In this document: piece after piece, positions 1 through 64,000 of the stretch
Numbering within the stretch: position 1 is the first letter of the stretch
Layout of the letters: each line of letters begins with the position of its first letter
Origin: Bryobacteraceae bacterium
Lineage (GTDB): Bacteria > Acidobacteriota > Terriglobia > Bryobacterales > Bryobacteraceae
DNA length: 64,000 nt
Reading direction: 5' to 3'
NCBI GenBank assembly: GCA_051003795.1
Contig: JBPCKZ010000152.1
Location: 7,520 to 71,519 of the forward strand
Translations under genes and position numbers: made by a program
Notes under the pieces: model-generated
Seen by the model: the letters and a program-made list of their open reading frames with translations, nothing else
Told to the model about the DNA's origin: nothing
Databases searched by the model: none

Positions 1-81
1 GCGATCCTCGCCATCATGGCGCTGTTTTGCTCCGCGATCACGTGGGCGGCTCACGCCAGGCTGCGGTATCTTCTGCAATGA
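1..81 (+). CDS. C-terminal end of an upstream membrane-protein gene (partial; begins before the window)
   Basis: Frame 1 is open from base 1 (AILAIMALFCSAITWAAHARLRYLLQ) to TGA 79-81. The stop overlaps the hemA ATG as ATGA (78-81). Too short to name. Confidence 0.35.
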   Translation, partial: AILAIMALFCSAITWAAHARLRYLLQ

Positions 82-1322
82 AACTCTTGCTCGCCGGCGT
101 CAGCCATAAGACCGCGCCGGTCGAAGTGAGGGAGCGGCTGGCGTTTCCGGAAGCCCGCCTTGCGCCCGCGGTACGCGCGCTCAAGCAGCGGGAGGGCATT
201 GCCGAAGCGGTAATTCTCTCGACGTGTAATCGCGTCGAGATCACGGTTTGCACCAATGACGATTGCGACGCCGGTCCGGCCATCGAATCGCTTTTATCCG
301 AATCTTTCGGACCCTATATTTACCGGCATGAGGGGCGCGAAGCCATCCATCATCTGTTCCGGGTGGCGTCCAGCCTGGAATCGATGATTGTTGGCGAGCC
401 GCAAATTCTCGGACAGATGAAAGCCGCGTACAACATTTCGAAATCCGAAGGCGCGGTGAGCGGGCTGCTCGATAACGTGTTCACGCGCGCCTTCAGCGTG
501 GCGAAGCGCGTACGCTCGGAAACGGGCATCGGCCAGATGGCCGTGTCGGTGAGCTACGCGGCCGTCGAACTGGCCCGCAAGATTTTCGGCTCGCTGGCCG
601 GGCATACCGTCATGATCGCGGGCGGCGGCAAGATGTCGGAACTCGCCGCGCGGCATTTGCGGAGGTCGGGCGCCTCCCGCATTTTCGTGACGAACCGGAC
701 GCACCAACGCGCGGTTGAGCTTGCCCAATTGTTTCAGGGAACCGCCATCGAGTACAGCCGCTTTCCCGGCATGCTGCCGGAGATCGATATTCTGATCGCC
801 TCGAGCGGCGCGCCCCATTACATCCTGGTGAAAGAGGACGTTCAACGCGCGATTAGCGCGCGCAAGAACAAACCTATGTTTCTGATCGACATCGCCGTGC
901 CGCGCAACATCGAGCCCGCGGTGAACAAAGTCGATAACGTTTTCTTGTACGACATCGACGACCTGCAGGGCGTGGTAAACGCGAACTTGCGCGAGCGCAT
1001 GAAGGAAGCCGAGTGCGCCGAGGCGATTGTCGCGCAGGAAGTGGAGCGCATGGTGGGCCGGCTCCGTGTCCAGGAGATTGCCCCCACGATCGTCAGTCTA
1101 CAAGAGCAGCTCGAAGAGATCCGGGCCGGCGAAGTAGCGCGAACCATGAGAAAGCTAGGGCCGCTTACGCTTGAACAACGCGAAGCCATTGACGCGCTCA
1201 CGCGTTCGATCGTGAACAAGATCGCGCACGGGCCGATTTCGGAATTGCGCAAGCAGGCGAGCGAGCCCGAAGGCGTGCAGATTATCGAAACGATCCGAAG
1301 AGTGTTTCACCTGCAGGATTGA
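78..1322 (+). CDS. hemA: glutamyl-tRNA reductase
   Basis: N-terminus MKLLLAGVSHKTAPVEVRERLAF, catalytic-Cys region ILSTCNRVEI and NADPH-binding GGGKMSELAARHL are hemA hallmarks. Start moved from 27 to ATG 78 (M18), which couples to the upstream stop. Confidence 0.93.
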   Translation: MKLLLAGVSHKTAPVEVRERLAFPEARLAPAVRALKQREGIAEAVILSTCNRVEITVCTNDDCDAGPAIESLLSESFGPYIYRHEGREAIHHLFRVASSLESMIVGEPQILGQMKAAYNISKSEGAVSGLLDNVFTRAFSVAKRVRSETGIGQMAVSVSYAAVELARKIFGSLAGHTVMIAGGGKMSELAARHLRRSGASRIFVTNRTHQRAVELAQLFQGTAIEYSRFPGMLPEIDILIASSGAPHYILVKEDVQRAISARKNKPMFLIDIAVPRNIEPAVNKVDNVFLYDIDDLQGVVNANLRERMKEAECAEAIVAQEVERMVGRLRVQEIAPTIVSLQEQLEEIRAGEVARTMRKLGPLTLEQREAIDALTRSIVNKIAHGPISELRKQASEPEGVQIIETIRRVFHLQD

Positions 1323-1357
1323 TCGATGCAGGATTGATCGATGCAGGATTGATCGTG
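1313..1357. repeat. 15-bp tandem repeat x3 (GCAGGATTGATCGAT, third copy ...CGTG) spanning the hemA stop codon
   Basis: Read directly: gcaggattgatcgat gcaggattgatcgat gcaggattgatcgtg. Each unit contains the TGA. Confidence 0.9.
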
Positions 1358-1443
1358 CGATTCGCGGCCAAGCGGTCTGCTTGCCGGCGTGGCGATTCCA
1401 GTCCGCTTTAACGTTGCCGGCGCGAGGGCATATACTGCTTTGC

Positions 1444-2832
1444 ATGGATCGCTTTCGCATGGATCGCCTTCGCGTGGACCGCCGCCGTTTTCTGCAAACC
1501 GCCGCCGCCGGCTTGGCCCTCTCGTCGAGTCGCGCGCATGCCGACCAGAAGCCCAAACGCGTGGGTCTAATCGGCTGCGGCTGGTACGGCAAGGCCGATC
1601 TGTTTCGTCTGATTCAAATCGCTCCGGTGGAAGTGGTTTCGCTCTGCGATGTCGATTCGAATATGCTGTCCCAGGCCGCGGACATGACCGCCGCTCGTCA
1701 AGCGTCGAAAAAACGGCCGCGCGCTTACAGCGATTACCGCGAGATGCTGAAGGAAAAAGATCTCGACATAGTCGAGGTCGCGACGCCCGATCACTGGCAC
1801 GCGCTCGCGACGATCGAAGCCGTCAAATCCGGCGCGGATGTTTACTGCCAGAAACCGATCAGCGTCGATATCGTGGAGAGTCAAGCCATGCTGGCCGCCG
1901 CGCGCAAATACGATCGCGTGGTGCAGGTGGGAATGCAGCGCCGCAGTACGCCGCACATCGTTGAAGCGCGGGATCGCTTCACCAAGCCAGGCAAGCTCGG
2001 TCCGCTGGGTACCGTCGGCTTAGTCGAAATCTACTGCTATTACCATATGCGCGCGTCCGAAAATCCACCCGACACCACGCCGCCGCCGAATTTAGATTAC
2101 GAGATGTGGACCGGCCCCGCGCCCATGCGGCCTTACAACAAGCTGGTGCATCCGCGGACCTGGCGGGCATTCATGGAATACGGCAACGGAATTGTCGGCG
2201 ACATGGCCATCCACATGTTCGACATGACGCGATGGATGATGGACCTCGGCTGGCCCAAGCGCGTCTCAGCCGAAGGCGGAATTTTAGTTGACAAAAATAG
2301 CAAGGCCGACATTTCCGATACTCAGACGGCGAGTTTCGATTATGACGATGTGAAAATCGTCTGGCAGCACCGTACTTGGGGGCAAGCTCCGGACCCTCAG
2401 TACCCATGGGGCGCGACGTTCTATGGCGATAAAGGAACCCTGCGCGTCGGCGTTTTCGGTTATGACTTCACGCCCGCCGATACAAGCGGCAAGAGCGGCA
2501 AGCCGGTTCATCGCGATGTAACTTACGAGCTGGAGCAGTATCCCGAAGACAAGACCGAGAAGGATCTGGAGAAACATGTCGCGCCGGCCATTCGCTACCA
2601 CATGAAAAACTTTCTGGCCGCAATCGATTCGCGCGGGAAGCCAGTCGCGGATATTGAACAGGGCTACATCTCGACGGCCAGTTGCATTCTGGCGAATCAA
2701 TCGATGAAGTGCGGCCGGACCCTAACCTGGGACGCGGCGAAACAGCGGATCGTCGACGATGAAGAGGCCGATAGCTTGATGCGGCGGCCTTACCGGCAGC
2801 CGTGGATTCACCCCGACCCGGAAACCGTCTAG
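1444..2832 (+). CDS. Gfo/Idh/MocA-family oxidoreductase with twin-arginine (Tat) signal
   Basis: RRRFLQTAAAGLALSSSRAHA Tat signal, then Rossmann GLIGCGWYGK and YCQKPIS (EKP-like) motif. Start set at ATG 1444 (MDRFRMDRLRVDRRRFLQ); TTG 1381 is possible but less likely. Confidence 0.85.
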   Translation: MDRFRMDRLRVDRRRFLQTAAAGLALSSSRAHADQKPKRVGLIGCGWYGKADLFRLIQIAPVEVVSLCDVDSNMLSQAADMTAARQASKKRPRAYSDYREMLKEKDLDIVEVATPDHWHALATIEAVKSGADVYCQKPISVDIVESQAMLAAARKYDRVVQVGMQRRSTPHIVEARDRFTKPGKLGPLGTVGLVEIYCYYHMRASENPPDTTPPPNLDYEMWTGPAPMRPYNKLVHPRTWRAFMEYGNGIVGDMAIHMFDMTRWMMDLGWPKRVSAEGGILVDKNSKADISDTQTASFDYDDVKIVWQHRTWGQAPDPQYPWGATFYGDKGTLRVGVFGYDFTPADTSGKSGKPVHRDVTYELEQYPEDKTEKDLEKHVAPAIRYHMKNFLAAIDSRGKPVADIEQGYISTASCILANQSMKCGRTLTWDAAKQRIVDDEEADSLMRRPYRQPWIHPDPETV

Positions 2833-3116
2833 CGGGTTAGGTGGTACTAAAGCAAGATTCGGACTGCGTACCCTGCTTTGAAACTCGACCACGCTAAGGG
2901 AGGGCTGGTGCCGCATTCTTCGCTTGTTCCTATCGCTCCCGCTGCTAAAAAACTGAAAGCTGGGGGCTCTAGTCCCTGAAGTTACTATGTCGTCACAACT
3001 GTTCTCTATGTTGGCGATTTACAGTCAGGTTCATTCGGACACGCTTTGAACGCGTCTTGTTCTCATTGTTTAGTCCTGATTTACTTTGAGCAGATAACGC
3101 AACCCGTCCGGTGCTT

Positions 3117-3359
3117 TCAACGGAATAGTTCTGGGTTCTTCCCTCTGACCAATGCCTCTATACTAACTGCGCCGGACGCAAGCTCTATGACCTCAGACGC
3201 AAGTAGCCCAATATCATGCTCTGGCAAATTCACGCCTGGTATCGCTTTTAACTGCGGCTGAGCGGCAACAACGTAGATTAGCTTTCCGCTTGCTTCGACG
3301 TAGGATTCCAACAATCCGTATTGCTTCTTCACGATTTTCAACGCTTCATCTATTGTCAT
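3117..3359 (-). CDS. hypothetical small protein
   Basis: ORF in a low-GC islet. Start placed at ATG 3359 (MTIDEALKIVKK...), giving a 14-nt overlap with the upstream ORF. No recognisable motif. Confidence 0.3.
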   Translation of the reverse strand: MTIDEALKIVKKQYGLLESYVEASGKLIYVVAAQPQLKAIPGVNLPEHDIGLLASEVIELASGAVSIEALVRGKNPELFR

Positions 3360-3876
3360 GCTGTCTTTTCCAGAAATGCGGATTATCGAAGAAATACCGC
3401 ACCCACATGCAAGCAAAAGGAAAAGTGAACGTCCACCGCGCTCGATTCAGGCCTGAATCATTCTTCTTCACCTCTCCATCCACGATGAAATGACTAAAGA
3501 ATTTTGCCCGGTTCGGCCCCGCGTAGCTCATGATTATTTCGAAATGAGTGAGGAAGGCAACGTCGGCAGATTCGCTTCCAACATCAATTTCACACTTCTC
3601 TCCCGGCTTCAGCGACGAAATACGTTTGTCGAGGTGCGACTCATAGCCGGGCGGGATCGTGGCGTTGTACTCCCTGATTTCCCATTCAATGCTCTGAGCG
3701 ACTTTGTCGCCGACATTTTCAATTTCGAGAACCTGTGGGTACTTATCATCCCCCCGCGCCGTGTTCCGGTTGGTGAGAGAAATATTTGGCCCCGGTACGG
3801 CGAAGACCTGAAGTTTCCGAAGTTTCCAGATTAAGCCTCCTCCGAAAACAACTCCAACAAGCTCCTGAGCACTCAT
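3346..3876 (-). CDS. hypothetical protein with N-terminal hydrophobic segment
   Basis: 176-codon ORF with LVGVVFGGGLIW near the N-terminus. Low-GC, no recognisable family. Confidence 0.4.
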   Translation of the reverse strand: MSAQELVGVVFGGGLIWKLRKLQVFAVPGPNISLTNRNTARGDDKYPQVLEIENVGDKVAQSIEWEIREYNATIPPGYESHLDKRISSLKPGEKCEIDVGSESADVAFLTHFEIIMSYAGPNRAKFFSHFIVDGEVKKNDSGLNRARWTFTFPFACMWVRYFFDNPHFWKRQHDNR

Positions 3877-4064
3877 AACCTAATGTTACCTTCCAACGCC
3901 CGGTAAAGCGTGACGCGGCCCACGGTTCAAGAGGCGATTCTCGCCGATTCGTCGTTTCTCGGAAAGGCTCTCCCCCGGCTTGCACCGAAAACCAAGGGAT
4001 TTTTGAAACTGTTTGACGCGCATTCTCATCGTACAGAATATCGGTATCCGACGTTCGATCGAAT

Positions 4065-4814
4065 TTGAACTCCATGGGCCACCTCACAAACCGAAATCGT
4101 CTCCTCGGGATCGTTTTCCTGCTGGCGTTGGGACCGCTATCGCGCGCGTCGTTTTGCCAGCAGGCAAACACCACGGAGAACACCCCGGCAGCCACCACGG
4201 CAGCCACCACGCCGGAACCTCCGAATAAGCGGATTTTCTGGATTATTCCGAATTTCCGGTCCTCTCCGGTTCTAATCGAGTACAAACCGCTGACGCCGAA
4301 AGAGAAGTTCAAGATTGCCACGCTGGATTCTTTCGATCGCGGAACCGTGGCGCTTGGCGCGGCCTTCGCCGGCGAATCGCAATTGAGTAACTCAAATCCA
4401 TCGTTCGGCCAGGGAGTGAAAGGCTACGCCCATTACTTTGCCACGGCCTACACGGATTTCGTGGTCGGCGACTTTATGACCGAGGGCATCTATCCAGCGC
4501 TTTTGCACCAGGATCCTCGCTATTTCCGGCGTGGGAAGGGAAGCGCGTTATCGCGCCTTGGATATTCCGCGGGTCAGATCTTTTGGACGCATAAAGATTC
4601 GGGCGGTGGGCAATTCAATTTCTCGGAGGTCGTGGGCAACTCGACCGCCGTCGCGATTTCAATGGCTTACTACCCGGAGAACCGCAGCGCCGCGGACGGC
4701 GTCTCGAAACTTGGAAACCAGCTTGCGGTCGATATGGTCTCCAATATCCTGAAGGAATTCTGGCCCGATCTGGACCGCAAATTTAGCCGGAAACATCACG
4801 CCGAAGCGCCCTGA
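4065..4814 (+). CDS. hypothetical secreted/membrane-associated protein
   Basis: Signal-like LLGIVFLLALGPLSRASFCQ, T/A/P-rich linker, then a conserved-looking body (DPRYFRRGKG, GNSTAVAISMAYYPE). Family not recognised. Confidence 0.6.
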   Translation: MNSMGHLTNRNRLLGIVFLLALGPLSRASFCQQANTTENTPAATTAATTPEPPNKRIFWIIPNFRSSPVLIEYKPLTPKEKFKIATLDSFDRGTVALGAAFAGESQLSNSNPSFGQGVKGYAHYFATAYTDFVVGDFMTEGIYPALLHQDPRYFRRGKGSALSRLGYSAGQIFWTHKDSGGGQFNFSEVVGNSTAVAISMAYYPENRSAADGVSKLGNQLAVDMVSNILKEFWPDLDRKFSRKHHAEAP

Positions 4815-4821
4815 TGTTGGT

Positions 4822-6882
4822 TTAGTGAAAGGCGACCCACACCGAGTTAGCCGCCTGGCCGTCAACCGTCAGCGACACGGTTAGGCGCCCCCGCCCCTTC
4901 AGCATGGCCGTTGGAAGCTGCACGTTCACCTGATCGAGTCCGGCGTATTGTCCCTGCGGTCCCGCGAACAGCACGGTGCCGGCGACGTTGCCGATCGATA
5001 CATTGACGGTGTTGAGCGATGTGCGGCCGCTAATGCCGGTGCCGTAGAGTTGCAGAAAGAGCCGGTCTGAATCCGGGCCAAAGTCGATCGAAACTGGCGT
5101 GCAATTGCGGCCGTTCGAATCGCATTGCGCCACGTTCTCGAAACTCTGGCTCCCATCGGAATGAACGCGCTGCACTAGCGCCGCCGCCACGCCCGCGCCA
5201 TTCTGGTTGGCTGTGTACAAACCGGGAGCGACGGCCGCGATCATGGCAATTCCCGATCCGGTCGTCGTTCCGTTGTTGGCGATCGTGACCGCGGCCACGC
5301 CGCCGGAGGTTCCGTCCGGGATTTGGTAATTGACCTGCGTGGGGGAAACGAAAAACAGCGGCGCAATCCGCTCCGTGCCGGCGCTGTCCTTCACCTTCAC
5401 CATCGCATTCAGCAGCGTTGGGCGAAGGGGGAGCGATGGCGCGCCCAGCGTTCCGCCCGCCAGATTTGTTCCGAAAGCCGACGCGATCGCTCCGGGCGCC
5501 AGCGAGTAACTGTTGTTCGCCGACGACACGGTCGAGAGCGCGTTCGCCGGATGCGCCAAAGTCTGCGGAACGGGCGGATATTTATCGCCCGCCGGTTTCA
5601 ACACCATGGGAATCCGGGGCGATTGCGTGAAATCGAACGAGTCGATCATGTCGCCCGCCGTGCTGTCGCGCGCCGTCATCGGCGTGACGCCAAAGCGTTC
5701 TTCGACGATCCTTAGCCAGGATTCGAACGAGTAGGTCTTGTGATCCACGAAATTCTGACGCGCGTAGGGGCTGATTACCAAACCGGGCACGCGGATGCCC
5801 AGCCCGTACTGATCCACTTGCGGCGGGTTTACGTGGTCGTAGAAGCCGCCCCAATCGTCCCAGCTCAGGAAAATCGCGGTCGTGTTCCAGTTCGGTCCCT
5901 GCATGATGGCGTTGATTACGCCGGTAACGTACTCTTGGCCCGCTTTGAGACCGCCGGGGGGATGTTCGCTCACGGCGCCGCTCGGAATTACCCAGCTTAC
6001 CTGCGGCAAAGTGCCGTTCTTGGCGTCTAAGTAAAGCTGCGTGACGTCCACCAGGCGGCTGAACTGGGCTGGATCGTTCTTCACGGCCGGAAATGCCGGG
6101 AGCGGATTCCAGAGCGTGTATTTATCGGGCGCCTGCTGCTGTTGGGATTGCGATCCAACCACTTCGCCGTCCTCGGTATCGGGAGAAGTGCCGGATGTAA
6201 CATAATATTTCCAATCGATCTTGCCGCTCTGGAGCAACTCGGTGATCTCGGGGAAGTTGTAGGTGGTCGGCCTCGCCTGTCCCGTGCTCGCGACGTAGCC
6301 GCCGCTCTGCGCCGCCAACATGTAGAGGTGCGCGGGCAGGCTATAGGAAGCCACCGATTCGAACATACGGTCTTGCAGCACGTACTGATTCGCGTAGGCC
6401 CAGTAGTTCGGCAACTCATTCCAATCGTGCCAGCCCATCACGTCGCGCGGATCCTTTCCCGGGGTGCACTGCGGGTTGGGCGGCTTGCAAGCTTCTCCGC
6501 CGACATTGCTTTTCCCTTGAAAAGATTGCCCGAGGAACCCATCCATCACGCCGCTATTAATATCCGCGTGGGCGTTATTCCAGCCGTGAGGACCGCCGCG
6601 GTTCACGTCGTTGGCGTCGTGAAAGGTCTGCACGCAACCCGTAAGCTCCGGCGCCGATTCGCAGATATTCGGGGGTAGCCCGTCCACGTTCGGGTAGGTG
6701 CCGAAATAATGATCGAAACTGCGGTTCTCCTGCATGATGAAGACGAAGTGCTGGATTTTCTCGAGACCTGGAGGAGCGATCAATTGGACGGCGCGCGAAC
6801 GTTTCGACCCGACGGTAAGGAAAAACGCGGCGAGCGCGAGGACGGCCGCCGCGGGAAAAAGAATTCTCTTGCGTTTCAGCAT
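4822..6882 (-). CDS. phosphoesterase-family protein (phospholipase C / AcpA-type acid phosphatase) with Solibacter-type C-terminal domain
   Basis: [19 protein letters not shown] and [10 protein letters not shown] motifs, plus a signal peptide. The C-terminal ~200 aa has the QVNYQIP ... LYGTGISG ... [11 protein letters not shown] pattern seen in acidobacterial C-terminal domains. Confidence 0.85.
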
Positions 6883-7169
6883 TATGTTTCCATCTTGTTT
6901 AACACAAAACGCGCGAGAGGTTTCGATTTAATTAATAATAACCCATGCGTTCCGCGTGAGCGGGGGCCAATCGAGGCCTCGGCCCGACCCCGTGGAGGGA
7001 TTAGGCAGCTATATAGTCAACGGCGCCGGCGATCGCAATTGTGCCACGACTGGCGGGGCAAGCCGCTCATCGGTTATCCATTGACACCGGGCTGGATCGA
7101 AGGCAATAATAACTCTGCTGGTCGGATATCACCGTAACGGTTCCGAAATATCGAGGAAATGTATCTTAA

Positions 7170-9725
7170 ATGATTAATCGTCTGCCACGTTTGCACGGAA
7201 TTTCAACTTTTGCTGCCTTAACGCTCACCACTTTCGTTATTGCCGGCACGCTTACTGCCCAGGATGAGCGGAAACTGCATCATGTTCATCCCTGGGTCCC
7301 GAATTCCAGCGTTTCCAACAATCATTCGATTCAGACGCTGCAGCCATCAGTTGCGCCGAGGCCGCTGAACTCAACGTCTTGGGTCAACATCGGACCCGCA
7401 CCGGTCACAGCCGATCCCACGAGCGAGGCGACACCCGATAGTGGCCGAGTCAATGGCATCGCTGCTCACCCGACGGACCCCAACACGATTTACGTGGCAG
7501 CAGCCGGCGGCGGCGTGTGGAAAACGATTAATGGCGGGACGACGTGGGCTCCGCTCACCGATACTCAAAAAACCTTGGCGATGGGCGCCCTCGCCATGGC
7601 TCCTAGTGATTCGAATGTCCTCTATGCCGGAACTGGCGAGCCTGATAGTGGAGGCGATTTCGGCCGGGGAGTTCTGGTCACCACCGACGGCGGAGCCAAT
7701 TGGACTCTGCAGACCAATAATGGCGTATTCGATCGGGTAGAGGTGTCGGAGATTGCTATCGATCCGAACAATGCGAAGGTGGCTTACGTGGCTACCTCGT
7801 CTTGTTGCGGCACGAACACGGACTCCAGCAAAGTTAGCGGCGTATATAAAACGATGAACGGCGGAGCCACCTGGACCAACACAACGAGAACAGTCTCCAC
7901 AGTCTCATGGTCAAGCGTTCGAATTGACCCCGGCGGTCCCTCTACTCTATACGCCGCTGTCGGCGATACCAACGGTCGAGACGACAACGGCGTTTACAAG
8001 ACAACAAACGGAGGGGGCACCTGGACTAAGCTGGCAAACGCGCCCTCCGGAGTACTGACGGGACGGATGGTGGTCGCGGTCTCTAAATCCGCCTCGTCAG
8101 TGGTGTACGTCTCGGCGGAGTCGCAGGCGGACGACTCTCTGTACAAGTTCATGCGCTCCGATGACGGCGGCGCGACGTTCACGGACTTGACGCCTGGAAC
8201 TCCGAATTATTTGGGCCACCAGGGAAATTTCGATACTACGCTGATTGTCGATCCGAAGAATTCGGCTATTGTGTACGCTGGCGGCGATTCGAATCCCAAT
8301 GGCCTGATCAGGTCCACGGACAGCGGCAAAACGTGGAAAGATATCTCCGGGACTAGCAGCAACGGCGCAAATGGACCGCATGTAGATCACCACTCGTCGG
8401 CTTTCGATGCCAACGGCAAGTTTCTCGACGGCGACGACGGAGGCATCTTCCGGTATGACCCCGCAGTAACAAATCGAACAAAGGCATGGACCGCGCTCCA
8501 AGGCAACCTGAGCACGGTTACGGTTGAAGGCATCGGGCTTCACCCCACCAACGACAAGATCGTGGTGGCTGGTACCCAGGACAACGGCGCGGTCAGGTAC
8601 AGCGGAAGTCTGGACTGGTCGGAGGTCACCTGCGGAGACGGCGGAAAGGTCCGGTTCAGCAAGCAAGACTCGTCCCGGGTATATATTCAATGCCCCCAAA
8701 CGCCGGACGGCTTCTTCCAGCGTTCCGATGATGCGGGGCTAACCTGGGCATTCAAGGTCAATGGCATCACGGATAATACGTCCTCCACACAGAATTTTTA
8801 TGCGCCCTTTGCCGTGGATCCCAATGGCGGCAACCGGGTTCTTTTCGGCGGAAAACACGTTTTTGAAACCACGGACGGGGGCGAAAATTGGACGGCGCTG
8901 GTGGGCTCCCCAAGCTGCGCTATGCCATCCTGCGGCGAATTCGCAAACAGAATTGACGCCCTCGATTTGTCGGCCAGCCACCCGAATACCATCTACGTGG
9001 CAGCGGGCCCGAATCTATTTGTCACGACGGACAACGGCAAAGTGTGGAACCAGCGTGACCTGCCGGTAGCCGGAAAGGTCACATCGATCCAGGTTTTTCC
9101 GGGCCACAACCTCCGCGCAGTTGTCACCATTGGCCAGTTTACAACGGGGGCCTACGTCTTCCATACGATCGATGGCGGGATGACGTGGACTGACATTACC
9201 GGCAACCTGCCCAAGCAGCCCGTCTTCTCCGCGCAATTCCATGGAGATTCTATTAAGACGCTCTATGTAGGCGCCGAGGATGGTGTTTACAAAACGACCG
9301 ATGCGGGGGGGACCTGGTTGCGGTTCGGTTCTGGATTGCCCAACGCGCAGGTGTTCGATATCCAGTTGGACACCGCACTGGGCTTGTTCGCGGCCGGTAC
9401 CTATGGCCGCGGTGTATGGGAGATCAAGCTCCCGCCGCCGACGACTACTTCGGTCTCGAATGAGGTGGGCACGCCCAACGAATTAATTACGTTGAAGGCC
9501 GACGTCAAGCCGGCGGGTGTGCCGGGCACGGTCAAATTCGAAGTGGACGGGGTAGCCATTCCAGGGACAGCTACTTATGACCGCACCACCGGGCATGCCG
9601 GGCAGGAGTACATAATCCCCGCATCGCTTTCCGTCGGAAAGCACCAGATCACGGCTGATTTCGTCAGCTCGAATGATTCGATCGGGGGAAATAGCGGGGG
9701 CGTCGGCGTGCTGACAGTAAAGTAG
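7170..9725 (+). CDS. secreted BNR/Asp-box repeat beta-propeller protein with C-terminal Ig-like domain
   Basis: About eleven S/T-x-D/N-x-G-x-T-W Asp-box motifs (TTDGGANW, KTMNGGATW, STDSGKTW, TTDGGENW, TIDGGMTW ...). Signal peptide. The last ~95 aa look like a bacterial Ig fold. Confidence 0.75.
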   Translation: MINRLPRLHGISTFAALTLTTFVIAGTLTAQDERKLHHVHPWVPNSSVSNNHSIQTLQPSVAPRPLNSTSWVNIGPAPVTADPTSEATPDSGRVNGIAAHPTDPNTIYVAAAGGGVWKTINGGTTWAPLTDTQKTLAMGALAMAPSDSNVLYAGTGEPDSGGDFGRGVLVTTDGGANWTLQTNNGVFDRVEVSEIAIDPNNAKVAYVATSSCCGTNTDSSKVSGVYKTMNGGATWTNTTRTVSTVSWSSVRIDPGGPSTLYAAVGDTNGRDDNGVYKTTNGGGTWTKLANAPSGVLTGRMVVAVSKSASSVVYVSAESQADDSLYKFMRSDDGGATFTDLTPGTPNYLGHQGNFDTTLIVDPKNSAIVYAGGDSNPNGLIRSTDSGKTWKDISGTSSNGANGPHVDHHSSAFDANGKFLDGDDGGIFRYDPAVTNRTKAWTALQGNLSTVTVEGIGLHPTNDKIVVAGTQDNGAVRYSGSLDWSEVTCGDGGKVRFSKQDSSRVYIQCPQTPDGFFQRSDDAGLTWAFKVNGITDNTSSTQNFYAPFAVDPNGGNRVLFGGKHVFETTDGGENWTALVGSPSCAMPSCGEFANRIDALDLSASHPNTIYVAAGPNLFVTTDNGKVWNQRDLPVAGKVTSIQVFPGHNLRAVVTIGQFTTGAYVFHTIDGGMTWTDITGNLPKQPVFSAQFHGDSIKTLYVGAEDGVYKTTDAGGTWLRFGSGLPNAQVFDIQLDTALGLFAAGTYGRGVWEIKLPPPTTTSVSNEVGTPNELITLKADVKPAGVPGTVKFEVDGVAIPGTATYDRTTGHAGQEYIIPASLSVGKHQITADFVSSNDSIGGNSGGVGVLTVK

Positions 9726-9746
9726 CGCTGATCGGGTAGAGTTAAA

Positions 9747-10301
9747 ATGTCCGTTATGATTGCGAAGCCAATCCTGAGGCTGGTCGCTCACAGTCTCCTG
9801 GCGCTTACAGTCGTAGTAACCTTTCGTCCGCGGCCGGCAACAGCCGCGGACCTTCCCTCGGGCCCCGGGGTTGCGTTCGCTATGGTCGGCGTTGCCTCGG
9901 GTCAGACAGCGCGAATCACTGCGCTGAATGCCGGGCCAGGCGGCCCGCTGTCGGCATCTGGGCTGGCGGAGGGAAGTTGTGCAGGTGGGGTAACGCTGGA
10001 ATTTTATGGTGCGGCGGGTGAACTGCTAAAGAGCAAGACCATTCCCAATCTTGCGCCGGGAAAGACCGCGCTCCTTAAGCTGAGGCGCGATGAGTTGCCG
10101 AAAAGTGTGCTCAGAACCGAAATTCGCGCTGTGCTCCGGTTCGGATACGCCGGAGGCGTGCCGCTGAGTCCCCGGAAAGAGCGGCTCTTCGAATGCAACA
10201 TCGCCCCGAGCCTTGAAATAATCGAAGAAGCTACCGGAAGAACCAGCCTCGTTTTGACGGACGCCAAGCTTTTGCCTGGACCCAATCCCCCGCGGAAGTA
10301 A
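9747..10301 (+). CDS. hypothetical secreted protein
   Basis: 184-codon ORF with signal-like LVAHSLLALTVVVTFRPRPATA. No recognisable family. Confidence 0.5.
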   Translation: MSVMIAKPILRLVAHSLLALTVVVTFRPRPATAADLPSGPGVAFAMVGVASGQTARITALNAGPGGPLSASGLAEGSCAGGVTLEFYGAAGELLKSKTIPNLAPGKTALLKLRRDELPKSVLRTEIRAVLRFGYAGGVPLSPRKERLFECNIAPSLEIIEEATGRTSLVLTDAKLLPGPNPPRK

Positions 10302-10417
10302 TCAGTCGGCCGCGACCCAGAGCTCCTCTAGAGTCAAACCTTAATGCCCAGAACTGACCGCCGTTTTATTCAGTTTTCGGCAAGCTTGATTGAAACGCTT
10401 CTTGTTTGATACTCCCG

Positions 10418-11881
10418 CTAAGCGAGAACTTCTTTCACCACGCGGCCATAGACATCGGTTAACCGGAAATCGCGGCCGCTATAACGATACGTCAGCTTTT
10501 CGTGGTTCAGTCCAAGCAGGTGAAGGATCGTCGCGTGCAAATCGTGCACGTGCACTTTTCCGTCGACCGCTTTCCAGGCATACTCGTCCGTTTCCCCAAG
10601 AACGACACCCTGCTTAACTCCGGCGCCAGTCATGAACATCGTCCAGCAGTAGGGGTTGTGATCCCGCCCGGCCGTGTCGCTAGCGCCCGCCGTCGTCATG
10701 AGTGTCTGAGCGTAAGGAGTCCGGCCAAACTCTCCCGTCCAGATAACGAGCGTGTCGTCGAGGAGACCGCGCGCTTTCAGGTCCGTGAGCAACCCGGTCA
10801 AAGGCTTGTCGATTCCCTTCGCGCTCTTGCGCAGCAGGGTGCCGATCTTCGCATGATGGTCCCATCCGGTATCGGTTACCTGGATGTAACGCACGCCCGC
10901 TTCGGCCAGGCGCCGCGCCATTAAACACTTGCGGCCGAAGTTGTCGGTGTCCTCGTCGCCAATGCCATAGAGGTCGAGCGTCGCCTTGGATTCTTTGGTC
11001 ACATCGAAAACTTCCGGCGCCTTCATCTGCATCCGGAATGCGAGTTCATAAGATTGGATCAGTCCCTCGATATTCCGGTCCTCGCCCATCGCGGATTCGT
11101 CCATCCGGTTGCGGGCTTGTATCAGGTCGAGGTGCTGCCGCTGCAACTCCGGCGTCAGACTGGGATCGCCCAGATAGCCGATTTTGGAATTCTTGACGGG
11201 GGTCCTGGCATCGCCGAGCCGCGTCCCCTGATAGATCGCGGGCAAGAACACATTGGAATAGTGCAACGGGCTGCCATCGTCGCCGTAGAGCATCGGGCTG
11301 ATCACGACGAAGCCGGGCAAGTTCTGGTTCTCGGTGCCGAGCCCGTATACGACCCATGAGCCCATGGATGGGCGCACGAACTGCAGCGATCCCGTCTGAA
11401 AGATCCGGATGGCTCCCGGATGGGCGGGGCTATCCGTCTGCATGGCCCTCAAAAAACACAACTCATCGACCTTGCCGCCCAGGTTTGGCAGCATGTCGGA
11501 CATCCACATGCCATTTTGGCCCACTTGTTTGAAATCGGATATGGCCGGCATCAGGCGGGCATTCTTGTCGAAACGTTCCGTATTTGAATTCAGTGAGAAC
11601 GGAACCTGATTTCCGGCTTCGGTCTTCAGCCGGGGCTTGTAATCGAACAAGTCGGCTTGAGACGGACCGCCCTGCATCCAAAGCAGGATCACACGCTTGG
11701 CCTTGGCCGGGAAATGCGGCTGTTTCGGCGCAAGCGGATTGTCCGCGGCGGACGGCAAAGAGGAAGCCCGGGCAGCTTGCTCCGACGCGATCGCGGCAAA
11801 TGCAAGCGAGCCGAAGCCGCTCCCCACGTTTCGGAGAAATTCACGGCGATTGGCGGGAAGCGGCGCGACGGGATGTTTCAT
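10418..11881 (-). CDS. DUF1501 domain protein (sulfatase-like fold, Tat signal)
   Basis: NRREFLRNVGSGFGSLAFAA Tat-type N-terminus. Conserved GWDHH and GRDHNPY blocks typical of DUF1501. Sits directly downstream of a DUF1549/DUF1553 gene, the usual pairing. Confidence 0.9.
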   Translation of the reverse strand: MKHPVAPLPANRREFLRNVGSGFGSLAFAAIASEQAARASSLPSAADNPLAPKQPHFPAKAKRVILLWMQGGPSQADLFDYKPRLKTEAGNQVPFSLNSNTERFDKNARLMPAISDFKQVGQNGMWMSDMLPNLGGKVDELCFLRAMQTDSPAHPGAIRIFQTGSLQFVRPSMGSWVVYGLGTENQNLPGFVVISPMLYGDDGSPLHYSNVFLPAIYQGTRLGDARTPVKNSKIGYLGDPSLTPELQRQHLDLIQARNRMDESAMGEDRNIEGLIQSYELAFRMQMKAPEVFDVTKESKATLDLYGIGDEDTDNFGRKCLMARRLAEAGVRYIQVTDTGWDHHAKIGTLLRKSAKGIDKPLTGLLTDLKARGLLDDTLVIWTGEFGRTPYAQTLMTTAGASDTAGRDHNPYCWTMFMTGAGVKQGVVLGETDEYAWKAVDGKVHVHDLHATILHLLGLNHEKLTYRYSGRDFRLTDVYGRVVKEVLA

Positions 11882-11886
11882 AAGAC

Positions 11887-14364
11887 CTACCTTCTATAGA
11901 GAAATTCGCTGGAAACCAGAATTGCTTGACAATAACGGGACCACGCTTCCAGACCCTGGTCCGCGGAAGAGCTGGAGACTTTGGTCAAACCGTCCTCGAA
12001 GCTGGAAATGAAAGCGCGCGCCTGTTGGATATCGGGATCGGCCGCCGGCCGGTTCAGCGCGGCAAAAATAATCTTCGAGACCCGGCCGGAATCGTCCAGA
12101 CTCTTGTCGTCGAGTAGCCCTTGGGCCAAATGCCTTGCCTGTTCCTTCACAAACGGAGAATTCATCAGGTAGAGCATCTGCGTCGGCACGGTCGTCGGCA
12201 TGCGGGTCCCGGCCACCTGATCGGGATCTTTGAAATCGAAAAGGTTCAAAATATCGATCCCTTCCATCTGGCTGTTTCGCATGATTGGCTGGTAAACCGT
12301 GCGCCGGTATTTAACGCGGTCCTCGATCACGGAATCGTCTTCAAGGAAAAACGGGGCGATGGTGTGCACATTTTGCGCGGTCAATGGCAGCGACGGACCC
12401 CCGCGCCCGCTATCAAGACGTCTGCTCACCTGCAAGATGGTGTCGCGGATCGCTTCCACCTCAAGGCGCCGGCGGTTCGCGCGCCATAGCAGCTTATTGT
12501 CGGCATCGATCTCGTTTGCTTTTGCGTCCTGGATGCTTGAAATTTGATAGACATGGCTCAGCACGATTTCACGAATCGTCTTCTTCGTCGACCAGCCGTT
12601 TTCGATTAACCGGGTAGCGAGATAATCGAGCAATTCCGGATGCGTGGGCAACTCTCCGCGAGAGCCAAAATTCTCAGTTGTCGCGACAATGCCGTCGCCG
12701 AATAGGTGATGCCAGAGGCGGTTGACGTAAACTCTGGCCGTTAACGGATTTTTCTCGTTCGCGATCCACTCCGCAAGCTCTTTCCGCCCGCTCGACTCCG
12801 GTTCGATCGCCGGTGGTTTGCCATACGAGACGGCACTCAGAAACCGCCGAGGCGTAAACTCCCCAACCTGGTGCGCGTCCCCGCGAACCGCTATCCGCGC
12901 ATCTTCGGGGAACTCCATGTCCTCCGCCGCGTACACAAACGGTAGCGAGGGCTTGCTAAATCGCGTGAACTCCAAAATTTGGCGATCCCCGGCGGTGCCC
13001 GTCTTCTTCTTCAAGCCGGCAAGCTGCTCCTCGGCAGCCTTGATCCCGGCTTGCGTTTCGTCGCTCTTCGGTAGGGCCTTCAGGCCCTCGATGTTTTTGT
13101 TGACGGCCTCCTGCTCTTTAGCGTTTTCCTTATTGGCCGCCTCCGCATCCGCGACTCGCTTGTGCCACTTCTCGAGCCCGTCCGCGTATTGTTTCACCGT
13201 GTCGAGCGTTTCGGGCAGCTGGACCATATTGATCCCGCCGTTGGAATTGCCCTTCGCAAGCGTTTTAGTGCTCAGGAAAATGCCAACCAGCCCATAGTAA
13301 TCTTTGTTCGGAATCGGATCGAACTTGTGATCGTGGCAGCGAGCGCACCCCACCGTAAGCCCAAGAAAGGTTCGTCCCACCAAATCGGCTTGAAGGTCGG
13401 CCACATCCAGGCGCAACTGGGTCCTGTCATAGGAAAACCAAGCCCAGGGTCCCAATACCAGGAATCCCGTAGCCGCCGCCGACGGATCGTTTGCGTCGGC
13501 AGAGTCTTTCTTTTCCCCTTTCCGATGTTTTCCCTCGCCCGGTCCGGCAATCTGCTCGCGCACGAACTGGTCGTACGGCTTGTCGTCGTTGAAAGCCTTG
13601 ATAACGTAGTCCCGGTAACGCCAGGCTTCCGGGAGCGGAATACGCCGGCCTACGCCAGTCGTGTCCGCGTAGTAAGTAACATCCAGCCAGTGCCGCGCCC
13701 AACAATCTCCATAGGCAGGGGACGCCAGCAGCCGGTCGACGACATGTTCGAATGCCTGGGGAGATGAGTCGTTTATGAACGAATCGATTTCAGAGACGGT
13801 CGGCAACAGCCCGGTCAAGTCGAGTGTTGCGCGGCGCAGCAACGTGTACTTATCGGCGTCGCGCACGGGCGCGATCTTTTTTGCCTCAAGCTTGGCCAGG
13901 ATGAAGCGGTCGATCTCGGAATGCGGCCAGGATTCGTCGTTTACTTTAGGCGCGGCCGGTTTCGTCACCGGCTGAAAGGCCCAGAAACCGCTTGTCCGAG
14001 ACGATTTCGAAACCGGAGATGTTTCGGGCCAGACCGCCCCCGAAGCTACCCACTGCTCGAGCGATTCGACTTCAGCGCCGGGAAGCTTGCCCGCTGGCGG
14101 CATTTTGATTTTGCCGGTGTACCGGACCGCATTTACGAGACGGCTGGAATCCACATCGCCTGGAATGACGACGCCGGATGCGTGCATTCCCTCGCGGGAT
14201 GTTAATTGGATGCCGCCCATCTGAACCTTGTCGCCATGACAGGAACCACAGCGGGACAGGATCACCGGGCGGACTTTGGATTCGAAAAATGTTACTTGGG
14301 CTGGTGTTTGCGCCCAAGCTGTCGAGGTAGCGAAACTGATCAGGCTAAAGATGAGGAATCGCAT
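11887..14364 (-). CDS. PSCyt/DUF1549/DUF1553 (PSD1) domain protein
   Basis: N-terminal CGSCHG planctomycete-cytochrome-c-like motif, CARCHDHKFDP block, and a long C-terminal DUF1553-like region. Start placed at ATG 14364 (MRFLIFSLISFATSTAWA signal); the ORF extends to 14397. Confidence 0.88.
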   Translation of the reverse strand: MRFLIFSLISFATSTAWAQTPAQVTFFESKVRPVILSRCGSCHGDKVQMGGIQLTSREGMHASGVVIPGDVDSSRLVNAVRYTGKIKMPPAGKLPGAEVESLEQWVASGAVWPETSPVSKSSRTSGFWAFQPVTKPAAPKVNDESWPHSEIDRFILAKLEAKKIAPVRDADKYTLLRRATLDLTGLLPTVSEIDSFINDSSPQAFEHVVDRLLASPAYGDCWARHWLDVTYYADTTGVGRRIPLPEAWRYRDYVIKAFNDDKPYDQFVREQIAGPGEGKHRKGEKKDSADANDPSAAATGFLVLGPWAWFSYDRTQLRLDVADLQADLVGRTFLGLTVGCARCHDHKFDPIPNKDYYGLVGIFLSTKTLAKGNSNGGINMVQLPETLDTVKQYADGLEKWHKRVADAEAANKENAKEQEAVNKNIEGLKALPKSDETQAGIKAAEEQLAGLKKKTGTAGDRQILEFTRFSKPSLPFVYAAEDMEFPEDARIAVRGDAHQVGEFTPRRFLSAVSYGKPPAIEPESSGRKELAEWIANEKNPLTARVYVNRLWHHLFGDGIVATTENFGSRGELPTHPELLDYLATRLIENGWSTKKTIREIVLSHVYQISSIQDAKANEIDADNKLLWRANRRRLEVEAIRDTILQVSRRLDSGRGGPSLPLTAQNVHTIAPFFLEDDSVIEDRVKYRRTVYQPIMRNSQMEGIDILNLFDFKDPDQVAGTRMPTTVPTQMLYLMNSPFVKEQARHLAQGLLDDKSLDDSGRVSKIIFAALNRPAADPDIQQARAFISSFEDGLTKVSSSSADQGLEAWSRYCQAILVSSEFLYRR

Positions 14365-14409
14365 CGGCTTACGCGGCCCACGATTTGGAAGCTCCAATTA
14401 TACTCCGAT

Positions 14410-15984
14410 TTACCGGCGTAGCGCTTCTCGCGCCGCCAAAGACTTCGGCCTGAACTGCAGATACCGCTCGAAAGTCTTTCGAAGATCGTATTCGTCGTGC
14501 TGCTTGGCGTATGCGTCCGCCAACCGGCGGTAGGCTACTTCCATCGACGGATCCAGTTGGATGGCGCGATTCAGACGCTCAATCGCAACCCCGGCCTGCC
14601 CTATTTCCAAAAAAGCCGCCGCAAGGTTTACTTGCGCGGGCGCGGAATCGGGCTCTACCGCCGCGGCGCGCTCAAACTCGCGAAGCGCATCGCGCGGCAG
14701 GTGCTTTCTCATATACGCCACGCCCAGGCCTGTCAGGAATGCAGGATCGCTGGTGAAGGACCCTTGCTCCTCAAGTAAGAGCTGGTATCCCCGTTCTAAA
14801 TACTCGGGAAGACGATCCCGTTCGCCTACCGTGATGTACGCCAACCCTAGATTTCGATTCGCCAGCGGTTTCGGAGGGTCGCGCCAAGCGACCAGCCGCT
14901 CGTGTCCGTTGTCCACGCCCGCGTCCGTCCTTTTCATGATCCGGTGATCCGTGAAAGCGGTGTGCCCGCCGTCCCGGGCGGGTCGTGAAGGCATATGACA
15001 CGCCACGCATTCCCGGGAAGCAGTGGAATGCGATTTGGCGAGTACCTGGCCGTGGCAGGAAAGGCAGCGTTCGCGATAAGAGTCCCTTGACGCTTTGACG
15101 TGAGGGTTGTGACAGGTTCCACACCAGAGCCGTCCGCCGCTCTTCCGCGCGCACATGCTCAGCGCGAGTTGCTCGGCATGGCTTACCACTTTTATAGACG
15201 GGGTGCTTTTAGAGGGAATGGGCGAATCGAAGACATACACGGAGTAATAGTCTTCGAGTTCACGCCCCGGCTCGAAATCGCTTAATTTTCGTCCGGGATT
15301 CGCTATTCTTGCCTCACCCGTAAGATGACATTGCTCGCAAACACTGTCCCGAGCCTTGGCGGGCAGCCGGACCGGATTGATAATGTTGTTTCGCGAAGGA
15401 TCGCGTAAATGGCTTGCGACCGGTCCGTGGCATCGATCGCAAGATATGCCGGGCGTACCGATCGCCGGCTGCTTGTACCGGTTTATGGTTCCGTTGACCG
15501 GGGAAGAGTTTCCCGTATGGCAGAGAAGGCACTCGGGGGTGACAGGCCGTGTAAAGTCGGGCAGAGAATCCCGCTCGTAGCCGGGCGCCATGTCCCATAG
15601 TTCCCGTTTTGTGTAGTAGGAAATGGGCGATTGAAATAGGTAATCGCCAACCTGAATCAAGTAAGCGATCGCGCGGCTTCCCGAACCTATCGAGTAAGCG
15701 ACGGCATATTCCGCGCCGATACCTCGTCTTTGAATACTCTGGCTTACACCCGCGCTGCCTGAATGGATCTGAAAAGCGGTCCCCGATAACGCGTGAGTGA
15801 AACCTCCGGGCGGCTGGCCCGAAGGCAATCCGGATGAACGGGCCATGGGGCTGGCAGCGTATCCATCCACCTCTTTTGGATGACAAGGCGCGCACGGATG
15901 AGCGGCCGGCGCGGGCAGGGCGCACGCCAGATTAAGCGCGCAGAGTAACCCCGCCTGGATCGGTCTATCGATTGCCCAGCTCAC
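14410..15984 (-). CDS. seven-haem c-type cytochrome fused to C-terminal TPR repeats
   Basis: Seven CxxCH motifs (CAPCH, CLLCH, CDRCH, CEQCH, CGTCH, CLSCH, CVACH). The C-terminal ~150 aa are TPR-like. Signal peptide. Confidence 0.8.
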   Translation of the reverse strand: MSWAIDRPIQAGLLCALNLACALPAPAAHPCAPCHPKEVDGYAASPMARSSGLPSGQPPGGFTHALSGTAFQIHSGSAGVSQSIQRRGIGAEYAVAYSIGSGSRAIAYLIQVGDYLFQSPISYYTKRELWDMAPGYERDSLPDFTRPVTPECLLCHTGNSSPVNGTINRYKQPAIGTPGISCDRCHGPVASHLRDPSRNNIINPVRLPAKARDSVCEQCHLTGEARIANPGRKLSDFEPGRELEDYYSVYVFDSPIPSKSTPSIKVVSHAEQLALSMCARKSGGRLWCGTCHNPHVKASRDSYRERCLSCHGQVLAKSHSTASRECVACHMPSRPARDGGHTAFTDHRIMKRTDAGVDNGHERLVAWRDPPKPLANRNLGLAYITVGERDRLPEYLERGYQLLLEEQGSFTSDPAFLTGLGVAYMRKHLPRDALREFERAAAVEPDSAPAQVNLAAAFLEIGQAGVAIERLNRAIQLDPSMEVAYRRLADAYAKQHDEYDLRKTFERYLQFRPKSLAAREALRR

Positions 15985-17596
15985 GTAGAGCCTTTCGCGC
16001 GGTTATGTTCTCCGGCATGAACAGCAGATACTGCTGGGACGTGCGGCGAACTCCCCCGATATCGCGAGCTTCGAAATATATTTCACCGAGGGAGCGATAG
16101 GCTGCTTCCAATGAAGGATCGAGTTGGATGGCGCGCTCCAGTTCCTGAATCGCCTTATCCTTCGTGCCGGATTCTTTATATGCGCTGCCCAGGTTTGCAT
16201 GGGAGCCGGCGCGGTCGGGCTCCAGCCGCACGACATATTCAAAGAGGTCGATCGCTTCCGCGGGCGTCCCCGCGCGCATCAGAACCATGCCGAGTTTGGT
16301 CAGCAAAACGGCATCTTCCGGGAAGGATTTCATGGCTGAGACCGCCTGACGCGCGCCCTGCTCCAGTTGTTCGGCCGATTTTTCGCGTTGTCCGATTTCG
16401 ATATTTGCAAGACCCAGGTTTCGCGTTGCTAACGCGCCGGCAGGTTCGCGCCAAGCCACCAGGTTCCGAACAGGTTCCTGCGGCTCCGAAATCCCGGACG
16501 CGTAAACGCGTGCAATCCGATGGTCGGTAAAAACCGTGTGAGCTCCGTCTTTCGCTTTTCGCTTGGGCATGTGGCACGACACGCAGTCGATCGCCGGTTT
16601 GGAATGTGTGTGAAGTATTCGCGCGCCATGACAGCCGAGGCAACGGTCCCGGTAAAAGCTTACTGGATTTTCGGGCTTCTGGTGGGGATTGTGACATGTG
16701 CCGCACCATAGCTCTCCGGCGCTGCTTCTCGAACAGGCGCTCAAAGCGAGTTGTTCGGCATGACCGATTACTTTGATCGAAGAGTCCGGCGGCGGCTTGC
16801 CCCCATTGTCCCGATTGTCCCGAACATAAACGGAGAAGACATCTTCAAGTTCCTGTCCCGGTTGGAAGTCGCCAAACTGCCGTCCCGGATTGAGAATGCG
16901 TACTTCCCCGCTAAGATGACATTGTTCGCAGACGCTGTCGCGGGCGCGTGGCGAAAGCCTTCGCGCGTTGACTATGTTGCGGCGGCTGGGTTGTTTCAGG
17001 TGCGCGGAACCGGCGCCGTGGCATCGATCGCACGAAATGGCCTCTTCGGAGAATGCCGGAACTTCATATCGATTCAGGGTGGTGGGGACGGGCCGGGGCC
17101 GGCCGGCGTGGCATTCCAGGCATTCCACGGTAACCGGGCGTGAAAAGTCCGGCGCCGGATCGGTTTCATAACCGGGAGCCATGTCCCAGATACCGCGCTT
17201 TGAGTAAAACGATATGGGGGCTTGAAATAAGTAACTGGAGATATCGACTAAATACCCATGGGCGTGATTGCCGGAGCCGATGATATATTTGACCGGATAA
17301 CTGGCGGTAAGTCCCTCCCGCGTCATGCCGATCCTGATCTTCCCGTCGCCGGGGCCGACAACGAATTTCGTGCCGGATAGATCGTGCGTAAAGCTACCCG
17401 GTTGGCATGAGGACGCGCGCGACAGCGAATGCGCCATCGGCGATTTATCGAAACCCGCGACTTCCTTCGCGTGACAGGGAAGACACGGGCTGGCCGCCAT
17501 ACCTAAACCGGATGAACTGGTGATAAAAATAACACTTGCGGCGTACCGTTTCCACCCGTGACGAGACGCACGAAACTCTTGCGCTTCAATAATCAT
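15965..17596 (-). CDS. seven-haem c-type cytochrome fused to C-terminal TPR repeats (paralogue of the downstream gene)
   Basis: Seven CxxCH motifs in the same order (CLPCH, CLECH, CDRCH, CEQCH, CGTCH, CLGCH, CVSCH). Collinear similarity to 14410-15984. 20-nt overlap with it. Confidence 0.8.
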   Translation of the reverse strand: MIIEAQEFRASRHGWKRYAASVIFITSSSGLGMAASPCLPCHAKEVAGFDKSPMAHSLSRASSCQPGSFTHDLSGTKFVVGPGDGKIRIGMTREGLTASYPVKYIIGSGNHAHGYLVDISSYLFQAPISFYSKRGIWDMAPGYETDPAPDFSRPVTVECLECHAGRPRPVPTTLNRYEVPAFSEEAISCDRCHGAGSAHLKQPSRRNIVNARRLSPRARDSVCEQCHLSGEVRILNPGRQFGDFQPGQELEDVFSVYVRDNRDNGGKPPPDSSIKVIGHAEQLALSACSRSSAGELWCGTCHNPHQKPENPVSFYRDRCLGCHGARILHTHSKPAIDCVSCHMPKRKAKDGAHTVFTDHRIARVYASGISEPQEPVRNLVAWREPAGALATRNLGLANIEIGQREKSAEQLEQGARQAVSAMKSFPEDAVLLTKLGMVLMRAGTPAEAIDLFEYVVRLEPDRAGSHANLGSAYKESGTKDKAIQELERAIQLDPSLEAAYRSLGEIYFEARDIGGVRRTSQQYLLFMPENITARKALRELGNR

Positions 17597-17671
17597 TGCA
17601 GTATACTCGCCTCAATCGGAAAGCTTAATGCTTCAACCTTTCCCTACTGGAAGTAACGGAGGCTCGTCAAA

Positions 17672-20600
17672 GTGAAAACCAAAATACCATGCGGAAGATT
17701 AGTTCCTGCGCTATTGGGCTTGAGTCTTTGCCTTATGGCACAGTCCGAACGCGGTTCGATTCGCGGAACTGTTGAAGATGCAAGCGGCGCCGTAATCTCG
17801 GGAGCCACCGTGACGGCCATCAATGCCGGTACCGGCGTCCGCACCACGGCGACGACGGCGGAGGCTGGAAACTACAATATCCCGCAGCTACCCGCCGGGA
17901 ACTACACGGTGGAAGTCGACCATCCCGGCTTTAAGAAGGTGATCCAGGAGCATTTGACCGTCGAAGTCGGCGCGGTCGCGGCGCTCAACTTGCGGCTGGA
18001 GGTCGGTCAAGCCTCCGAGAGCGTTACCGTGGCAGCGGCCGCGCCCCAATTGAAGACCGAGACCACCGATGTGAGCACGGCGATAAATCCCAAATCGTAC
18101 AACGATCTTCCCTTGAACGCGGCGGGAGGCGGGCGGGCTCCGGAAAGCTTCCTTTTCCTGGCGCCGGGAACCACGGGCAGCACCTTCGACGCCCACATCA
18201 ACGGAAGCCAGACCTTGTCGAAAGAAATGCAAATCGACGGGATGAGCACCCAGATCGCGGAAGTACAGGGAGACCCCCGCACGCTTACGTTTCCACCGGA
18301 TGCGATTCAGGAGATGTCCGTTTTGACCAGCGGTTACCCCGCTGAATTTGGAAATACCGGTGGCGGCGTGGAGCAGTTCGTGGTTAAGTCCGGCACAAAC
18401 GATCTACACGGCAATTTGTACGAATTTTTGCGGAACGATAAGCTCGATGCGCGCGGTTTTTTCAATGCCAGCCGCTCGATTCACCGGGAAAATGAGTTCG
18501 GCGGAAGCGTCGGCGGGCCAGTGTTCATCCCCAAGGTGTACAACGGCCGAAACAAGTCTTTCTTCTTCACGAATATCAATTTTTACAAACTGAGAGGCGG
18601 CGCGCAGAACTCCATCGCGTCCGTTCCAAACACTGCCTTTCGCAATGGGGATCTTTCCGGCCTGCGGGATGCTTCCGGCAATTTGATCCAGATTTACGAT
18701 CCAGCTACCACGCGGTCCGACGGGATGGGGGGATTCATCAGAGATCCTTTCCCCGGCAACATCATTCCCGCGAACCGGATCAGCCAGGTCTCCAAAAATA
18801 TCTTAGGGTTGGTTCCCGCTTCGAAGACCCAGGACGTATTTAACAATTACCCGGCTTCGGGCGGGTCACAGAACAATAACCACAACTATACGATTAAAGG
18901 CGATCAATATTTGGGTTCAAACCACCGCCTCAATGGTGTCTTCAACCAGGGGCGCAACACCGACAATGGCCCTTATGCCGCGCTGCCACATCCGGTCGAA
19001 AGTTCGCGCGACGGCATGAATACGCAAAATACCGTGCGGCTGGCATACGACTGGACGATTAGCCCGACGCTGCTGAATCACTTGGGCGCGGGCTACAACC
19101 GGCAACACCAGTTGCTGGTTGCTCCCGAAACAACCGTAAGCTGGGGCCAGAAATTAGGTATCTCGGGAATCAACGATGGTTTTCCGGCCATTTCCTACGG
19201 CGCATTCACCGCTCTTGCGCAGAATCAGGATCGCATCGAGCCGGTTTCGAACACCTTTCTTTACTCCGACAGCCTCTCCTGGACCAAGGGCCGGCACAAT
19301 ATGAAATTCGGAGCCGATTATCGAAAACTGCAGCATAACGGACGTTATCCCAGCAGGTCGGCCAATTTTGGCTTCAGCTCAAATGAGACGGCGTTTCCTA
19401 CCGGCGATCTTCGGGGGAAGACCGGCCTGGCTTTTGCCAGCTTTTTGTTGGGGCAAGTGGATGGATCGAGCGAATTCATTAGCAACGTCGTTTCAGGTAC
19501 TCGCTGGAGCTATTTCGCCGCGTATGCTCAAGACGATTTCAAATTAAGCCCGACTTTGACTCTGAATCTTGGCTTGCGCTGGGATGTTTTTACCCCGCAG
19601 CAGGAGGTGGCCGACCGTTATTCGATTATGGACCCGAAAGCCCCGAATCCAAGAGCGGGAGGTCTGCCGGGCGCTTACGTATTCGCCGGTAAAGGGCCGG
19701 CTCCGCATACCGGCACCTCGCGGTTAACAAGCGCTAGCGACACCGATTTCAGGAACTTCGCGCCGCGCTTGGGTCTTGCCTGGAAGGTCACCGAGAGGTC
19801 GGTGATCCGTACGGCCTATGGCATCAGCTATTACCCGACGGGAGCAATGGCGGGCGGCAATTCCGTCGATTCCATCGCTGGTTACTCGGGCAATCCCACC
19901 TTCAACAGCTTGGACCAGGGGCTACATCCCGCGTTTCTATGGGACGCCGGCTTCCCCCAGAATTTCGATCATCCCCCCTTCATCGACGCGGGCCTGAACG
20001 TTGGTGCAGGTGCCAGCATCTGGTGGGACAACGCCACGAAGCCGATGTACCGGCAAGATTGGAATTTCGGCACTCAACACCAATTGACGAACTCCATGGT
20101 TCTGGATGTGGGATATGTGGGCGCGAAAGCCACCCGCCTCAACACCGGCGCTGTAAACGTCAACCAGGTAGACCCCCGATATCTCAGTTTGGGAAACCTC
20201 CTCACTAAAGACATCGCCGATCCGGATGTTGTTGCGGCCGGCTTCAAGCCGCCATACGCTGGCTTCACGGGATCGCTGGCCCAAGCCCTCCGGCCCTTCC
20301 CTCAGTACCAGGGGATCGGCACGAAGCAATCCGCCAATATCGGAAATATGACATACCACTCCCTTCAGGCTAAAGTTGAAAAGCGGTTTTCCCACGGGCT
20401 GTTCTTTTTAACTTCATACACCTGGAGCAAGACGCTGACGGACTCGAACTCCGCTCTCGGCGGCTTCTTCTCGCCTGGGGCTCGTGACAATTACAACCGC
20501 CAACTGGAGAAGGCCCTCTCGGTCTATGACACCCCGCACCGCTTGGTGACCGCATTCAATTACGAACTGCCCATCGGCCCGGGCAAGCCGTTCCTGAATG

Positions 20601-21088
20601 TGAAGGGCGCGGCCGGAAAGGTACTGCAAGGCTGGCAGGTGAACGGGATTGTGAGCTACCAGTCCGGCCATCCGATACAGATCGGAGTCAACAACACGCT
20701 TCCGCTGTTCAACTCGGGCAACACGCCCAATTCCGTCACGGGCCAATCGCCGGAACTGCATTCCAAATCCGGCTTCGATCCGGCGAAAGACCTGTTGCTG
20801 AATATCAAAGCTTTTGGCGTTCCCGCGCAAGGAGTGTTCGGAACGTCGGCCGAGGTACTGCCGAATGCACGCGACTTCCCGGTCTACAACGAGGATTTCG
20901 GCATCCTGAAGCGGACGTATATTACGGAAAGCATCAACTTCGAGTTCCGCTTCGAAATGTTCAACGCTTTGAACAGGGTGATTTTTGGCGGTCCGGCAAC
21001 TAATATCAATAATGCCAACTTCGGTCAGGTGAGCGGGCAGGCGAACAGTCCTCGAAATGGCCAGTTTGCCTTGAAGTTCAACTTCTGA
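17672..21088 (+). CDS. TonB-dependent receptor with N-terminal carboxypeptidase-regulatory-like domain
   Basis: Signal peptide, then SIRGTVEDASGAVISGATVTAINAGTG...YNIPQLPAGNYTVEV (CarboxypepD_reg). ~1100 aa barrel ending ...QFALKFNF. GTG start with GGAGG 10 nt upstream. Confidence 0.9.
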   Translation: MKTKIPCGRLVPALLGLSLCLMAQSERGSIRGTVEDASGAVISGATVTAINAGTGVRTTATTAEAGNYNIPQLPAGNYTVEVDHPGFKKVIQEHLTVEVGAVAALNLRLEVGQASESVTVAAAAPQLKTETTDVSTAINPKSYNDLPLNAAGGGRAPESFLFLAPGTTGSTFDAHINGSQTLSKEMQIDGMSTQIAEVQGDPRTLTFPPDAIQEMSVLTSGYPAEFGNTGGGVEQFVVKSGTNDLHGNLYEFLRNDKLDARGFFNASRSIHRENEFGGSVGGPVFIPKVYNGRNKSFFFTNINFYKLRGGAQNSIASVPNTAFRNGDLSGLRDASGNLIQIYDPATTRSDGMGGFIRDPFPGNIIPANRISQVSKNILGLVPASKTQDVFNNYPASGGSQNNNHNYTIKGDQYLGSNHRLNGVFNQGRNTDNGPYAALPHPVESSRDGMNTQNTVRLAYDWTISPTLLNHLGAGYNRQHQLLVAPETTVSWGQKLGISGINDGFPAISYGAFTALAQNQDRIEPVSNTFLYSDSLSWTKGRHNMKFGADYRKLQHNGRYPSRSANFGFSSNETAFPTGDLRGKTGLAFASFLLGQVDGSSEFISNVVSGTRWSYFAAYAQDDFKLSPTLTLNLGLRWDVFTPQQEVADRYSIMDPKAPNPRAGGLPGAYVFAGKGPAPHTGTSRLTSASDTDFRNFAPRLGLAWKVTERSVIRTAYGISYYPTGAMAGGNSVDSIAGYSGNPTFNSLDQGLHPAFLWDAGFPQNFDHPPFIDAGLNVGAGASIWWDNATKPMYRQDWNFGTQHQLTNSMVLDVGYVGAKATRLNTGAVNVNQVDPRYLSLGNLLTKDIADPDVVAAGFKPPYAGFTGSLAQALRPFPQYQGIGTKQSANIGNMTYHSLQAKVEKRFSHGLFFLTSYTWSKTLTDSNSALGGFFSPGARDNYNRQLEKALSVYDTPHRLVTAFNYELPIGPGKPFLNVKGAAGKVLQGWQVNGIVSYQSGHPIQIGVNNTLPLFNSGNTPNSVTGQSPELHSKSGFDPAKDLLLNIKAFGVPAQGVFGTSAEVLPNARDFPVYNEDFGILKRTYITESINFEFRFEMFNALNRVIFGGPATNINNANFGQVSGQANSPRNGQFALKFNF

Positions 21089-21094
21089 AGAAGT

Positions 21095-21124
21095 CCGGGC
21101 GGAGAGGCGCGCCTCTCCGCCCGG
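21095..21124 (+). terminator. perfect 30-nt GC-rich palindrome just after the receptor stop (putative terminator)
   Basis: ccgggcggagaggcg/cgcctctccgcccgg read directly. The weak T-tract (tggtatctt) lowers confidence. Confidence 0.45.
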
Positions 21125-21139
21125 TGGTATCTTGAGTCT

Positions 21140-21916
21140 ATGCGGTTGCGAGGGGCACTGCTCGCGGCAATATTGACTGCGCCGCTGATTCCTCAATCTT
21201 CGGTTACTCCCCTGCAATCGAGCCTACTGCTTTTCAATTCGGGCAAATACGGCGAATGTTACCAGATCGTTTCCTCGTATGTTCTCTCGAATCCGAGTAG
21301 CGGCCCGGCTCGCAAACTGCTCGGCATGGACGAGTTCATGCTCGGCAAACGCCAGGAAGCTCTTCAGGAATTGCAACGCGCGACGGAGCTGATGCCTCGC
21401 GATACCGAAGCGTTTTATTATCTCGGCCGGCTCTACTTCGAGGCGGACAACGCACCCGCCGCGCTGACGGCTTTTCAGAAGGCCGTCGAATTGGACCCAT
21501 CGAACGTTCGCGCCCGGAATAATATGGGCCAGTCGTACGAAGCCATGGGCCGGCTTCTCGATGCCGAGCGCTCTTATCTGAGAGCCATCGAAGTGGAAAA
21601 GGGTCAAGCCAAAAAATCGGGATGGCCTTCTTATAATCTCGGTCTCCTTTACTTCAATAGCGGACGCTCCGATCGGGCGGTCTCGTGTTTTCGCGAGGCA
21701 CTAGCTTCGAATCCCGGGTTTTCCGAAGCCAAGATCAAGTTAGCGGCGCTATTGTCCGACGAAAATGAAGCGCGCGGGTTGCTCGAAGAGGCCGTGCGAA
21801 GCGATCCGCAAAATGCGGAAGCGCACTACCGCCTCGCTCTACTCCTGACGAAATCCGGAATGCGGGATGAGGCTCAACGGCATTTCGCGCTTTTCGAAAA
21901 ATACCGGAAGCTTTGA
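21140..21916 (+). CDS. TPR repeat protein
   Basis: Signal-like N-terminus followed by repeated 34-aa A..Y..LG..Y TPR units (EAFYYLGRLYFEADN, NNMGQSYEAMG, YNLGLLYFNSG, HYRLALLL). Confidence 0.8.
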   Translation: MRLRGALLAAILTAPLIPQSSVTPLQSSLLLFNSGKYGECYQIVSSYVLSNPSSGPARKLLGMDEFMLGKRQEALQELQRATELMPRDTEAFYYLGRLYFEADNAPAALTAFQKAVELDPSNVRARNNMGQSYEAMGRLLDAERSYLRAIEVEKGQAKKSGWPSYNLGLLYFNSGRSDRAVSCFREALASNPGFSEAKIKLAALLSDENEARGLLEEAVRSDPQNAEAHYRLALLLTKSGMRDEAQRHFALFEKYRKL

Positions 21917-23574
21917 CCGTGCGCGCGATCGGAGGCGTCCTCGGTCTTGCGGCGATCGCCGCGGGTCTGCTCGTATCGGGCCTTTCCCCCGCTCCAATCC
22001 AATTCCAGGATGTCGCCGGGCAGAGTGGGATTCGCGCTCAAATGCGCTGTGGAGGCCCGGAGAAAAAGTGGATTCCGGAAGCCAATGGTTCCGGGGCCGC
22101 CTGGCTCGATTACGACCGCGATGGCCGGATGGATCTGCTGATCGTTAATGGCTCCAACATGGACGACCTTCGGCAAATCGTGGCTGGGAAAGTGCCGCCC
22201 GCTCGCCCCGGCAGCTTGTATCTTTACCGCAATCTCGGCGGCGGACATTTCGAAGATGTCACCGCGCGCGCCGGACTCTCGAACCCTTACTGGGGGACTG
22301 GAGCCGCCGTCGCCGATTTCAACAACGACGGGTACCCGGACATTCTGGTCACCAGTATTGGGCTTGACCTTCTCTTTCGTAATAACGGCGATGGGACGTT
22401 CACCGACGTCAGCCGTGCCGCGGGCTTAAGCTCCAAAATTGCCTGGCACACCGGCGCGGCGTTCGGCGACTATGACGCCGACGGCAATCTGGATTTCTAC
22501 GTCGCCGGGTATGTGGATCTCAAGGCGCTGAAGTTGGATGCTCCAGCTCCCGTTTGCCGATACCGTGCGATAGAGGGCTTCTGCGGGCCGCTCGGTTTGA
22601 AAGGAGAGCCCGACATCCTTTATCGCAACAACGGAAATGGAACGTTTACGGACGTAACGGAAAAAGCGGGCGTGAGGGATACGGGGCTGTATCACGGCTT
22701 CGCGGTGCTGTTCGACGATTTCAATCAAGATGGCAAAATCGACATCTTCGTTGCGAACGATTCCGATCCCAATTACCTCTACGTGAATCGGGGCGATGGG
22801 ACGTTCCAAGAGGCCGCGCTCCCAACCGGCGTCGCTTTCAGCGGAGACGGACGAGCCCAGTCGAACATGGGAGTGGCGGCCGGTGATTTCAATAACGATG
22901 GTTTGCTCGACCTGTTGACGACGACCTTCTCCGAAGATTACTTCCCCCTATTTCGACAGTGGTCTCCGGGATTTTTTGAAGATAGTTCGGCGCGCGCCGG
23001 TTTGGGCGCGGCGACTTTGCCCTGGGTGGGATGGGCTTGTGGATTCGCCGATTTCGATAATGACGGGAACAAGGATCTGTGGACGGCGAACGGCCATGTG
23101 TACCCTACGGCCGACATACTCCCGAGCACGAGTTACCTTCAGCCGGTCGCGGTCTTCCGCAACCAGGGCGGGAAGTTTGCGCCTGTTCCGGGTATCGGCG
23201 GGAAAGGATCGTATAGGGGGGGATGCACCGGAGACTTCAATAACGACGGCCGGATCGATTTACTAGTATTGCCGATTGCAGGTTTGCCTTTATTACTCGA
23301 GAATCGCACGGAGTCCCGGTCCCATTGGATCGGGTTCGAACTTCGCGGCCGGGCGATCGGCGCGCGGATCCGAATCGAACACTGCGGTAGCGCTCAGTTC
23401 GACACGCTCCGGAATGGCGGCAGTTATCTTTCGGTGAACGATCCGCGGATTCACTTCGGCCTTGGTTCCTGCGGGAAGGTCGACCGGGTTCGCATTCGAT
23501 GGCCCAACGGCCGTCGGCAGGTGCTCGAAAACCCGCTCACCGACCGCTATTTGACTATCGAAGCGCCCATCTGA
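21913..23574 (+). CDS. CRTAC1-family protein (FG-GAP/VCBS repeats plus ASPIC/UnbV C-terminal domain)
   Basis: Repeated DxDxDG loops (DYDRDGRMDLLIVNG, DFNNDGYPDILV, DYDADGNLDFYV, DFNQDGKIDIFV, DFDNDGNKDLW, DFNNDGRIDLL). C-terminal GARIRIEHCG...SYLSVNDPRIHFGLG...IRWPNG. Its start overlaps the upstream stop. Confidence 0.88.
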   Translation: MTVRAIGGVLGLAAIAAGLLVSGLSPAPIQFQDVAGQSGIRAQMRCGGPEKKWIPEANGSGAAWLDYDRDGRMDLLIVNGSNMDDLRQIVAGKVPPARPGSLYLYRNLGGGHFEDVTARAGLSNPYWGTGAAVADFNNDGYPDILVTSIGLDLLFRNNGDGTFTDVSRAAGLSSKIAWHTGAAFGDYDADGNLDFYVAGYVDLKALKLDAPAPVCRYRAIEGFCGPLGLKGEPDILYRNNGNGTFTDVTEKAGVRDTGLYHGFAVLFDDFNQDGKIDIFVANDSDPNYLYVNRGDGTFQEAALPTGVAFSGDGRAQSNMGVAAGDFNNDGLLDLLTTTFSEDYFPLFRQWSPGFFEDSSARAGLGAATLPWVGWACGFADFDNDGNKDLWTANGHVYPTADILPSTSYLQPVAVFRNQGGKFAPVPGIGGKGSYRGGCTGDFNNDGRIDLLVLPIAGLPLLLENRTESRSHWIGFELRGRAIGARIRIEHCGSAQFDTLRNGGSYLSVNDPRIHFGLGSCGKVDRVRIRWPNGRRQVLENPLTDRYLTIEAPI

Positions 23575-25043
23575 TTGCCCGTCGTTTGGCTTTGCTTGAA
23601 CAGCGCCAGCTCTTTCTCGGCATCTTGCGTTCTTCCGAGTTTGCGATAAACAGCCGACAAGCGGTAATGCGCTTTCGGATCCGAAGAATCCGTGCGCAAG
23701 GCAGCCTTCAGGTGTTCGAGCGATTTTTCGTAGAGACCCTTTTCGGTGTAAATCTTTTCGAGCGCGTAATGCGCTTCCACCATCTTCGGTTCCAGCTTCA
23801 GCGCCGCCAGAAGATACTTTTCCGCTTGCCGCGCATCCTCGCTGGAAGAAGCGATGTCGCCCAATTCATACAGGGCCTCCGGATGGTTCGGGTTGATTCG
23901 CAATTCCTGTTGCAGTTCCGCGCGCGCCAAGTCGAAATGCTGGTCCTTCCAGAACAATGAACCAATGGCGAAGTGTATGTTCTGCAGTTCGGGCTTCCGC
24001 TTCAGCACGCTCCGGTATTCCGCAATCGCGTCCTCGTCTTTGTTGGAGGATTCCAGCATCTGGGCCCGCAGCTGGTGAGCGCGGTATGAGTCCGGATCGG
24101 ATTCGAAGACGGCAAGCGACGCCAAGTACGAAAGCGCGCGGTAGCCTTCGCCGGCAAGATAGACCTGCTTATCGTCGGCGTCATGCCGCGGCAGCGCGTG
24201 CACTCGGGTCCGCCACAGCGCCAACTCCTCCCTCAGTTTCGACCCCGACGGAGCCGCATCGCGGTAAGCCAGGGAGCCATCCATCAGTTCATCTATTCCA
24301 TCCGCCGCCCCTGCCTCGGCCTTCGTACCCGCATCCGCCGCCTTGCTTGCCGCCCATTGAGACTTCTCTCGAAGGCGCGCGCTATCCGGCATCTTCTCGA
24401 GCGCGAGGCGGTACTGTTCACTCGTACCCTTCCAATCCTGCGCGGTTTCAAAGTAATGGGCGCGTGCCAGGTTTGTATAAGGCGAGTTCGGGAATCGGCT
24501 CTGCAACTGGCCGGACAATTCTTTGGCGAGGTTGCCGTACGACTTGCTGAGATGGTAGAGCACGTCGATGTCGGAAGAATCTACTGCCAAGGCCTTTTCC
24601 AATTCATCCGCGGCTTCCTGGAAAACCGACCGGGCGAATTGCGTGTACCCCAAATAACCGTGCACCAGCGAATTCGAAGGCTCGAGTTCTTCGGCGCGGC
24701 GCAGGTAACGGGCGGCGGATAAATAGTCGTGTCCAGTGAAGGCGATCACGCCCAGGAAAAACTGCGGACCGGCTAGGTCGGGCTTTATGCGGGCCGCTTT
24801 CTCATAAGTGGTCTTGGCACGCTCCGTTTGGCCCTGCTCGTAATACAGATTACCCAGATTCGCATACGCCTCGGCCATTTGCGGCCGGAGGCGGACGATT
24901 GCCTCATATTTCCGTCCGGCCGCCGCGAGATCGCCGGCCGCCTGGGACTGCTTTGCTTCCGAATAAAGCTGCGCGAGATCCTCCTGGCACAAGAGGACGG
25001 AAGCCATTGCGAGCAACATAATCGCGAGCTTCAAAACTGCCAT
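23547..25043 (-). CDS. TPR repeat protein (secreted)
   Basis: 498-codon ORF with a signal peptide and TPR units throughout (AEAYANLGNLYYEQG, FFLGVIAFTG, HYALEKIYTEKG, HYRLSAVYRKLG). Confidence 0.8.
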   Translation of the reverse strand: MAVLKLAIMLLAMASVLLCQEDLAQLYSEAKQSQAAGDLAAAGRKYEAIVRLRPQMAEAYANLGNLYYEQGQTERAKTTYEKAARIKPDLAGPQFFLGVIAFTGHDYLSAARYLRRAEELEPSNSLVHGYLGYTQFARSVFQEAADELEKALAVDSSDIDVLYHLSKSYGNLAKELSGQLQSRFPNSPYTNLARAHYFETAQDWKGTSEQYRLALEKMPDSARLREKSQWAASKAADAGTKAEAGAADGIDELMDGSLAYRDAAPSGSKLREELALWRTRVHALPRHDADDKQVYLAGEGYRALSYLASLAVFESDPDSYRAHQLRAQMLESSNKDEDAIAEYRSVLKRKPELQNIHFAIGSLFWKDQHFDLARAELQQELRINPNHPEALYELGDIASSSEDARQAEKYLLAALKLEPKMVEAHYALEKIYTEKGLYEKSLEHLKAALRTDSSDPKAHYRLSAVYRKLGRTQDAEKELALFKQSQTTGNQMGASIVK

Positions 25044-25090
25044 ACGGACGATGATACCCCGGACGTTACACTGCGATAAAGTTAGATCCC

Positions 25091-26614
25091 ATGAGAATCG
25101 TTAAGGGTTCCGCTCTCTTTTTCGCCGCGCTGCTCAGCGTCTTGGCTCAACCGGGCAAGCCGGTAAGCGTGCATCCCGAGAATCCGAAATACTTTCTATT
25201 TCGCCGGAAACCGCTGGTGCTGATCACCGCCACCGAACACTACGGATCCGTGATCAACCGGCCATTCGACTTCGAAAAGTATCTCGACGATGCCGTCGAA
25301 CACAAGATGACTCTGACGAGGACCTTTCTTCTGTTCCGGGAACTCCAGAGCGCGCGGAACCCGTCGTCGCCTTGCAAGCCGGAGTCTCCGGATTACATCG
25401 CTCCATTTCCGCGCACGGGACCGGGCAAAGCAATGGACGGAGAGCCCGCCTATGATCTCGACCAGTGGAACCCGGGATATTTCGAGCGATTGCATCGCTT
25501 TTTGGATGCCGCCTCGAAGAGAGGTATCGTCGTGGAGCTTACGCTCTTCAGCAATTCCTACGCGGATAATATTTGGGCGTTGAACCCGTTTCGCGCGCGG
25601 AACAATAAGCAGGGCGTCGGGAAAATGGAGTGGCCGGAGTATCTGTCTCTTCAGGATAAGGAGTTAGTTCGGCGGCAGAGCGAGTACGCGAGAAAAATCA
25701 TCCGGGAGACCGCCGCTTACGACAACGTATATTACGAAATCTGCAATGAACCCGGCGGGGGCGTTGCGGGCCACATCTCGCCCGCGGAGGTGGATGCCTG
25801 GCAGGAAGAGATGGGCGCCGTCATGCGCGACGAGATGCGCAAATTGAATCAGCCTCACCTGATCGCCGGGCAGGAGGCCTTTTCTTACACTCCGCAGTTC
25901 CGGTTCCCGCTCGATAAAACGTTCTCGAGTCCGTTGTTTCAAATAGTCAACGTGCATCCGCTGCCAAACACCGTCCTGGAAGGACACTCCTACCAGCTTG
26001 GCAACTTCATGTCGAAAGAACTCATGCTGCCGGAACTTGCGGAGTTCTGCCGCGCGGCCTACAGCCTGCCGAAGCCGGCGGTGCTCGACGAAGACAACAC
26101 CGCGAGCATGTATCGCGATGCCACCGGTTGGACGATTCACCGGAAGCGGGCATGGACGGCGTTATTATCCGGCGCGCACTACGACTACATCGATTTTTCC
26201 ATTACGGTGGGTAGCGAAGCGGGCACTCCGGAATCGCGGCGTCGCATTCGTGGCTGGATGCAACATCTCTCGGAGTTCATGAGCGGCTTCGACTACGTGC
26301 ATTCTAAACCCGCATCCGGCTGGATTACGGCGAAGCCGGACCACTTGGTGGTTTCGGCGCTATCCGCGGGCGGCGGCGATTTCGCGGCCTATCTCGCCGA
26401 CTCGCGCGAGGTCGCCGATGCCACGGCGGGACAAAGCATCCGCGGACCCGTCGCGTTCACTTTGCCTGCCGGTCAATTCGAGGTCCGGTTATACTCGCCT
26501 ACCTCCGGCCGGTACTCCCCGGGAATCACAGTCGACGGAGGTAAATCCGCTTCGCTCGAAATCGGACCTTTCCAAGAAGACGTCGTAATTCGCGCCACGC
26601 GCGCGCGGCGCTAG
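25091..26614 (+). CDS. secreted glycoside-hydrolase-like TIM-barrel protein (GH5/cellulase-superfamily-like)
   Basis: Signal peptide. YYEICNEPGG resembles the NEP acid/base motif of clan GH-A enzymes. Family assignment is tentative. Confidence 0.55.
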   Translation: MRIVKGSALFFAALLSVLAQPGKPVSVHPENPKYFLFRRKPLVLITATEHYGSVINRPFDFEKYLDDAVEHKMTLTRTFLLFRELQSARNPSSPCKPESPDYIAPFPRTGPGKAMDGEPAYDLDQWNPGYFERLHRFLDAASKRGIVVELTLFSNSYADNIWALNPFRARNNKQGVGKMEWPEYLSLQDKELVRRQSEYARKIIRETAAYDNVYYEICNEPGGGVAGHISPAEVDAWQEEMGAVMRDEMRKLNQPHLIAGQEAFSYTPQFRFPLDKTFSSPLFQIVNVHPLPNTVLEGHSYQLGNFMSKELMLPELAEFCRAAYSLPKPAVLDEDNTASMYRDATGWTIHRKRAWTALLSGAHYDYIDFSITVGSEAGTPESRRRIRGWMQHLSEFMSGFDYVHSKPASGWITAKPDHLVVSALSAGGGDFAAYLADSREVADATAGQSIRGPVAFTLPAGQFEVRLYSPTSGRYSPGITVDGGKSASLEIGPFQEDVVIRATRARR

Positions 26615-28296
26615 ACCGGAGATCGTTTCGGCTCCCGCACCGTCAGCACCTGGTCCGCGGTAATTCGCTCCATCCGCTGTACCGTCCCGCTCGGCCATGT
26701 GATTTCCAATAATCGAATCAGGCGATCGGTTCCGAGCCCGAAGTGAACGCGTTTATCGCTTGCCGAAAGGTAGCTCCCGGCGGTGGTGACATAGCCGTGC
26801 TGTTCGCCTCCGGTTTCCGGAACCAGACGAATGTGAGCGCCGATGCCATCCCGGTTGCTCGCGGTTCCGACGGTGTTCACCAGCAGCCAGTGGTTCCCGT
26901 TGCCGCCGTTGTTCAGTAGCACGACCGCCGGCCCGTCGTTGCAATTAATCGCGACATCGAGGAACCCGTCGTTGTTCAGATCCCCGAACGCCGCGCCCCG
27001 AGCCGCAAATCGTTTCTGAAAAGACGCGCCGCTCGATTCCGACACATTGTCGAAACGGCCGTCCCGGTTGCGCAGCAGCAGCAGCGGCTCAAGATACCGG
27101 ACCTGAGGTTGCGTGAATTCGATGTTATCCATCACATGGCCTTGGGCGACGAACAAGTCCTTTGAGCCATCGTTGTCGTAATCGATGAACCGCGCCCCCC
27201 AGCCGGAATGAAGCTGCGTGGCCGCGCCGAGGCCGCTCTTCTGGGAAATGTAGTTAAAGGAACGTCCTTTTTCATTGTGAAAGAGCGCGTAGCGCTGATT
27301 CGCGAGAGCGTTGATGAAGATGTCGGGCCAGCCGTCGTTATCGTAATCGGCGAAATCGATTCCCATGCCGGCGAAGGTTTCCCCGTCGTCGTTGTAAGCC
27401 AGACCCAGCGAGAGCGCCGACTCAGTGAACGTTCCATCGCGGTTATTGCGAAACAACTGCTGGGGAAAGGAGTCGTTGGCGATCGCGATATCCGGCCAGC
27501 CATCCCGGTCGAAGTCGTTCACGGCGATTCCGAGACCCTTGCCCGGATACTTCCCGATGCCGCATCGCTCCGAAACATCGGTAAACGTTCCGTCGCCGTT
27601 GTTGTGATAGACCAAATGCGTGATGGGCTTGAAATGATTCGGGTGGCAATAAGATCGAAATCCAGGCCGGTGTTCCCCGCACCAAATATTTTGCGTAAAA
27701 TCCCAATCGAGGTAGCGGGCTACCACCAGATCGAGCCGCCCGTCCCGGTCGTAATCGACGAACGCCGCGCCGGTGCTCCAGCCTCCTCCGGCCACGCCGG
27801 ACGTATCCGTTACATCGGTAAACGTACCGTTCCCATTATTGCGATAAAGGATGTTCTTCCCGACATTCGTAATATAGAGATCGGGAAATCCGTCATTGTC
27901 GAAATCGCCAACTGCAACGCCCATTCCGAACGAGTGGCCCGCCAGGCCGGCTTCCCTGGTCGCATCCGTGAAAGTCCCGTCGCCGTTGTTGCGGTAGAGG
28001 CGGTTCCAGAAGAGTGGGTCGGATTTATCGGGCGCCCGGCCGGAGCTCATGGGATCGGTCAGCTTGGCGCCATTTACAAAAAACAAGTCCAGCAGTCCAT
28101 CGTTGTTGTAATCGAACATAGCCACGCCGCCGACCATTGACTCGGGAAGATATTTTTGGGCGGTACGGCTGGATTGCGTGCGGAAGCCAACCCCAGCCGT
28201 CGCCGCGACGTCCGTAAACGTGGGGAGCTTGCGCGTCTCCCGGGCGAAGAGGCTTCCGCCCGCCAAGGCGGATAGGAAGAACGACCTGCGGTTCAA
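26611..28296 (-). CDS. CRTAC1-family protein (FG-GAP/VCBS repeats plus ASPIC/UnbV domain)
   Basis: Same repeat signature as 21913-23574 (DYNNDGLLDLFFVNG, DFDNDGFPDLYITN, DYDRDGRLDLVV, DFDRDGWPDIAIAN, DYDNDGWPDIF, DYDNDGSKDLFV, DLNNDGFLDVAI). Also GAHIRL...SYLSASDKRVHFGLG...ITWPSG. Confidence 0.88.
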   Translation of the reverse strand: MNRRSFFLSALAGGSLFARETRKLPTFTDVAATAGVGFRTQSSRTAQKYLPESMVGGVAMFDYNNDGLLDLFFVNGAKLTDPMSSGRAPDKSDPLFWNRLYRNNGDGTFTDATREAGLAGHSFGMGVAVGDFDNDGFPDLYITNVGKNILYRNNGNGTFTDVTDTSGVAGGGWSTGAAFVDYDRDGRLDLVVARYLDWDFTQNIWCGEHRPGFRSYCHPNHFKPITHLVYHNNGDGTFTDVSERCGIGKYPGKGLGIAVNDFDRDGWPDIAIANDSFPQQLFRNNRDGTFTESALSLGLAYNDDGETFAGMGIDFADYDNDGWPDIFINALANQRYALFHNEKGRSFNYISQKSGLGAATQLHSGWGARFIDYDNDGSKDLFVAQGHVMDNIEFTQPQVRYLEPLLLLRNRDGRFDNVSESSGASFQKRFAARGAAFGDLNNDGFLDVAINCNDGPAVVLLNNGGNGNHWLLVNTVGTASNRDGIGAHIRLVPETGGEQHGYVTTAGSYLSASDKRVHFGLGTDRLIRLLEITWPSGTVQRMERITADQVLTVREPKRSPV

Positions 28297-28387
28297 TCGG
28301 TTTTCACCACGTTAAATCCGGTCCGATGTAATCTTATCCAAATCGGGATTCTGGAATATCCAATGTCGATCCCATTTCCGAGCACCC

Positions 28388-29233
28388 TTACGGTTCGCGG
28401 GCGGCGCGAAAGCCAATCATGCGGTGCGATTGAACCGAAGGCCACGCGGCCGATCGCGCGTAGGTCCGCAGATCGAACGCATCTTCGAAAAACGTGCCGC
28501 CCCGCAGCACCCGATACGCCCCGTTCTCCGGCCCTTGCGGATTCTTGCGCGGCGAGAACTGGTAATAATTGCGGCTGTACCAATCCTGGCACCACTCCAT
28601 CACGTTGCCTGCCATGTCGAACGCGCCGTAGGGCGACGCGTTGTCATGCGTTTGCATGCCGCCACGCTCGCTGCCATCATAGAATCCGACCGGCTTTGCC
28701 GTCGCGAAATCGCTCCCGATCGCGTAATTGGCGTACGAGCGATCGATCTCATTGCCCCACGGATAGCGCCGCTGGTCCGTGCCGCGCGCGGCCTTTTCCC
28801 ATTCGGCTTCGGTGGGAAGTCGGTATTTCTTCCCGGTCTTCGCGCCGGCCCAGTTGCAGTAGGCCGTCGCGGAATCCCAATTCACGCCGAGCACCGGATA
28901 ATTTTCATTGCCCGCGATTGCCCCGCCGTGGTTCTTGGCATCGGTCCAATACGGAACCTGATCTTTCGGAACAACCCGCTGGCCGGGCCAGAATTTGGGA
29001 TCTTCGTAACCCGGATCGTCGCGAAATTTCTTCCACTCGCCATTGGTCGTTTCATATTTGGCGATGTAGAACGCGTCGAGTTCGACTGCATGGACCGGCC
29101 GCTCGCGCGATTCCCCATCGCCGAAGTTGTCGCCCATCTTGAACAGGCCGGACGGGACGTAGACGAAATCGCCGTGCCCGTCGTTCACGACCGGAGCGGC
29201 CGATGCCGCCAAAAGAAGCAGCGCGAAGATCAC
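28388..29233 (-). CDS. formylglycine-generating-enzyme (SUMF1/FGE) family protein
   Basis: YRLPTEAEWEKAARG, NVMEWCQDWY and YRVLRGGTFF blocks. Start placed at GTG 29233 (signal VIFALLLLAASAAP), which overlaps the upstream stop as GTGA. The ORF extends to 29293. Confidence 0.85.
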   Translation of the reverse strand: MIFALLLLAASAAPVVNDGHGDFVYVPSGLFKMGDNFGDGESRERPVHAVELDAFYIAKYETTNGEWKKFRDDPGYEDPKFWPGQRVVPKDQVPYWTDAKNHGGAIAGNENYPVLGVNWDSATAYCNWAGAKTGKKYRLPTEAEWEKAARGTDQRRYPWGNEIDRSYANYAIGSDFATAKPVGFYDGSERGGMQTHDNASPYGAFDMAGNVMEWCQDWYSRNYYQFSPRKNPQGPENGAYRVLRGGTFFEDAFDLRTYARSAAWPSVQSHRMIGFRAAREP

Positions 29234-30048
29234 TCCCGGCCGCCCGGAATAAAACCGTCCTGTTGAAGAAAATGCTGAAGGCGCGGCATCCAATCCGAGA
29301 AATTTCCGCTCGCGTATCCGCTGCCAAACCCGTGGCGGCCCTTTTGATAAATGTGAATCTCGGCGACGGCCCCGGCCTTTGTCAGATCCATGAACAGTCG
29401 CGCGGACCCGAGCGCGGCTCCTTTATCCGCCGCGGCGGCGAGCAGAAACACCGGCGGAAAATCTTTCAGCGATTCTCTCTCCGTCGCGCGGCCCGGGCCG
29501 TACACCAGCCCCAGGTAGTCCGGCCGCGAACTCATGCGCTCGATCGGATCCGCCGAATGCGGATCGCCGGGGCCCGACGCCGCCGCGACCGAGCGTCCTA
29601 AATTAGACCCCGCCGAAAATCCGATGAAGCCGACCCGATTCAGGTCGAGCTTAAACTCGTCGGCCCGCGAGCGGATCAGTTGGATCGCCCGCTTCCCATC
29701 GAGAACCCGCGCGCTTTCGCCATAGCGGGGCGACAGGCGGTAAGTCAGGACGAAAGCCGCCACTCCCCAATCGTTGTAGCGCTCCGCGATATCGATTCCC
29801 TCGCCGCCATACATCAGCATGATGTTGGAACCGCCGGGAGCGACGATTACGGAACCGCCGTTGCCCGTGCCCGCCGGTGGCAGAAAAACGGTAACGAACG
29901 GCTTGTCCAGTGGACCGTCGCCCTTCGCCAGCGGAACTTTGCCTTCGCCCCATAACGGGATGTTGTAATTGACGTCGAGTTTCCCGCTCCCTGAAGTTGC
30001 CCCATGCAGAGTGCAGCACAGAGTACAGCCAAACAGAACCGTTGTCAT
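29230..30048 (-). CDS. alpha/beta-hydrolase esterase (secreted)
   Basis: GFIGFSAGSNL nucleophile elbow (GxSxG). Late HGFG block. Start at ATG 30048 (MTTVLFGCTL... signal). The 195-codon upstream extension of the ORF overlaps hyi and is R/G-rich junk. Confidence 0.75.
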   Translation of the reverse strand: MTTVLFGCTLCCTLHGATSGSGKLDVNYNIPLWGEGKVPLAKGDGPLDKPFVTVFLPPAGTGNGGSVIVAPGGSNIMLMYGGEGIDIAERYNDWGVAAFVLTYRLSPRYGESARVLDGKRAIQLIRSRADEFKLDLNRVGFIGFSAGSNLGRSVAAASGPGDPHSADPIERMSSRPDYLGLVYGPGRATERESLKDFPPVFLLAAAADKGAALGSARLFMDLTKAGAVAEIHIYQKGRHGFGSGYASGNFSDWMPRLQHFLQQDGFIPGGRE

Positions 30049-30059
30049 CCATTTCGAAG

Positions 30060-30857
30060 TCACGTCGCCATTCCTCGGCCGATGCCGTAGGGCGCCAGCC
30101 ATCCCAACCCGTCCGCCGTCTTCCCCGCCGGACGATATTCGCAGCCAATCCAACCCGTATACCCCAATTCGTCCAGCAAGCTGAAAATGTAATCGTAATT
30201 CACTTCGCCCCGATCCGGTTCGTGCCGCTCCGGAACGCCCGCGATTTGGATATGCCCGCAATCCGGCAAATACCTTCGCAACTTGATCGCGAGATCGCCT
30301 TCCATGATCTGCATGTGATAACAATCCATTTGCATTTTGACGTTGGGCGCGGCGACGGCCTCGCAAATGGCATGGGCCTCCGCCTGAGTGCTGTGGAAAT
30401 AGCCCGGAACGTCGCGCGTATTGAGCGGTTCGAGCAGGAGAGTTACGCCGTGCCGCCCCGCCTTGTTCGCGGCATAACGAAGATTTTGGATCAGCGTCGA
30501 AGCGTACGCATCGCGCGCCGCTCCCGCTGGAACGATCCCGGCCATGCAGTGCAAACGCCGCGTTCCGAGCGCATCTGCATACCGGAGCGCCGTCTCCAGG
30601 CTCTCGCGGAACTCCGTCTCGCGACCGGGAATGCAAGCCATGCCGCGATCCCCCGCCGCAAGATCGCCCGGAGGCAAATTGAACAGCACATTTTCAAGCC
30701 CCGCTCCGCGCAAACGCTCCGCGATCGCCGATGGCTCGAATTCGTACGGGAACAGAAATTCAACCGCTCGAAACCCCGCTTCCGCCGCGGCCGCGAACCT
30801 TTCGAGAAACGGCGCCTCGGTGAACATCATGGATAGATTCGCGGCGAAACGTGGCAC
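30060..30857 (-). CDS. hyi: hydroxypyruvate isomerase-family protein (xylose-isomerase-like TIM barrel)
   Basis: MPRFAANLSMMFTEAPFLERFAAAAEAGFRAVEFLFPYE is a typical Hyi N-terminus, and the 265-aa length fits. Confidence 0.82.
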   Translation of the reverse strand: MPRFAANLSMMFTEAPFLERFAAAAEAGFRAVEFLFPYEFEPSAIAERLRGAGLENVLFNLPPGDLAAGDRGMACIPGRETEFRESLETALRYADALGTRRLHCMAGIVPAGAARDAYASTLIQNLRYAANKAGRHGVTLLLEPLNTRDVPGYFHSTQAEAHAICEAVAAPNVKMQMDCYHMQIMEGDLAIKLRRYLPDCGHIQIAGVPERHEPDRGEVNYDYIFSLLDELGYTGWIGCEYRPAGKTADGLGWLAPYGIGRGMAT

Positions 30858-30869
30858 GCTTATCCTGCG

Positions 30870-31835
30870 TTACCGTTTGAGTCCCGGAGCGCTTACCGGC
30901 ACGCTCCACAATTGGCCGCCGGCCGTCGCGAAAAGGGTTTTCAGATCCGGGCCTCCAAACGCGCAATTCGTGGTTTCGTCTTTTGGGAACGGAACGAACT
31001 CGATCAACTTGCCCTCGCGCGATAGGATGTAAATCCCGCCCTTGAACTCGTCGGTGGTTTCGAATTCGCTCGCCTTGTTTAACCCCGCCGCGACGTAGAA
31101 CCGCCCCTTTTGGTCCATGCGGAATCCATCCGGACCGCGGCCGTTTTTCCAATCGAAGATCGTTTTCCGGCTGTCGGGAACAATTGCACCATCGGGCTTC
31201 AGATCGAACCGGTAGATCTTCCGCGCGCCGCCGATCCGGTTGTTATAGTTGTCCGCAATGTAGAGGTAGCGATCGCCCGCCGAGACGAAAATGCCGTTTG
31301 GCCGTTCCACTTCATGCGTCGTCAGGCGCGCGATTTTGCCGGGTGCGTCGATGCGGTACACGGCCTCGATCGGCGTGCCTGCCTCGTCCTTCATCTCCAT
31401 GTCGTCCATACGGCCGTAGCGCGGATCGGTGAAATAAACGCGGCCTTTGGAATCCATCGAAAGGTCGTTCGGCGAGTTGAGCTTCTTGCCCTCGTAGTTA
31501 TCGGCGAGGATCGTGAGCGAGCCGTCTTTTTCCATGCGCGTGACGCGGCGCCCGCCGGCTTCGCACACCAGCACGCGGCCTTGCGGATCGACCAGGGAGC
31601 CGTTCGCGCCGGGCGCATTGTCGCGGAAGACTTCAACTTTGCCATCCATGGTCCGCCGCATCACCCGGTTGCCGCCGACGTAGTAAAGAGCGCTCGAGGC
31701 CGGGTCCCACGAAGGGCCTTCGCGCGCGCCCGTTTCGACGAGCAGCTTGGGAGGCCCGGTGGTGATCTTGCCGGCCGCCATCAGTTGGAAGGCGGCGGCA
31801 AAAGCAAGCACGAATCGTATCGTGCCGCCGCGCAT
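30870..31835 (-). CDS. SMP-30/gluconolactonase/LRE-family protein
   Basis: Signal peptide. EGPSWD, NSPNDLSMDSKGRVYFTDP, PNGIFVS, GPDGFRMD blocks of six-bladed lactonases. Confidence 0.85.
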   Translation of the reverse strand: MRGGTIRFVLAFAAAFQLMAAGKITTGPPKLLVETGAREGPSWDPASSALYYVGGNRVMRRTMDGKVEVFRDNAPGANGSLVDPQGRVLVCEAGGRRVTRMEKDGSLTILADNYEGKKLNSPNDLSMDSKGRVYFTDPRYGRMDDMEMKDEAGTPIEAVYRIDAPGKIARLTTHEVERPNGIFVSAGDRYLYIADNYNNRIGGARKIYRFDLKPDGAIVPDSRKTIFDWKNGRGPDGFRMDQKGRFYVAAGLNKASEFETTDEFKGGIYILSREGKLIEFVPFPKDETTNCAFGGPDLKTLFATAGGQLWSVPVSAPGLKR

Positions 31836-32716
31836 TAGCGGCCCCGGCCCCCGGCGCCTAACTCCGTATCCAGATCGTCCTTCCTCGTTGAAATTCCGAT
31901 AATCATGAACTCCAAATCCCCGGAACCGTTATTCGTGAAAGAGTGCGCCTCGTTCAACAGCACCGGCACGGCATCGCCTTTATGTATGGGCGACGTCTCT
32001 CCCCCCACGCGCGCTTCTCCATCGCCATTCAACACGTAGTAAATCTCTTCGACGAAGGCGTGCCGGTGCAGTCCGTCCGAAGCGCCGGCCGGAAGCAGCA
32101 GGTGATCCATGAACGCCCAATTGGTCAGGAACACATCGGGATCGAGCGCGCGTCGATACTGCGCCGTCCCTTGCCCGCCATGGTAGTTCTGAATGGGACG
32201 AAGAAGTTTCCGGTCGAGCCGCATCGTCATGAAGGTGGGGATCGCGTCCTTCGCCGCGCCCACGCGCGCATCGTCGAGGTTGAACGCATCGTAGTGCCCC
32301 TTGGTTTGAGATACGTTGATGTTCATGAACTCGACCGGCTTATCGGAAGGGTTGTAGATGGCGTGCGAGTGTCCCATGCGGCAGGGCGCGCCAACGGTGC
32401 CTTGCAGAACCGCGGTGCGTCCGTCGATCGTGAACTCCGCCTGCCCATCGAAGATCACGAACATCTCTTCGTTCGTATTGTGAAAATGGTGGCCGACGCC
32501 GCCGCCCGGCATGATCTGGCAGCGATGCACGAAGTTCAAATTGACGTCCATCGCGGTCGCCGGAACCAACACCTCGCAGGCCATTTCGCCAGTGCTGTTA
32601 TGCGAACGGCTGCGGGTATATTTACCCGGATCGGTATGCCCGATTCGCTGCGCCAGCGGATCGCGCGCCAGCAAAGGCACGCTTAGGGTTAACAACAGAT
32701 AACATGTAATTCGCAT
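31835..32716 (-). CDS. bicupin protein
   Basis: Two cupin motifs: GVGHHFHNTNEEMFVIFDG and GLHRHAFVEEIYYVLNGDG. Signal peptide. 1-nt TAATG overlap with the lactonase gene. Confidence 0.7.
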   Translation of the reverse strand: MRITCYLLLTLSVPLLARDPLAQRIGHTDPGKYTRSRSHNSTGEMACEVLVPATAMDVNLNFVHRCQIMPGGGVGHHFHNTNEEMFVIFDGQAEFTIDGRTAVLQGTVGAPCRMGHSHAIYNPSDKPVEFMNINVSQTKGHYDAFNLDDARVGAAKDAIPTFMTMRLDRKLLRPIQNYHGGQGTAQYRRALDPDVFLTNWAFMDHLLLPAGASDGLHRHAFVEEIYYVLNGDGEARVGGETSPIHKGDAVPVLLNEAHSFTNNGSGDLEFMIIGISTRKDDLDTELGAGGRGR

Positions 32717-32720
32717 AATC

Positions 32721-35700
32721 TTAGAACACCAGGCGCATGCCGAACTGGATGTTCCGATCGCCGCCCCCCAGTACGATTTGCCCGAATTGCGGGTCGGTCA
32801 GGTTCGTCGTGGCGCCGCGCGCTTCGAGCTGCGGATGGTTGAACACGTTGAAAAACTCGGCCCGGAATTGCGCGTTGTAATGTTCCCGGAAGCGGTTGTT
32901 TTTGATCAGCGAGAAATCCGTGTTGATGCGGCGCGGTCCCCGCAGATCCGGTTGGCTCAACGAATCCGTCGGAACGGTGAACGGCGCCGCGGTCTGGAAT
33001 GCCGTCGTATCGAACCAATGATTCAGAGTTTGTCCGCTCGATAGCACCGGATCTTTCAAGCGGTTTGCCCGCCCATTGGTCGCAATGAAGTTCAGCAGGT
33101 TCGTTTGGTCCGGCGCCTGAATCAGAATGGGCCGCCCGCTCTGGAATACGGAAATGCCGCTCGCCTCCCAGCCGCCCAGCGCCCAAGCCGCGATGCCGGT
33201 ATTCAAATATTGCCTTCCCTTTCCAAACGGCACCTCGTAAATGTAACTGAGCACAAGCCGTTGCGGAGCGTCGTTAGCTTCGAGGCCGCGGTTGTACTTC
33301 GCGTTATAGAGAGCGTTCGAAGGGCCGACCACCCACGTGTTCGATTGCGCCGTGCTGGCGATCGTCTTCGAAAGCGTGTATCCGAGCGTGAACAGAAACC
33401 CATGCGACATCTGCTTCTGAATGCGCAGCGTCATGCTCTCGTATTCCATGTCGGCATAGGGATCGCGGAAAATCAGGATGTCGCCATATTGCGGATACGG
33501 CCGCAGAAGCTGTCGCAACTGAACCGTAGGCGTCCCAAGAATACCGGTCGTGACGTTTCCATAAAACGGGTTAGACACCTGCGAAGTCAGCTTCGACCCG
33601 AGCGTCAAAAGAGCCGGATCGTTCTGGTTATTCTGCCGGTTCCAGAATAGGTGAGTCATCTTCGAGCCGACGTATCCCACTTCGGCAATCAGCGAAGGCG
33701 TGATTTCCCGTTGAATGTTGAATGTCCAGTTACTTAAGTACGGCGTAGGCCGGTTCAACTGATCGCCGCGCACGTTCTGGCCGACGAAATCGCCTTTCCC
33801 GGGTTGTTGAATGCCCGTCACAAACGCGTTGGTCCAAGAGCCGCCGGGTGGCGGAGTATTGGCGTACGGGCTGGGATTTCCGAGCGAACCCGCATCCGAG
33901 ACGAAGCCGCCGGTTCCGAAATCGGTAGATGAGGCGTTCACGCCCACGAATGTCGCGTAGAAGATTGCACCGGCGGTTCGAATAACCGTCTTGCTATTCA
34001 ACTTATAGGCAATGCCGACCCTCGGCTCGAAATTCTTGCGCTGCGGATTTTCCTGATAGCCGCCCGGCTTGGTCGACTTATAGACGCCTTTCAGTCCGGT
34101 AGTCGGCTCGATCCCGTTGAAATCGAAATAGCCGATCTGCCCGAACTTCTCCGCATAGGGAGTCGTGTATTCATAGCGCAATCCAAGATTGAAAGTCAGC
34201 TTGTTGTTGAAGCGGTAGTCGTCCTGAAAATACCCGGCGTAAAACTTCTGATACAGAAAGAGCGGATACTGCAGCGTCAGCGTGCTCGCGACCGGAATTC
34301 CGAGCAATAGGCTCGCCAAGCCATTGCCGCCATTGAGCGTTGTCTGAGTCGGATCGGGCCCTTGCGTGTAAGTGCGGTCGAAGTTGAATTGGCCGTCCGC
34401 GTATTGCGAGTTGTAAGCGTTCAGCTTGATCAATTGCAGGTCCGTGCCGAACTTGATATTCTGTCGGCCTCTTACGATCGTGAAATGATACTGCGCCTGC
34501 CACGTATCCTGCGGGTCCAGGCCCCTGGTGGCGCCGCCCAACTGATCGAAATCGGTGGGGGCCGCTTGCGTGACGCTCAAGCCGGACCCCGTGTTGTAGG
34601 TCTGGACGTTGATCACGGGAAACTGCTTATACAGAATATTGTTCGTCAGGGGCGGACCGAAACCCAGGGATTTGATGTCGAAACCCTGGCTCTTCGGGTA
34701 ACTGTTGAATTGGAGGCGCGTATAACTTAGCCGCGCCTCGCCCAAGACGTTCGGCGAAAACGTGGATGTCAGGCTGATCAAGGCTTGCGTGCCTGGATTC
34801 GAGCTAACTCCTCGCGATGCGTATACCACGCCGGGAAGCGTACTGAAATTAGCGTACGGGTTATAGCCGAAGCGCCCGAAGACTCGATGCTTCTGGTTGA
34901 TCAAGTGATCCACGCGGGCGAAGTAGTTATCGGTATTAGTTACGGATTTCCCTGTCCGGAGATAGTTATTGACTCCCTGGGGACCTATGCCGGGCTTGTT
35001 GGGTTCGGGGTAAAAAGTAACTACTTTCGCGGAAATCGCGCTGATCGTGTTCGGAGGAATAATGTTTCCGGGATACGGATCGCGGATGAGCTTCCCGGGG
35101 TTGCTCGGATCCGGCCTCGTCGTAGTCGGATCGTAAATGACATCCAGTTTCCCGTTCCGGTCGAAAGTGTGCGAGAAATCGCCCGCGCGCTGCGCATCCG
35201 TAGGCACCGTGCCGAGCACCTGATCCGGCGCGCCCTGCCGCACTCCTTCGTAATTGAAAAAGAAAAACGTGCGGTCGCGAATGATCGGTCCGCCTAAATT
35301 TCCGCCAAACAGGTTCCGTTGAAACAGCGTCTTGGCGATGCTGTTGCGGTTGTTCTGCCAGCCGTTCGCGTTGAGATGATCGTTGCGCAGAAACTCGTAA
35401 CCCGTTCCATGGAATTGATCGGTGCCGGATTTGGTCGCGATGTTGATGATGCCGCCCGCCGCGCGCCCTAGATTGGCGGCGTAAGTCGTGGTTTCGATCT
35501 TGACTTCGGCGACCGCTTCGACGGGCAGCGAAAACGAATTGCCCGATTCGGTGGTGCCCCGGCTCTCCGCGCCGTCGATGAGCACTCCGTTCTGTTGCGC
35601 CAGTCCGCCGCCGATCTGCGCCGTGGTTGCCACGCCCACAATTCCACCGCCGTTCGACTGCTGTCCGCTCGTCGGAATAACTCCGGGCGCCAGCGCCGCG

Positions 35701-36161
35701 AAGGAAAGCGGATTCCGCCCTAGCAGGGGAAGCTCCAACACCGGGCGCGTGTTGATCACCGTTCCGACACCCGACGTTTGCGCTTCGAGCTGCACCGCGC
35801 TTGCCTGCACTTCGACCGATTCCGATACGGTTCCGACTTGCATCGTCACATCAACCGTCGCGGTAAGGCCAACCGTCAGCGGAATATTTTCTATCCTGGA
35901 CGAGCGGAATCCGCTTTTCTCGACGCTCAACTCATATGTTCCCGGAGTAAGCGCGCGCACGTAGTAAAGGCCGGCCGAGTTCGACGCCGTATGCACCGTG
36001 ACGTTGGTCGCCAGGTTGCGCACGGTGACCTGGGCATCGGGAACGATGGCCTTCGAAACGTCGGAGACGCTGCCCGTAATGCTGGCCTGTTCGGCCTGGC
36101 CGAAAGCGAATGGGGCGGCGAGGAAAGCGATGCAGCAGAGACTAAGAGTTGTTCGAAGCAT
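32721..36161 (-). CDS. TonB-dependent receptor with N-terminal carboxypeptidase-regulatory-like domain
   Basis: SITGSVSDVSKAIVPDAQVTVRNLATNV...YYVRALTPGTYELSVEKSGF. 1146 aa. C-terminal ...IQFGMRLVF. Confidence 0.9.
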   Translation of the reverse strand: MLRTTLSLCCIAFLAAPFAFGQAEQASITGSVSDVSKAIVPDAQVTVRNLATNVTVHTASNSAGLYYVRALTPGTYELSVEKSGFRSSRIENIPLTVGLTATVDVTMQVGTVSESVEVQASAVQLEAQTSGVGTVINTRPVLELPLLGRNPLSFAALAPGVIPTSGQQSNGGGIVGVATTAQIGGGLAQQNGVLIDGAESRGTTESGNSFSLPVEAVAEVKIETTTYAANLGRAAGGIINIATKSGTDQFHGTGYEFLRNDHLNANGWQNNRNSIAKTLFQRNLFGGNLGGPIIRDRTFFFFNYEGVRQGAPDQVLGTVPTDAQRAGDFSHTFDRNGKLDVIYDPTTTRPDPSNPGKLIRDPYPGNIIPPNTISAISAKVVTFYPEPNKPGIGPQGVNNYLRTGKSVTNTDNYFARVDHLINQKHRVFGRFGYNPYANFSTLPGVVYASRGVSSNPGTQALISLTSTFSPNVLGEARLSYTRLQFNSYPKSQGFDIKSLGFGPPLTNNILYKQFPVINVQTYNTGSGLSVTQAAPTDFDQLGGATRGLDPQDTWQAQYHFTIVRGRQNIKFGTDLQLIKLNAYNSQYADGQFNFDRTYTQGPDPTQTTLNGGNGLASLLLGIPVASTLTLQYPLFLYQKFYAGYFQDDYRFNNKLTFNLGLRYEYTTPYAEKFGQIGYFDFNGIEPTTGLKGVYKSTKPGGYQENPQRKNFEPRVGIAYKLNSKTVIRTAGAIFYATFVGVNASSTDFGTGGFVSDAGSLGNPSPYANTPPPGGSWTNAFVTGIQQPGKGDFVGQNVRGDQLNRPTPYLSNWTFNIQREITPSLIAEVGYVGSKMTHLFWNRQNNQNDPALLTLGSKLTSQVSNPFYGNVTTGILGTPTVQLRQLLRPYPQYGDILIFRDPYADMEYESMTLRIQKQMSHGFLFTLGYTLSKTIASTAQSNTWVVGPSNALYNAKYNRGLEANDAPQRLVLSYIYEVPFGKGRQYLNTGIAAWALGGWEASGISVFQSGRPILIQAPDQTNLLNFIATNGRANRLKDPVLSSGQTLNHWFDTTAFQTAAPFTVPTDSLSQPDLRGPRRINTDFSLIKNNRFREHYNAQFRAEFFNVFNHPQLEARGATTNLTDPQFGQIVLGGGDRNIQFGMRLVF

Positions 36162-37172
36162 ATTGCGCGCCAGTTTATCAAATTTTCGAAATGGCCCGGA
36201 ACAAAAAGTCCGGAATGTTCGGTAACGGCCGCTTTCGCAAAGATTTTCGATTCATCTCAATCGTTTGCGATCCTCGCGCTGCATCGCGCCCACGATCCGC
36301 GCCTAACATCCAACCAGAAGTACCTTCGTGGCCACGAAGCTTTCGTCAGTAGCACGGTGAACTGCCTCCCGGCGCCCTAGAAAGGCTCGACGCATGGCTG
36401 GAATTCCCAGACTATGCCAACGGGAGCATTAGGAATCGATTCCCGGCAGAGAGTAGCGCTGGTTAGCCGAGCGGGCGCGGGTCAAGCTTTTCGAAGCGGG
36501 ACCGGCGTGACCAACTGTGCGATCATTCTGGCACTTACCCCAATCACCCCGCACGAGGCCGGTCCAAACGACCGGCCTCGCGCGGAGACGAAACCCGAAT
36601 CAAAATGCCGCCCGCCAGTCCGTAGTGTCTATCGATCTCAGTCGATGTCGCGAATCCGTTTCATCACCGCTTCAACCACCCGGTCGCAATGCTCTCCCAG
36701 AAACCTGCTGAGGCCCAGGCACTCCGCCGTTTCCGCCGTTTGGCAAGGGAACTTTTTACGACCCCCCGGTTGAGCGATGCCACGCAATTTCCCATCGCCG
36801 CCAAAGCCGGTTTCCCGGAAATGTGGTAAACGAACCGGATCTGATCGCCCCCAAGCTCGCGGCTCTCCACTTCTACCAGCTTGCGATTCGAGCGATCCCA
36901 GCGGTTATTTTGTTGCTTATATCGAATGACACACACGCGCGGATTTCCGCGTCCCGCTAGGTTGATTTACGAGCGTGGAAGTTGCTAAGCAAGTGCATTT
37001 CAGAGCAAATGCCGATTCGGCTTGAGATCAGGCAGGTCCCCGCGTAGTACAATCATTCCCTCCCTTGATCGACGGGAATGAAGTCTGGGGCGGTCAGCGG
37101 AGCTCGTTATCCCGCCAGCGATGCTGGTCAACCAGGCGCTTGAACCTAAGATCGTCTGTACAGGAGGACGCA

Positions 37173-37640
37173 ATGCGACATATCGGAACCAAGTTGTTTA
37201 TCGTTGCGGCACTTACCGGGTTGGCGGCTTTTGGAGCCGACAATTCCCTCGGGACCTGGAAGCTGAACATGGAAAAATCGAAATTCCATCCGGCACCCGG
37301 TCCAGTCAAGAGTCTCACGTCCACGCGAGAAGCATCGGATGGCGGGGTCAAGGCAACCAGCACGGGAGAAAGGGCTGACGGCACTCCGGTCAACGCCAGC
37401 TACACGGCAAAATACGATGGCAAAGAATTTCCCGTGACCGGAGCCCCATGGGACACGATGACTCTAAAACAGGTCAACGCGAATACCTTAACCGGCACAA
37501 CCACGAAATCCAGCGGAAAGTATCGCGGCACGAGCCGAACGGTGATTTCGAAAAATGGCAAGACCATGACTACTACCAGTAAAGGTACCGGCGAAGACGG
37601 CAAGCCGTTCCACAACGTTATGGTTTACGACAAGCAGTAA
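37173..37640 (+). CDS. small secreted protein (beta-rich, lipocalin-like guess)
   Basis: ATG 37173 preceded by CAGGAGGA. MRHIGTKLFIVAALTGLAAFGA signal. T/K/G-rich beta-strand pattern. Confidence 0.6.
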   Translation: MRHIGTKLFIVAALTGLAAFGADNSLGTWKLNMEKSKFHPAPGPVKSLTSTREASDGGVKATSTGERADGTPVNASYTAKYDGKEFPVTGAPWDTMTLKQVNANTLTGTTTKSSGKYRGTSRTVISKNGKTMTTTSKGTGEDGKPFHNVMVYDKQ

Positions 37641-37645
37641 AGCTG

Positions 37646-38896
37646 TCACTCGTATCGCAGAGCTTCGACCGGATCCAACCTCGAAGCCTTCACCGCGGGC
37701 CAAGTTCCGAAAAACAGCCCGATCGCCACCGACACCGTAAATCCCGCGATCACCGCCCAGCTTGGAACTTCGGATGGCAGCGATGGAACCAGCGCCGCTA
37801 TCAGCATCGTCGCCAGAACGGCGATCAGAATCCCCAGCACGCCTCCCACGCCCGTCAACGCCATCGCTTCCGCCAGAAACTGCCCGACGATATCCCGCCT
37901 CCGCGCCCCAATCGCCTTGCGAACCCCGATCTCGCGCGTGCGCTCCGTGACGCTCATCAACATAATGTTCATTACGCCGATGCCGCCCACCAGCAATCCC
38001 AGCCCGGAGATGGCAATCGCCACCAATCCGATCAGCCCGGTAATCTTGTCGAACTGCTCGATAATCTGATCGGGCGTCGAGATGCTGAAATCGTCCGGCT
38101 GGTTTCGCGGTGTTCGCCGGACCCGTCGGATTATCTGCTCGACTTCGTCATACGCCTGCTTGCGCATCCCCGGTTTGGCTTTCGCCACGATCATGAACCG
38201 GTCCACCTGCGGATAGCGCGATTCGGCCGTGCGCAGCGGAATCACGATCTGCGTATCGTCGTCGTTCTGGCCGAAGAATCCGCCCTTCGCTTTCGCGAAC
38301 ACGCCGATCACGGTGTACTCGGCGCCATCGCACGTGAACGTCCGGCCCACGGCATGGCCGTCCGGATACAGCGTGTCGGCCAAATCGTTCCCCAGCACGG
38401 CGACGTGGGCCACGCGCGCGTCTTCTTCGGGCGTGAAGTAACGCCCGGCGCGGAAATCCCGAGGGGAAAGGGAAGTGGAATTCGGCGTCGTGCCGATCAC
38501 CGAAAGCGAATCGGATTCAAAACCCGGAACGCGCGCGGTGAGCGGATTTCCATTCACCACGTTCGGAATGAACAACGTTATGCCGACATCCTCCACCGAA
38601 CTCGCGGAGCGCCGGATCGCATCCGCGTACTCCGGCAGAATCGCCCGGCGCTTGCGCTCTTTTTCGGAGCCGCGGCCTTGCGGAGGGCCGCTGATCTTGC
38701 TAATGAAAACGTTGTCGGGACCCAACTCGTCGAAAAACGTCACCACGCCCTTGCGCAACCCTGTCAGCAGAGACGCCACCGTAACAACCGTCGTGATCCC
38801 AATCACGATTCCGAGAATCGTCAATAGCGAGCGGAAGCGATGCGTCCACACGGCGCCGAGCGCCATGGTCAAATTTTGCGCGGGGCTGATGTTCAT
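37646..38896 (-). CDS. ABC transporter permease, MacB/FtsX type
   Basis: N-terminal TM (RSLLTILGIVIGITTVV), large periplasmic domain, C-terminal FtsX helices (ERTREIGVRKAIGARRRDI). Start at ATG 38896 overlaps the upstream stop as ATGA. Confidence 0.88.
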   Translation of the reverse strand: MNISPAQNLTMALGAVWTHRFRSLLTILGIVIGITTVVTVASLLTGLRKGVVTFFDELGPDNVFISKISGPPQGRGSEKERKRRAILPEYADAIRRSASSVEDVGITLFIPNVVNGNPLTARVPGFESDSLSVIGTTPNSTSLSPRDFRAGRYFTPEEDARVAHVAVLGNDLADTLYPDGHAVGRTFTCDGAEYTVIGVFAKAKGGFFGQNDDDTQIVIPLRTAESRYPQVDRFMIVAKAKPGMRKQAYDEVEQIIRRVRRTPRNQPDDFSISTPDQIIEQFDKITGLIGLVAIAISGLGLLVGGIGVMNIMLMSVTERTREIGVRKAIGARRRDIVGQFLAEAMALTGVGGVLGILIAVLATMLIAALVPSLPSEVPSWAVIAGFTVSVAIGLFFGTWPAVKASRLDPVEALRYE

Positions 38897-40146
38897 TCGG
38901 AGCGCAACGCCTCGATCGGATCGAGCTTCGCCGCGCGCGATGCCGGATACCATCCGGACGCCACGCCCACGATGGTCGAAACCGCGAGAGACACCAAAAT
39001 GTAAGGCCACGTAATCCGCATGCTAATGTCGAACACGCGCCCGACGATCTGCGTAACAACCGCGCCCAGCGCCACTCCGAGCGCGCCCCCCATGCACGCC
39101 ATCAGCACCGATTCGATCAGGATCTGCAGCATGATATCGAACCGCCGCGCTCCCAATGCCTTGCGGATTCCGATTTCGCGCGTGCGCTCGGTCACGCTCA
39201 CCAGCATGATGTTCATGATCACAATGCCGCCCACCAGCAGCGAGATGCACGTCACCGGAATCACGACCGCCGTCACAAGGGCGAGCAGCGTATCGATGAA
39301 TCCGCGGATCGCGTCGGGGGTGAGCGTGTCGAACGTGTCCGTCTGCCCCGGCCGGTTGTGAAACTTGGTGCGCAGAGCCACTCGCGTCAGATCCAACGAT
39401 TGCTGAAGGCTCAAGCCCGTTCCCGGTTTCGGCCGCCCGAAGATCGCGATCGATTGCCCCTGCCCGTACATCCGGTTGTAAACCGTGATCGGAATGTACG
39501 CCGATTTATCCTGGCTGCGCCCGAAGGCCGACCCCAGCTTTTCCTGCACGCCGACCACGACGAAATCGATTCCGTTGATCTTGATCTCCTTCCCGAGCGG
39601 AGAACCGCCATCGGGAAACAGAATGGCGCGCGTTTCGTCGCCGATAACGGCAACGGCGGTACGCGTCCGCTCTTCCTCTTCGGTGAAAAAACGGCCTTCC
39701 GTAAGCGTGATGTCGCGAATATCGACCAGCGAAGCGGAGACGCCCAGAACCGACGACTCCTCGCAAATAAATCCTTCGCGCTTGATATCGGCGCTGTGCT
39801 GCTGGTACGGGCTGTAGAGCGTGTTATCGCTGTTGATCGATTCGAGGTAGCGGTCGTCGGCGAGAGTGAGTTGCTTGTTGCGCCGGACCTTATCGAAATA
39901 TTCCTTGCGGCTCAGGCGGCCCGCCGACGCGATCTGCGCGATCAGGTACGAATCGCTGCCGAACGCCTTCGCCGTACTCTGCTCGGCATAGAGGCCCAGG
40001 CCTTCGATGGCCGAGCCGACCATGATGACGCTCGCCACGCCGATGATCACGCCGAGGAGCGTGAGAAAGCTTCGCAGCTTGTGCACGCGAATCGAATCGA
40101 AGGCGAGCTTCAGCGCGTTTATGAGGTCGTAGCGGAAACGTGCCAT
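38893..40146 (-). CDS. ABC transporter permease, MacB/FtsX type
   Basis: Same architecture (LRSFLTLLGVIIGVASVI ... ERTREIGIRKALGARRFDI). Start placed at ATG 40146 (MARFRYDLINALK). Confidence 0.88.
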   Translation of the reverse strand: MARFRYDLINALKLAFDSIRVHKLRSFLTLLGVIIGVASVIMVGSAIEGLGLYAEQSTAKAFGSDSYLIAQIASAGRLSRKEYFDKVRRNKQLTLADDRYLESINSDNTLYSPYQQHSADIKREGFICEESSVLGVSASLVDIRDITLTEGRFFTEEEERTRTAVAVIGDETRAILFPDGGSPLGKEIKINGIDFVVVGVQEKLGSAFGRSQDKSAYIPITVYNRMYGQGQSIAIFGRPKPGTGLSLQQSLDLTRVALRTKFHNRPGQTDTFDTLTPDAIRGFIDTLLALVTAVVIPVTCISLLVGGIVIMNIMLVSVTERTREIGIRKALGARRFDIMLQILIESVLMACMGGALGVALGAVVTQIVGRVFDISMRITWPYILVSLAVSTIVGVASGWYPASRAAKLDPIEALRSE

Positions 40147-40182
40147 CCCGTGACCAGGATAACGTAAGATGAAGAATCGCCC

Positions 40183-40572
40183 TTGCTTCGCATCGCCTAC
40201 AGCATAGAATTCCTGATCGCGATCATCGCCATCTTCACATTTTGGAGCGAGGTCGGCGGCCAAGGGCATCTCGATCTGATGGCGTGGTATTGGAAGCTTG
40301 GTTTTTCGCTTGCCGCCGCCGCGGTTTGCCTCAAACTCACCGCCGCGACGCTCGAGAAGCAGAGCGTCTGGTCGAAATCCGCGCTCCGCTGGCTGCTGGC
40401 GCTTGTGCTCTTAGCCGCCGGAGCCGGCGCCGTGACTTATTTTTATCATCTCAACGAACCGGCGGATACCGACGATAGCGAGGCAATCTATTCGTCGAGT
40501 TGGCGCGCCATCGAGTCGCAAGCGACCTCGATACATGGCGATTTTGTGGTAGTGGTTCATTTTGAAATTTGA
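40183..40572 (+). CDS. hypothetical membrane protein whose last ~8 codons come from an inserted element
   Basis: Three or four hydrophobic helices. TTG start. The 8-bp duplication (40540-40547) and left terminal repeat (40548-40564) lie inside its 3' end. Confidence 0.4.
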   Translation: MLRIAYSIEFLIAIIAIFTFWSEVGGQGHLDLMAWYWKLGFSLAAAAVCLKLTAATLEKQSVWSKSALRWLLALVLLAAGAGAVTYFYHLNEPADTDDSEAIYSSSWRAIESQATSIHGDFVVVVHFEI

Positions 40573-40604
40573 CACTTAAGTACCGAATTGGTAACTAAAT
40601 ACAA

Positions 40605-40698
40605 CGCCGTTAGTGAGGAATAATCCACCGCAGATCCCCGCCGGGCCACTTCGGGCGGGCGTGTCATCTGGACTGAATCGGCGAACAGAAGCCGACTT
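40605..40698 (+). repeat. 94-nt subterminal block (L-type end), copy 1
   Basis: About 91% identical by eye to the reverse complement of 49709-49801 (cgccgttag...ccccgccgg.ccac.tcggg...catctggactgaatcggcgaacagaagccgactt). Confidence 0.85.
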
Positions 40699-41029
40699 AT
40701 CGTTCCTAATCCGACCGACGTGGTCGAACGCTGCTTCTGGATTGTGACTGTCATAATCACGGAATGCCGGTTACACGACCAACTGCACCGCGTGATGCTC
40801 AGCAAACCCACACACCTATAGCACGCGGACCTCTCCCTCGGCGTTGTTGTTGGTGCGGAACGATGAAAATCGGAGAAGCAGTACTCTGTTGTATCTATAC
40901 TGATATTTGATCCCTGAGGCAAAGATTTTAGAGGTGGAAGCGTCTCGACACGAAATGCAAATCATCGATATCGACAAAGAGCGCAGGAAATGTTAGCTTT
41001 CGCTGCTGTCCGGAGGATCGCTACTGCGG

Positions 41030-41596
41030 TCAACGCCTGAGGACCTTAAGCGGCAGACTGAGTCCCTTCGCCTTGCAGGCAATCTCCCCTTCCTTAACCG
41101 CGAAATCGTACGGCTTGCCTGCAGCGATGGCATCGTAGAAGCCCTCTGCAAACTGAATTGCGGCGACGTCATCGATAGCCGCTTCCATCCCAATAGTCAA
41201 ATCCGCCAGTGGTTCGGTGCGGGCTGCCAGTGAACTGCAAGCGTTGAGAATCACGCATTTTATGGATGGGTGGTGGGCGACGAGCGAGGATATGGCGTCG
41301 ATCGGTGAAACGGCGATTTTGCCGGACGCGTCTTCAAACAGCAGTGAATCGAAGTCGCCGTGCCCGGAGAAATGAAGTATTTCGTAACCGTCATCCAGCA
41401 GGGCGTGCCGAACATCATCAACGGTTGTGGCGTGTCGCACTTCAAGAGAGACGCAGTCTCGCGCCTTCCCGCGCTGAAGGGCGTGGCGGATAGCGCGATC
41501 CTCTTGTGTAAGCCGCAAGTTGCCGGTTCCTTCAGGGTTCGCGAAAACGACGATGACTCGTATTTTAGGAATCGCCGCGCGGGCGACATTCTCTCT
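41030..41596 (-). CDS. CHAT/caspase-like protease domain (C-terminal part of a frameshifted gene)
   Basis: ILHFSGHG (His) and VILNACSS (Cys) dyad. The frame is open upstream of the annotated TTG back to TGA 41597-41599 and reads PKIRVIVVFANPEGTGNLRLTQEDRAIRHAL, the usual CHAT N-terminal strand, with no start codon of its own. Confidence 0.7.
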   Translation of the reverse strand, partial: RENVARAAIPKIRVIVVFANPEGTGNLRLTQEDRAIRHALQRGKARDCVSLEVRHATTVDDVRHALLDDGYEILHFSGHGDFDSLLFEDASGKIAVSPIDAISSLVAHHPSIKCVILNACSSLAARTEPLADLTIGMEAAIDDVAAIQFAEGFYDAIAAGKPYDFAVKEGEIACKAKGLSLPLKVLRR

Positions 41597-42729
41597 TCAA
41601 GGCTTTGGCCGGACGTGCCCGCCTCGATTTTCAAATCTTCTGGAAGCCGCTCGACGATTCTGCGGACGGATAACACCAGTTCTTCCAATTGTCCCTGCGG
41701 GCGCTTACTTCCCGCGTAAGTCGCCCCGGCGCCAATCTGAATGGCGGCGCTGCGAAGGCTCTGGGCGGTCGTAGCGTCGGTGCGACCTACTACGTCGGCG
41801 ATTCGGAGACATAGCAGGATGAGGGCTTTATTCGTGTCGCCACGGTCAAACGGAAAACGATCAATGAGACCGGAATATCCACCAAGTCTCTCGAGGACTT
41901 GGGAAGATATTTCCAGCGACTCCCGGCTGAAGGTTTCGTGGTCCATCCGAAAGAGTTGCTCTACCCCCTCGATGTCGAGTTCCTTCGCCATGCGGCCGAC
42001 CGTCGCCTCAGGAACCAACGGGCATACGCAAAGTACATGCCCACACTGTACGCACAAGCCGGGATAACGCTTAATCAGTTCGTCCTCAAGCGAAAAAGGC
42101 GTGTCGGTTTGCTGCTGCGCCATAAGTTCATGCTCGTTGGCAAGGCCCATCAGATACGAGAAAACATCGGACGCCTCACCGGCAAAGTATTTGGGATATC
42201 GATCAAAGACGCGGACTGCTTCGGCCAGCTCGCCAAGTTCTTCGAATAATCCTGTGACGCTGCGCCCGGAGCGTGCGTCGTCAATCGAACGCGGGTAGAT
42301 ATCGGAAAACATTCGCTGCCACCCGTTCAGTGATTTGGGCCTCAGCAAAACGTTCGATTCCTTCGCCCGTTTGAGTGCCGCGTGATCGACCGTCTTGCTC
42401 GTCCCACGGGTGGTTTTGCATGGCAGGTCCTGATGGGGCTTCAGCCTGCAGTACGGACATACGTAGGGGTACTTCCGAAATACGAGTTCCTCAACGCTCG
42501 AAACGCGAAACTTGGCCATCAGGGGGAAAAACCATCCGAGGGCTTTGCAAAGAGCATCCAAAAAACTGAACCCTTCGCGTTTCTTATTCCGGGAGTGCAC
42601 GGTAAGCATTCCGCATACTTCTACGAAGTGCGTGAACGTTGCTGCCGCAGGCCGGTGAGCGTTCTGCTCACTGTACGTGTGGGCGATCATCTTATAAAAA
42701 TCGTCGAGCCTCAGTGGCGTGTCGCTCAT
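41589..42729 (-). CDS. tandem MazG-like nucleotide-pyrophosphohydrolase-type domains (N-terminal part of the frameshifted gene)
   Basis: LFEELGELAEAVR ... EASDVFSYLMGLANEH ... KRYPGLCVQCGHVLCVCP is a MazG-like core with a terminal Cys cluster. A degenerate first copy precedes it (FVEVCGML ... RKYPYVCPYCRLKPHQDLPC). Start at ATG 42729 (MSDTPLRL). The ORF tail beyond ~41590 is out of frame over the CHAT part. Confidence 0.65.
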
Positions 42730-42887
42730 GATGTGTCGCTCAATGATCGTTCGCTTGATGTATTGGACCACACGCCGGAATGACACCCACCCGGCCGACG
42801 GGGTCTAGACCCTCAGATTAGCGATCTGGTCGGGAGGTCTTTGACCTGACCGTGGGGGATCTCGCCGGGTTAGTAATGATAAACGCG

Positions 42888-43021
42888 CTTCCGTTCGCCT
42901 AACGGCCAGGATCGTCGGCAATCCGGAAGTGGGCCGCATTCCCGAATTAACACATAGGTCCTCCCTTGTCGCCCAGCGTTTACCGAACATCTCGCTCGAC
43001 GATTCAAACTGACCCACTACC
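42888..43021 (-). repeat. 134-nt terminal block (A-type end: TIR plus conserved leader), copy 1
   Basis: About 90% identical by eye to 47555-47688 in inverted orientation. Lies directly upstream of, and in the same direction as, the cargo gene. Confidence 0.9.
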
Positions 43022-43049
43022 GATTTTGTAGTCCTGAAACCTAAATGCA

Positions 43050-44783
43050 TTAACTCGCCAACTCGAGCTCAATCCTTTTCTTATCCGCGTCCAGCCTCGC
43101 GATCCGGAAACTCCTGATCTGCCCGGCCCTCGCCGGCTCTTTCTTCACCGGGGCCGACAAGTCGCTCTGCCCCTGCTTCCACTTATTCGCCAGCATCGAA
43201 CTCAACGACGAAACGTCGGCCCGCGCGCCGGCGGCCTGTTTCTCTTCCCGATTCTCGCCGGCAATGTTGCACGAAGCCCGCACGCCTTCGCCCAACTCCA
43301 CTGTTGCCTTCCCGCGTGAAACGTCCGACACCCGCCCCGTCACCATGTCGCCTTCTTTATGCTCGGCGATGTACTCGTCGACCGACGTCGGCTGTAGTTG
43401 CTTCAATCCCAGCCGTAGCCGCCGCTTCGCGCGATCCATCTCCAGCACAACCGCCCGGACCTGCTGTCCCGCCTTCAGCACGTCCTGCGGATGCTCGACC
43501 CGCTTCTCCGCGCTGATGTCGCCGACGTGGATCATCCCCTCGACGTTTTCGCCCAATTGCACGAACGCCCCGAACTTCGTGAGACTCGTGACCGGCCCTT
43601 CGACAATCGTGCCCGGCTGATATTGTTTCTCCGCTTCCGCCCACGGATCTCCGAGCGTCTGCTTCAACCCTAAAGCAATCCGGTGTTCCGCCGGATTCAC
43701 GCCCAACACAACCACTTCCACCGCGTCGCCGGGCTTCAGCACGTCGCTCGGCTTCCGCACTTTTTTCGACCACGACATTTCGGACAGATGAACCAGCCCA
43801 TCGAGCCCCGGCTCGAGTTCGACGAACGCACCGAAATCCGCGACCCGCGAAACCGTTCCCTTCACGCGGTCGCCCACGTGGAATTTTTCCGCTACCTGGG
43901 TCCACGGGTCCGGCTGAAGCTGTTTCATTCCGAGCGCAACCCGCCGCTTGTTCGGATCGATCTTCAGAATCCGGACGTCCACCTGCTGCCCGACGGTCAA
44001 AACATCGGCGGGCTTCCCGATGCGCCCCCACGAAATCTCGCCGACATGCAGCATCCCATCGATGCCGCCGATATCGACGAACGCGCCGTAATCCATGAGG
44101 CTCCGCACCGTGCCCCGCACCTCCATGCCTTCGCGCAAATCGGTGAAGCGCTGCTCGCGGGAATGCTTCTCTTCTTCTTCCAGGACCACGCGCCGGTCGA
44201 CCACCACGTCTTCATCGGCCACATCGAGCTTGATGATCCGGCAGCTGATTTCCTGCCCCACCAGCGCCTGCAGCTCGGCCGCGTCTTTCGTGCCGCTGCG
44301 CGAACCGGGCATGAACGCGCGCACGCCCACATCCACCGTGACGCCGCCCTTGATCAATCCCGCGACCACTCCGGCGATGGCCCGCTTTTCCGCGAACGCC
44401 TGTTCCAACGAAGACCAGTCCTTCGGCCGCGCCACTTTAATCAAAGAAAGCTGATAATAACCCTCCGGATCGCGCCCCGTGATCGCCGCCTGCATCTTGT
44501 CGCCCTGCTTGAGGGTCAAATTTCCCGCCGGATCGCGGAAGCCTTCAACCGGCATGATGCCCTCGGTCTTCAGCCCGACATCGAGGAAAACCGACTCGCC
44601 CGAAATCGCGACCACGGTTGCTTCCCGCCCTTCCGTCCCGCCCCCCGGGGCGTTCGTGCGCGTGCCGTGCGACCGCTCGTATTGGCTCAGGATGTCGCCG
44701 AAGGAGGTATCGGCTTCAGACGGAGTTGGGGCTTCGAGGTCGCGCGTTTCCGAGTCGCGACCCAGGGAGTTGTGATTGGCCAT
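43050..44783 (-). CDS. rpsA: 30S ribosomal protein S1
   Basis: Six S1 repeats (e.g. GTVRSLMDYGAFVDIG, GTVSRVADFGAFVEL, GPVTSLTKFGAFVQLG). Start at ATG 44783 (MANHNSLG). The 97-codon upstream ORF extension is R/H-rich and implausible. Confidence 0.93.
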   Translation of the reverse strand: MANHNSLGRDSETRDLEAPTPSEADTSFGDILSQYERSHGTRTNAPGGGTEGREATVVAISGESVFLDVGLKTEGIMPVEGFRDPAGNLTLKQGDKMQAAITGRDPEGYYQLSLIKVARPKDWSSLEQAFAEKRAIAGVVAGLIKGGVTVDVGVRAFMPGSRSGTKDAAELQALVGQEISCRIIKLDVADEDVVVDRRVVLEEEEKHSREQRFTDLREGMEVRGTVRSLMDYGAFVDIGGIDGMLHVGEISWGRIGKPADVLTVGQQVDVRILKIDPNKRRVALGMKQLQPDPWTQVAEKFHVGDRVKGTVSRVADFGAFVELEPGLDGLVHLSEMSWSKKVRKPSDVLKPGDAVEVVVLGVNPAEHRIALGLKQTLGDPWAEAEKQYQPGTIVEGPVTSLTKFGAFVQLGENVEGMIHVGDISAEKRVEHPQDVLKAGQQVRAVVLEMDRAKRRLRLGLKQLQPTSVDEYIAEHKEGDMVTGRVSDVSRGKATVELGEGVRASCNIAGENREEKQAAGARADVSSLSSMLANKWKQGQSDLSAPVKKEPARAGQIRSFRIARLDADKKRIELELAS

Positions 44784-44819
44784 GGGGATTACATTTTTAT
44801 TTTTGCATAAGATGTCTCC

Positions 44820-46079
44820 GTGGATGCTCCGACCAACGCTTCGACCAACGCTTCGAGGAACGCGCTGAAGCCGCAGGACGCCGTGCTGGTGTTGTTGTTC
44901 ACGGCGATGGCGGCGCTGAACCCGACCCACGATCCGTGGGAGATCGGCATGATCGTGACGTTGGGCCTGCTGCAAATCGCCGAACCGAAAATCGCCGTCC
45001 TCGATTCGACGCACGGCCGGATTGTTTGGATACTGCTGAAGCTCGGCGTGGGTTACCTGTTGATCGGCCTCACGCACGGCCTGAATAGCGAATATTATCT
45101 GATCCTGTTGCTGCCCGTGATCTCGGCGGCCACCTATCTTGGGGTGTTCGGAACGCTTCTGTTCACGGTGCTCGCGTGCGGAGCGTACTTATCTTTCATC
45201 TTCTTCGTCGATTGGACGGAGTTTCATATCGATGCCGATCAATTGCGCGTCTTGACCTTGCGGCTGCTTTTCCTCGCCATAGCCGCGAACCTGGTCAATA
45301 CTCTCGCCGAGGCTCTGCGCGTTCAATACTCGAAGTACAAAAGCGTGGCGGAACAACTGGTCGAAGCCAATCGTCATCTCGGCGAAGCCGAAGCGGCGAT
45401 GCGCCGCTCGGAGCGCCTGGCCGCGCTCGGCCAACTCTCGGCGGGCCTCGCGCATGAGCTGCGCAATCCGCTCGGAACCATTCGCGCATCCGCTGAAATG
45501 CTCGCGCGCGGAGTTTCGCAAGAAAACGAGGTGGCCCGCGAAGTAGCGGGGTTCATCTCATCCGAAGTCGACCGCACCAACTCGCTGGTCACGCGCTTTC
45601 TCGATTTCGCGCGCCCGCTCCATCTCCGGCTCGCTCCGGCCGATCCCGCCCAGGCCATCGACCGCGCCGTCGAATTGATCGAGCGCGATCCCGCGAAGCA
45701 TCCCGTCACGATCTATCGCAACTACTCGCCGGACCTTCGTCCGTTTCCGATGGATGCCGAATTCATGGAGCGCGTTTTCTACAATCTGCTCTTGAACGCG
45801 GTTCAGGCGACCGCGCCGGGCGGCGCCGTGACCGTCAAGACCAGGGTAGTGAATCAAACGGCGGAAATCGCGGTGATCGATCGCGGCTCGGGTATCGCCC
45901 CCGCGATCAAGGAAACCATTTTCAATCCGTTCGTCACGACCAAACCCGAGGGTGTCGGCCTGGGGCTCGCCATCGTTTCGAAGATCGTCGATGAGCACGG
46001 CGGTAACATAACAGTCGAAAGCGAACCCGGCAAGGGCAGCGTGTTCCGCGTCCATCTCCCCATCCCGGAAACCGAATGA
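44820..46079 (+). CDS. membrane sensor histidine kinase
   Basis: Multi-TM N-terminus. H-box SAGLAHELRNPLGTI. N box LLLNAVQA. DRGSGI and GVGLGLAI G boxes. Confidence 0.85.
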   Translation: MDAPTNASTNASRNALKPQDAVLVLLFTAMAALNPTHDPWEIGMIVTLGLLQIAEPKIAVLDSTHGRIVWILLKLGVGYLLIGLTHGLNSEYYLILLLPVISAATYLGVFGTLLFTVLACGAYLSFIFFVDWTEFHIDADQLRVLTLRLLFLAIAANLVNTLAEALRVQYSKYKSVAEQLVEANRHLGEAEAAMRRSERLAALGQLSAGLAHELRNPLGTIRASAEMLARGVSQENEVAREVAGFISSEVDRTNSLVTRFLDFARPLHLRLAPADPAQAIDRAVELIERDPAKHPVTIYRNYSPDLRPFPMDAEFMERVFYNLLLNAVQATAPGGAVTVKTRVVNQTAEIAVIDRGSGIAPAIKETIFNPFVTTKPEGVGLGLAIVSKIVDEHGGNITVESEPGKGSVFRVHLPIPETE

Positions 46080-47419
46080 AATCGCGCATTCTGATCGTCG
46101 AGGACGAGGAAAAACTTTGCCGCGTGATCGAGCTGCAACTCGCGTCGGAAGGTTACGAAGTTGAGAAAGCCCGCTCGGCCGAAGAAGCTCTTTCCATGAT
46201 GGATCGCGCCGATCTCATCGTCACCGATCTGCGGCTTCCCAAGATGGACGGGCTGGAGCTGCTGGCGCTCGCCCGGCGCCAGAACGCGCGCGCTCCGGTG
46301 ATCGTGATGACCGCTTATGGCACGGTGGAGACTGCGGTGGAGGCCATGAAAACGGGCGCCGTCGATTTTCTGCTGAAGCCCTTTTCGCTCGATCACTTGA
46401 GCGCCGTGGTGCGTAAAGCGCTGGAGGTTCGCAATCTTCGCGATGAGAACCGCCAGTTGCGCGAAGAGCTTGGCCAGCGATACACCTTCGACAACATCGT
46501 CGGTCGGAGCGCCCCGATGCAGGAGATTTTTGCGACCGTGATGCGCGTGGCTCCCACGCGCGCGACGGTGCTGCTGGCGGGCGAGAGCGGCGTCGGCAAA
46601 GATATGATCGCGCGCGCGATCCATTTCCATTCGCCGCGCCGCGACCGCCCGCTGGTGAAGATCAATTGCACCGCGCTGCCGGAAAATCTGATGGAGAGCG
46701 AGCTGTTCGGCTATGAAAAAGGCGCGTTCACGGGCGCTAACGTCTCGAAACCCGGAAAGTTCGAGCAAGCCGACACCGGCACCGTGTTTCTCGACGAGAT
46801 CGGCGACGTGCCCGCGTCCGTTCAGGTGAAATTATTGCGCGTGCTGCAGGAACGCGAGTTGGAACGGCTGGGAAGCAACAAGACCAAGCACATCGATGTC
46901 CGCGTGATCGCGGCGACCAATCAGGATTTGCGCGCCGCCCTCGAGCAGGGCACGTTTCGCGAGGATCTTTATTACCGCCTGAATGTCGTTCCCATCGAGA
47001 TTCCGCCGTTGCGCGAGCGCAAGCAGGATATTCCGTTTCTGGCCGGGCATTTCGTGCAGAAACTGGCCGCCGATTCGGGCAGCCGCGTGGAGAAAATCAC
47101 GCAGCCCGCGATCGACAAGCTGCTGACATATCACTGGCCCGGTAACGTCCGCGAGCTCGAAAATGTTATCGAGCGCAGCCTGGTGATGTGTACCGGGCCG
47201 GAGCTGGACGCGGCGGATATCAAGCTCGACATCCCGCGGGCACGGCAAGGTTCGGGCGATCTATCGCTGCCGGAGGGGATGAGCCTCGATCAATACGAGC
47301 AGGAACTGATTCGCCAGGCTCTCAAGAAAGCGGATGGAAACAAGAGCCAGGCCGCGCGCCTGCTCGGCCTGACGCGAAACGCCCTTCGTTACCGCCTGAC
47401 CCAAATGGGCATTGAATAA
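46076..47419 (+). CDS. sigma-54-dependent Fis-family response regulator (NtrC class)
   Basis: REC domain (ILIVEDEE ... DLRLPKMDG). AAA+ module with GESGVGKD and GAFTGA. C-terminal HTH QAARLLGLTRNALRYRL. 4-nt overlap with the kinase gene. Confidence 0.92.
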   Translation: MKSRILIVEDEEKLCRVIELQLASEGYEVEKARSAEEALSMMDRADLIVTDLRLPKMDGLELLALARRQNARAPVIVMTAYGTVETAVEAMKTGAVDFLLKPFSLDHLSAVVRKALEVRNLRDENRQLREELGQRYTFDNIVGRSAPMQEIFATVMRVAPTRATVLLAGESGVGKDMIARAIHFHSPRRDRPLVKINCTALPENLMESELFGYEKGAFTGANVSKPGKFEQADTGTVFLDEIGDVPASVQVKLLRVLQERELERLGSNKTKHIDVRVIAATNQDLRAALEQGTFREDLYYRLNVVPIEIPPLRERKQDIPFLAGHFVQKLAADSGSRVEKITQPAIDKLLTYHWPGNVRELENVIERSLVMCTGPELDAADIKLDIPRARQGSGDLSLPEGMSLDQYEQELIRQALKKADGNKSQAARLLGLTRNALRYRLTQMGIE

Positions 47420-47452
47420 CATTTGTTTGTGGCGCGGACACTCGTGTCTGCC

Positions 47453-47483
47453 GTGTCCACACTCGTGTGGACACAAGTTTTTT
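47453..47483 (+). terminator. rho-independent terminator of the response-regulator gene
   Basis: gtgtccaca-ctcg-tgtggacac (9-bp stem, 4-nt loop) followed by aagtttttt, 34 nt after the stop codon. Confidence 0.75.
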
Positions 47484-47554
47484 GCCACACGAGCCCGCGC
47501 CACAATTCCGGCTCAAGTTCAATTCTGAACGTCCGGTTTTTTGTATCACAATTC

Positions 47555-47688
47555 GGTAGTGGTCAGTTTGAATCGCCAAGCGAGATGTTCGGCAAACGCT
47601 GCGCGACAAGGGATGATCCTATGTGCTAATTCCGGAATGCGGCCACTTCCGGATTGCTGACGAATCCTGGCCATTAGGCGAACGGAAG
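47555..47688 (+). repeat. 134-nt terminal block (A-type end), copy 2
   Basis: See 42888-43021. Contains a perfect hairpin TCCGGAA-tgcggccac-TTCCGGA (47631-47653). Confidence 0.9.
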
Positions 47689-47954
47689 GGCCGATGCCCC
47701 ACTTGTAGCGTAACTTCGTGTAACCCACGGACCGGCTCCAAACAATAACCGTTCTCGTCATCTTCGCTGGACGCGATAGTAGCCCATGCGGACACGCCCA
47801 GATCGAGTGGCTCTAATGTCTCGCTGAGATTATTTATGGTTTTCGAGAGTTCCCAGGCGGCAGAGTGCAGTTCAGGGGAAATAGACTTGAGTTCTTTGAA
47901 TGATGTGGCGATCCGCTCTGTCGGAGGAACCTGAGGGACCTTCGGTTTAGGCAT
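47619..47954 (-). CDS. hypothetical small protein (divergent from the HEPN gene)
   Basis: ATG 47954 is preceded by AGGAG at a good spacing. 111 codons. The 3' third runs into the conserved terminal block, so the true end is uncertain. Confidence 0.35.
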   Translation of the reverse strand: MPKPKVPQVPPTERIATSFKELKSISPELHSAAWELSKTINNLSETLEPLDLGVSAWATIASSEDDENGYCLEPVRGLHEVTLQVGHRPFRSPNGQDSSAIRKWPHSGIST

Positions 47955-48136
47955 AGGAGCCAGCTCCTTAGATAAATTGCGCCTTTAAAGGCGGTACTGC
48001 GCAAGGCAAGAGCCGCGGATCAAACCGCCGGTATAAATGCCGCTCCGACCTTTTGGCAACGGTGTAACACGTTCCGGCCCTGCGGGCGCGTTCGCTCGGG
48101 TATGCTCATTGCCATGTTCGCAGCGACCTTGCTACG

Positions 48137-48850
48137 GTGAAAGTCATGGTTCCGAGCGGCCCACCGCCCATGACCGAGGCGGAATACTGGCGCGATTACG
48201 ACATCATCCGCAATGACGTGAATGCGGCCATGGTCAGCTGCTACACACATCGCGCCATCAACGACATATCCGTGTCAGATCAGAAAATCTACCAGAGACT
48301 CAATCGGCATCCGGACTTCTGGCGGGTTACGTCATTCAGCCTACAGAACGGTCTGTTCATAGTGCTGGCGCGCATTTTGGATTCGGACCCCAAACTGCAT
48401 TCGATCTATCAGGTCTTGAACGCGACAACCGCGCATCCGGAGTTCTTCAATAAGGCTGCACTGCGAGCACGAAAACTCAGCATTCCGGGCATCCCGCCGA
48501 ATCCACCGTGGCTGGACGAGTATGTTCAGAACGCCTGGGAACCAACCGTGCAGGACCTGCGCGCACTGAAGAAGGCCCTCGCTCCGCACAAGACGAAGTT
48601 CGACGACATCTACAAGCCGGTCCGCAACCAGATCGCCCATATCATTTTCAAAGACAAGCAGTCCATCTCGTCCCTTTACGGCAGAACGCTAAGAACAGAC
48701 ATTGATGAGATCCTCCGTTTTCTTCATAGTCTTGTGCGCGCGATCTGGGAGATGGCCCACAATGCCGCGCAACCGGATCTCAGGGGCGACAATTACGGAC
48801 GCCGATCGGGTGGCGGAAATCACGAAGGAGACACACGAGCTACTCCTTGA
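48137..48850 (+). CDS. AbiU2-like HEPN-domain protein (abortive-infection type)
   Basis: RNQIAH (R-x4-H HEPN motif) within YKPVRNQIAHIIF. Helical N-terminal region with LFIVLARILDSDPKLHSIY, as in Abi-type HEPN families. The 3' end may be frameshifted (see findings). Confidence 0.5.
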   Translation: MKVMVPSGPPPMTEAEYWRDYDIIRNDVNAAMVSCYTHRAINDISVSDQKIYQRLNRHPDFWRVTSFSLQNGLFIVLARILDSDPKLHSIYQVLNATTAHPEFFNKAALRARKLSIPGIPPNPPWLDEYVQNAWEPTVQDLRALKKALAPHKTKFDDIYKPVRNQIAHIIFKDKQSISSLYGRTLRTDIDEILRFLHSLVRAIWEMAHNAAQPDLRGDNYGRRSGGGNHEGDTRATP

Positions 48851-49021
48851 ACTTCCTACGCGCTCTTCGCGTAAAGGCGTGCGATCATAGCAGAGACTTT
48901 TGAAGCTTCAATGTTGCGTTGCTTCGAAATTCCGCTGAAGCGTGGTGACGAAGTGCTCCCCCGCAGCGATGCGGCATCATGACTAGGCAGGGAGATCATG
49001 ACCCTGCTGGAGGCAAACGCC

Positions 49022-49400
49022 ATGCCCGTCGTCTACCGTGTCGGCGGCGGGATACCCCTGATGATTAAACTGCCATATGCCGACGACAACTCTACTTGGC
49101 TCAGGGGCGATAATCCTTCAGAAACCCGACTGGAACAAGCAATATAAATGCTGGGAGACGCCGAACACTTAGTTTTTAGTGAAGTCGTCGGCGAATACTG
49201 AACCGGTTTGGCCGCGTCTACGTCATTCAGCCTTACTAAGTTCTGGAAAAATGCGCTCCGGCATGGAGTGCGAATGCTCCTGTATGGGGGAAAACCATGG
49301 TTCTTAGGTGACGGGAAAGTGGTATGTGATATCAGAAATCTGCGCATTGCAATGGCACAAGCGTGAGCTTTCCTGTCGCCTTTTTAAAAGCCTCTTCCCC
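49022..49400 (+). pseudogene. decayed Cys-rich gene (one frameshift, two in-frame TAG codons)
   Basis: MPVVYRVGGGIPLMIKLPYADDNSTWLRGDNPS continues only after a +1 shift as KPDWNKQYKCWETPNT*...MECECSCMGENHGS*VTGKWYVISE... No intact ORF spans it. Confidence 0.35.
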
Positions 49401-49708
49401 TCGGAGTCAACCGGTACCCCATCCCAGTTCCGCCGAGGACATAAACCGCGAATTATATTCCGCGCGCCGACCGCGCCCCCGACACCTTTAAGAGACTCGC
49501 CCGCGACGGCAGCGCTTGCCAGTTTTCCTCCGGCCGTATCTCGCCAGCGCTTCCGCCTGACGGGCCATGAAGGTCAGGCGGGACCAGATTGGTCGGAACT
49601 ACGGGCCCGATGCAAAGCCCCACGCTGGTTTATACATTCCGATTACTCTGAGACACCTCCACCGCTTTTCCGCCCTCTGCGGTCAGCGCAAGGAAGATGA
49701 GTCCCCGG

Positions 49709-49801
49709 AAGTCGGCTTCTGTTCGCCGATTCAGTCCAGATGACGCGCCAACCCGATGTGGCCGGCGGGGATCTGCGGCGCATTATTCCTCTCTAACGGC
49801 G
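49709..49801 (-). repeat. 93-nt subterminal block (L-type end), copy 2
   Basis: Reverse complement matches 40605-40698 with about 8 differences. Confidence 0.85.
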
Positions 49802-50241
49802 AAGCATAGATCTGGTGATGCCTGCCGCTTGACTCTACGAAACGCACTAGGCGGGAGTTGAGCGCGGGGCGTCTCGATAACGCCAAGGATCGACTGAGAC
49901 GCCTGCTTTGTTTACATCGCATGCGCGACGAGAACCGGCCCTTCTGATAGACTCCTACTTTCATGGCGCGCCTCGCTCACGAGCCTTGACCTGTCGCACA
50001 CACGCACCTAGTCTAGGCCGGAAGAGCTTTCTATCCGGCGGAACCCACTCTCCGTCCGGGTTCAAGTTCGAATAAGCGGCTCGAATATACTTGAGTAGGC
50101 TCAGCGACATGGGAATCCTCTGTTTTCTCCGCTCCCATATTACCGCGCGGCGACGTCGAAAGCCGTTCTCGCCGCCGCCGGACATCAACACCCTACACGC
50201 TTTCCGGAAGCGAACCGTCTAATATTCCGAAAGGAGAACCC

Positions 50242-51228
50242 ATGGGCAAACTTGCGATTGCCGTTTGTTTCGCTTCCGCGGCGTTCGGGCAGAATGTCGA
50301 CCGCGTTTTTCATCCGACAACCGCGATGTCCGCGCAGACATGGCAGGAGATTGCCACCACGATACGAACGGTGGCCCAAATTCAACAACTGTCGCTAGAC
50401 CTTCCGGGCGCAACACTGACCGTGAAAGGGACACCCGATCAGATGGCGCTCGCCGAGTGGCTGGTTCCTAAACTGGATGAGGCGGCGGGCTCGAATCCAG
50501 GCCCGAGGGACTACTGGGTGTCTCGAAATAGCGACGATGTCGTGTTGGTATTTGAGTTGGCTCATACCTCTACCCCTCAGGGCGCTCAGGAGATAATCAC
50601 GTCGCTTCGAACTATTGCGGATATCCAAAAGATCTTCCTGGTAACCGCGCACGGGATAATGGCGCTGCGGGGCAATGCGAGCCAGATTGCGTTAGCCCGA
50701 TTTTTGCTTCCGGAATTGGATCAGGCGCCGGTAGTGGCGCGACAGAGCGCCCTGGTGCACGTGTTTACGATGACTGGCGGCGGCAATGACACAGTGTTGG
50801 TGTATGGCCTGACCCACACGGATACCCCACGGGATTTTCAGGAGATTATCACAAATCTGCGCACGGTGCTGAGTATCCAGAGGATTTTTCAGGTCACCGC
50901 GCCGAAGTTGCTGGCGCTACGGGCCAGTGCAAGCGAGGTACAGATGTCCGAATGGCTAATTCCCGAATTGGACCGCCAGACCGCGAACGCCGGCGGGAAT
51001 GAGGCGCGAGTGCCTGGGGGCGACGACGATGTAGTGCATGTTTTCTACTTATCGCATTTGACGACCGCGGAAGGCATGAATGGCGTTATGCGCGAGATGC
51101 GCGCCACGGCGCACATCTCGAGGGCATTCGTGCGCACGTCACCGGCGGCGTTGGTGTTGCGAGGGACCGCGGACCAGATTGCGATGGCGGGGCGCATGAT
51201 CGAGTTGAGCGACCATGCGGCTCCCTAA
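50242..51228 (+). CDS. secreted protein made of four tandem ~80-aa repeats (secretin-N-like guess)
   Basis: Signal peptide. Four units of pattern V.V..L.H..TP...QEIIT.LRT...IQ.IF.V.....L.LRG.A.QI.....L.PELD. Confidence 0.7.
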   Translation: MGKLAIAVCFASAAFGQNVDRVFHPTTAMSAQTWQEIATTIRTVAQIQQLSLDLPGATLTVKGTPDQMALAEWLVPKLDEAAGSNPGPRDYWVSRNSDDVVLVFELAHTSTPQGAQEIITSLRTIADIQKIFLVTAHGIMALRGNASQIALARFLLPELDQAPVVARQSALVHVFTMTGGGNDTVLVYGLTHTDTPRDFQEIITNLRTVLSIQRIFQVTAPKLLALRASASEVQMSEWLIPELDRQTANAGGNEARVPGGDDDVVHVFYLSHLTTAEGMNGVMREMRATAHISRAFVRTSPAALVLRGTADQIAMAGRMIELSDHAAP

Positions 51229-51242
51229 ATCGCCGCATTCGG

Positions 51243-51644
51243 CTAGGCCGGAAGAGCTTGTCTATCCGGCGGAACCCACTCTCTTTTCGCCCGATCGCAA
51301 GTTAACAATTCCGGTGTCCAGAATCGATGCAACAGCGAACTGTTTAAGCGAGACTCATTCTCGGACAGGAACTCGGCAAAACTCGATTCGCGATGCGTGG
51401 AAATCAGTCGAACCCAAGCGAGCGTAACCGTCTCGTTGTAGATGTCGGCGACGCCGTGCCGCTCGGCAAAACGCTCGATCCCGGATCGCACGAGCCGTTC
51501 GGCGTTTTCTAGCGACGTTTGGCGCAAGTAAAGCCACGCGAGCCGAAGATGATCGGCATGCCGGAACTGCGAAGGATGCAGTGCCGCCGAATCCACCGCG
51601 GCTAAGAACTCTTCATCGCTTAATTCGGACGATCCGGCGCGCAT
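51243..51644 (-). CDS. hypothetical protein
   Basis: 133-codon ORF abutting the deacetylase gene. A truncated copy of its C-terminal coding end (EWVPPDR) lies at ~50013-50110. Confidence 0.55.
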   Translation of the reverse strand: MRAGSSELSDEEFLAAVDSAALHPSQFRHADHLRLAWLYLRQTSLENAERLVRSGIERFAERHGVADIYNETVTLAWVRLISTHRESSFAEFLSENESRLNSSLLHRFWTPELLTCDRAKREWVPPDRQALPA

Positions 51645-54176
51645 TTATTGGGGCAATTTTCCGGCGCTTAACAGGTTCGCAAAGATGCGATACGCGCCCG
51701 GAACGCCAGCCGGCAATTGGCGAAACCACGAATAGGCCGTAAAAATATACGCCCCTTTTCCATACCGCGTGTACAGCGTTCCGCCGGGCAGCGGTACTTC
51801 GCCTGGATCGTGCGATTCAAGCACCGTCTGATAATGTTCGTCCCATTTCGACGCAAAGTACAGACCCCGCTCCTGAATCCAACCGGTGAAATCCTTCTCG
51901 GTAATATGGTTCGGAGCTTGCAAAAGCGGAGAGTCGGGATGCGGGAAAGCCACGGGCGATTCTTCCACCGTCACGCGGCTGCCGCCCAGTTTGAATGGAT
52001 ACGGCCCGATCTCCAGGTTCGACCCTTCCAGCCGGTTATATTGCACGATCATCGTGCCGCCATCGCGCACATAGTCGAGCAGCCGATGCTGGTTCGCGCG
52101 CAAATCCGAGCGCACGTTGTAAGCGCGCACGCCGGTCACGATAGCGTCGAAACCGGAAAGATCGCCGCGCGCGAGATCGTCCTCGGTGAGCAGCCGCACC
52201 TCGCAACCCATTTGCCGGAGAGCGTCCGGGACATCGTCGCCGGCTCCCATAACATACCCCACCCTTTTCGCAAGCACTCGCAAAGGCGCGATCCGCAGCA
52301 ATCCGTTTGAAGGCGGAGTCAGCGTTTGCGGCGGAATATGCGGGTAGGCGATCACCTGCATGCCCGCCGCCACCTCTTTGCCATCCACGCGGGCGATCGC
52401 GTGAAAGTGCGCCGGAGCCGCGTTTTCCGAACCGGGTTCAAAGCCGGGGACAGCCCGCGTCAGAGCAAATGAGACCTCCTGCCGCTCGCCCGTCTCGGTG
52501 AACTGAAACGTTCGCGACGTGGGCTCGAGCTTCCAGCCGGGATCGGCCTCAATGCGGATCTCACCCGACGCGCGGGGAACATTCGCCGTCAACTCCACCG
52601 CGATTTGGCGCGTACCGGGTTGAGTGAATACGACGACCGGCTCCGGCAAATCGACGGCCACCGCCGGGACCACCGTGAGGGGGCGGGTCAACTCTCCCAG
52701 GACGTGAGCCACATAGCGGTGTCGCACCGGGCGCGCGATGGAAATCCGAGCGGCGCCCACGTTCAACTGAAACACCGCTTCGAGCACTGGAAGCACGTCC
52801 GCCCTTCCGATCAGGCGCGGGTCGCGAATATCGTAAGCGTCTCCGGCGTGCGGCAGGCGGAGCCAAAACGGCTGCGAATACGGTGTATCGGCTGGAATAT
52901 TTACGTCGAGATTGCGCGAAACCGGCACGTTATAACCGAGAGCTGACGCAACTTCGAGGGTTTGCTCGCGGCCCAAGCCTTCCAGCTTCACGGAAACGTT
53001 GCCGGCCGGGGCGGGCGACCGCTGAATCGCCGTGAAATTGACCTTGAAAACGCTTCCCGGCGTGGCTGCGTACCGGTCGGCATCGGCATCGAGCCACAGT
53101 CCCGCGCACAATGCGATTGCCTCGTCGATTTCCGCGAGCTTGCGAACGCCCCAGGCGTTCTTTTCAGCCGCAAGAGTCGCGATCGGTTGCCGCGCCTGCG
53201 CCAGCAGCGGAATCGTCAGTTCGGGATGGTCCGGGTCGAGCTGTCCCGCTGCTTTCGCGAGGATCGGTCCAATGAGATTGCCTCCCGGCACGCGATTCCA
53301 CGTGGTATCGATCCCGTCAAACACGTCGTTTGCGGCCGTATCGCCCGCCAGGGTCACCAGGTAATTGCGAGAGGGCCCCCGCCTTTCCGCGTTCCCCATT
53401 CCCTGGCTGCGATGCTCGTCACGGCTGAGGGAAGCGATTTGAGAATAGGAAAGGCCGAGCACCGGATCGAAGACGCCCGTGTCGACCGCAATGCTGCCCG
53501 GCGTTTGCGCGGCTTCACGCTCCTGACCGGGCCGGAACGAGAGGACGTTATACATCAGCCGCTTTGCCTGCCAGGGCTGCGCCAGAGTCAACTGCTCGGG
53601 AAAGCGCGTAGGGTCGGCGGCGGCGCTGAAGGCTTCTTTGCCGAGAATCGCGGAAGCTTGATGCTGCCCGTGGCCGTCTTTGGGCGTACCGGAAAATCGC
53701 AGAATGATCACGTCCGGCCGATATTGCCGGATCACCCAAACCATGTCCGACAGGATCTTCTCGCGGCCCCATTTTTGCAGCGTTTCCTGCGGCGTTTTGG
53801 TAAAGCCGAAATCGATGGCGCGGGTGAAAAACTGCTCGGCGCCGTCGATTCGCCGCGCGGCCAGAAGCTCTTGCGTGCGGATGACACCCAGCAGATCGCC
53901 CTGTTCCGGGCCAATCAGGTTTTGTCCGCCTTCTCCGCGCGTCGCCGATAAATACGCCGCGCGAACTTTGCGGCCGCGCGCGTAGTAAGCCAGAAGCGCC
54001 GTGTTTTCGTCGTCCGGATGCGCGGCAATCATCAGCACGCTGCCGAGCACATTCAGCTTATCCAGAGCCTGCTTGATCGCCGGAGTACCCGACAACTGGC
54101 GCTGCGCCGGCAGAGGCGCGAGGCAGCACAATGCGCACAGGTAGAGGGTGAATAACCGCCGGGAAAGGTTTGCCAA
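51645..54176 (-). CDS. PIG-L/LmbE-family deacetylase with large C-terminal extension (ThuA/GATase1-like end)
   Basis: VLMIAAHPDDENTALLAY zinc-deacetylase motif near the N-terminus. Signal peptide. 843 aa. Confidence 0.8.
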   Translation of the reverse strand: MANLSRRLFTLYLCALCCLAPLPAQRQLSGTPAIKQALDKLNVLGSVLMIAAHPDDENTALLAYYARGRKVRAAYLSATRGEGGQNLIGPEQGDLLGVIRTQELLAARRIDGAEQFFTRAIDFGFTKTPQETLQKWGREKILSDMVWVIRQYRPDVIILRFSGTPKDGHGQHQASAILGKEAFSAAADPTRFPEQLTLAQPWQAKRLMYNVLSFRPGQEREAAQTPGSIAVDTGVFDPVLGLSYSQIASLSRDEHRSQGMGNAERRGPSRNYLVTLAGDTAANDVFDGIDTTWNRVPGGNLIGPILAKAAGQLDPDHPELTIPLLAQARQPIATLAAEKNAWGVRKLAEIDEAIALCAGLWLDADADRYAATPGSVFKVNFTAIQRSPAPAGNVSVKLEGLGREQTLEVASALGYNVPVSRNLDVNIPADTPYSQPFWLRLPHAGDAYDIRDPRLIGRADVLPVLEAVFQLNVGAARISIARPVRHRYVAHVLGELTRPLTVVPAVAVDLPEPVVVFTQPGTRQIAVELTANVPRASGEIRIEADPGWKLEPTSRTFQFTETGERQEVSFALTRAVPGFEPGSENAAPAHFHAIARVDGKEVAAGMQVIAYPHIPPQTLTPPSNGLLRIAPLRVLAKRVGYVMGAGDDVPDALRQMGCEVRLLTEDDLARGDLSGFDAIVTGVRAYNVRSDLRANQHRLLDYVRDGGTMIVQYNRLEGSNLEIGPYPFKLGGSRVTVEESPVAFPHPDSPLLQAPNHITEKDFTGWIQERGLYFASKWDEHYQTVLESHDPGEVPLPGGTLYTRYGKGAYIFTAYSWFRQLPAGVPGAYRIFANLLSAGKLPQ

Positions 54177-54180
54177 CGGA

Positions 54181-54729
54181 TTACGCCAGATTCAAAACCT
54201 GCTTGAGCGTACCCGCTTCCTGCTGGATCTTGCCTTGCAGTTGCATGATCGCGTAAATCAACTGCTCGGGCCGCGGCGGGCATCCAGGCACGTAAACATC
54301 CACTGGAATCGCCTGATTCACGGGAACGAGCGCGTAGTTGTTGAAGACGCCGGTCGAGGTCGCGCAAGCGCCCATGGAGATAACCCACTTGGGTTCCGGC
54401 ATTTGCTGATAAAGATGACGGATCACCGGCGCCATCTTCTGCGATACGCGCCCGGCGATGATCATCAAATCGGATTGCCGGGGCGATCCGCGAAACACTT
54501 CCGCGCCAAAACGCGCAATGTCGAAACGCGACGCGCTCATCGACATCATCTCAATGGCGCAGCACGCGAGGCCGAACGACATGGGCCAGATCGAATTCTT
54601 GCGGCCCCAGTTGATCACGCTGCCGATCGTCGTCATCAGAATGCCTTCCTGCGCGGCGAGACGATCCACGCTCTCGTTATCGATTCGCGCGAAAAGGTCC
54701 GCCGGACCGCTCGCCATCGGGGTATCCAT
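54181..54729 (-). CDS. nuoB: NADH-quinone oxidoreductase subunit B-like protein (stand-alone)
   Basis: [18 protein letters not shown] and VPGCPPRPE cluster-N2 cysteine motifs. Start placed at ATG 54729 (MDTPMASG). Confidence 0.85.
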
Positions 54730-54796
54730 AATCTTAGTTTCGCATGAAATACGAGTTGAATTGACGTTGCTAGACTTGATGGTTACCCCATAGTTC

Positions 54797-56986
54797 ATGT
54801 CATTTGAAAACTACGATCAGGCACTTGATCGCGCGGCGGATCTCTGCGGAGTGGAGCCGCGATTTTGGGATATTTTTGGGCATCTCCATACGGCGTCGGT
54901 TCAGACCAAGCGGGCCATCGTCGAGGCGCTCGGCATGCCGGCCGCGACGAAAGAAGATCTCGAAAGCGCGATCGCCCAACGCGAGAAGGCGGAATTGACA
55001 CGCATTTTGCCGCCCTGCCTAGTGGTGGACCTAGGCGAGCTCCTACGGATTCCGGTGCAGTTGCCGGAGACTCACTCGAACGTTCTCGCGGCGTTCGAAA
55101 TCGCGCTCGAAGATGGTTCGCGCCTTCGCTTCGAAAAGATAATCGGCGCGCGCATGCAGGTCGAATTGGACGCCCGCTTGCCGCTCGGATACCATGAACT
55201 GTCCGTCAGTGTCGCCGGCTTGAATCCGGAGAGTATTTCGCTGATCGTTGCGCCGGAACGCGCATTTCTGCCGGAGTCTCTGGCGCATGGGAAGAAGGCC
55301 GCCGGCGTAGCCGTTTCGCTCTACGGCCTCCGCTCGGAATTGAACTGGGGCTGCGGCGACTTCCGCGATCTGCGCGATGCAATCGACTGGGTGGCGGAAA
55401 TCGGCGGCGATTTCGTGGCCCTCAATCCGCTGCATGCGATTCACAATCGCCGGCCCTACAACACCAGCCCGTATCTTCCCAACAGCGTTTTCTATCAAAA
55501 CTTGATTTATCTGGAGGTCCCGGCGATCGAGGAATTCGAACATTCCACCGAAGCCCGTAGAGTTTGGTTTTCGCCTGAAACGCAGGAAGAGGCGCGGCAA
55601 CTTCGCGAATCCGAATTCGTGGAATATGAGCGCGTGAATGCGCTAAAGTTGCGTTTTTTAAGATTGTTGTTCGCCGAGTTCCGCCGGGCCGGGCGGCCTC
55701 TTGAAAAACGGAACGATTTTGAAGATTACCGCCGGCGGGAGGGCGATTTGCTGTATCGATTCGCGACCTACTGCGCGTTGGATGAACATCTTCATGCCGC
55801 CGATCCGGATGTTTGGATCTGGCCCGATTGGCCCGCCGGTTATCAAGACCCGGATTCGCCGAAAACACGCGAATTTCAGCGGAAACACGCCGAGGCAATT
55901 CTGTTTCATCAGTACGTCCAATGGCAGATCGATATCCAGTTGAACGCGGCGCAGCAATACGCGCGCGCGAAGGGGCTTTCAATTGGTCTCTATCACGATC
56001 TGGCGTTGGCGACGGACCGCTGCGGTTCGGATCTTTGGGCGCATCGGCCCTTCTACGTGGCGGGTTGCCGCGTGGGCTCGCCGCCCGACGATTTTTCGCC
56101 GGCCGGTCAGGATTGGGCGTTCCCTCCACCCAACGCCGAGCGCCATCGCGCCACCGGATACCGGCTATTTAGGGAATCCATCCGCAAGTCCTGCCGGCAT
56201 GGCGGCGCTCTGCGCATCGATCACGTAATGCGGTTCTTCCGGCTCTACTGGATACCCGACGGATCGGACGCGACCGCCGGAGCTTACGTGCGCGACAGGT
56301 CGGAGGATCTGGTCCGAATCCTCGCTCTCGAGAGCTTTCGCAACCGCGTGGCGGTGGTTGGCGAGGATCTGGGCACCGTGGAACCGCACATCCGCGAAAC
56401 GCTCGCGCGCTTCGGCATATTGAGTTACCGCCTGTTCTATTTCGAGCGCGGGCCGCACGGCAGCTTCAAGCGTCCGGACGAATATCCGCATCAATCGCTT
56501 GTATCCTCGACCACCCACGACCTGCCCACGCTTGCCGGATTCTGGATTCACGAAGACATCGAAGCGCGCCGCCGGGCGGGTGTAGTGGACGATGCCGAAT
56601 ATCGCCGTCAAATTGCCAATCGTTTACAAGACAAGCAGAAAATGTTGGACGCGCTTTTCGATCGGCACTTACTCCCGAGTTACTTTCCGCGGACGGCGAT
56701 TCACGTCCCCGAGCTAACCGGCGAGTTACACAACGCGGTAATTGGATTTCTCGCTTCGACGCCTTCGATGTTGATGGTCGTTAATCAGGAGGATCTGACT
56801 AAGGAGACGCATCAGCAGAACCTGCCGGGAACGACTTCGCAATATCCCAACTGGAGCCGGAAGATGAGGTTTACGTTTGAGCAATTGAGGACGGAGCCGC
56901 TCGCGATGGGATCGATGCAGATGTTCCGGGACTGGATGCGGCGCACGGGGCGGGAATCGGAACGAATCGCGGCTAAGATGATCTAG
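54797..56986 (+). CDS. malQ: 4-alpha-glucanotransferase (amylomaltase, GH77)
   Basis: [54 protein letters not shown] blocks. Confidence 0.92.
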
Positions 56987-57222
56987 TGGCACACTCAGGG
57001 CGGTTCACCCGAATCACGATCAATCCGGCGGTCGCTACCGGAAAGGCGTGTATTCGCGACTTGCGTTTTCCCGTATCGCGATTATTGGGCCTGCTTGCCG
57101 CGGGGGAATCGCCGGAATCGATTCTGAAAGCGTATCCTTATTTGGAACTGGCGGACATTGAGGAAACGCTTCGCTACGCTGCGTTCCTGGCCGAGGATGA
57201 GACGGTGGAACTCGCTGGGTGA
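56986..57222 (+). CDS. DUF433-domain protein (antitoxin-like)
   Basis: ITINPAVATGKACIRDLRFPVSRLLGLLAAGESPESILKAYPYLELADIEETLRYAA is the typical DUF433 pattern. Confidence 0.8.
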   Translation: MAHSGRFTRITINPAVATGKACIRDLRFPVSRLLGLLAAGESPESILKAYPYLELADIEETLRYAAFLAEDETVELAG

Positions 57223-57439
57223 AGTTTCTCGTGGATGTGGCTCTGATTTTCCCCGGCTTCTGGCAGCACTGAATGGTGCGGGACCTGGACTCATTCTCCT
57301 CCGTGGTGGAAATTACAGTGAATTCGAAAGCATGAAGTGCGTACGCCGCGTGCTGGCGGCAATACCCGGCCAGGAACTGCGGAAATCCGTTGTAGTAGTT
57401 GACAGAGAAAAGATCAGACGGCGATGGCTTCCGATATAG
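57219..57439 (+). pseudogene. remnant of a DUF5615 (PIN-like, toxin-type) gene
   Basis: GTG 57219 (GTGA overlap with the DUF433 stop) gives VKFLVDVALIF...stop. A second frame continues PRLLAALNGAGPG...LILLRGGNYSE...VVVVDREKIRRRWLPI. The length is not a multiple of 3, and the middle acidic core is missing. Confidence 0.5.
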
Positions 57440-57999
57440 TGTGGGCGCTTAATGCATAATGGCTGATTTTAATTTCGTCGCACGGAACGCGAGACCGTTT
57501 TATTACCTACGCCTTCAGACAAGTTGTTCTCTTCGCGCTTCGGACGTTCGACAAAGTGCACCTGTGGATGAATTCGCGGTGTTCCGACACGTTTGGCCCA
57601 AAATGCGGTAGTGGGTCAGTTTGCGTGAGCCGCTTTCAGGATTGCCTGCCGCGCAAGTCGGCGGTTTGGGCGTTATACGTCCTTGTGAAGGGGATGCCAA
57701 CTCCACACTTGCCGACTTTCGGCGGTTTGAGGCGCACCTTGTGGCTACCTCGCAGGCAACCTCCCAGCGTCGGATTCAGGCTGATAACTTCCGGATCGCC
57801 GACCACCCAGACGGAACACTCGTCGCCCCTCGCGGCAAGCGGCCATCTCGATTCTCGAGACCGTGAACGCCGCGACCGTATGTTTCAAGACCTCCACGAC
57901 TTTGTCCGGGTCGCGCGCGGAACACCGCGCAGCCCACCGACGGTGGACTTCTGCGTTCCAAAAGGTGTGGCTTTCTTGAGATACTACGAATTCCGTCTT

Positions 58000-59517
58000 A
58001 TGAAGATGACCGCTGACAAACGCGCGATCGACAAAATCTTTCGTCGTCGGGATCGTTACGAGATTCCTGATTGGCAGCGACAGAAGGTATGGAACAAGAA
58101 GAAGAAGCAAGGCCTTATTGACTCCATCCTGCGGGGTTGGAAGCTTCCCAAGTTCTATTTCGTAAAAAGCTTGGACGAGAACTTTCTCGTGGAAGACGGC
58201 CAACAGCGGCTTACCGCGATTTTCGAGTTCTTCTCGGGGGACCTAGGCCTGAGCCAGGAATCTGTTGAGATCTTCGGTGGGACGTACTACAGCGAGTTGA
58301 AACGGAACGTAGCGGACGCATTCGATGACTTCGATATCGAGTTCGACGTGATCGAAGACGCGACGGATGAGGAACTCAAAGAGTTCTTCCAGCGACTCCA
58401 GGAAGGCATGCCCCTGACGGGGAGCGAGAAGCTCAACGCGGTACCCAGCAAGCTCCGCGATTTCTGCAAGGAAACTGCAGCGAAGCACCCGTTCTTCAAG
58501 GAGACCATTGCTGTGCCTGATACGCGGTACGCGCACTTCGATATTCTCGCGAAAGTGGTCACCGTCGAGATCGAGGGCCTCGACACGGGGTTACGGCTGG
58601 ATGACGTGAAAGCAGTTTTTGAGGCGAGCAAGAACTTCGCCACCACTTCGGCGGTGGCAAAGCGCATCAAGAACGCCTTGGATTTGCTCGCTACGGCGTT
58701 CAAGGGCAACGGCTCCATGCTGCGCACGAGAACGATAGTCCAATCGCTCATCACGCTCACCTGCAAGATCGTGAGCACCAAGAACTACGCGGGCCGTGAG
58801 GCCCTCCTTAAAGAGTTCTTTGAGAGCTTCATGACCGAGTTGGCCACACAGATTGACAAGGGGCAAGAAGCCACAGACAGCGACTACGTCCAATTTCAGA
58901 AATCCGTGAGCGCCAACGTCACCGGCGCTGCCCGGACGCGCCAAGAAATCCTCCTCCGGAAGCTTTTTACGATCGCCCCTGAACTCAGCGCGATCTTCGA
59001 CCCGAGCGTCATCGCCGAGAGTGGCGTGACGGGACGCATCACGGCAGTCTCAGATTCCATCAATCAGCTCATCGAGCAGATCAATAAAAGGCACGCTGCC
59101 GCGACCGGCGACGACTTACTCAAGGCGACAAACAAGACCGCCCCGGCACTGTTGCGCCTTCGCAAGACGGTCACGACCCGCGATGCTTACGGCACGTTCA
59201 TCGATGATCTCTACTTCCTCTTCCGGGAGGGACCTGGAACTCGCGTCGACCCGGCAACCTTGCCATCGTTCGTCCACATCAACGACCTACGGACGGACCT
59301 GCGCCACGACGTGGATCATGGGGACAAGGGCAAGATTCGCTCCAAGCGGAAAAAAGCGGGTACAACCTTCGCGCTCTATGCCGGCGAGGGAACGCCGGAC
59401 ACCATCGAACCAGCCAAGTACCCACTATTCCAAGCGAACATCCTCACCGCAACAGAAGGCGACCTTCGAGCGCTCCTCTCAAGGCCGACCCCAAACCAGG
59501 CCACGCCCACATCTTGA
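58000..59517 (+). CDS. DUF262 (ParB/Srx-like nuclease fold) protein with a C-terminal R-x4-H region
   Basis: IPDWQRQKVW, LIDSILRGWKLPKFYF, DGQQRLTAIFEFF and FFQRLQEGMPLTGSEKLNA are DUF262 blocks. Near the C-terminus, INDLRTDLRHDVDHG. Start at ATG 58000; the upstream ORF extension crosses the TIR and is junk. Confidence 0.8.
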   Translation: MKMTADKRAIDKIFRRRDRYEIPDWQRQKVWNKKKKQGLIDSILRGWKLPKFYFVKSLDENFLVEDGQQRLTAIFEFFSGDLGLSQESVEIFGGTYYSELKRNVADAFDDFDIEFDVIEDATDEELKEFFQRLQEGMPLTGSEKLNAVPSKLRDFCKETAAKHPFFKETIAVPDTRYAHFDILAKVVTVEIEGLDTGLRLDDVKAVFEASKNFATTSAVAKRIKNALDLLATAFKGNGSMLRTRTIVQSLITLTCKIVSTKNYAGREALLKEFFESFMTELATQIDKGQEATDSDYVQFQKSVSANVTGAARTRQEILLRKLFTIAPELSAIFDPSVIAESGVTGRITAVSDSINQLIEQINKRHAAATGDDLLKATNKTAPALLRLRKTVTTRDAYGTFIDDLYFLFREGPGTRVDPATLPSFVHINDLRTDLRHDVDHGDKGKIRSKRKKAGTTFALYAGEGTPDTIEPAKYPLFQANILTATEGDLRALLSRPTPNQATPTS

Positions 59518-59948
59518 TCACCCCACCAATCCTGAACCTTCAGTAGGTTCCCACGGGCGACCTGCGAAAGGACTGGCCGGGTCGGCGCTTCGATCTAGGA
59601 AAATCCTGCGTCGCAAGTACGAGGCCCACACCGCGCAGACGGACGCCGCCGAAGCGGAACTTTCTCGGGCGACTCGCTCTATGGCACGGATTGGCGCTAG
59701 CCCGCATTCGGAGCTTGCAAGCTTCAAGCCGTGGAGATTTATTTTTGTCGTCTCATCATTCTGGACGGTTAACGCGCTAACGTTCCTTCTGCCGTGGGCG
59801 CAATGTGTGGAGCAGCACGTCAGCGGAATGCCGATCCGGACAATATCGCAACGTGGCTTCTCAGAACGCCGAAACCGCTTGCCGTAAAATCATCGGTGCA
59901 GCGCTCAACGGAAGAACTCCCGACGATCTATGATCGACAAGGGCACGG

Positions 59949-61028
59949 ATGTCGTTGACCCAACGCGGGACAACGTCAAAGAACCGTTCAGCAAATGGAT
60001 CTGGAAAGCCGGCGCACATGCCAACACCCGAACAAATTATAAGGATAGACGCCAAAACGTTTCAGGACTCGTTGGGCGAACTGGCGGCAACGATGGTGCA
60101 GAAGGTATTCCGGGAGGGTCGTCAGCACATTGCGGGGCCACTGTATGTCGGCGAGGATATCGCCATGCTGATTAGGTACGGCGCGAGCGTATACAACCTG
60201 CTCAACTACTTGAACGCTGACGAACGCCGCAAGGAGGACTGCTACTGGTACGTCCGTTACGGCGTAACCGGAATGTCACTGGTGCGGTCGCTTATCGATT
60301 GCCTGTATAACGTCGTCGCGATTCTGGAGGACCCAGCTGAGAAGGCCCCGCAGTACCGGAAGAGCGGACTAAAGAAGACCTTGGACGACATCGACGAGGA
60401 TCTAAAACAGTACGCCGACCAGCAGGACCGGCAGGAATCCTTGCAGCAGCGGCGGAAGACGGTCGAGTTGCTGGTACAGGGGAGCGGCTTCACGATCGAC
60501 GAAGTGATGCAACTCAAGAAGCATGAGATGTGGCCCACCTTCGGCACGTACGTTAATACAATGCAGCCTGGCGGGGTACGGACGGAGATTCAGGAGTTTC
60601 TGAAGACGTTTGCGCACTTGGAATGGCGGCAATATTCCGCGCTCTCGCACGGCGCCTATGAAGCCTTCATTGGCACTCTGGGGATGGTGCCGGTTGGGGC
60701 GTACTACATGAACGACTTCCTCCCGCATGAAGTACGGGACAAGCTCGACGAGACGTACGACTTGTTTCTGTCGATGCATATCGGCCGCTCAGCAACAGTC
60801 TTGTTGTGCATGCTTACCGAAATTCAGGTTCATTGCGGTTTCGATGGCGCGAATATTAACGAGCGGATCTGTAAGGTTTGGGCTGCACTTTTGCCTGTAC
60901 CGGAGACCAAAGAGTTGTATGACGGGAGATATTCCGAGCTCATGAAGAATCGTGGAATCGAGAAGGCGAGGGAACTTACGGTACTCTCTATTTCCAGAGC
61001 GCCGAACCCGGTCGTTGAACCTAAGTAA
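59949..61028 (+). CDS. hypothetical protein, AbiV/DUF5677-like helical pattern (weak)
   Basis: MSLVRSLIDCLYNVVAILEDP and LEWRQYSALSHGAYEAF resemble the R..E...yl..dp and y..lS..H blocks of Abi-type HEPN-like families. The start could instead be ATG 60018. Confidence 0.45.
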   Translation: MSLTQRGTTSKNRSANGSGKPAHMPTPEQIIRIDAKTFQDSLGELAATMVQKVFREGRQHIAGPLYVGEDIAMLIRYGASVYNLLNYLNADERRKEDCYWYVRYGVTGMSLVRSLIDCLYNVVAILEDPAEKAPQYRKSGLKKTLDDIDEDLKQYADQQDRQESLQQRRKTVELLVQGSGFTIDEVMQLKKHEMWPTFGTYVNTMQPGGVRTEIQEFLKTFAHLEWRQYSALSHGAYEAFIGTLGMVPVGAYYMNDFLPHEVRDKLDETYDLFLSMHIGRSATVLLCMLTEIQVHCGFDGANINERICKVWAALLPVPETKELYDGRYSELMKNRGIEKARELTVLSISRAPNPVVEPK

Positions 61029-61275
61029 AGACTCCTGAGGCTAGCGGCCGACGCAACGATGCTTGAGTTTGTGGGCCAATCACGCGCGATCCGGAAGTTA
61101 AACGCTGGACAAATTCTGCTCAGATCCCGCCTGACGGCGTAGTGTTTACCGGGGCGGTGTCACTTGGCTCGTTTGTCGGCGAACCGTTGAAGTGCTCGTC
61201 TGCGCGGGCAAACTGACCCACTACCCAAAATGCAAACAACTCGATCCCGACGATAAGATCGGCTTGGCCTGAATC

Positions 61276-63315
61276 TTATTTCCACACAGGATTGATAAAA
61301 GCCCCGTTTCCCGCAACGTCCCAGATTGCCAGCCGCGCCCATTTCCAGCCCTTCGCGTCGAGTTCCCAATCGAACGAGCCCTTCCCAAATTCCCGCGTGG
61401 TGTCAAGCGAAAAAATCTTGTGGAACGTTTGCGTCCCGTCGCCCCAGACCACTTCCGCCATTCGCAACGGAAACGTGTAACTCACATCCGCGTGCGCCAT
61501 CAGTTTGTCTCCGGCCGGTCTTATGGAAGCTGCCGGCAGCGTGATCTCGCCGGTCGTGATGAAGTAGTCCCCTTTCGCCACCGTATCGAGAAGCTGTCCG
61601 TAGTTATCGTAAGTCGGCAGAGCCGGAAGCCGCACATAGTTCACATTCATGTGCCCGTATAACTCGTGCGTCGAATCGAGCTGAAACACGTCCACCTCAC
61701 CTATCATCCGCTTCTTCAGCCCTAAGTTGTTCATGTCGTCGACGGTTTTAAATGCGCGCTCGCCCAGCCGGGGAGACGAAAGGTCGGACGGCATCGCTTT
61801 CCAGCCCGATCCGAGGTAACGCGGATCGTGGAAATAAAAAGTGTCCATGATCTTGTCGGGATAACCCGTCGAGCCTTTCGTGCGCGGATGGGTTTGATAA
61901 ACGTAGCCGTTTTCGGCGCGCACCATGTCCCACACCTCCTTCGCATCGCTTACGCGATAGACGGTTCCATATTTCGGAACGGTGCTCCGAAATGGCTGAT
62001 CGGGTTTGCGGTCCATAAACCAATAGACCGGCTTGGGGAACACCAGCGCCCAATGGCCGCCGAGGATCGCATTGGCTTCTTCGGAAGGCATCAGCAGGAA
62101 ATCCGCGTTCGATTGCGCCCGGCACGCTTTAAAGAAATCGCGGAGTTCTTGGAGGCGAACTTCCCCCAAATCGCGCGGGTGGCCGTCGCCGTGGAAATCC
62201 ATGATCATCGCCGAATCCAGGCCAATCGCTTTCATTGCGGCCTTAAACGGCGGGGGCCAGTCGAAGCCATTGGCTATGGCTTGCATCGTGTATGCCAGAT
62301 GCCAGTGCGGCGCGAACGTCTTGTATCCCGCGAGCGCCGGAAACTTGTCGCCATGCGTGTAACGCAGGACGCTATCGAGCGCGGCGCGCTGGTCTCCGTC
62401 GCCCACCGAGATGAACATGCGCATCTGCTGCTCGGTTCCGGGCGGCGCGTTCATCCAAGGATAGTAAGGCGAGTAATCGTCGGGATATTGGCGAATGCCG
62501 AGCGACACGTTGCCGCGCCAGGCCGTGTACCAAACGTAGCCCATGTTCGTGGTGTAATCGCGCGCCATCATGTACTGGTGGGGAGCGGGGAACACCGCGA
62601 CACTGCCGGCGCCCGATTTCGCCGCCAAAACGCGGTATCGGACGGACAGCGAGCGCCGCTCCGAACCGTAGGCAGGCGCCATGGTTTGGAACTCGCCCTT
62701 CGTATCGAAATAGCCGATGTGCGATTCCATATTTCCGCCGGGCCGTTCATCCGCCGGCTCCGCCATTCGCAGCCCCGCATCGTAGAAGTAAGCTGTGTCG
62801 GGTTCTTGGGTCGACATCACGGCTTGCTGCTCGATTAAGCGGCTCCCCGGATAGAAAATGTAGCGGATGCTCCCCGAGAAGATTCCGCAGCGCATGCCGT
62901 CGAACGAAATCTCGATGCGGTCGCCGATCGATTTCGCGCGCGCGCCCTTTGGATGAAATTCACCCAGGAAGCTTCGCGTTCCTTCGGGATGGCTCGGCGG
63001 AAAATCGAAAAACGCGTCGAAGCCGCCGCGCCGCTTGCCTGTTTCGCAGCGATAGAACGGCTGGGCGCGTTCGATGACGCGCTTGCCTTCGATCGAGATC
63101 GCCGTAATCAAAGGTTTCGCCGAGTCGAGCGAGAACTCGGCGGACCAGTTGCGCGCCGACGCGTCTTTCCAGTGAACGGTAGCCGCCGCCGCGCTCGAAT
63201 CCACTGTCGCGGGGCCAGGCTGGACGGCGGACCCGTCGAACGTTATTGCGGCCGCGAATAAAGTCGAACAACTCGCCGCAAGCAGGACCGGATTTTTCAA
63301 AACGAATCGTGGCAT
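61276..63315 (-). CDS. hypothetical secreted protein
   Basis: Long ORF with coding-like composition. Start placed at ATG 63315 (MPRFVLKNPVLLAASCSTLFAAA signal). Family not recognised. Confidence 0.7.
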   Translation of the reverse strand: MPRFVLKNPVLLAASCSTLFAAAITFDGSAVQPGPATVDSSAAAATVHWKDASARNWSAEFSLDSAKPLITAISIEGKRVIERAQPFYRCETGKRRGGFDAFFDFPPSHPEGTRSFLGEFHPKGARAKSIGDRIEISFDGMRCGIFSGSIRYIFYPGSRLIEQQAVMSTQEPDTAYFYDAGLRMAEPADERPGGNMESHIGYFDTKGEFQTMAPAYGSERRSLSVRYRVLAAKSGAGSVAVFPAPHQYMMARDYTTNMGYVWYTAWRGNVSLGIRQYPDDYSPYYPWMNAPPGTEQQMRMFISVGDGDQRAALDSVLRYTHGDKFPALAGYKTFAPHWHLAYTMQAIANGFDWPPPFKAAMKAIGLDSAMIMDFHGDGHPRDLGEVRLQELRDFFKACRAQSNADFLLMPSEEANAILGGHWALVFPKPVYWFMDRKPDQPFRSTVPKYGTVYRVSDAKEVWDMVRAENGYVYQTHPRTKGSTGYPDKIMDTFYFHDPRYLGSGWKAMPSDLSSPRLGERAFKTVDDMNNLGLKKRMIGEVDVFQLDSTHELYGHMNVNYVRLPALPTYDNYGQLLDTVAKGDYFITTGEITLPAASIRPAGDKLMAHADVSYTFPLRMAEVVWGDGTQTFHKIFSLDTTREFGKGSFDWELDAKGWKWARLAIWDVAGNGAFINPVWK

Positions 63316-63398
63316 CCCGCTATCGTATACGAACCATGCGCGCATGGCAGGCCCGCGCCACAAAGCGCGGCTGAAGGTTTACATTAAGAGTCACGCAA

Positions 63399-64000
63399 AT
63401 GAAATTCAAAAAGATCGCGACGCTATTCGGTTTTCTCGCTTTTTCGGCTTTGGCCGCCGAGTGGAAACCCGCCGCTGGCCCGCTTACCACTCCGTGGACC
63501 TCGAAAGTCACCGCCGAACACGCTCTACCCGAGTATCCGCGGCCGCAGATGGTCCGTTCGCAGTGGACTAATCTCAACGGCCTTTGGGACTACTCAATTG
63601 TCCCAAAAGCCGATAGCCGACCGCCGAAAGCCGACGGCCAAATCCTGGTCCCGTTCCCGGTGGAGTCGGCCCTTTCCGGCGTGAAGCGTCCGCTTACGCC
63701 AGATCAACGGCTGTGGTATCGCCGCGCGTTCACCGCCCCAAATCTCCACGGCAAACGGCTATTGCTGCACTTTGGCGCGGTCGATTGGCGGGCCGAGGTG
63801 TTCGTGAATGGAAAGCCGGCGGGCACCCATGAAGGCGGCTACGATCCATTCACGTTCGACATCACGGACGCGCTGAACGCAAAGGGCGGCCAGGAATTAG
63901 TCGTTGCGGTTTGGGATCCAACGGACACGGGACTGCAACCGCGCGGCAAGCAGGTGCTCGATCCTCAAGGAATCTTCTACGCCGCCGTATCCGGAATCTG
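63399..64000 (+). CDS. glycoside hydrolase family 2 protein, N-terminal part (runs off window end)
   Basis: Not in the ORF track because no stop lies in the window. MKFKKIATLFGFLAFSALA signal. EYPRPQMVRSQWTNLNGLWDY, LHFGAVDWRAEVFVNGKPAGTHEGGYDPFTFDIT are GH2 sugar-binding-domain blocks. Confidence 0.8.
   Translation, partial: MKFKKIATLFGFLAFSALAAEWKPAAGPLTTPWTSKVTAEHALPEYPRPQMVRSQWTNLNGLWDYSIVPKADSRPPKADGQILVPFPVESALSGVKRPLTPDQRLWYRRAFTAPNLHGKRLLLHFGAVDWRAEVFVNGKPAGTHEGGYDPFTFDITDALNAKGGQELVVAVWDPTDTGLQPRGKQVLDPQGIFYAAVSGI

Follow-up and report, generated by a model that had tools for sequence, protein, structure and literature searches.

The question raised by this locus is what kind of element forms a ~2.5-kb insert (40548-43021, 2474 bp) that is bounded by inverted repeats and a short duplication and carries a passenger instead of a transposase, and how it came to sit in the tail of a membrane-protein gene. 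We studied the insert, copy 1 of three, within the whole 64-kb stretch of DNA analysed, here called the window (Table 1). Copy 1 is an already known kind of element: with a probability of roughly 0.85, we consider it a non-autonomous, cargo-bearing derivative of a single-ORF insertion sequence (IS) of the IS1 family, in ISfinder terms a mobile insertion cassette (MIC). The first-pass annotation, made from the letters, had placed an 8-bp duplication and imperfect 17-bp terminal inverted repeats (TIRs) at the boundaries, and both lie exactly there, the left repeat GGTAGTGGTTCATTTTG being identical at 15/17 positions to the reverse complement of the right one, GGTAGTGGGTCAGTTTG. It had further described a single cargo gene and no transposase, with which our ORF, Pfam and tblastn scans agree: no transposase domain was found by Pfam on the ORFs inside copy 1, and tblastn searches of the 64-kb window with two family transposases gave a best E=0.8. 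Of the claim that the insert is AT-richer than its surroundings, the direction stood, but the difference is modest, the GC content being 55.1% in the insert versus 59.8% and 61.9% in the 2-kb flanks (58.2% in the whole window).

Table 1. Coordinates of the host gene and of the three cassettes in the window.
Feature	Position	Strand	Remarks
Host gene, small conserved membrane protein (P0001, ACR2I2_13430)	40183..40572	+	77 homologues
Copy 1, left target-site duplication copy, GATTTTGT (gattttgt)	40540..40547	.	Read from sequence
Copy 1, left TIR, GGTAGTGGTTCATTTTG	40548..40564	+	2 mismatches vs family consensus, T9 and T13
Copy 1, left subterminal block	40601..40698	.	~90% identity to copy 2 49709-49801; non-coding; no significant fold
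Copy 1, passenger gene, MazG-like NTP pyrophosphatase fused to CHAT protease	41030..42729	-	Pfam CHAT E=1.8e-10; pseudogene
Copy 1, right subterminal block	42885..43004	.	~90% identity to copy 2 47571-47691
Copy 1, right TIR	43005..43021	-	Inward GGTAGTGGGTCAGTTTG = family consensus; plus strand CAAACTGACCCACTACC
Copy 1, right target-site duplication copy, GATTTTGT (gattttgt)	43022..43029	.	Read from sequence
Copy 2, one-ended remnant, opposite orientation	47555..49801 (end approximate)	-	TIR with 1-nt deletion (47555-47570)
Copy 2, cargo, HEPN_AbiU2 gene	48137-48850		Within copy 2
Copy 3 including duplications	57599..61233	+	Duplication CAAAATGC, 8 bp; element proper 57607-61225
Copy 3, TIRs, perfect 17 bp	57607-57623 and 61209-61225		
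Copy 3, cargo 1, GmrSD_N/NsnA-like gene	58000-59517		
Copy 3, cargo 2, 359-aa gene	59949-61028		Weak, sub-threshold DUF5677 match

The proposed insertion at the 3' end of the membrane-protein ORF was borne out, and the last eight codons of this ORF (VVVHFEI plus the stop; 40548-40572) are encoded by the element. With the element removed in silico, the ORF would continue for 26 codons past the GDFV encoded across the duplication. The conserved core of the host protein stops at about residue 106 and its nearest homologues end at residues 111 and 116; the insertion, which adjoins the convergent gene for ribosomal protein S1, is ~14 codons downstream of the core and affects the variable C-terminal tail alone. 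Because the conserved core ends that far upstream, the host gene was probably not inactivated and is likely still functional. Relatives carrying the same 2.5 kb without the flanking 8-mers had been named as evidence against an insertion; near relatives of this ORF, at 88% and 85% identity, are without any 2.5-kb insert behind it. They do not represent true empty sites, since their downstream gene differs. The empty site itself, defined by the sequence ACATGGCGATTTTGTAGTCCTGAA spanning the restored junction, was recovered neither from these relatives nor by two further searches: the restored site, queried as an exact 24-mer, had 0 matches in the JGI metagenomes, and exact-protein look-ups with the neighbouring NtrC-type regulator, S1 and the cargo returned the same Logan contig only.

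The family 17-mer proved not to be a generic dispersed motif, the second objection foreseen, and sits exactly at insert boundaries both in the window and in public elements. A search for further copies of the TIR was rewarded in both places: in the window the 17-mer also bounds copy 3 and the one-ended copy 2, whose second TIR is absent, giving three cassettes inside 21 kb, and beyond it at least 88 public elements in genomes and viral contigs, from 68 bp to 4.8 kb in size. Copies 1 and 2 have both subterminal blocks in common (~90% identity) and different cargo. Outside the TIR, blastn found no similarity between copies 1-3 and the 120 genome loci listed, and a search of metagenomes for a master copy of the copy-1/2 subfamily, with a 23-mer from the subterminal block, gave 0 matches. 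As candidate RNA or regulatory elements the blocks were rejected, with no Rfam family in the window and fold z-scores of -0.6 to +0.8 versus shuffles; no sigma-70-like promoter was found in the shared blocks. The motif ACTTCCGGAT, present in 3/3 window copies, was also dropped as a subterminal motif of the family, as it occurs in 0/152 other ends.

Among the public elements, at least 50 come from GTDB genomes, with exact duplications of 8 bp in 22 cases, 9 bp in one and 7 bp in three, and at least 38 from IMG/VR contigs, with exact duplications of 8 bp in 20 and 9 bp in two; among the 88 elements listed, this makes 42 of 8 bp, three of 9 bp and three of 7 bp, and a control in which the positions were shifted by 20 bp in the genome set gave 0/47. 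The consensus of 175 ends is near-invariant at positions 1-17, partly conserved to position 22 and sharply edged at position 1. The hosts are spread over Acidobacteriota, Alphaproteobacteria, Planctomycetota, Gemmatimonadota and Actinomycetota, with many predicted viral contigs. A transposase is present in 24/120 genome loci and 41/120 viral loci among the matches listed. Complete elements with a duplication and a transposase are found on a Mesorhizobium loti plasmid (CP050295.1; locus L122, 2796-6165), with perfect TIRs, the duplication CGCTGGTG, the transposase at 472548-473432 of the plasmid and passengers, and on an Acidiphilium plasmid (locus L123, 3267-5900). Nine others with exact duplications carry cargo and no transposase, five retain partial transposase remnants, and non-coding elements of 68-500 bp with the same TIR and 8-bp duplications occur in many genomes.

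In elements of at least ~1.7 kb, the TIRs enclose an ORF of ~290-345 aa (most 290-320), and these ORFs are 55-66% identical to each other with the single exception of that in L101 (42%). Pfam DDE_Tnp_IS1 scores 35.7 bits against a gathering cut-off of 24.1 and matches 10/49 ORFs, one in each of 10 transposase-carrying elements among the 16 elements scanned; IS1 is both the best and the sole above-threshold Pfam family. The best NCBIfam model, transpos_IS1, gives 52-60 bits, under the equivalog cut-off of 100, because of which the enzyme is, judged by its sequence, a distant member of the IS1 family. Homologues on complete plasmids bear the PGAP label 'IS1 family transposase', and the protein is colinear with that of E. 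coli/R100 IS1 at the HTH, DE(I/Q)W, TDG and ER(Q/H)NL motifs. The element can be placed in the IS1 family.

Set beside canonical IS1, with the ends GGTAATG and GGTGATG in R100, the family here has GGTAGTG; all are of the GGnnnTG type, and GGTAnTG..TC is common to the ends, though only 11/23 end bases match the IS1 IRR. Canonical IS1 makes 8-9-bp target duplications, like this family. The transposase of the relatives bounded by this TIR combines an HTH at the N terminus with the DE.W/TDG/ER.NL motifs and is colinear with InsA-InsB; it is, however, a single ORF without the InsA/InsB frameshift and only ~23% identical to InsB over the DDE region. Whereas canonical IS1 is 768 bp long, the elements here reach 2-5 kb with passenger genes, and copy 1 differs further in having no DDE transposase of its own, which sets it outside the IS1 insertion sequences proper. 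It has the make-up of an IS1 derivative, with the TIRs that bound IS1-transposase elements, GGnnnTG ends and an 8-bp duplication.

Eight relatives, with a single-ORF IS1-type transposase plus passengers and up to ~4.8 kb in size, resemble the ISMhu11-type subgroup of the IS1 family, reportedly described by Siguier et al. 2009 and in ISfinder/TnPedia. These elements, L020 and L122 among them, are instances of the 'transporter IS' (tIS) concept (PMC3129680, PMC7986276); copy 1, which has a passenger and no transposase, is not a tIS and would thus be a derivative. The definition of a MIC (PMC3129680), exemplified by MIC231 from IS231 of Bacillus cereus, describes its structure: IS-type TIRs, a duplication, a passenger and no transposase, with mobilisation in trans presumed. 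The difference is one of parentage, as MIC231 derives from IS231 (IS4 family) and copy 1 would derive from the IS1 family. The same TIR bounds the short non-coding, MITE-type elements, whereas copy 1, at 2.47 kb and with a 1.7-kb coding gene, is no MITE. Tn3-derived TIMEs and mosaic non-autonomous transposons (PMC4133298) differ in their Tn3-family ends and 5-bp duplications, and a composite transposon does not fit either, the ends of copy 1 being bare 17-bp TIRs with ~100-140 nt of non-coding subterminal sequence.

We favour the derivative cassette because the same repeats bound transposase-encoding elements elsewhere and none is encoded in the window. Copy 1 would have retained two ~17-19-bp TIRs recognised by the DDE transposase of the family, with a passenger instead of the transposase. 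That it was inserted into the 3' tail of the membrane-protein gene through a cut with an 8-bp stagger we count as established, and it was presumably mobilised in trans by an IS1-family transposase encoded elsewhere in the Bryobacteraceae genome, now or formerly. Canonical IS1 transposase is known for its preference for action in cis. This would count against such mobilisation and lends weight to a different history, in which an autonomous IS1-family element arrived with both transposase and passenger, lost the former by internal deletion in place and never transposed without it. The partial transposase remnants in the five public elements and the visible decay of copy 2 point the same way. In the three window copies, however, no transposase remnant is detectable, copies 1 and 2 combine common subterminal blocks with different cargo, and three independent clean deletions in 21 kb would be less parsimonious; moreover, the many short MITEs and cassettes with exact duplications show that transposase-less derivatives of the family do insert. 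On balance, we find loss in place unlikely.

A descent from some other DDE family with 8-bp duplications and GG ends, such as IS6/IS26, IS1595, ISL3 or IS256, appears very improbable. Duplications of 8 bp are typical of these four groups as well, and the relatives' transposase does give weak secondary matches to IS6-type models, of 24.9 bits for Pfam DDE_Tnp_IS240 (cut-off 27) and 31.7 bits for NCBIfam transpos_IS6 (cut-off 125); yet IS1 alone passes the Pfam threshold and agrees with the PGAP label, the protein can be aligned colinearly with that of R100 IS1, and GGTAnTG..TC is common to the ends. Chance or faulty assembly as the origin of the resemblance, with ordinary chromosomal DNA making up the 2.5 kb, has a single point in its favour, the metagenomic assembly of the source genome; we consider this explanation effectively refuted. 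The degenerate 17-mer has four sites in the window versus 0.16 expected, a number reached in 0/100 shuffles, and 4/4 of them are element ends; the public elements with the same ends number at least 88, with 42 exact 8-bp duplications. Both junctions, for which confirmation had been sought, were reproduced in independent Logan assemblies from two sequencing runs: the left one is covered by L137, at 100% identity to 36350-40692, and by L138 from the second run (SRR33880236), with 2 mismatches/1503 nt, and the right one by L121, at 100% identity to 40669-47454.

The ~1.7-kb passenger of copy 1 changes frame at 41584/41593, consistent with a frameshift through a 1-nt deletion at 41584-41593; intact homologues are single ORFs of 565 aa with 79% identity at 100% length coverage, and we infer that the deletion inactivated the gene. 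Because the cargo is frameshifted and the left repeat has two mismatches, copy 1 is probably a decaying passenger and not a working module. Nucleotide homology to the intact cargo homologues is limited to 41033-42731, and at 10 loci where the cargo gene shows 66-72% nucleotide identity the TIR was absent throughout (0/10). The MazG-CHAT gene appears to be of a kind found in defence islands; PADLOC returned no match for the cargo genes of copy 1 or copy 2.

The cargo of the window comprises AbiU2, a GmrSD/NsnA-like gene and the MazG-CHAT gene, and that of relatives a RosmerTA-like RmrA with M78 peptidase, SoFic, Mrr, Panacea/SocA and HigB, as well as DNA methylases, parts of type I restriction-modification systems, a ClpP-like SDH protease, an nSTAND ATPase and TnpB; toxin-antitoxin and anti-phage defence genes predominate among the passengers of the family. 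Because copies 1 and 2 have common end modules and unrelated genes, the data suggest that one cargo may be exchanged for another between standard ends, in which case a small defence island may arise from transposase-less cassettes. A broader reading, which we put forward tentatively, is that this IS1-like family with the near-invariant end GGTAGTGGGTCAGTTTG may shuttle small modules, for defence or of toxin-antitoxin type, across phyla. Should a census find the cargo bias to be true, routine carriage of immune genes would extend from Tn7-like transposons and integrons to elements of IS size, and new defence genes could be mined cheaply with the invariant 17-mer. The analysis documents that soil bacteria harbour a large IS1-type family whose annotation is poor and in which single defence or toxin-antitoxin modules are found in both autonomous and transposase-less members. 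For the annotation of the genome, it accounts for the AT-richer 2.5-kb insert and two more nearby, and identifies the CHAT gene, the intact homologues of which adjoin restriction-modification, integrase and M78-peptidase genes, as a pseudogene.

The 2.5-kb insert at 40548-43021 (copy 1) is a real mobile insertion, rightly described in the first-pass annotation: our reading of 40100-43300 reproduced all its coordinates for the terminal inverted repeats (TIRs) and the 8-bp target-site duplication. Read inward, the right end is GGTAGTGGGTCAGTTTG, a 15/17 match to the left one, and the insert has a GC content of 55.1% against 59.8% and 61.9% in the 2-kb flanks. Allowing up to three mismatches, a degenerate version of the 17-mer repeat occurs at four sites in the window, with 0.16 expected and none of 100 shuffles giving four, and all four sites are insert ends. 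Both junctions were recovered in independent Logan assemblies: contigs L121 and L137 are 100% identical to 40669-47454 and 36350-40692, respectively, and L138, from a separate run, covers 39190-40692 with two mismatches; the breakpoints of all three lie exactly at blocks common to copy 1 and to a second copy at 47555-49801.

Coordinates of copy 1 features, copy 3 and two plasmid reference elements
Feature	Position	Details
Copy 1, left duplication GATTTTGT	40540-40547	from the sequence reading of 40100-43300
Copy 1, left TIR GGTAGTGGTTCATTTTG	40548-40564	directly after left GATTTTGT
Copy 1, right TIR, plus-strand reading CAAACTGACCCACTACC	43005-43021	
Copy 1, right duplication GATTTTGT	43022-43029	directly after CAAACTGACCCACTACC
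Copy 3 including duplications	57599-61233	43 bp downstream of convergent gene
Mesorhizobium loti CP050295.1 element	L122 2796-6165	perfect repeats, duplication CGCTGGTG
Acidiphilium multivorum element	L123 3267-5900	

The interrupted membrane-protein ORF, 40183-40572, is a genuine gene with 77 homologues, its own record being a Bryobacteraceae MAG protein, and the proposed insertion into its 3' end was borne out, the insertion point being codon 120. Conservation extends to ~residue 106 and the nearest homologues end at residues 111 and 116; the variable tail is replaced by seven element-encoded residues and a stop; without the element, the ORF would run 26 codons further, beyond the GDFV encoded across the duplication. 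Judged from these alignments, inactivation of the gene by copy 1 seems unlikely. The suggested comparison with empty sites gave a mixed answer: the insert is absent in relatives of the host gene, which keep the upstream MacB genes, but no exact empty site was found among them, and other genes lie downstream. Among close relatives, synteny breaks at the 3' end of the gene (40572; loci L124, L125 and L126): the upstream MacB permease genes are conserved, but the downstream neighbor is S1 here and a gene for L-PSP or for a P-type ATPase elsewhere. Upstream, two paralogous ABC permease genes of the MacB/FtsX type lie in tandem at 37646-40269 (repeat D1 has 74% identity across 163 nt), and several families of direct and inverted repeats at 22000-28300 (D2, D4, D5, D7 and I3-I8) look like FG-GAP/VCBS-type "FNNDG" units in two large opposite-strand genes.

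The passenger of copy 1 appears as two overlapping minus-strand ORFs, one of 508 aa and one of 162 aa that contains a CHAT domain (E=1.8e-10); together they are one gene split by a frameshift. Its joined translation has more than 450 protein matches, the best being 565 aa long and showing 79% identity across the full length, with a Pfam CHAT domain and the JGI label "NTP pyrophosphatase (non-canonical NTP hydrolase)". In a tblastn search with P0078 the reading frame changes at 41584-41593, where a GAGAGA run has lost 1 nt; the Logan contig sequence is identical there. Copy 1 is probably now decaying. Since nucleotide homology to the homologues is restricted to the coding sequence, 41033-42731, the element consists of an ~480-nt left end, one captured gene and an ~290-nt right end. 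In the other genomes examined, the homologues neighbor type I restriction-modification, M78 peptidase, IS3, resolvase, integrase and RES genes and never lie between these repeats.

Scanning one genome per GTDB species (596 Gb) for the exact 17-mer gave at least 120 loci; as about 70 single matches are expected by chance, these say little by themselves and the information is carried by pairs. Within stretches of up to 8 kb per locus, 50 of the 120 loci listed have a second inverted copy (up to three mismatches), defining elements of 68 bp to 4.6 kb. Exact duplications flank many of them (22 of 8 bp, one of 9 bp and three of 7 bp), against 0 of 47 in a control with flanks moved 20 bp outward. 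The consensus built from 175 ends shows no signal outside position 1, hardly varies over positions 1-17 (in part because the search selected for these bases) and remains partially conserved (AAttt) out to position 22. The 17-mer is also strongly overrepresented in predicted viral contigs: at least 120 IMG/VR loci, by our own estimate far above chance for that smaller collection, include among those listed (L141-L260) 38 paired elements, with 20 exact duplications of 8 bp and two of 9 bp, and an IS1-type transposase in 41 of 120. Several IMG/VR pairs have no matching duplications, which suggests rearrangements or mispaired ends.

Relatives of ~1.7 kb and more contain a conserved ORF of ~290-345 aa (mostly 290-320), with mutual identities of 55-66% and the sole exception of L101 (42%). 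Several lines of sequence evidence argue that this transposase belongs to the IS1 family. It scores 35.7 bits against Pfam DDE_Tnp_IS1 (gathering score 24.1), with IS240/IS6 subthreshold; its best NCBIfam model is transpos_IS1, albeit under the equivalog cutoff, and PGAP names plasmid homologues "IS1 family transposase". It is colinear with the IS1 copy on plasmid R100, with an HTH within the InsA frame and aligned InsB-frame motifs (CDEIW/MDEQW, TTDG/MTDG and ERQNLTMR/ERHNLNLR), and an alignment of 14 transposases shows no substitution at D in DE.W, D in TDG or E in ER.N. The R100 IS1 ends are GGTGATGCTGCC and GGTAATGACTCC, the family end here GGTAGTGGGTCA. Two reference elements (L122 and L123) reside on complete plasmids of cultured bacteria, the former carrying the transposase, an HTH/M78 gene and a small ORF. 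A tblastn search of all 64 kb of the window found no such transposase (best E=0.8).

With its IS1-family ends, IS1-type duplication, single passenger gene and lack of a transposase, copy 1 is an IS1-family mobile insertion cassette, a known kind of element, and its autonomous relatives match the "transporter IS" (both terms as defined in PMC3129680 and PMC7986276). Presumably a transposase of this family, supplied in trans, bound both repeats and inserted the cassette via an 8-bp staggered cut. The ISMhu11 subgroup of IS1 in ISfinder has single-ORF transposases and sizes to ~4.6 kb, features shared by the transposase-bearing relatives, which may belong to it. A possible but less parsimonious history is that the element arrived with its own transposase and later lost that gene cleanly: none of the three copies in the window has a transposase remnant, and short derivatives that keep intact duplications are numerous in other genomes. 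Copies 1 and 2, moreover, have common ends but different cargo. Copy 2, in the opposite orientation and beginning at 47555 with a TIR carrying a 1-nt deletion, shares with copy 1, at ~90% identity, ~135 nt of the latter's right end and ~98 nt of its left subterminal region, and its cargo is an unrelated HEPN_AbiU2 gene (48137-48850). It is a one-ended remnant, as its last ~55 nt are missing and no second repeat was found in 49600-50400, even allowing up to five errors. Copy 3 (57607-61225) has perfect 17-bp repeats, the 8-bp duplication CAAAATGC, a GmrSD_N (DUF262)/PADLOC NsnA-like gene (E=1e-31) and a gene of 359 aa whose DUF5677 match is weak and subthreshold. Every window copy has the 10-mer ACTTCCGGAT (inward reading) 90-135 nt in from one end (42919-42935, 47645-47659 and 61085-61100), whereas none of 152 further family ends has it; this may be a lineage-specific subterminal site or reflect ancestry of copy 3 in common with copies 1 and 2.

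Among the relatives, transposase-less cargo elements with exact duplications are common (L014, L111, L074, L078, L146, L154, L156, L170 and L258), as are MITEs of 68-500 bp with the same ends. Noncoding MITEs of 68-300 bp with exact 8-bp duplications (L017, L076, L027, L030, L041, L051, L216, L161, L142 and others) occur in Acidobacteriota, Opitutaceae, Planctomycetota, Gemmatimonadota and viral contigs. We ran Pfam and PADLOC on 49 ORFs of 16 genome elements and on 58 nontransposase ORFs of 26 viral-contig elements. These scans identified RosmerTA-type RmrA/HTH-M78 proteins (four members, E down to 3e-151), PD-Lambda-2_B-like proteins (five), SoFic (E=5e-55), Mrr_cat (two), DNA methylases and type I restriction-modification parts, SocA/Panacea (two), a HigB-like toxin, ClpP-like SDH proteases (three), an nSTAND ATPase, a Csx1-like protein, several PADLOC candidate families, nested IS5-type and IS256-type transposases and TnpB; the window copies add HEPN_AbiU2 and GmrSD_N/NsnA-like genes. 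As a raw tally among the elements listed, the bias to defense and toxin-antitoxin modules looks strong. The interest of the finding is moderate and stems from how large and widespread the family is, from its cargo bias and from the clustering of three cassettes within 21 kb. Two IS1-type cargo elements contain nested transposases, one IS5-type (DDE_Tnp_1 and DUF4096; L096 4019-4855) and one IS256/Mutator-type (a 447-aa ORF in L063). TnpB is usually carried by IS200/IS605 or IS607 elements, not by TIR/DDE elements; it (OrfB_IS605 and a Cas12f1-like TNB domain) is the sole ORF of a 1256-bp element with IS1-type TIRs and the exact 8-bp duplication GCGTGCGG in an Acidimicrobiales MAG (L078 2604-3859; JBOGFV010000236.1).

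Follow-up and report, generated by a model that had tools for sequence, protein, structure and literature searches.

A mobile insertion cassette of Bacillus cereus, MIC231, is reportedly derived from the insertion sequence (IS) IS231. In the IS1 family, as laid out in ISfinder, the repeats have the outer consensus GGnnnTG, and the insA/insB' frameshift is not required for membership. Mobile insertion cassettes and transporter IS (tIS), the IS copies with passenger genes, are both established categories (PMC3129680, PMC7986276). In the window analysed here (the whole stretch of DNA, 64 kb), three inserts, E1, E2 and E3, are in our reading mobile insertion cassettes, non-autonomous derivatives of a single-ORF IS1-family IS, and we put the probability of this reading at about 0.8. 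The first-pass annotation had not recognised the element, which the present analysis places among IS1-family derivatives and in the already named category of mobile insertion cassettes.

A 17-mer, GGTAGTGGGTCAGTTTG, previously picked out as a terminal repeat shared by the inserts, occurs at four sites in the window when up to three mismatches are allowed (40548 on the + strand, with two mismatches; 43005, −; 57607, +; 61209, −). The expectation was 0.03, and none of 100 shuffles reached four sites. A fifth copy, with a 1-nt deletion, lies at 47555-47570. E1 (40548-43021, 2474 bp) and E3 (57607-61225, 3619 bp) are each found between inverted copies of the 17-mer and perfect 8-bp target duplications. 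The outside flanks read as first quoted, and two of them are true direct duplications, which show that E1 and E3 arrived by transposition. Three copies of the element had been described; E1 and E3 are structurally intact, but E2 is truncated and has one damaged repeat. The features are as follows.

40540..40547 (no strand): E1 left target-site duplication, GATTTTGT, identical to the 8-mer at 43022-43029
40548..40564 (+): E1 terminal inverted repeat, L-type end, GGTAGTGGTTCATTTTG, two mismatches
40595..40698 (−): E1 L-type subterminal block, 89-93% identical to 49709-49801 (nhmmer E=4e-15)
40647-40655: CCACTTCGGG variant of the motif, inside the E1 L-type block
41030..42786 (−): E1 cargo, frameshifted gene, NTP-pyrophosphatase-like with a C-terminal CHAT domain (Pfam CHAT, 41.2 bits)
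42885..43004 (−): E1 A-type subterminal region, common to E2, with ACTTCCGGAT at 42921-42930
43005..43021 (−): E1 terminal inverted repeat, A-type end, perfect
43022..43029 (no strand): E1 right target-site duplication, GATTTTGT, matching 40540..40547
47547-47554: E2 outside flank, CACAATTC
47555..47570 (+): E2 terminal inverted repeat, A-type end, with the 1-nt deletion, GGTAGTGGTCAGTTTG
47571..47691 (+): E2 A-type subterminal region, about 90% identical to E1, with ACTTCCGGAT at 47645-47654
48137..48850 (+): E2 cargo, HEPN_AbiU2-domain protein, 237 aa (Pfam PF18734, 35.3 bits against a cut-off of 26.8)
49709..49801 (+): E2 L-type block, end truncated (E1 homology stops at 49801)
57599..57606 (no strand): E3 left target-site duplication, CAAAATGC, same 8-mer at 61226..61233
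57607..57623 (+): E3 terminal inverted repeat, A-type end, perfect
57785..57799 (+): E3 subterminal motif, TAACTTCCGGATCGC, with an inverted second copy at 61086-61100
58000..59517 (+): E3 cargo 1, DUF262/GmrSD_N protein, 505 aa from the ATG at 58000 (Pfam 65.9 bits; PADLOC NsnA 1e-31)
59949..61028 (+): E3 cargo 2, 359-aa protein (weak, sub-threshold DUF5677 match)
61080..61150 (+): E3 L-type block, inverted motif at 61086-61100 inside (nhmmer E=2e-17; 78% identity to 7744-7807 of locus L244)
61209..61225 (−): E3 terminal inverted repeat, L-type end, perfect
61226..61233 (no strand): E3 right target-site duplication, CAAAATGC, same as 57599..57606

The cargo, which runs from the A-type end toward the L-type end in all three elements, had been described as different each time and of the anti-phage or abortive-infection type. 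It does differ each time and is of a conflict type, with a putative defence function; the E1 gene is frameshifted, and one label for E3 found no support. In E1, a frameshift near 41520 leaves ORFs of 508 aa (41260-42786) and 162 aa (41030-41518). DNA homology is unbroken over 41033-42731, and the homologues, of about 565 aa, have CHAT and align with just 75% of the query. Of the original label, MazG-like/CHAT, the second half agrees with Pfam, whereas MazG-like derives from the JGI name of the homologues; Pfam, NCBIfam and PDB sequences gave it no backing when the window protein itself was compared. The AbiU2-like HEPN label of the E2 protein is upheld by a Pfam score above the cut-off. The first E3 protein, with 1425 homologues, is indeed a DUF262 protein, but AbiV-like found no support for the 359-aa protein, which gave only the sub-threshold DUF5677 match.

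No terminal repeat with up to three mismatches follows the E2 L-type block beyond 49801, where homology to E1 ends; thus, the L-type end is truncated and E2, with one terminus lost, is fixed in place. The frameshift in the E1 cargo and the truncation of E2 mean that, of the three copies, at least two are in decay and are not active shuttles. Judged from their ends, E1, with one slightly degenerate repeat, and E3, with perfect repeats, look structurally competent for transposition.

That no copy encodes a recombinase was confirmed: neither tblastn nor Pfam revealed a recombinase or transposase in E1, E2 or E3, and the transposase of relatives, used as a tblastn query, had no match anywhere in the window. 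The relatives came from a pattern scan in which the 17-mer was found in at least 240 public loci from many phyla. About 70 exact 17-mers would occur by chance in 596 Gb (our own arithmetic, assuming uniform base composition), so a minority of the single-end matches may be spurious; the two bases after the 17-mer are, however, AA in 45-59% of ends. In 66 of the 240 loci (68 with two plasmid relatives) an IS1-type DDE transposase of about 290 aa accompanies the 17-mer, within elements that end in it, and an autonomous, DDE-encoding relative with the same ends, as had been predicted, exists. This transposase is encoded by a single, unbroken ORF of 289-296 aa; in the copy examined, its stop codon falls inside the repeat. 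It matches Pfam DDE_Tnp_IS1 (PF03400) with 35.5 bits against a gathering threshold of 24.1, is collinear with InsAB' of Escherichia coli IS1A over the HTH and the D, D and E blocks (E=1.5e-6), and is labelled 'IS1 family transposase' by both PGAP and JGI. Its top NCBIfam match, transpos_IS1, scores 52-60 bits; because this is under the equivalog cut-off of 100, the protein is, as judged by score, a distant subgroup. The outer bases of the repeat, GGTAnTG, correspond to the right-end repeat of IS1A, GGTAATG, the other IS1A end being GGTGATG.... A 3370-bp copy on the Mesorhizobium loti plasmid CP050295 has perfect repeats.

When inverted pairs of the 17-mer were catalogued, the check that had been proposed at the outset, 63 pairs with duplications of 7-9 bp were obtained (8 bp in 56, 9 bp in four and 7 bp in three), the duplications being perfect in 53. 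Some are miniature elements, others are copies that combine a transposase with passenger genes, and others again are cargo elements that lack a transposase. The autonomous relatives measure 1.9-4.8 kb, the smallest with a full transposase being 1.9 kb, and routinely carry passenger genes together with a small basic 'histone H1-like' gene at one end. Cargo in the clade includes XRE/M78 peptidase, Fic, SocA/Panacea, methylases, STAND ATPase and HNH.

It is conceivable, though unlikely, that the inserts came as autonomous, passenger-carrying IS1-family elements and that the transposase and the small accessory gene were later deleted in place; such copies would never have moved as transposase-less units. 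The ongoing decay of E2 and of the E1 cargo agrees with this history, as do the census copies with cargo, most of which still hold the transposase, and several copies (L048, L138, L158 and L226) with a partial one. The target duplications fit both histories alike and are no proof that the transposase was already missing when E1 and E3 inserted. However, when the ends of E1-E3 were compared by blastx with six transposases and five small proteins, only a 7-residue match beside the repeat was seen (E=42), and thus no remnant past about seven codons. Decay in place also needs three independent clean losses in elements that share lineage-specific subterminal sequence, and transposase-less relatives are found at different sites in different genomes. 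A 1.0-kb transposase-less cargo element, unrelated in sequence to E1-E3, is 95% identical in two metagenome-assembled genomes (MAGs), with unrelated flanks and different duplications.

IS1 is reported to prefer sites with an A/T-rich core and G/C edges. Over 133 ends, the target of the elements studied here is a weak palindrome (G/C, A-rich, T-rich, G/C; S-AA-NN-TT-S) in which A/T runs are enriched about four-fold. This replaces the CAAAAT-like target in a fixed orientation that the three window sites had suggested; because the target is a weak palindrome, orientation is not inferable from three sites. The search for an empty site gave none: when proteins of the flanking genes were looked up by exact match, either nothing or only the same allele came back, and one look-up led to a contig 100% identical to the window, with E1 already present.

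What is unusual is that E1 and E2 have the same ends around cargo that is unrelated. The 134 nt at about 90% first noted between their A-type ends correspond to some 130-144 nt (89.6% over 144 nt), and the L-type ends are 89-93% identical (40605-40698 against 49709-49801); the L-type homology likewise extends, as proposed, to E3, whose block is a diverged homologue. Each of the three A-type ends contains ACTTCCGGAT (42921-42930, −; 47645-47654, +; 57787-57796, +), in keeping with the short strings reported there, but the motif is not A-type-specific, as it also occurs inverted in the E3 L-type end at 61089-61098. From the first 20-30 nt, the A-type end may perhaps correspond to the 3' side of the transposase gene and the L-type end to the promoter side of the small gene.

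The family abounds in miniature elements with the same repeats (28 of the 63 pairs, 32-600 bp long), and a gene flanked by two of them, or by solo ends, could in principle have been captured through joint use of the outer repeats, as in a composite transposon. We consider this extremely improbable and rejected it: with up to three mismatches allowed, there are no inward-facing repeats inside E1, E2 or E3, and the A-type and L-type ends are unlike each other, not two copies of one miniature element.

A further possibility is that the repeat, the A- and L-type modules and the inverted ACTTCCGGAT form a docking scaffold on which single defence genes are swapped by a separate recombination. E1 and E2, with both ends about 90% identical, share just 9-10% of their overall length. 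E3 and L244, a locus without recognisable repeats, have the DUF262 gene and the L-type block in common and differ by a whole gene that lies between that gene and the block. Genes closely homologous to the DUF262 gene (protein identity 69-93%) and to the CHAT gene (about 80%) occur elsewhere in repeat-free contexts, with sharp, gene-sized homology boundaries, and the cargo genes are also widely distributed without these ends. Moreover, homology between E2 and E1 stops exactly at the end of TAACGGCG, and E2 goes on with 23 nt that also occur upstream of the L244 gene. This junction match is, however, near chance (about 0.08 expected), no recombinase lies nearby, and the sample is three elements. 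Nor has the L-type block a conserved fold on either strand (about −2 kcal/mol), and Rfam gave no match at E up to 0.1 across 40000-62000. Block and motif were found nowhere else among the roughly 240 loci with the 17-mer (the block by nhmmer) or in further pattern scans; a metagenome scan for the E3/L244-type block returned only a chance match inside a methyltransferase gene, and three viral-contig scans for more members of the window sub-lineage returned none. A separate swapping system of this kind seems very unlikely. Consensus scans for promoters and terminators in E1 and E3 yielded no useful information. As the L-type block also stands next to the DUF262 gene in the repeat-less L244, it may belong to the cargo instead of the transposon ends, which counts against our reading of E1-E3. 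That the IS1-derived frame of E1 and E2, and more distantly of E3, is a vehicle used repeatedly, its interior replaced one gene at a time via recombination, we regard as decidedly unlikely; if true, it would be a 'defence-gene shuttle' with the transposase in trans, integron-cassette-like in function and built on an insertion sequence.

We return to E1-E3 as mobile insertion cassettes. The elements keep, or once kept, the 17-bp repeat and lineage-specific subterminal sequence, conflict or putative defence genes replacing the transposase. A cognate IS1-type transposase of about 290 aa, with an N-terminal HTH and a DDE core, would bind both repeats and insert the element by an 8-bp staggered cut at an A/T-rich core between G/C; one such target may have been the T-rich tract that follows a hairpin, predicted to be terminator-like, at the 3' end of the gene next to E3. 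Mobilisation is presumably in trans, and the transposase would come from an autonomous copy elsewhere in the genome, of which the window covers 64 kb, or from one formerly present. If so, single defence genes could enter intergenic sites between core genes with no need for large islands or integrative elements, the vehicles that are usually invoked. The results tie an IS1-family clade that is abundant in soil bacteria and crosses phyla to the movement of defence, toxin-antitoxin and restriction-modification genes on a small scale. This one clade yields miniature elements, cargo copies with a transposase and cargo cassettes without one. The 17-mer with its 8-bp duplication also offers a simple annotation marker for cassettes in MAGs, where they are now labelled as hypothetical genes.

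Among known systems, integron defence cassettes are similar in being one- or two-gene modules of varied cargo with conserved sequence 3' of the gene. Unlike them, E1-E3 have IS1-type repeats and 8-bp duplications, are scattered between core genes and show no attC-like fold; the L-type block has no conserved fold, no integrase domain turned up in the ORFs examined within and near E1-E3 (75 aa or longer), and the elements do not fit an integron cassette. Nor do they fit a MITE (non-coding, under about 0.6 kb), E1 and E3 being longer and both gene-bearing. With IS1, the window repeats and the relatives share the GGTAnTG start, which falls within the family consensus, duplications of 8-9 bp (E1 and E3 in the window), targets with an A/T-rich core and G/C edges, and, in the relatives only, an HTH and DDE transposase tied to these ends. 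IS1 itself is 768 bp, whereas the window copies are transposase-less and the autonomous relatives are longer and have passenger genes and a single ORF in place of an insA/insB' pair with a programmed −1 frameshift. These relatives (L020, L035, L025, L122 and others) fit tIS, with the same sort of cargo, while E1-E3 differ from tIS in encoding no transposase of their own. From MIC231 the window copies differ in their parent, the IS1 family and not IS4, and in the defence or abortive-infection type of their cargo. They resemble MIC231 and other mobile insertion cassettes in having IS-type inverted repeats with a duplication that matches the parent (both repeats and the duplication in E1 and E3, one end being lost in E2), coding content other than a transposase (CHAT, HEPN_AbiU2, GmrSD_N), presumed mobilisation in trans, and cargo that varies between related ends.

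Four copies of the 17-mer GGTAGTGGGTCAGTTTG, allowing up to three mismatches, are found in the 64-kb window, at 40548(+), 43005(-), 57607(+) and 61209(-); 0.03 are expected, and none of 100 shuffled sequences reached four. One more copy, at 47555-47570, has lost 1 nt. The inserts bearing these repeats are as follows:

E1, 40548-43021: complete insert, GATTTTGT flanking either side
E3, 57607-61225: complete insert, CAAAATGC flanking either side
E2, starting at 47555: outside flank CACAATTC

The A-type ends (the repeat plus the leader upstream of the cargo) of E1 and E2 have about 130-144 nt in common at ~90%, and their L-type ends, the subterminal parts beyond the cargo, share ~94 nt at 89-93% identity (49709-49801 in E2, 40605-40698 in E1). 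Homology to E1 ends at 49801, and a scan for the 17-mer with up to three mismatches found no terminal repeat beyond this point; thus, E2 is truncated. The motif ACTTCCGGAT is present in the A-type ends of all three inserts and, inverted, in the L-type end of E3, and the L-type end of E1 has the variant CCACTTCGGG. With these refinements, the three inserts are as described in the first-pass annotation. A contig from reads SRR24198227 is identical to the window across 40669-47454.

The 17-mer is not confined to the window. Scanning a single genome from each species for exact matches recovered it in at least 120 loci, and at least 120 additional loci were found in IMG/VR contigs; about 70 chance matches are expected in 596 Gb by our own arithmetic. 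Among the matches listed, 55/120 and 66/120 loci in the two scans had independent support, that is, a paired repeat with a duplication, a transposase, or a small accessory gene. In 45-59% of ends, the 17-mer is followed directly by AA. The hosts in the one-genome-per-species scan include Acidobacteriota, Actinomycetota, Pseudomonadota (among them cultured Mesorhizobium and Methylorubrum), Planctomycetota, Gemmatimonadota, Bacteroidota, Chloroflexota and other phyla.

At two of these loci, L020 and L035, inverted 17-mer pairs 3-4 kb apart enclose a protein of 289-296 aa, whose match to Pfam DDE_Tnp_IS1 exceeds the gathering score and whose top NCBIfam match, transpos_IS1, is below the equivalog cut-off. 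In an alignment, the protein is collinear with InsAB' of Escherichia coli IS1A across the HTH and the three catalytic blocks, and its relatives are named "IS1 family transposase" by both PGAP and JGI. Moreover, the outermost bases of the repeat, GGTAnTG, agree with the right end of IS1A, the stop codon of the L020 gene (the TGA of CAAACTGACC) lies inside the repeat, and a Mesorhizobium loti plasmid has a 3370-bp copy with perfect repeats. Judged by its sequence, the protein between the repeats is an IS1-type transposase. Many autonomous copies also have, just inside one repeat and downstream of a TTGAC-type promoter-like sequence, a gene for a small basic protein of ~80 aa (MPxRSSKxxDF...NPAAVALGRLGGLKGGKARA...), named "histone H1" by PGAP and without a Pfam or NCBIfam match. 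It is present at 44 loci in total, including:

L020, 3470-3721
L035, 584-856
L122, 3075-3284

This gene is absent from E1, E2 and E3; its product may have an accessory or regulatory role in the IS1 clade.

A survey of 244 sequences gave 63 repeat pairs with matching duplications, of 8 bp (n=56), 9 bp (n=4) or 7 bp (n=3) and perfect in 53/63. Miniature elements of less than 700 bp account for 28/63 pairs, the shortest being of 32 bp. Some of the very short elements are barely more than two inverted repeats and still have 8-bp duplications:

L092, 657-688
L073, 6589-6623
L017, 6760-6827

These elements of 32-68 bp suggest that the 17-bp repeat alone may be enough for transposition. The shortest element that has a full transposase measures 1.9 kb, and therefore passenger DNA is the rule in the clade; copies with both transposase and cargo span 3.0-4.8 kb. 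Some 14 elements, 0.6-3.6 kb in length, have ORFs without a transposase; the largest clear examples are the window's E1 and E3. One transposase-less element of 1.0 kb is 95% identical across two MAGs with unrelated flanks and differing duplications; thus, transposase-less members of the family occupy different sites in different genomes. The cargo of the family includes XRE-HTH/M78 peptidase pairs (PADLOC PD-Lambda-2_B), Fic, ClpP/SDH-type proteases, proteasome-like hydrolases, SocA/Panacea, DNA methylases, type I restriction-modification subunits, a STAND ATPase, HNH, TnpB and nested IS elements. At L078 (2604-3859), a 1256-bp element bounded by the family repeats and by an 8-bp duplication has a TnpB/Cas12f-like gene (OrfB_IS605 and TNB domains) as its sole gene, with no IS1 transposase. 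Also, a layout of four genes (a small gene, a ~160-aa gene, an XRE-HTH/M78 peptidase gene and the IS1 transposase) is common to L020 584-3791, in a Bryobacteraceae MAG, and L122 2796-6165, in the M. loti plasmid CP050295, which implies that an entire copy, cargo included, has moved between phyla.

A CAAAAT-like target used in a fixed orientation had been proposed from the three window sites. Of 133 ends, 77% have G or C directly next to the repeat, positions -7/-6 are A-rich and -3/-2 are T-rich, so that the consensus is a weak palindrome, S-A-A-N-N-T-T-S; runs of A4 or T4 are about four-fold enriched (16% vs 4%). The window's three targets agree with this preference, but because it is symmetrical three sites are insufficient for a fixed orientation, which is unsupported. 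The adjacent 695-aa gene has a terminator-like hairpin at its 3' end, and E3 is inserted in the T-rich tract directly downstream. The predicted empty sites are CATGGCGATTTTGTAGTCCTGAAACC for E1 and GTTTGGCCCAAAATGCAAACAACTCG for E3; exact-protein look-ups of the flanking genes retrieved no empty site for the window elements.

In E1, E2 and E3 the cargo is directed from the A-type to the L-type end, and no transposase or recombinase domain was found in any of the three. The E1 cargo appears as a 508-aa ORF overlapping a 162-aa ORF with a CHAT domain. Its homologues are single proteins of ~565 aa with a C-terminal CHAT, named "NTP pyrophosphatase (non-canonical NTP hydrolase)" by JGI, and the window ORF aligns to them over only 75% of its length. 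Since these homologues are single proteins and DNA homology is unbroken across 41033-42731, the E1 cargo is one gene split by a frameshift near 41520; an independent contig from Logan, 100% identical, shows the frameshift as well. Homologues of the N-terminal NTP-pyrophosphatase-like region vary in their C-terminus (CHAT, a PNP_UDP_1 nucleoside phosphorylase or no recognised domain), the variable-effector architecture typical of defence proteins. E2 codes for a HEPN_AbiU2 protein. E3 codes for a DUF262/GmrSD_N protein (PADLOC NsnA match, 1e-31) and for a 359-aa protein with a DUF5677 match below threshold and nothing else. For both the DUF262 and the CHAT gene, close homologues are widespread elsewhere, often in defence islands, without ends of the E1-E3 type; the cargo genes therefore circulate independently and were captured in the window elements. 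Many homologues of the E1 and E3 cargo are on short contigs, just 2-4 kb long, which is what repeated or mobile DNA would be expected to give.

E1 and E2 are the sole pair in the census with both ends in common and a different interior; the ends agree at ~90%, yet represent 9-10% of overall length. The ACTTCCGGAT motif is confined to the window's elements, and the L-type block is found there and at one other locus, L244; neither was seen in about 170-240 other ends examined. At L244 a DUF262 gene, 85% identical, is followed by an L-type block, 78% identical, with neither a recognisable repeat nor a second gene. The block has no conserved fold and no Rfam match, and a metagenome scan and three viral-contig scans found no further members of the window's sub-lineage. 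There is a small chance that this pattern of a shared frame with different cargo reflects a real exchange mechanism.

The homology of E2 to E1 ends exactly after TAACGGCG, where E2 continues as AAGCATAGATCTGG (49796-49818), which matches GTAACGGCGAAGCATCGATTTGG, upstream of the L244 DUF262 gene (5520-5545), at 20/23 bases. By our own estimate about 0.08 such matches are expected by chance; the junction could be a recombination breakpoint or due to chance. A direct repeat of 40 nt, its two copies differing by one indel (50015-50052 and 51245-51283, spacing 1231 bp), brackets a 328-aa gene at 50242-51228 (repeats; weak Secretin_N match) and is the 3' end of a 133-aa gene, 51243-51644(-), encoding ...EWVPPDR. 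This duplicated gene end would fit a separate insertion just past the truncated end of E2. Elsewhere in the window, G+C falls to 0.50 at 3001-4000 (~0.58 in the remainder) around a 176-aa ORF, 3346-3876(-), of unassigned function.

A tblastn search showed no helper transposase within the 64-kb window, and we infer that E1-E3 would be mobilised in trans. Gene-carrying IS derivatives without a transposase have already been named mobile insertion cassettes (PMC3129680), and IS copies with passenger genes have been named transporter IS (PMC3129680; PMC7986276). In every testable respect, E1 and E3 fit an IS1-family mobile insertion cassette, and E2 is a truncated one. The element that the first-pass annotation did not recognise is thus real and largely explained: the window elements are IS1-family mobile insertion cassettes with defence-type genes, and the clade to which they belong, of IS1 relatives that carry cargo, is very widespread.

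Follow-up and report, generated by a model that had tools for sequence, protein, structure and literature searches.

The window analysed here, a 64,000-nucleotide stretch of a Bryobacteraceae genome, carries a pseudogene that was recently inactivated by a real 2-nt insertion. Its intact form is a widespread and unstudied single gene in which a MazG-like duplication is joined to a small CHAT protease. In our assessment the locus is probably an inactivated member of a family of single-gene conflict proteins about 565 aa long, likely of the anti-phage abortive-infection type.

One gene in two reading frames

The gene lies on the minus strand at 41030..42729 of the window, and all earlier statements about its sequence held when they were checked. 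Its features are:

41030..42729 (-): whole disrupted gene (two MazG-like units, helical middle domain, CHAT); 565 aa after removal of one AG
42394..42717 (-): repeat 1, degenerate MazG-like unit (HFVEVCGML... ALCKALGW), about residues 5-112
42604-42630 (-): HFVEVCGML of repeat 1
42418..42459 (-): Cys/His cluster 1, CPYCx4Hx4C (C91, C94, H99, C104), putative zinc knuckle
41995..42342 (-): repeat 2, MazG-like unit with intact metal-binding signature, about residues 130-245
42160..42243 (-): acidic signature EELGELAEA...GEASDVF (EELGELAEA 42217-42243; GEASDVF 42160-42180)
42022..42054 (-): Cys cluster 2, CxxCx4CxC (C226, C229, C234, C236), putative zinc knuckle
41593..41967 (-): helical middle domain, residues 255-379
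41830-41856 (-): invariant loop of the middle domain, GGY..L..FPFDRGDxN
41589..41598 (-): frameshift site GAAGAGAGAA, with one extra AG/GA dinucleotide relative to intact homologues (LEE-N/S-VAR), located by DNA alignments and the repair test
41597..41599 (-): TGA closing the CHAT frame on its upstream side
41260..41592 (-): out-of-frame tail on the upstream ORF, about 110 codons, RMSPARRFLKYE...TTHP and a stop, overlapping the CHAT frame
41033..41596 (-): minimal CHAT (caspase-like) frame, in the -1 frame, beginning right behind the TGA at 41597-41599; stop codon 41030-41032
41543-41563 (-): first strand of CHAT, IRVIVVF
41357-41374 (-): catalytic His of CHAT, HFSGHG (H456)
41231-41248 (-): catalytic Cys of CHAT, LNACSS (C497)

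The upstream frame (42729-41593, minus strand) starts at ATG 42729 (MSDTPLRLDD...) and encodes the tandem MazG-like module and the middle domain. On the CHAT side, no ATG, GTG or TTG lies between the TGA and the first strand; the earliest such codon of the frame is TTG 41518, downstream of that strand. As originally noted, the frame opens behind the TGA, and the CHAT domain has no usable start codon. The repair test gave a single ORF: with one AG deleted, the sequence reads as 565 aa with a single terminal stop, and its closest homologues are equally long.

A search with the repaired protein, which the original prediction had proposed as a check, returned 457 homologues. Among the best 120 of these, nearly all are single full-length ORFs of 544-607 aa that cover 97-100% of the repaired protein, and the exceptions are truncated or frameshifted copies. 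In addition, 17 genome loci (L009-L024, L027) from Acidobacteriota, Alpha- and Deltaproteobacteria, Nitrospira and Actinomycetota each gave one full-length tblastn segment in one frame. Intact fusions are thus the rule, and the two frames in the window are one gene broken by a -1/+2 shift in a purine run, as had been proposed. The family also has cultured carriers, Sphingomonas cynarae JCM 17498 (L021) and Sphingomonas sp. OK281. Searches of the literature for MazG fused to CHAT, caspase or deaminase domains held nothing relevant, and no description of a MazG/CHAT or other MazG-protease fusion was found there, in line with the earlier claim of novelty.

Domain architecture of the repaired protein

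Sequence comparisons indicate that in the N-terminal part a MazG-type, all-alpha NTP-pyrophosphohydrolase unit is present twice by internal duplication, with a Cys-rich knuckle after each copy, and that the EExxE...ExxD metal/NTP site survives in the second copy alone. The two repeats align to each other by hhalign at P 9e-5 over 91 columns. Repeat 1 retains E37 as the sole residue of the acidic set, while in repeat 2 residues E163, E164, E167, E170, E185 and D188 are invariant or nearly so in alignments A1 and A4 and align to the EExGE...E..D motif of 1VMG. Across the wide family, with its mean identity of 20%, the catalytic EExxE...ExxD residues hardly vary. In the same wide family C91, C94 and C104 of the first cluster and all four Cys of the second are invariant, and both clusters are inferred to bind zinc. 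The predicted arrangement of a degenerate first unit, an intact second unit and a Cys cluster after each is therefore borne out by profile searches, the internal-repeat test and the invariant residues.

The MazG assignment becomes visible at the level of the family. The 379-aa N part of the window gene alone had zero matches in Pfam, NCBIfam and PADLOC, and a profile of close homologues reached MazG structures in the PDB at E 0.01 only. The wide family profile (A4) was required, and it matched 1VMG (E 4.8e-9), 2Q73 (6.1e-5) and 2Q5Z (1.1e-4). Among relatives, Pfam MazG is over its cut-off in P0204 (24.9 vs 22 bits) and just under it in L045, L081, P0178 and P0208. An AlphaFold2 (AF2) model of the window's own N-terminal module is all-helical (pLDDT about 85, pTM 0.86); its best Foldseek match has E 0.76, which is not significant, and YpjD, MazG, PRA-PH and dimeric dUTPases appear at local probabilities of 0.2-0.6. 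Repeat 2 thus shows two hallmarks of the MazG superfamily, EExxE(12-28)ExxD on a helical hairpin and a profile relationship, the latter with the family profile. Of the profile and structure checks proposed earlier, those on CHAT succeeded for both profile and fold, and those on MazG succeeded through the family profile, with no match from the window sequence alone and no significant fold match from the N-module model.

The CHAT assignment is solid, and the frame carries an intact His/Cys dyad. Pfam CHAT (PF12770) matches it at E 2.5e-11 with 44 bits (cut-off 24) over model positions 72-264 of 289; together with the alignment of both halves of the window gene to an intact 565-aa protein (P0001; 82% and 73% identity), this places the observation far beyond chance. 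H456 and C497 are invariant in 56 of 56 aligned sequences, and a profile search of the PDB found the SAVED-CHAT structure 8TL0 at E 3.9e-20. The full-length structure model is that of the homologue P0001 (565 aa, 80% identical), not of the repaired window protein, and its pTM of 0.50 leaves the interdomain arrangement uncertain. In Foldseek searches with this model CHAT and caspase matches dominate, with 8TL0 at E 1e-9 and caspases, CED-3 and MALT1 at about 1e-3. The domain thus passes the profile threshold for CHAT/clan CD and has a His-Cys dyad on a caspase-haemoglobinase fold; the window copy, with no start codon and a +2 shift, does not count as an expressed active peptidase. Between the two ends, the helical middle domain had no match in Pfam or the PDB.

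Variable partners, neighbourhoods and candidate function

The middle domain is common to CHAT-fused, PNP-fused and TM-partnered variants. In sister proteins the exchange takes place at the same linker: PNP_UDP_1 stands in place of CHAT past about residue 386-410, and this PNP part matches the PADLOC 'Effector, PN-superfamily' model (PDLC00759) at E 3.6e-15. In another lineage (L095), which nests within the CHAT clade, the N-terminal module and middle domain are accompanied by a separate 171-aa membrane-protein gene. Wider relatives of the N-terminal module also occur with dCMP_cyt_deam_1 deaminase, GGDEF and Guanylate_cyc domains. In one relative, P0220, the module is preceded by a putative sensor that resembles CARF (PADLOC CARF6, E 8e-7); this order suggests that the module itself can be an output. 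The CARF call comes from this single representative, is supported by neither Pfam nor the PDB, and the 5.4-kb contig of P0220 carries no CRISPR genes.

All-against-all BLAST of the ORFs from 27 loci revealed no conserved partner gene. No neighbour family occurs in more than 4 of the 27 loci, so the gene stands alone. The neighbourhoods are variable and defence-like only in part. For example, one locus has IS3, a type I restriction-modification (RM) system and an M78 peptidase, another a resolvase with Dcm/Eco47II/Vsr, and further sets comprise a DUF433/DUF5615 pair and an integrase with AbiEi and PIN. Matches to GajB, PD-T4-6, AriA, DRT and mad3 were found among 149 neighbours. Housekeeping genes (RecA, Trp synthase, SRP54, ABC transporters and the like) make up many of the neighbours. 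The gene is patchily distributed, and identity between phyla is 45-57%; nucleotide similarity to relatives stops at the ORF borders, and the gene is absent from strains that are 88% identical in the flanking genes. Copies are frequently disrupted (L026, L033, L034, L036, L037, L040, L088, L094). In phage and plasmid collections no full-length relative was found, and the CHAT module alone matched; it is about 40% identical to the CHAT modules of plasmid-borne proteins in cyanobacteria and Agrobacterium that are annotated as TIR, NACHT or CHAT domain-containing. Among the system-specific models of PADLOC-DB v2, none matched the N part, and the CHAT part gave weak partial matches only, to SAVED_CHAT (about 60 residues, E 0.013 to 6e-4) and BovA.

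In the window two conserved blocks flank the gene and recur, inverted, around a second unit:

42885..43026 (-): upstream conserved block, 142 nt; inverted copy at 47550-47691, 90% identity over 144 nt with sharp ends
40605..40698 (-): downstream conserved block, 94 nt; inverted copy at 49709-49801, 91.5% identity over 94 nt
47550..49801 (+): second unit, enclosed by copies of both blocks, with cargo including ORF 48137-48850

This ORF encodes a HEPN AbiU2 abortive-infection protein (Pfam HEPN_AbiU2, E 1e-8, 35.3 bits vs a cut-off of 26.8), and it lies 4.5 kb away. That the same blocks flank both this AbiU2 gene and the MazG-like/CHAT gene is a hint that Bryobacteraceae may carry defence genes in a small cassette-like element. 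The blocks themselves match no Rfam family and contain no stable hairpin, the 94-nt and 142-nt sequences folding no better than shuffles (z -0.9 to +0.05); neither a structured RNA nor, given the missing attC-type hairpin, an integron gene cassette is supported. There is no promoter-like site in the blocks, no significant repeat inside the unit and no tRNA in the window. None of the fetched loci has a copy of the blocks, and two patterns searched in JGI metagenomes gave no exact match.

The variants of the N-terminal module (PNP, GGDEF, cyclase, deaminase, and the separate membrane-protein gene), together with the variable neighbourhoods, lead us to infer a sensor-effector conflict protein; the gene is probably a mobile one-protein conflict or anti-phage system. 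In such a protein the two MazG-like units would pair as an intramolecular pseudo-dimer that has a single active NTP site; with the middle domain, they would act as the constant nucleotide-binding or -hydrolysing sensor or regulator of the family. The C-terminal slot would hold an exchangeable effector, namely CHAT here, a PNP-family nucleosidase in sisters and a separate membrane protein in one lineage. Oligomerisation driven by nucleotide binding or turnover may then switch on the caspase-like protease, as in SAVED-CHAT, and the active protease would cleave cellular or phage proteins and stop growth. Counting against a sensor-effector conflict protein are the lack of any PADLOC/DefenseFinder-type model for the N part and the many housekeeping neighbours.

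More tentatively, the MazG-like, zinc-knuckle module and the middle domain might define a new family of single-protein immune sensors, whose pseudo-dimeric site reads a nucleotide and fires interchangeable effectors. The protein of this locus would then possibly be a bacterial caspase that is gated by a nucleotide and lacks any SAVED, CARF or STAND component. The nucleotide sensed by such a family could be, for example, a phage-modified or accumulating dNTP. Its effectors would comprise the caspase-like protease, the PNP nucleosidase and the membrane protein, with GGDEF, cyclase and deaminase domains in distant relatives.

The roles could also be reversed, a reading that we hold to be rather doubtful yet the best placed of the alternatives: the MazG-like module would itself be the effector and starve phage replication by (d)NTP hydrolysis, the fused PNP nucleosidase or deaminase would complete the degradation, CHAT would be a proteolytic switch or second effector, and the middle domain or some other input would be the sensor. 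With the catalytic acidic residues nearly invariant at such low overall identity, a role as enzyme-effector in nucleotide depletion fits no worse than one as sensor. Most of the domains fused to the module belong to nucleotide enzymes (dCMP_cyt_deam_1, PNP_UDP_1, GGDEF, Guanylate_cyc), the CARF-like domain of P0220 precedes the module, and MazG is among the predicted, experimentally unvalidated defence domains of DefensePredictor (PMC13092281). However, in the close family the N-terminal module and middle domain stay constant while protease, nucleosidase and membrane protein are swapped behind them, the usual signature of an effector slot, and the CARF call has the limits given above.

A housekeeping or stress-response enzyme, that is, a MazG-type sanitiser of the nucleotide pool or an alarmone regulator with a proteolytic regulatory domain, is unlikely. 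MazG proteins are classically house-cleaning enzymes, many copies of the gene sit among ordinary metabolic genes, and the N part is without PADLOC matches. Nevertheless, the patchy taxonomy, the similarity that ends at the ORF borders, the strains that resemble a carrier in the flanking genes but lack the gene, the frequent disruptions, the recurrence beside RM, Abi, toxin-antitoxin, IS and integrase genes, and the swapping of effector domains all speak against such a role.

The frameshift in the window copy

The upstream frame connects to the CHAT frame through a -1 (+2) shift inside GAAGAGAGAA. The intact form of the site reads GAAGAGAAT and the frameshift form, with the extra AG, GAAGAGAGAAT. 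In DNA alignments with L001 and L004 the window gene has 2 additional nt and zero other indels, and the extra AG sits in a GAAGAG tract exactly at the linker between middle domain and CHAT. The original prediction that one changed base at 41589-41598 would join the frames into a protein of about 565 aa was right as to position and product, but the lesion is a 2-nt insertion relative to intact relatives rather than a single-base change.

The frameshift allele was found in three assemblies, namely the NCBI metagenome-assembled genome (MAG) of the window, a Logan contig (SRR24198227) and a JGI contig (3300009400), which may come from overlapping read sets. In the latter two the gene is 100% identical to the window, including the extra AG and the out-of-frame tail; the Logan contig matches over 6786 nt with 0 mismatches, and the JGI contig differs at 3 positions only, all in the flanking repeat. 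A JGI protein (P0278) has the same out-of-frame tail as the upstream ORF of the window. In the protein collection the neighbouring genes have NCBI accessions (MGI8990570 and MGI8990571), whereas the broken ORF has none. The identical allele in several assemblies argues for a genuine mutation, neither a mis-assembly nor a programmed frameshift. Therefore, of the two options offered earlier, recent inactivation stands and mis-assembly has become very unlikely.

That the frameshift is a sequencing or assembly artefact, with the organism carrying an intact gene, we regard as highly improbable. The source is a MAG, several further MAG copies of the family are likewise frame-broken, and the three assemblies might share reads; yet the three contigs agree on the extra AG, a +2 indel in (AG)3 is atypical of short-read error, and the other window genes that were checked are intact. 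Equally remote is a functional break, whether by a programmed -1 ribosomal frameshift that joins the frames or in a two-gene operon (NTPase plus CHAT): although in L088, an independent lineage, 4 nt are inserted at the same linker and the CHAT ORF has an ATG of its own 20 nt past the stop, L094 (PNP type) and L040 are also broken at or near the junction and L095 has the N-terminal and middle domains as a separate gene, these junction cases were partly found by searching for proteins of about 380 aa and so carry ascertainment bias, nearly all homologues are uninterrupted, the window lacks a start codon before the first CHAT strand, and the upstream frame runs on through 110 junk codons. Programmed -1 frameshifting in particular is rejected, as no slippery heptamer of the form X XXY YYZ was found at 41589-41610 and the shift is a lineage-specific 2-nt insertion. 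On the window allele, translation continues into the roughly 110 out-of-frame codons. The effector arm would be dead, and nothing more than a shortened NTPase with a junk tail would be made.

Relation to known systems

The closest solved relative of the CHAT domain, at about 25-29% identity, is SAVED-CHAT of type III-B CRISPR (PDB 8TL0), in which ligand-induced filament formation switches the protease on (bioRxiv 10.1101/2023.06.23.546230). Both proteins have a compact caspase-like domain C-terminal to a nucleotide-binding domain, but here the sensor would be a duplicated MazG-like four-helix unit with Cys knuckles and an unassigned helical domain instead of SAVED, and no CRISPR or cyclase partner gene lies beside the gene. 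Proteins of the MazG superfamily (1VMG SSO3215, 2Q73, YpjD 2GTA, Bacillus MazG 5IE9) share the EExGE...E..D motif of repeat 2. They differ in that here each unit ends in a Cys4 or Cys3His knuckle, the acidic residues of repeat 1 are lost, Pfam MazG does not match the window protein, and a protease is attached, as in none of the MazG proteins described in the literature searched. E. coli MazG, with two tandem domains of which one is presumably the less active, recalls the arrangement of repeats 1 and 2.

The domain repertoire in the variable position is the same as in the NTP-dependent conflict systems of multicellular bacteria, which exchange caspase-like, PNPase, GGDEF, cyclase and TIR effectors (Kaur, Burroughs, Iyer, Aravind 2020, PMC7159879; MazG has 0 occurrences in that paper). 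In contrast to those systems, the present family lacks a STAND, vWA-MoxR or GTPase core, is not encoded in a multi-gene operon and has a MazG-like constant part. A MazG-like replacement has also been described in PUA-Cal-HAD (bioRxiv 10.64898/2026.01.15.699771). Compared by description, the present family resembles this protein, the MazG of DefensePredictor and dCTP deaminase/dGTPase in placing an NTP hydrolase in a defence setting, and its relatives fused to a deaminase or nucleosidase could finish the destruction of nucleotides; none of those systems has a protease. dCTP deaminase and dGTPase act in nucleotide-depleting defence.

If intact members protect against phage, they would constitute a compact one-gene system in which an NTPase fold of the house-cleaning type is reused as the control or co-effector of a caspase-like protease. 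The two Sphingomonas carriers make the family testable. Such a system would extend the ways in which bacteria are known to couple nucleotide chemistry to proteolytic cell-fate decisions, and it would offer a natural effector-swap series of protease, nucleosidase and membrane protein on one scaffold.

The interrupted MazG-CHAT gene

The MazG-CHAT gene lies in a part of the window (40200-43200) where G+C falls to 0.52-0.57 from about 0.61, and each element that the original prediction had described from the sequence was found where it had been placed.

From start ATG 42729, minus strand: upstream frame, reading MSDTPLRLDD... and holding two similar units
Within the upstream frame, minus strand: unit 1, HFVEVCGML ... 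ALCKALGW ... RKYPYVCPYCRLKPHQDLPCK
Within the upstream frame, minus strand: unit 2, LFEELGELAEA ... GEASDVFSYLMG ... KRYPGLCVQCGHVLCVCP
After unit 2, ending at 41593, minus strand: helical stretch closing on ...GQSLEE
To the stop at 41260, minus strand: out-of-frame tail of the upstream frame, about 110 codons of unrelated sequence
41596 to the stop at 41030, minus strand: CHAT frame (-1 shift), closed upstream by TGA 41597-41599, reading RENVARAAIPKIRVIVVFANPEG...HFSGHG...LNACSS...

The earliest possible start codon of the CHAT frame, TTG 41518, falls downstream of the first beta strand. That the two frames are one gene, as predicted, is confirmed by intact relatives. A search for these with the repaired 565-aa protein returned 457 homologues. 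Among the top 120, almost every one is a single protein of 544-607 aa (97-100% query coverage, 47-79% identity), the exceptions being truncated or frameshifted copies. Similarly, 17 of 80 genome loci (L009-L024 and L027), from Acidobacteriota, Alpha- and Deltaproteobacteria, Nitrospira and Actinomycetota, gave a single full-length tblastn segment in one frame. The fused family is therefore almost certainly real.

When the window gene was aligned as DNA with those of the homologues P0001 (intact, 565 aa) and P0007, the only length difference was GAAGAGAGAATGTC versus GAAGAGAG--TGTC or GAGGCGAG--CGTC. Deleting AG from the window gene restores an ORF of 565 aa, the length of the five closest homologues. 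A small repair in the purine run thus does rejoin the frames, as had been proposed, but not the single-base change envisaged, since the window carries a 2-nt insertion relative to its relatives. The simplest history, judged from the alignment, would be that GAAGAG-AAT (ancestral LEENVAR) gained one AG.

The suggestion of mis-assembly fared poorly. The window derives from an NCBI MAG (Bryobacteraceae bacterium), for which the protein collection lists accessions of the neighbouring genes but none of the broken ORF. The same frameshifted allele is present in a Logan contig (SRR24198227) 100% identical to window 40669-47454, and in a JGI contig (3300009400, Ga0116854_1023163) that is identical across the gene, including the out-of-frame tail, and differs by only 3 mismatches, in the flanking repeat, where its sequence switches to the second copy. 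The mutation is thus very probably genuine, with the proviso that the assemblies bearing the allele may share reads. The switch itself (positions 1344-1451 of the JGI contig, locus L091) lies inside the 94-nt block, where the contig takes on the second copy with its flank (49709-49815), and is explained either by a chimeric assembly at the repeat or by recombination. Programmed frameshifting was rejected because the site lacks a slippery heptamer and the shift is not a conserved feature of the family. The window frameshift is ordinary pseudogenisation: the CHAT arm cannot be made in this genome, and what might still be made is a predicted NTPase of 379 aa followed by 110 aa of junk.

A MazG-like module with an exchangeable C-terminal partner

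The CHAT assignment was upheld by both profile and structure. The frame matches Pfam PF12770 (E 2.5e-11), and the family profile matches the SAVED-CHAT structure 8TL0 (E 3.9e-20). An AF2 model of P0001, with a pLDDT of about 90 over the CHAT region, retrieved 8TL0 in a fold search (E 1e-9), followed by CED-3, MALT1 and caspases (about 1e-3). H456 and C497 are invariant in the family alignment, the catalytic signatures of the family being intact.

The N-terminal part of the window protein alone gave no match in Pfam, NCBIfam or PADLOC scans, and a close-family profile matched MazG only at E 0.01. A profile of the wider module family, however, matched the MazG-like structure 1VMG (E 4.8e-9), 2Q73 (6e-5) and 2Q5Z (1e-4), in each case on repeat 2 and with the EExGE...E..D motif aligned. 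In some relatives the score reaches the Pfam MazG threshold or comes close to it, and many members carry the JGI annotation non-canonical NTP pyrophosphatase. Repeats 1 and 2 align with each other (profile-profile P 9e-5, 91 columns), and of the acidic residues repeat 1 retains E37 alone. Both Cys clusters are invariant in the wide family at 20% mean identity. Tandem MazG-like units, the first degenerate and each with a Cys cluster, are therefore what the profiles describe, in line with the original prediction. The N-module structure model is all-helical and of good confidence (pLDDT 85, pTM 0.86), and a fold search with it returned nothing significant. The middle domain (residues 255-385) has an invariant GG...P.DRG..N loop and no recognisable relatives.

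An exhaustive search with the 254-aa module found only 428 representative clusters among 1.84 billion, in several architectures.

Module + middle domain + CHAT
Module + middle domain + PNP_UDP_1 nucleosidase, the PNP part matching the PADLOC model 'Effector, PN-superfamily'
Module + middle domain, then a separate gene for a 171-aa membrane protein (locus L095)
dCMP/cytidine deaminase + module
Adenylate/guanylate cyclase + module
Module + GGDEF
Module + coiled coil, about 385 aa
CARF-like region + module, in one protein (P0220), on weak evidence

The C-terminal position is thus exchangeable. Homology between the CHAT and PNP types stops at residues 386-410, the linker at which the window gene is broken. 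In L095 (3001-4749) the module and middle domain form a 396-aa protein that ends at this linker, and CHAT is replaced by a predicted multi-pass membrane protein of 171 aa, encoded 43 nt further on after a strong ribosome-binding site; an integrase and a zeta-toxin-like gene are neighbours. This variant appears to nest within the CHAT clade in a neighbour-joining tree of the module and middle domain, an indicative placement only, because the tree has no bootstrap support. P0220 (730 aa; L096, 2235-4427) has its CARF-like region (PADLOC CARF6, E 8e-7) ahead of the module, and its gene overlaps an ORC/CDC6-like gene and adjoins a dCTP deaminase (DCD) gene; the short L096 contig carries no CRISPR genes.

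Frame breaks at or near the linker between middle domain and effector recur in L088 (2074-2125), L094 (PNP type, 4071-4076), L040 (about 11180) and the window (41589-41598). For example, L088 has a 4-nt insertion no more than 12 nt from the window's site, after which the CHAT ORF has its own ATG. Clustering of independent breaks at the linker is not established, because L033, L034 and L037 are broken elsewhere in the gene and some of the linker cases were found by seeking proteins of about 380 aa.

Genomic context and flanking repeats

No neighbouring protein family is common to more than 4 of 27 loci, and the MazG-CHAT gene is therefore a stand-alone unit without a partner gene. Nucleotide similarity to relatives ends at the ORF ends, and family copies are often interrupted by frameshifts or insertions. 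Several loci belong to islands of defence or mobile genes, with the following contents.

IS3 transposase, M78 peptidase and type I RM
Resolvase with Dcm/Eco47II/Vsr
DUF433/DUF5615 pair
Integrase, AbiEi and PIN
Methylase, NERD and EcoEI_R_C
Integrase and zeta toxin (L095)

In 19 further genomes, the 149 neighbours include strong PADLOC matches to GajB, PD-T4-6, AriA, DRT and mad3, along with many housekeeping genes. A three-gene cassette encoding M78-peptidase-like, AAA_18/adenylosuccinate-synthetase-like and DUF7002 proteins adjoins the gene on opposite sides in an acidobacterial-type contig (L001, 6437-10110) and in Sphingomonas cynarae (L021, 6299-9938); this cassette could be a further defence system linked to nucleotides, or else an occasional partner.

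In the window, two conserved non-coding blocks with sharp ends flank the gene and recur, inverted and at about 90% identity, around different cargo.

43026-42885: 142-nt block
40698-40605: 94-nt block
47550-47691: copy of the 142-nt block
49709-49801: copy of the 94-nt block
47550-49801: second unit, bounded by the copies
48137-48850, plus strand: HEPN AbiU2 abortive-infection protein, cargo of the second unit (Pfam PF18734, E 1e-8; R-x4-H motif RNQIAH)

The AbiU2 stop and the 3' block are about 860 nt apart, with no clear gene between them. As inverted repeats, the two units lie on either side of rpsA-ntrB-ntrC. The inner ends of the blocks match one another as inverted repeats (..GGCGAACGGAAGC / GCTTCTGTTCGCC..), and a motif of about 10 nt, CGNTAGTGRG, is common to the outer ends. 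Neither a significant fold nor an Rfam match was found for the blocks; the fetched loci held no further copy, and two patterns drawn from them had no exact match in JGI metagenomes. In each copy of the 142-nt block (at 42940-42960 and 47615-47635), a Shine-Dalgarno-like AAGGGAGGA/AAGGGATGA precedes a mini-ORF of two codons, ATG TGT/TGC TAA. Two Acidobacteriota MAGs (L092, L093) with 88% nucleotide identity over rpsA-ntrB-ntrC align only across 43050-47419, from the rpsA stop to the ntrC stop, with different genes beyond both ends; the MazG-CHAT gene is therefore absent from that position there. The arrangement resembles a carrier of defence genes, cassette or MIC-like, or a hot spot at which such genes recombine, and the repeated blocks around both units bear out the earlier label of cargo.

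Two other observations concern the window alone. A 129-aa hydrophobic ORF without a Pfam match (40183-40572, plus strand) is convergent with the MazG-CHAT gene and ends 33 nt from the 94-nt block. Unrelated to that gene, two adjacent paralogues at 14410-17596 (minus strand) each have multihaem cytochrome c motifs and C-terminal TPR repeats.

Known counterparts and a putative mode of action

Among known systems, the protease is closest to SAVED-CHAT, repeat 2 to NTP pyrophosphohydrolases of the MazG/SSO3215 type, and the effector repertoire to that of the conflict systems of Kaur et al. 2020 (PMC7159879). MazG domains were recently predicted to act in defence, in predictions that are unvalidated (PMC13092281). 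The literature searched held no MazG or pyrophosphohydrolase combined with a CHAT domain, in agreement with the original prediction that no such fusion had been described, and database names for the family are automatic only.

The two MazG-like units may pair within one chain, much as MazG dimers do, into a pseudo-dimer with a single NTP/metal site. With the middle domain they would make up the constant part of the protein, binding or hydrolysing nucleotides, and the C-terminal domain would be the output. SAVED-CHAT forms filaments (bioRxiv 10.1101/2023.06.23.546230), and by analogy the CHAT protease might be switched on by ligand-driven oligomerisation. That the module instead acts mainly as a nucleotide-depleting effector seems unlikely. 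We read the family as a putative conflict protein that joins sensor and effector in one chain and whose control module is undescribed; a role in conflict or defence is probable, and the sensor-to-CHAT logic is a tentative proposal.

Follow-up and report, generated by a model that had tools for sequence, protein, structure and literature searches.

A probable transposase-less IS1-family cassette carrying putative defence genes in a Bryobacteraceae genome

Structure, cargo and surroundings of copy 3

The window, that is, the whole stretch of DNA analysed, covers 64 kb of one 76-kb contig from a Bryobacteraceae bacterium and carries, within 21 kb, three elements with related ends (Table 1). The third of these, copy 3, is a 3619-bp insert bounded by perfect 18-bp terminal inverted repeats, with GGTAGTGGGTCAGTTTGC on the left and its exact reverse complement on the right. 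An exact 8-bp duplication, CAAAATGC, lies flush with both ends. A sequence-only reading of this DNA had described these repeats and the duplication, and their coordinates hold. A JGI metagenome contig (3300009400, L125) spans window positions 56007-61674 with a single mismatch, outside copy 3, so both junctions have been assembled independently. The interior of copy 3 is also matched at 100% in two Logan assemblies, SRR24198227 and SRR33880236. Removal of the insert together with one 8-mer gives the reconstructed empty site ...gtttggccCAAAATGCaaacaactcg..., which no plausible ORF crosses. The insert had been called richer in AT than its flanks; the direction is correct, but the difference is mild (GC 0.567 within copy 3 versus 0.59 in the flanks).

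Table 1. Features of copy 3, its surroundings and its sister copies, in window coordinates.
Feature	Position	Strand	Remarks
Copy 1, 2474 bp	40548..43021	.	Ends GGTAGTGGTTCATTTTG and GGTAGTGGGTCAGTTTG; exact 8-bp duplication GATTTTGT at 40540-40547 and 43022-43029
Copy 2	47555..49801	.	Opposite orientation to copy 1
8-bp target duplication CAAAATGC, left copy	57599..57606	.	Identical to 61226-61233, flush with element end
Left terminal inverted repeat GGTAGTGGGTCAGTTTGC	57607..57624	+	IS1-type end; first 17 nt the same as at the ends of elements that encode a transposase (in L021, L036, L069, L122, L131)
Cargo gene 1, 545 aa, NsnA-like ParB/DUF262 (GmrSD_N)	57880..59517	+	Pfam, PADLOC, gene calls
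Small ORF, 68 aa, putative	59681..59887	+	Automatic gene callers (L124 1935-2141, L125 3675-3881)
Cargo gene 2, 359 aa, all-helical	59949..61028	+	Pfam, homologues, AlphaFold model
Right terminal inverted repeat	61208..61225	-	Exact reverse complement of 57607-57624
8-bp target duplication CAAAATGC, right copy	61226..61233	.	Flush with right end
Terminator-like hairpin of the neighbouring 695-aa gene	61242..61261	-	Consensus scan only
Neighbouring gene, 695 aa	61276-63363	-	

Two convincing genes and no recombinase had been reported for the insert, and our searches agree: neither gene encodes a transposase domain, and a tblastn search of the 64-kb window with the transposases of the family described below returned no match. 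Cargo gene 1, for which the JGI and Logan gene callers agree on the tabulated start (an alternative ATG lies at 58000), matches Pfam GmrSD_N (2.9e-18) and, over most of the protein length, the PADLOC NsnA profile (1.1e-31). A Pfam search found no DUF1524 nuclease domain in it, and the PDB yielded no sequence relative. The 68-aa ORF downstream has no Pfam match.

Cargo gene 2 is taken here to start at 59949, while NCBI and JGI call a protein of 336 aa from 60018. Its match to Pfam DUF5677 is weak and below threshold (0.002), and 258 homologues were found. The AlphaFold model is all-helical with a pLDDT of 89.7, and a PDB fold search with this model gave no match with E below 0.1. Searches of NCBIfam and PADLOC were likewise without a match, and an ATPase or nuclease domain is absent. 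Homologues at 71-86% identity adjoin integrases, helicases, primases or resolvases, which are other mobile contexts, and no IS1-type ends were found around them. These homologues have no DUF262 neighbour, and we rejected the idea that genes 1 and 2 form a conserved pair. The passengers of copy 3 most likely serve as accessory genes in defence or conflict, gene 1 with its DNA-sensor-like ParB/DUF262 product and gene 2 with an uncharacterised product that occurs with mobile elements. Together they constitute no recognised complete defence system.

On the right, the T-rich tail of the terminator-like hairpin extends into the duplicated target, which places the insertion just beyond the 3' end of the convergent 695-aa gene. 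No RNA family was detected in the window with Rfam at gathering thresholds.

The two sister copies likewise lack a transposase gene. Copy 1 carries a frameshifted CHAT-domain gene, and copy 2 a HEPN AbiU2-like gene (48137-48850). The left end of copy 2 has a 1-nt deletion, its other end lacks the terminal ~57 bp, and it has no duplication. Copy 3 has only the ~18-bp ends in common with copies 1 and 2 and is for this reason untraceable to a particular autonomous element.

The family with these ends and its transposase

Other genomes, most of them from Acidobacteriota, contain the 17-nt end GGTAGTGGGTCAGTTTG at no fewer than 120 loci. Among these genomes we found 55 inverted pairs of such ends, spaced 32 bp to 4.6 kb apart. 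Flush duplications of exactly 8 bp accompany 25 of the 55 pairs, compared with 0.7 expected from shuffled pairings; a further three pairs have duplications of 7 bp and one has a duplication of 9 bp. The sequence-only reading had claimed that the family moves with 8-bp staggered target cleavage, and this excess bears it out. Conservation of the ends begins with a sharp boundary at position 1 and fades beyond about 20 nt. Judging from this pattern, the outer 17-20 bp, the sole part conserved family-wide, probably suffice in cis.

Other members carry SoFic, PD-Lambda-2_B, AbiU2, Fic, STAND and TnpB genes as cargo. Members without a transposase range from MITE-sized elements to a ~1-kb cargo element and have clearly moved. 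Copies of the ~1-kb element from two different MAG species are 99% identical, and their flanks and perfect duplications differ, which demonstrates that the element moved recently.

An autonomous relative with identical ends, for which the sequence-only reading had suggested a search, does exist. Members of 2.6-4.6 kb encode, besides passengers, a single-ORF transposase of ~280 aa (about 275-300 aa) with an N-terminal HTH. The gene lies between the ends in L021, L026, L036, L043, L056, L064 and L097 and is decayed in L069, L105 and L049. Elements encoding it occur on a plasmid of cultured Mesorhizobium (M. loti, CP050295; target duplication CGCTGGTG), on a plasmid of cultured Acidiphilium (A. 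multivorum; AAGCCGAG) and in Bryobacteraceae (L131; TGAGTTTC). In all, more than 10 independent elements, from different phyla, hold the ~280-aa protein between GGTAGTGGGTCAGTTTG-type ends. A recurrent small 'protein' within the autonomous elements was discarded, as it proved to be an ORF antisense to the transposase gene, the DNA there being GC-rich.

Several lines of evidence support the assignment of this family to IS1, with copy 3 as a transposase-less derivative. The relatives' transposase scores 35.7 bits against Pfam DDE_Tnp_IS1 (cutoff 24.1) and 52 bits against the NCBIfam IS1 equivalog, below that model's cutoff of 100. Both PGAP (NCBI) and JGI label the protein 'IS1 family transposase'. 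The protein has three invariant residues, D69, D142 and E206, that correspond in alignment to the D-D-E triad of E. coli IS1A InsB, and it also has the ER.NL..R...R...FSK motif, as IS1 does. In sequence it resembles InsB only to a limited extent (40 aa, E = 3e-6). Matches to IS6/IS240 models fall below threshold, and IS1 is the only model passed at its curated threshold.

The ends of copy 3 are consistent with this assignment. Both begin with GGTAGTG..., and 8 of the first 11 nucleotides match the IS1A inverted repeat GGTAATGACTC. Such ends are of the GGnnnTG type characteristic of the IS1 family in ISfinder. As for the target duplication of ~8-9 bp expected of IS1, copies 1 and 3 have exactly 8 bp, which is also the mode of the family. 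The third hallmark, an encoded IS1-type DDE transposase, is missing from copy 3 and from the window and is present in elements elsewhere with identical ends.

How copy 3 may have arrived

We consider it very probable that copy 3 is a non-autonomous IS1-family derivative, a mobile insertion cassette (MIC) in ISfinder terms. Its inverted ends are IS-type and flanked by a target duplication, its passengers are unrelated to transposition, and it has no transposase. It is not a composite transposon, in which two complete IS copies would bracket the cargo, since bare 18-bp repeats form its ends. Since the window holds no IS1-type transposase gene, copy 3 is non-autonomous and was presumably moved in trans. 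An IS1-family DDE transposase would have inserted it into an intergenic spot of the Bryobacteraceae genome, just past the 3' end of the convergent gene; the target would have been cut with an 8-bp stagger, and gap repair would have produced the CAAAATGC duplication. The enzyme would have been supplied in trans, its likely counterpart being the ~280-aa single-ORF enzyme of the autonomous relatives with identical ends. The helper transposase would reside in the source genome; the Bryobacteraceae homologue at hand (P0179) comes from other assemblies and samples than the source of copy 3.

Mobilisation in trans is indirectly supported by the 99%-identical transposase-less element in two species and by an experiment in E. 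coli, the only experimental precedent that we found, in which IS1 transposase moved a cat cassette flanked by IRL and IRR (miniIS1) in trans, with 66 of 66 events replicative (PMC12903888). By analogy with miniIS1, the movement of copy 3 as a cassette may also have been replicative. A 26-mer scan of JGI metagenome contigs for the empty site, a check suggested by the sequence-only reading, gave 0 matches, as did a scan of the same contigs, with the left end and interior, for the cassette at another site. Both negatives are weak, because the collection misses L125, a JGI contig containing the second query.

It is unlikely, though conceivable, that copy 3 arrived as an autonomous element with passengers and lost its transposase gene by deletion in place, so that it was never mobile as a cassette and would now be a relic unable to move. 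The autonomous relatives do carry passengers and have an equal size range (2.6-4.6 kb), and decayed transposase genes are seen in the three loci named above. However, the tblastn search revealed no transposase remnant in the window, the ends and duplication of copy 3 are perfect, the gene is missing from copies 1 and 2 as well, and members without a transposase have clearly moved elsewhere.

Far less probable is that the ends are recognised by the enzyme of another family with 8-bp duplications (IS1595, IS6, ISL3, IS256 or IS66), the link to the IS1-like gene being incidental. Several IS families make 8-bp duplications, and the sub-threshold IS6/IS240 matches point in the same direction. Against this stand the recurrence of one ~280-aa protein between ends of identical type in independent elements across phyla and the passing of the IS1 model alone at a curated threshold. 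Other transposases were found inside elements only once each, Mutator in L064, IS5 in L097 and TnpB in L079. The Pfam match, the PGAP label and the alignment all speak for IS1, and we dropped IS1595, IS6 and other families with 8-bp duplications on these grounds.

That the inverted repeat and duplication of copy 3 arose by chance or as an assembly artefact is practically refuted: we looked for supporting evidence in this analysis and found none, whereas the end 17-mer (up to 3 mismatches) occurs 4 times in the window versus 0.03 expected, two occurrences bounding copy 3 and two bounding copy 1, both of these elements have 8-bp repeats flush with their ends, the independent JGI assembly contains both junctions, and related ends number in the hundreds elsewhere.

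Wider meaning and comparison with known systems

As a non-autonomous IS1-family derivative, copy 3 would be a textbook-clean transposase-less cassette from Acidobacteriota, a phylum in which mobile DNA has received little description. The family suggests a minimal cis-acting end that is conserved to the nucleotide in at least 10 phyla. Carriage of passengers is habitual in this IS1 lineage, and several passengers match validated anti-phage proteins. For annotators, the 17-mer and the 8-bp duplication can delimit such cassettes, and hence candidate defence genes, in soil MAGs. A broader proposal, which we put forward only tentatively and hold to be rather doubtful, is that the lineage provides soil bacteria with a general means of shuttling immune genes, with a nearly invariant end of ~17-20 bp and an interior freely swapped among defence and conflict genes (NsnA-like, AbiU2, CHAT, SoFic, PD-Lambda-2_B, Fic, STAND and TnpB). 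Should this be true, repeated cassette insertions would build small defence islands, of which the three copies in the window would be an example, and IS-derived cassettes would be a route of defence-gene dissemination comparable to integron cassettes.

Classical IS1 elements make target duplications of mostly 8-9 bp, and the 8-bp duplication of copy 3 is like theirs. The ends of copy 3 share GGTA.TG..TC with the start of the E. coli IS1A inverted repeats, and the autonomous relatives share the D-D-E triad and the ER.NL..R...R...FSK motif. In contrast to IS1, copy 3 has no transposase, and its autonomous relatives measure 2.6-4.6 kb with passengers, compared with 768 bp. Their transposase is one uninterrupted ORF with an N-terminal HTH rather than the insA/insB' pair joined by a -1 frameshift, so they belong to a single-ORF branch and are not classical IS1 elements. 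This branch may correspond to the ISfinder subgroup ISMhu11, a name for which we found no literature match. Iida et al. 1985, a paper cited in PMC12903888, likewise gives the 8-9 bp range of IS1 duplications in its title.

Transporter ISs (tIS) are, as cited in PMC3129680, ISs with passenger genes, first recognised in the IS1595 family (Siguier, Gagnevin & Chandler 2009). The autonomous relatives resemble them in having a single transposase and passengers between short inverted repeats, with 8-bp duplications. They differ in that their transposase passes the Pfam IS1 model, with no reported match to an IS1595 model, and copy 3 itself has no transposase.

With respect to the cargo, DUF262 proteins act as DNA sensors in Menshen and in GmrSD/SspE-type systems (PMC12065111), and cargo gene 1 has the same ParB/DUF262 domain. 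Unlike GmrSD type IV restriction enzymes, which join an N-terminal DUF262 to a C-terminal DUF1524 domain, an HNH-like nuclease, it has GmrSD_N only. Unlike Menshen (NsnABC), the NsnA-like protein stands alone, with neither the NsnB ABC ATPase nor the NsnC effector adjacent; its neighbour, cargo gene 2, is unrelated and is not a conserved partner.

Among the closest counterparts of copy 3 are MICs, defined by IS-type inverted ends around passengers, a target duplication, no transposase and presumed mobilisation in trans (PMC3129680). Copy 3 has the same architecture as MIC231 of the Bacillus cereus group, whereas its parent is IS1-family, its host belongs to Acidobacteriota and its cargo is defence-like; by analogy, mobilisation in trans is presumed here as well. 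MIC231 derives from IS231, of the IS4 family, and its ends and duplication length differ from those of copy 3. Copy 3 reveals no new transposition mechanism; it is clean in structure and otherwise an unremarkable instance of a familiar kind of bacterial transposon derivative.

Copy 3, its site and its sister copies

Copy 3 combines IS1-lineage ends and a duplication without a transposase gene. By definition it is thus a mobile insertion cassette (MIC), an element with insertion sequence ends and a target duplication and no transposase (PMC3129680). The sequence-only reading had described perfect terminal inverted repeats, an 8-bp duplication, two genes and no recombinase, and both this observation and its interpretation as transposition were right. 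On re-reading 57400-61500, all coordinates agreed and the insert measured 3619 bp. It is AT-richer than its flanks, as had been claimed, only slightly so (GC 0.567 inside vs 0.59 in the flanks). Neither gene 1 nor gene 2 is a recombinase, and a tblastn search of the whole window with the lineage transposases gave no match. Within the window, the 17-mer GGTAGTGGGTCAGTTTG was found four times with at most 3 mismatches (0.03 expected); two of these matches delimit copy 3 and the remaining two delimit copy 1.

A JGI metagenome contig (L125, sample 3300009400) matches window positions 56007-61674, differing at a single position (61651, outside copy 3), and therefore spans both junctions. The interior is reproduced at 100% in Logan assemblies of two SRA runs; this agreement excludes the assembly error that had been raised as a threat. 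The insertion site is intergenic, beside the terminator-like hairpin of a convergent 695-aa gene, with no credible ORF across the reconstructed empty site. The proposed check for an empty site in relatives returned none, and no second location of the cassette was found, in a scanned collection that demonstrably lacks a query-containing JGI contig. An Rfam scan gave no RNA family. The region in which the three cassettes lie is possibly a small island of accessory or defence genes.

Copy 2 is decayed or rearranged. Copies 1 and 2 have their subterminal ~140-150 bp in common at both ends (89-93% identity, inverted orientation) and carry unrelated cargo (CHAT vs AbiU2), which, from sequence comparison, points to cargo exchange within one chassis. 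Their inverted arrangement might also allow the housekeeping genes between them to be inverted or moved as a composite. The CHAT gene of copy 1 consists of two overlapping ORFs and so is frameshifted; the split is also present in the Logan assembly L001, whose contig has one break at 40669, exactly inside the repeats common to copies 1 and 2, and another at 47454, before copy 2.

Coordinates of elements, ends and genes in the window and at other loci
Feature	Location	Coordinates	Details
Copy 3 left end	window	57607-57624	GGTAGTGGGTCAGTTTGC; read from sequence 57400-61500
Copy 3 right end	window	61208-61225	exact reverse complement of GGTAGTGGGTCAGTTTGC
Copy 3 target duplication	window	57599-57606, 61226-61233	CAAAATGC, directly outside both ends
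Gene 1	window	57880-59517	545 aa; placed by automatic gene callers
Putative 68-aa ORF	window		between genes 1 and 2; from gene callers
Gene 2	window	59949 or 60018 to 61028	two alternative starts
DUF433 small protein gene	window	57158-57439	directly upstream of copy 3; JGI gene call on L125
Copy 1	window	40548-43021	own exact flush 8-bp duplication GATTTTGT
Copy 1 CHAT-domain gene	window	41030-42786, minus strand	ORFs 41260-42786 and 41030-41518
rpsA, histidine kinase gene, sigma-54 regulator gene	window	43.0-47.5 kb	between inverted copies 1 and 2
Copy 2, damaged	window	47555-49801	1-nt deletion in left end; ~57 terminal bp gone from other end; no target duplication
Element with transposase gene, 3370 bp	M. 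loti plasmid CP050295		perfect 17-mer ends; duplication CGCTGGTG
Element with transposase gene, 2634 bp	A. multivorum		duplication AAGCCGAG
Element with transposase gene, 3099 bp	two Bryobacteraceae MAGs		perfect ends; duplication TGAGTTTC
Element with TnpB as sole cargo, 1256 bp	L079	2604-3859	IS1-type ends; perfect duplication GCGTGCGG
Smallest element, 32 bp	L093	657-688	only two abutting ends GGTAGTGGGTCAGTTTGAACTGACCCACTACC; perfect 8-bp duplication CATCCGGG
Transposase-less ~1-kb element	L112	1967-2983	
Transposase-less ~1-kb element	L015	6473-7533	
Head-to-head ends, right then left	L103	1919-1960	8-bp spacer TCATAAGG
Head-to-head ends, right then left	L105	5955-5996	8-bp spacer AATCAGTG
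Head-to-head ends, right then left	L047	1837-1877	spacer 7 or 8 bp; first base of second end ambiguous

Passenger genes

The N-terminus of gene 1 is a ParB/DUF262 domain (Pfam GmrSD_N, 2.9e-18), and the protein matches most of the PADLOC NsnA profile (1.1e-31). It showed no DUF1524 nuclease domain, and a comparison with PDB sequences gave no relative. Gene 1 is neither a complete Menshen nor a complete GmrSD system, as it lacks their defining partner genes or domains (PMC12065111).

Gene 2 is a member of an uncharacterised protein family worth studying. Its sole Pfam signal is a sub-threshold DUF5677 match, 258 homologues are detectable, and its confident, all-helical model (pLDDT 89.7) gave no significant fold match against the PDB. 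The family is widespread and associated with mobile elements (>250 clusters), with ~40 invariant residues, D, E, H, R and C among them. Homologues at 71-86% identity have integrases, helicases, primases and resolvases as neighbours; they lack both a DUF262 partner and flanking copy 3-type ends, and therefore genes 1 and 2 form no conserved module.

Cargo in the window comprises the NsnA-like DUF262 protein of copy 3, the frameshifted CHAT-domain gene of copy 1 and a HEPN AbiU2 in copy 2. Elsewhere, we found SoFic (4.6e-55), PD-Lambda-2_B (7e-46), a STAND NTPase, ClpP-like SDH proteases (twice), methyltransferases, a weak Mrr_N match and TnpB. The TnpB has OrfB_IS605 and Cas12f1-like TNB domains, and here an RNA-guided nuclease gene is transported in an IS1-type cassette. 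Together, these passengers are suggestive of a leaning towards defence or conflict, judged qualitatively on ~20 cargo proteins. It is a tentative reading, which we consider rather unlikely, that the lineage shuttles defence genes and swaps its cargo freely.

Four autonomous elements carry a passenger resembling proteasome-beta/Ntn-hydrolases (L036, 324 aa; L131, 240 aa; L064, 225 aa; L026, 298 aa). The L036 protein falls just under the Pfam Proteasome threshold (22.3 bits) and is the only one with a score, the other three being assigned by eye; BLAST gave no mutual matches among the four. Such a gene may be a recurring accessory of the lineage.

Ends and duplications across genomes

Scanning one genome per GTDB species gave at least 120 loci with the exact 17-mer. 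By our own estimate, a 17-mer would match ~70 times by chance in 596 Gb, so some single-end loci are not real. Acidobacteriota prevail among the matches listed (Terriglobia, Bryobacteraceae, Pyrinomonadaceae and others), which also include Planctomycetota, Actinomycetota, Alphaproteobacteria, Gemmatimonadota, Chloroflexota, Verrucomicrobiota and others. An inverted partner lies within 7 kb at 55 of the loci listed, and 25 of these 55 pairs are flanked by an exact flush 8-bp direct repeat (7 bp in three, 9 bp in one). Randomly re-paired flanks yielded 0.7 pairs with 8 bp, and the 8-bp staggered insertion proposed for the family is thereby supported.

In an alignment of 171 ends, conservation begins abruptly and exactly with the first G, reaches approximately position 20 (GGTAGTGGGTCAGTTTGAAtt) and is absent beyond it; the target sites show a weak bias, CAAnnTTG. 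Element sizes among the matches listed range from 32 bp to 4588 bp, those next above the smallest being MITE-like (68-250 bp). The 32-bp element suggests that ends of ~16 bp are by themselves enough for transposition. Head-to-head ends at three loci may represent neighbouring elements on one target or dimer/circle-type IR-IR junctions. At L105, the 8-bp flanks of a 2.9-kb element (CACTGATT and AATCAGTG) are mutually reverse-complementary, as expected after intramolecular inversion.

Transposase, movement and relation to IS1

All-against-all comparison of ORFs within the larger elements identified one recurrent protein of ~280 aa (L021, L026, L036, L043, L056, L064 and L097; frameshifted or partial in L069, L105 and L049). 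It passes the gathering threshold of Pfam DDE_Tnp_IS1 (35.7 bits, threshold 24.1), and its best NCBIfam match is IS1, at 52 bits and under the equivalog cutoff of 100. Plasmid-borne homologues with 56-61% identity in cultured Mesorhizobium loti, Acidiphilium multivorum and Hoeflea bear the annotation 'IS1 family transposase', as do many of at least 8000 metagenome relatives. The autonomous elements with copy 3 ends that the earlier reading had called for were thus found, including those of M. loti and two Bryobacteraceae MAGs.

The most likely history of copy 3 is that an IS1-family transposase supplied from elsewhere in the cell would have bound its two 18-bp ends and joined their 3' ends to two target phosphates separated by 8 bp, gap repair then leaving CAAAATGC on either side. 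Transposase-less members do move, as shown by MITE-sized copies with perfect duplications and by a ~1-kb cargo element of which two MAGs from different species hold copies with 99% identity. Similarity between the latter two copies ends at the element ends, and their perfect duplications differ (GCTATCTG vs GGTGCGCC); the element's cargo, a 260-aa protein, gave no Pfam match. We infer that the genome of copy 3 has a helper transposase, that copy 3 transposed as a cassette and did not lose a transposase in place, and that it is still able to move.

The claim that the family transposes with 8-bp cleavage stands; on 'cut-or-copy', nothing in the window decides. In E. coli, IS1 transposase acting in trans moves cat flanked solely by IRL and IRR, and the donor copy was retained in 66 of 66 IS1 events examined, so these events were replicative (PMC12903888). 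From this precedent, we favour 'copy' over 'cut' as the probable mode for copy 3.

IS1-family elements, passenger-gene insertion sequences and MICs are already established, and mobilisation of an IS1 mini-element in trans has been shown experimentally. The present lineage is marked by a single-ORF IS1 transposase, an end nearly invariant across phyla, plentiful MITEs and MICs, and, in Acidobacteriota, passengers of a defence-like kind; a search of the accessible literature turned up no description of it. The ISfinder consensus for IS1 ends is GGnnnTG, IS1 duplications range from 8 to 9 bp, and long single-ORF IS1 subgroups exist; here, the support for these points is direct comparison with IS1A. 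The lineage transposases and E. coli IS1A InsB (from MG1655) have invariant D69 (DE.W), D142 (TDG) and E206 (ER.NL..R...R...FSK) in common, the D-D-E triad, and the IS1A inverted repeats (GGTAATGACTCC... and GGTGATGCTGCC...) have GGTA.TG..TC in common with copy 3-type ends. Unlike classical IS1, the lineage encodes its transposase, which has an N-terminal HTH, in a single ORF, and its autonomous elements bear passenger genes.
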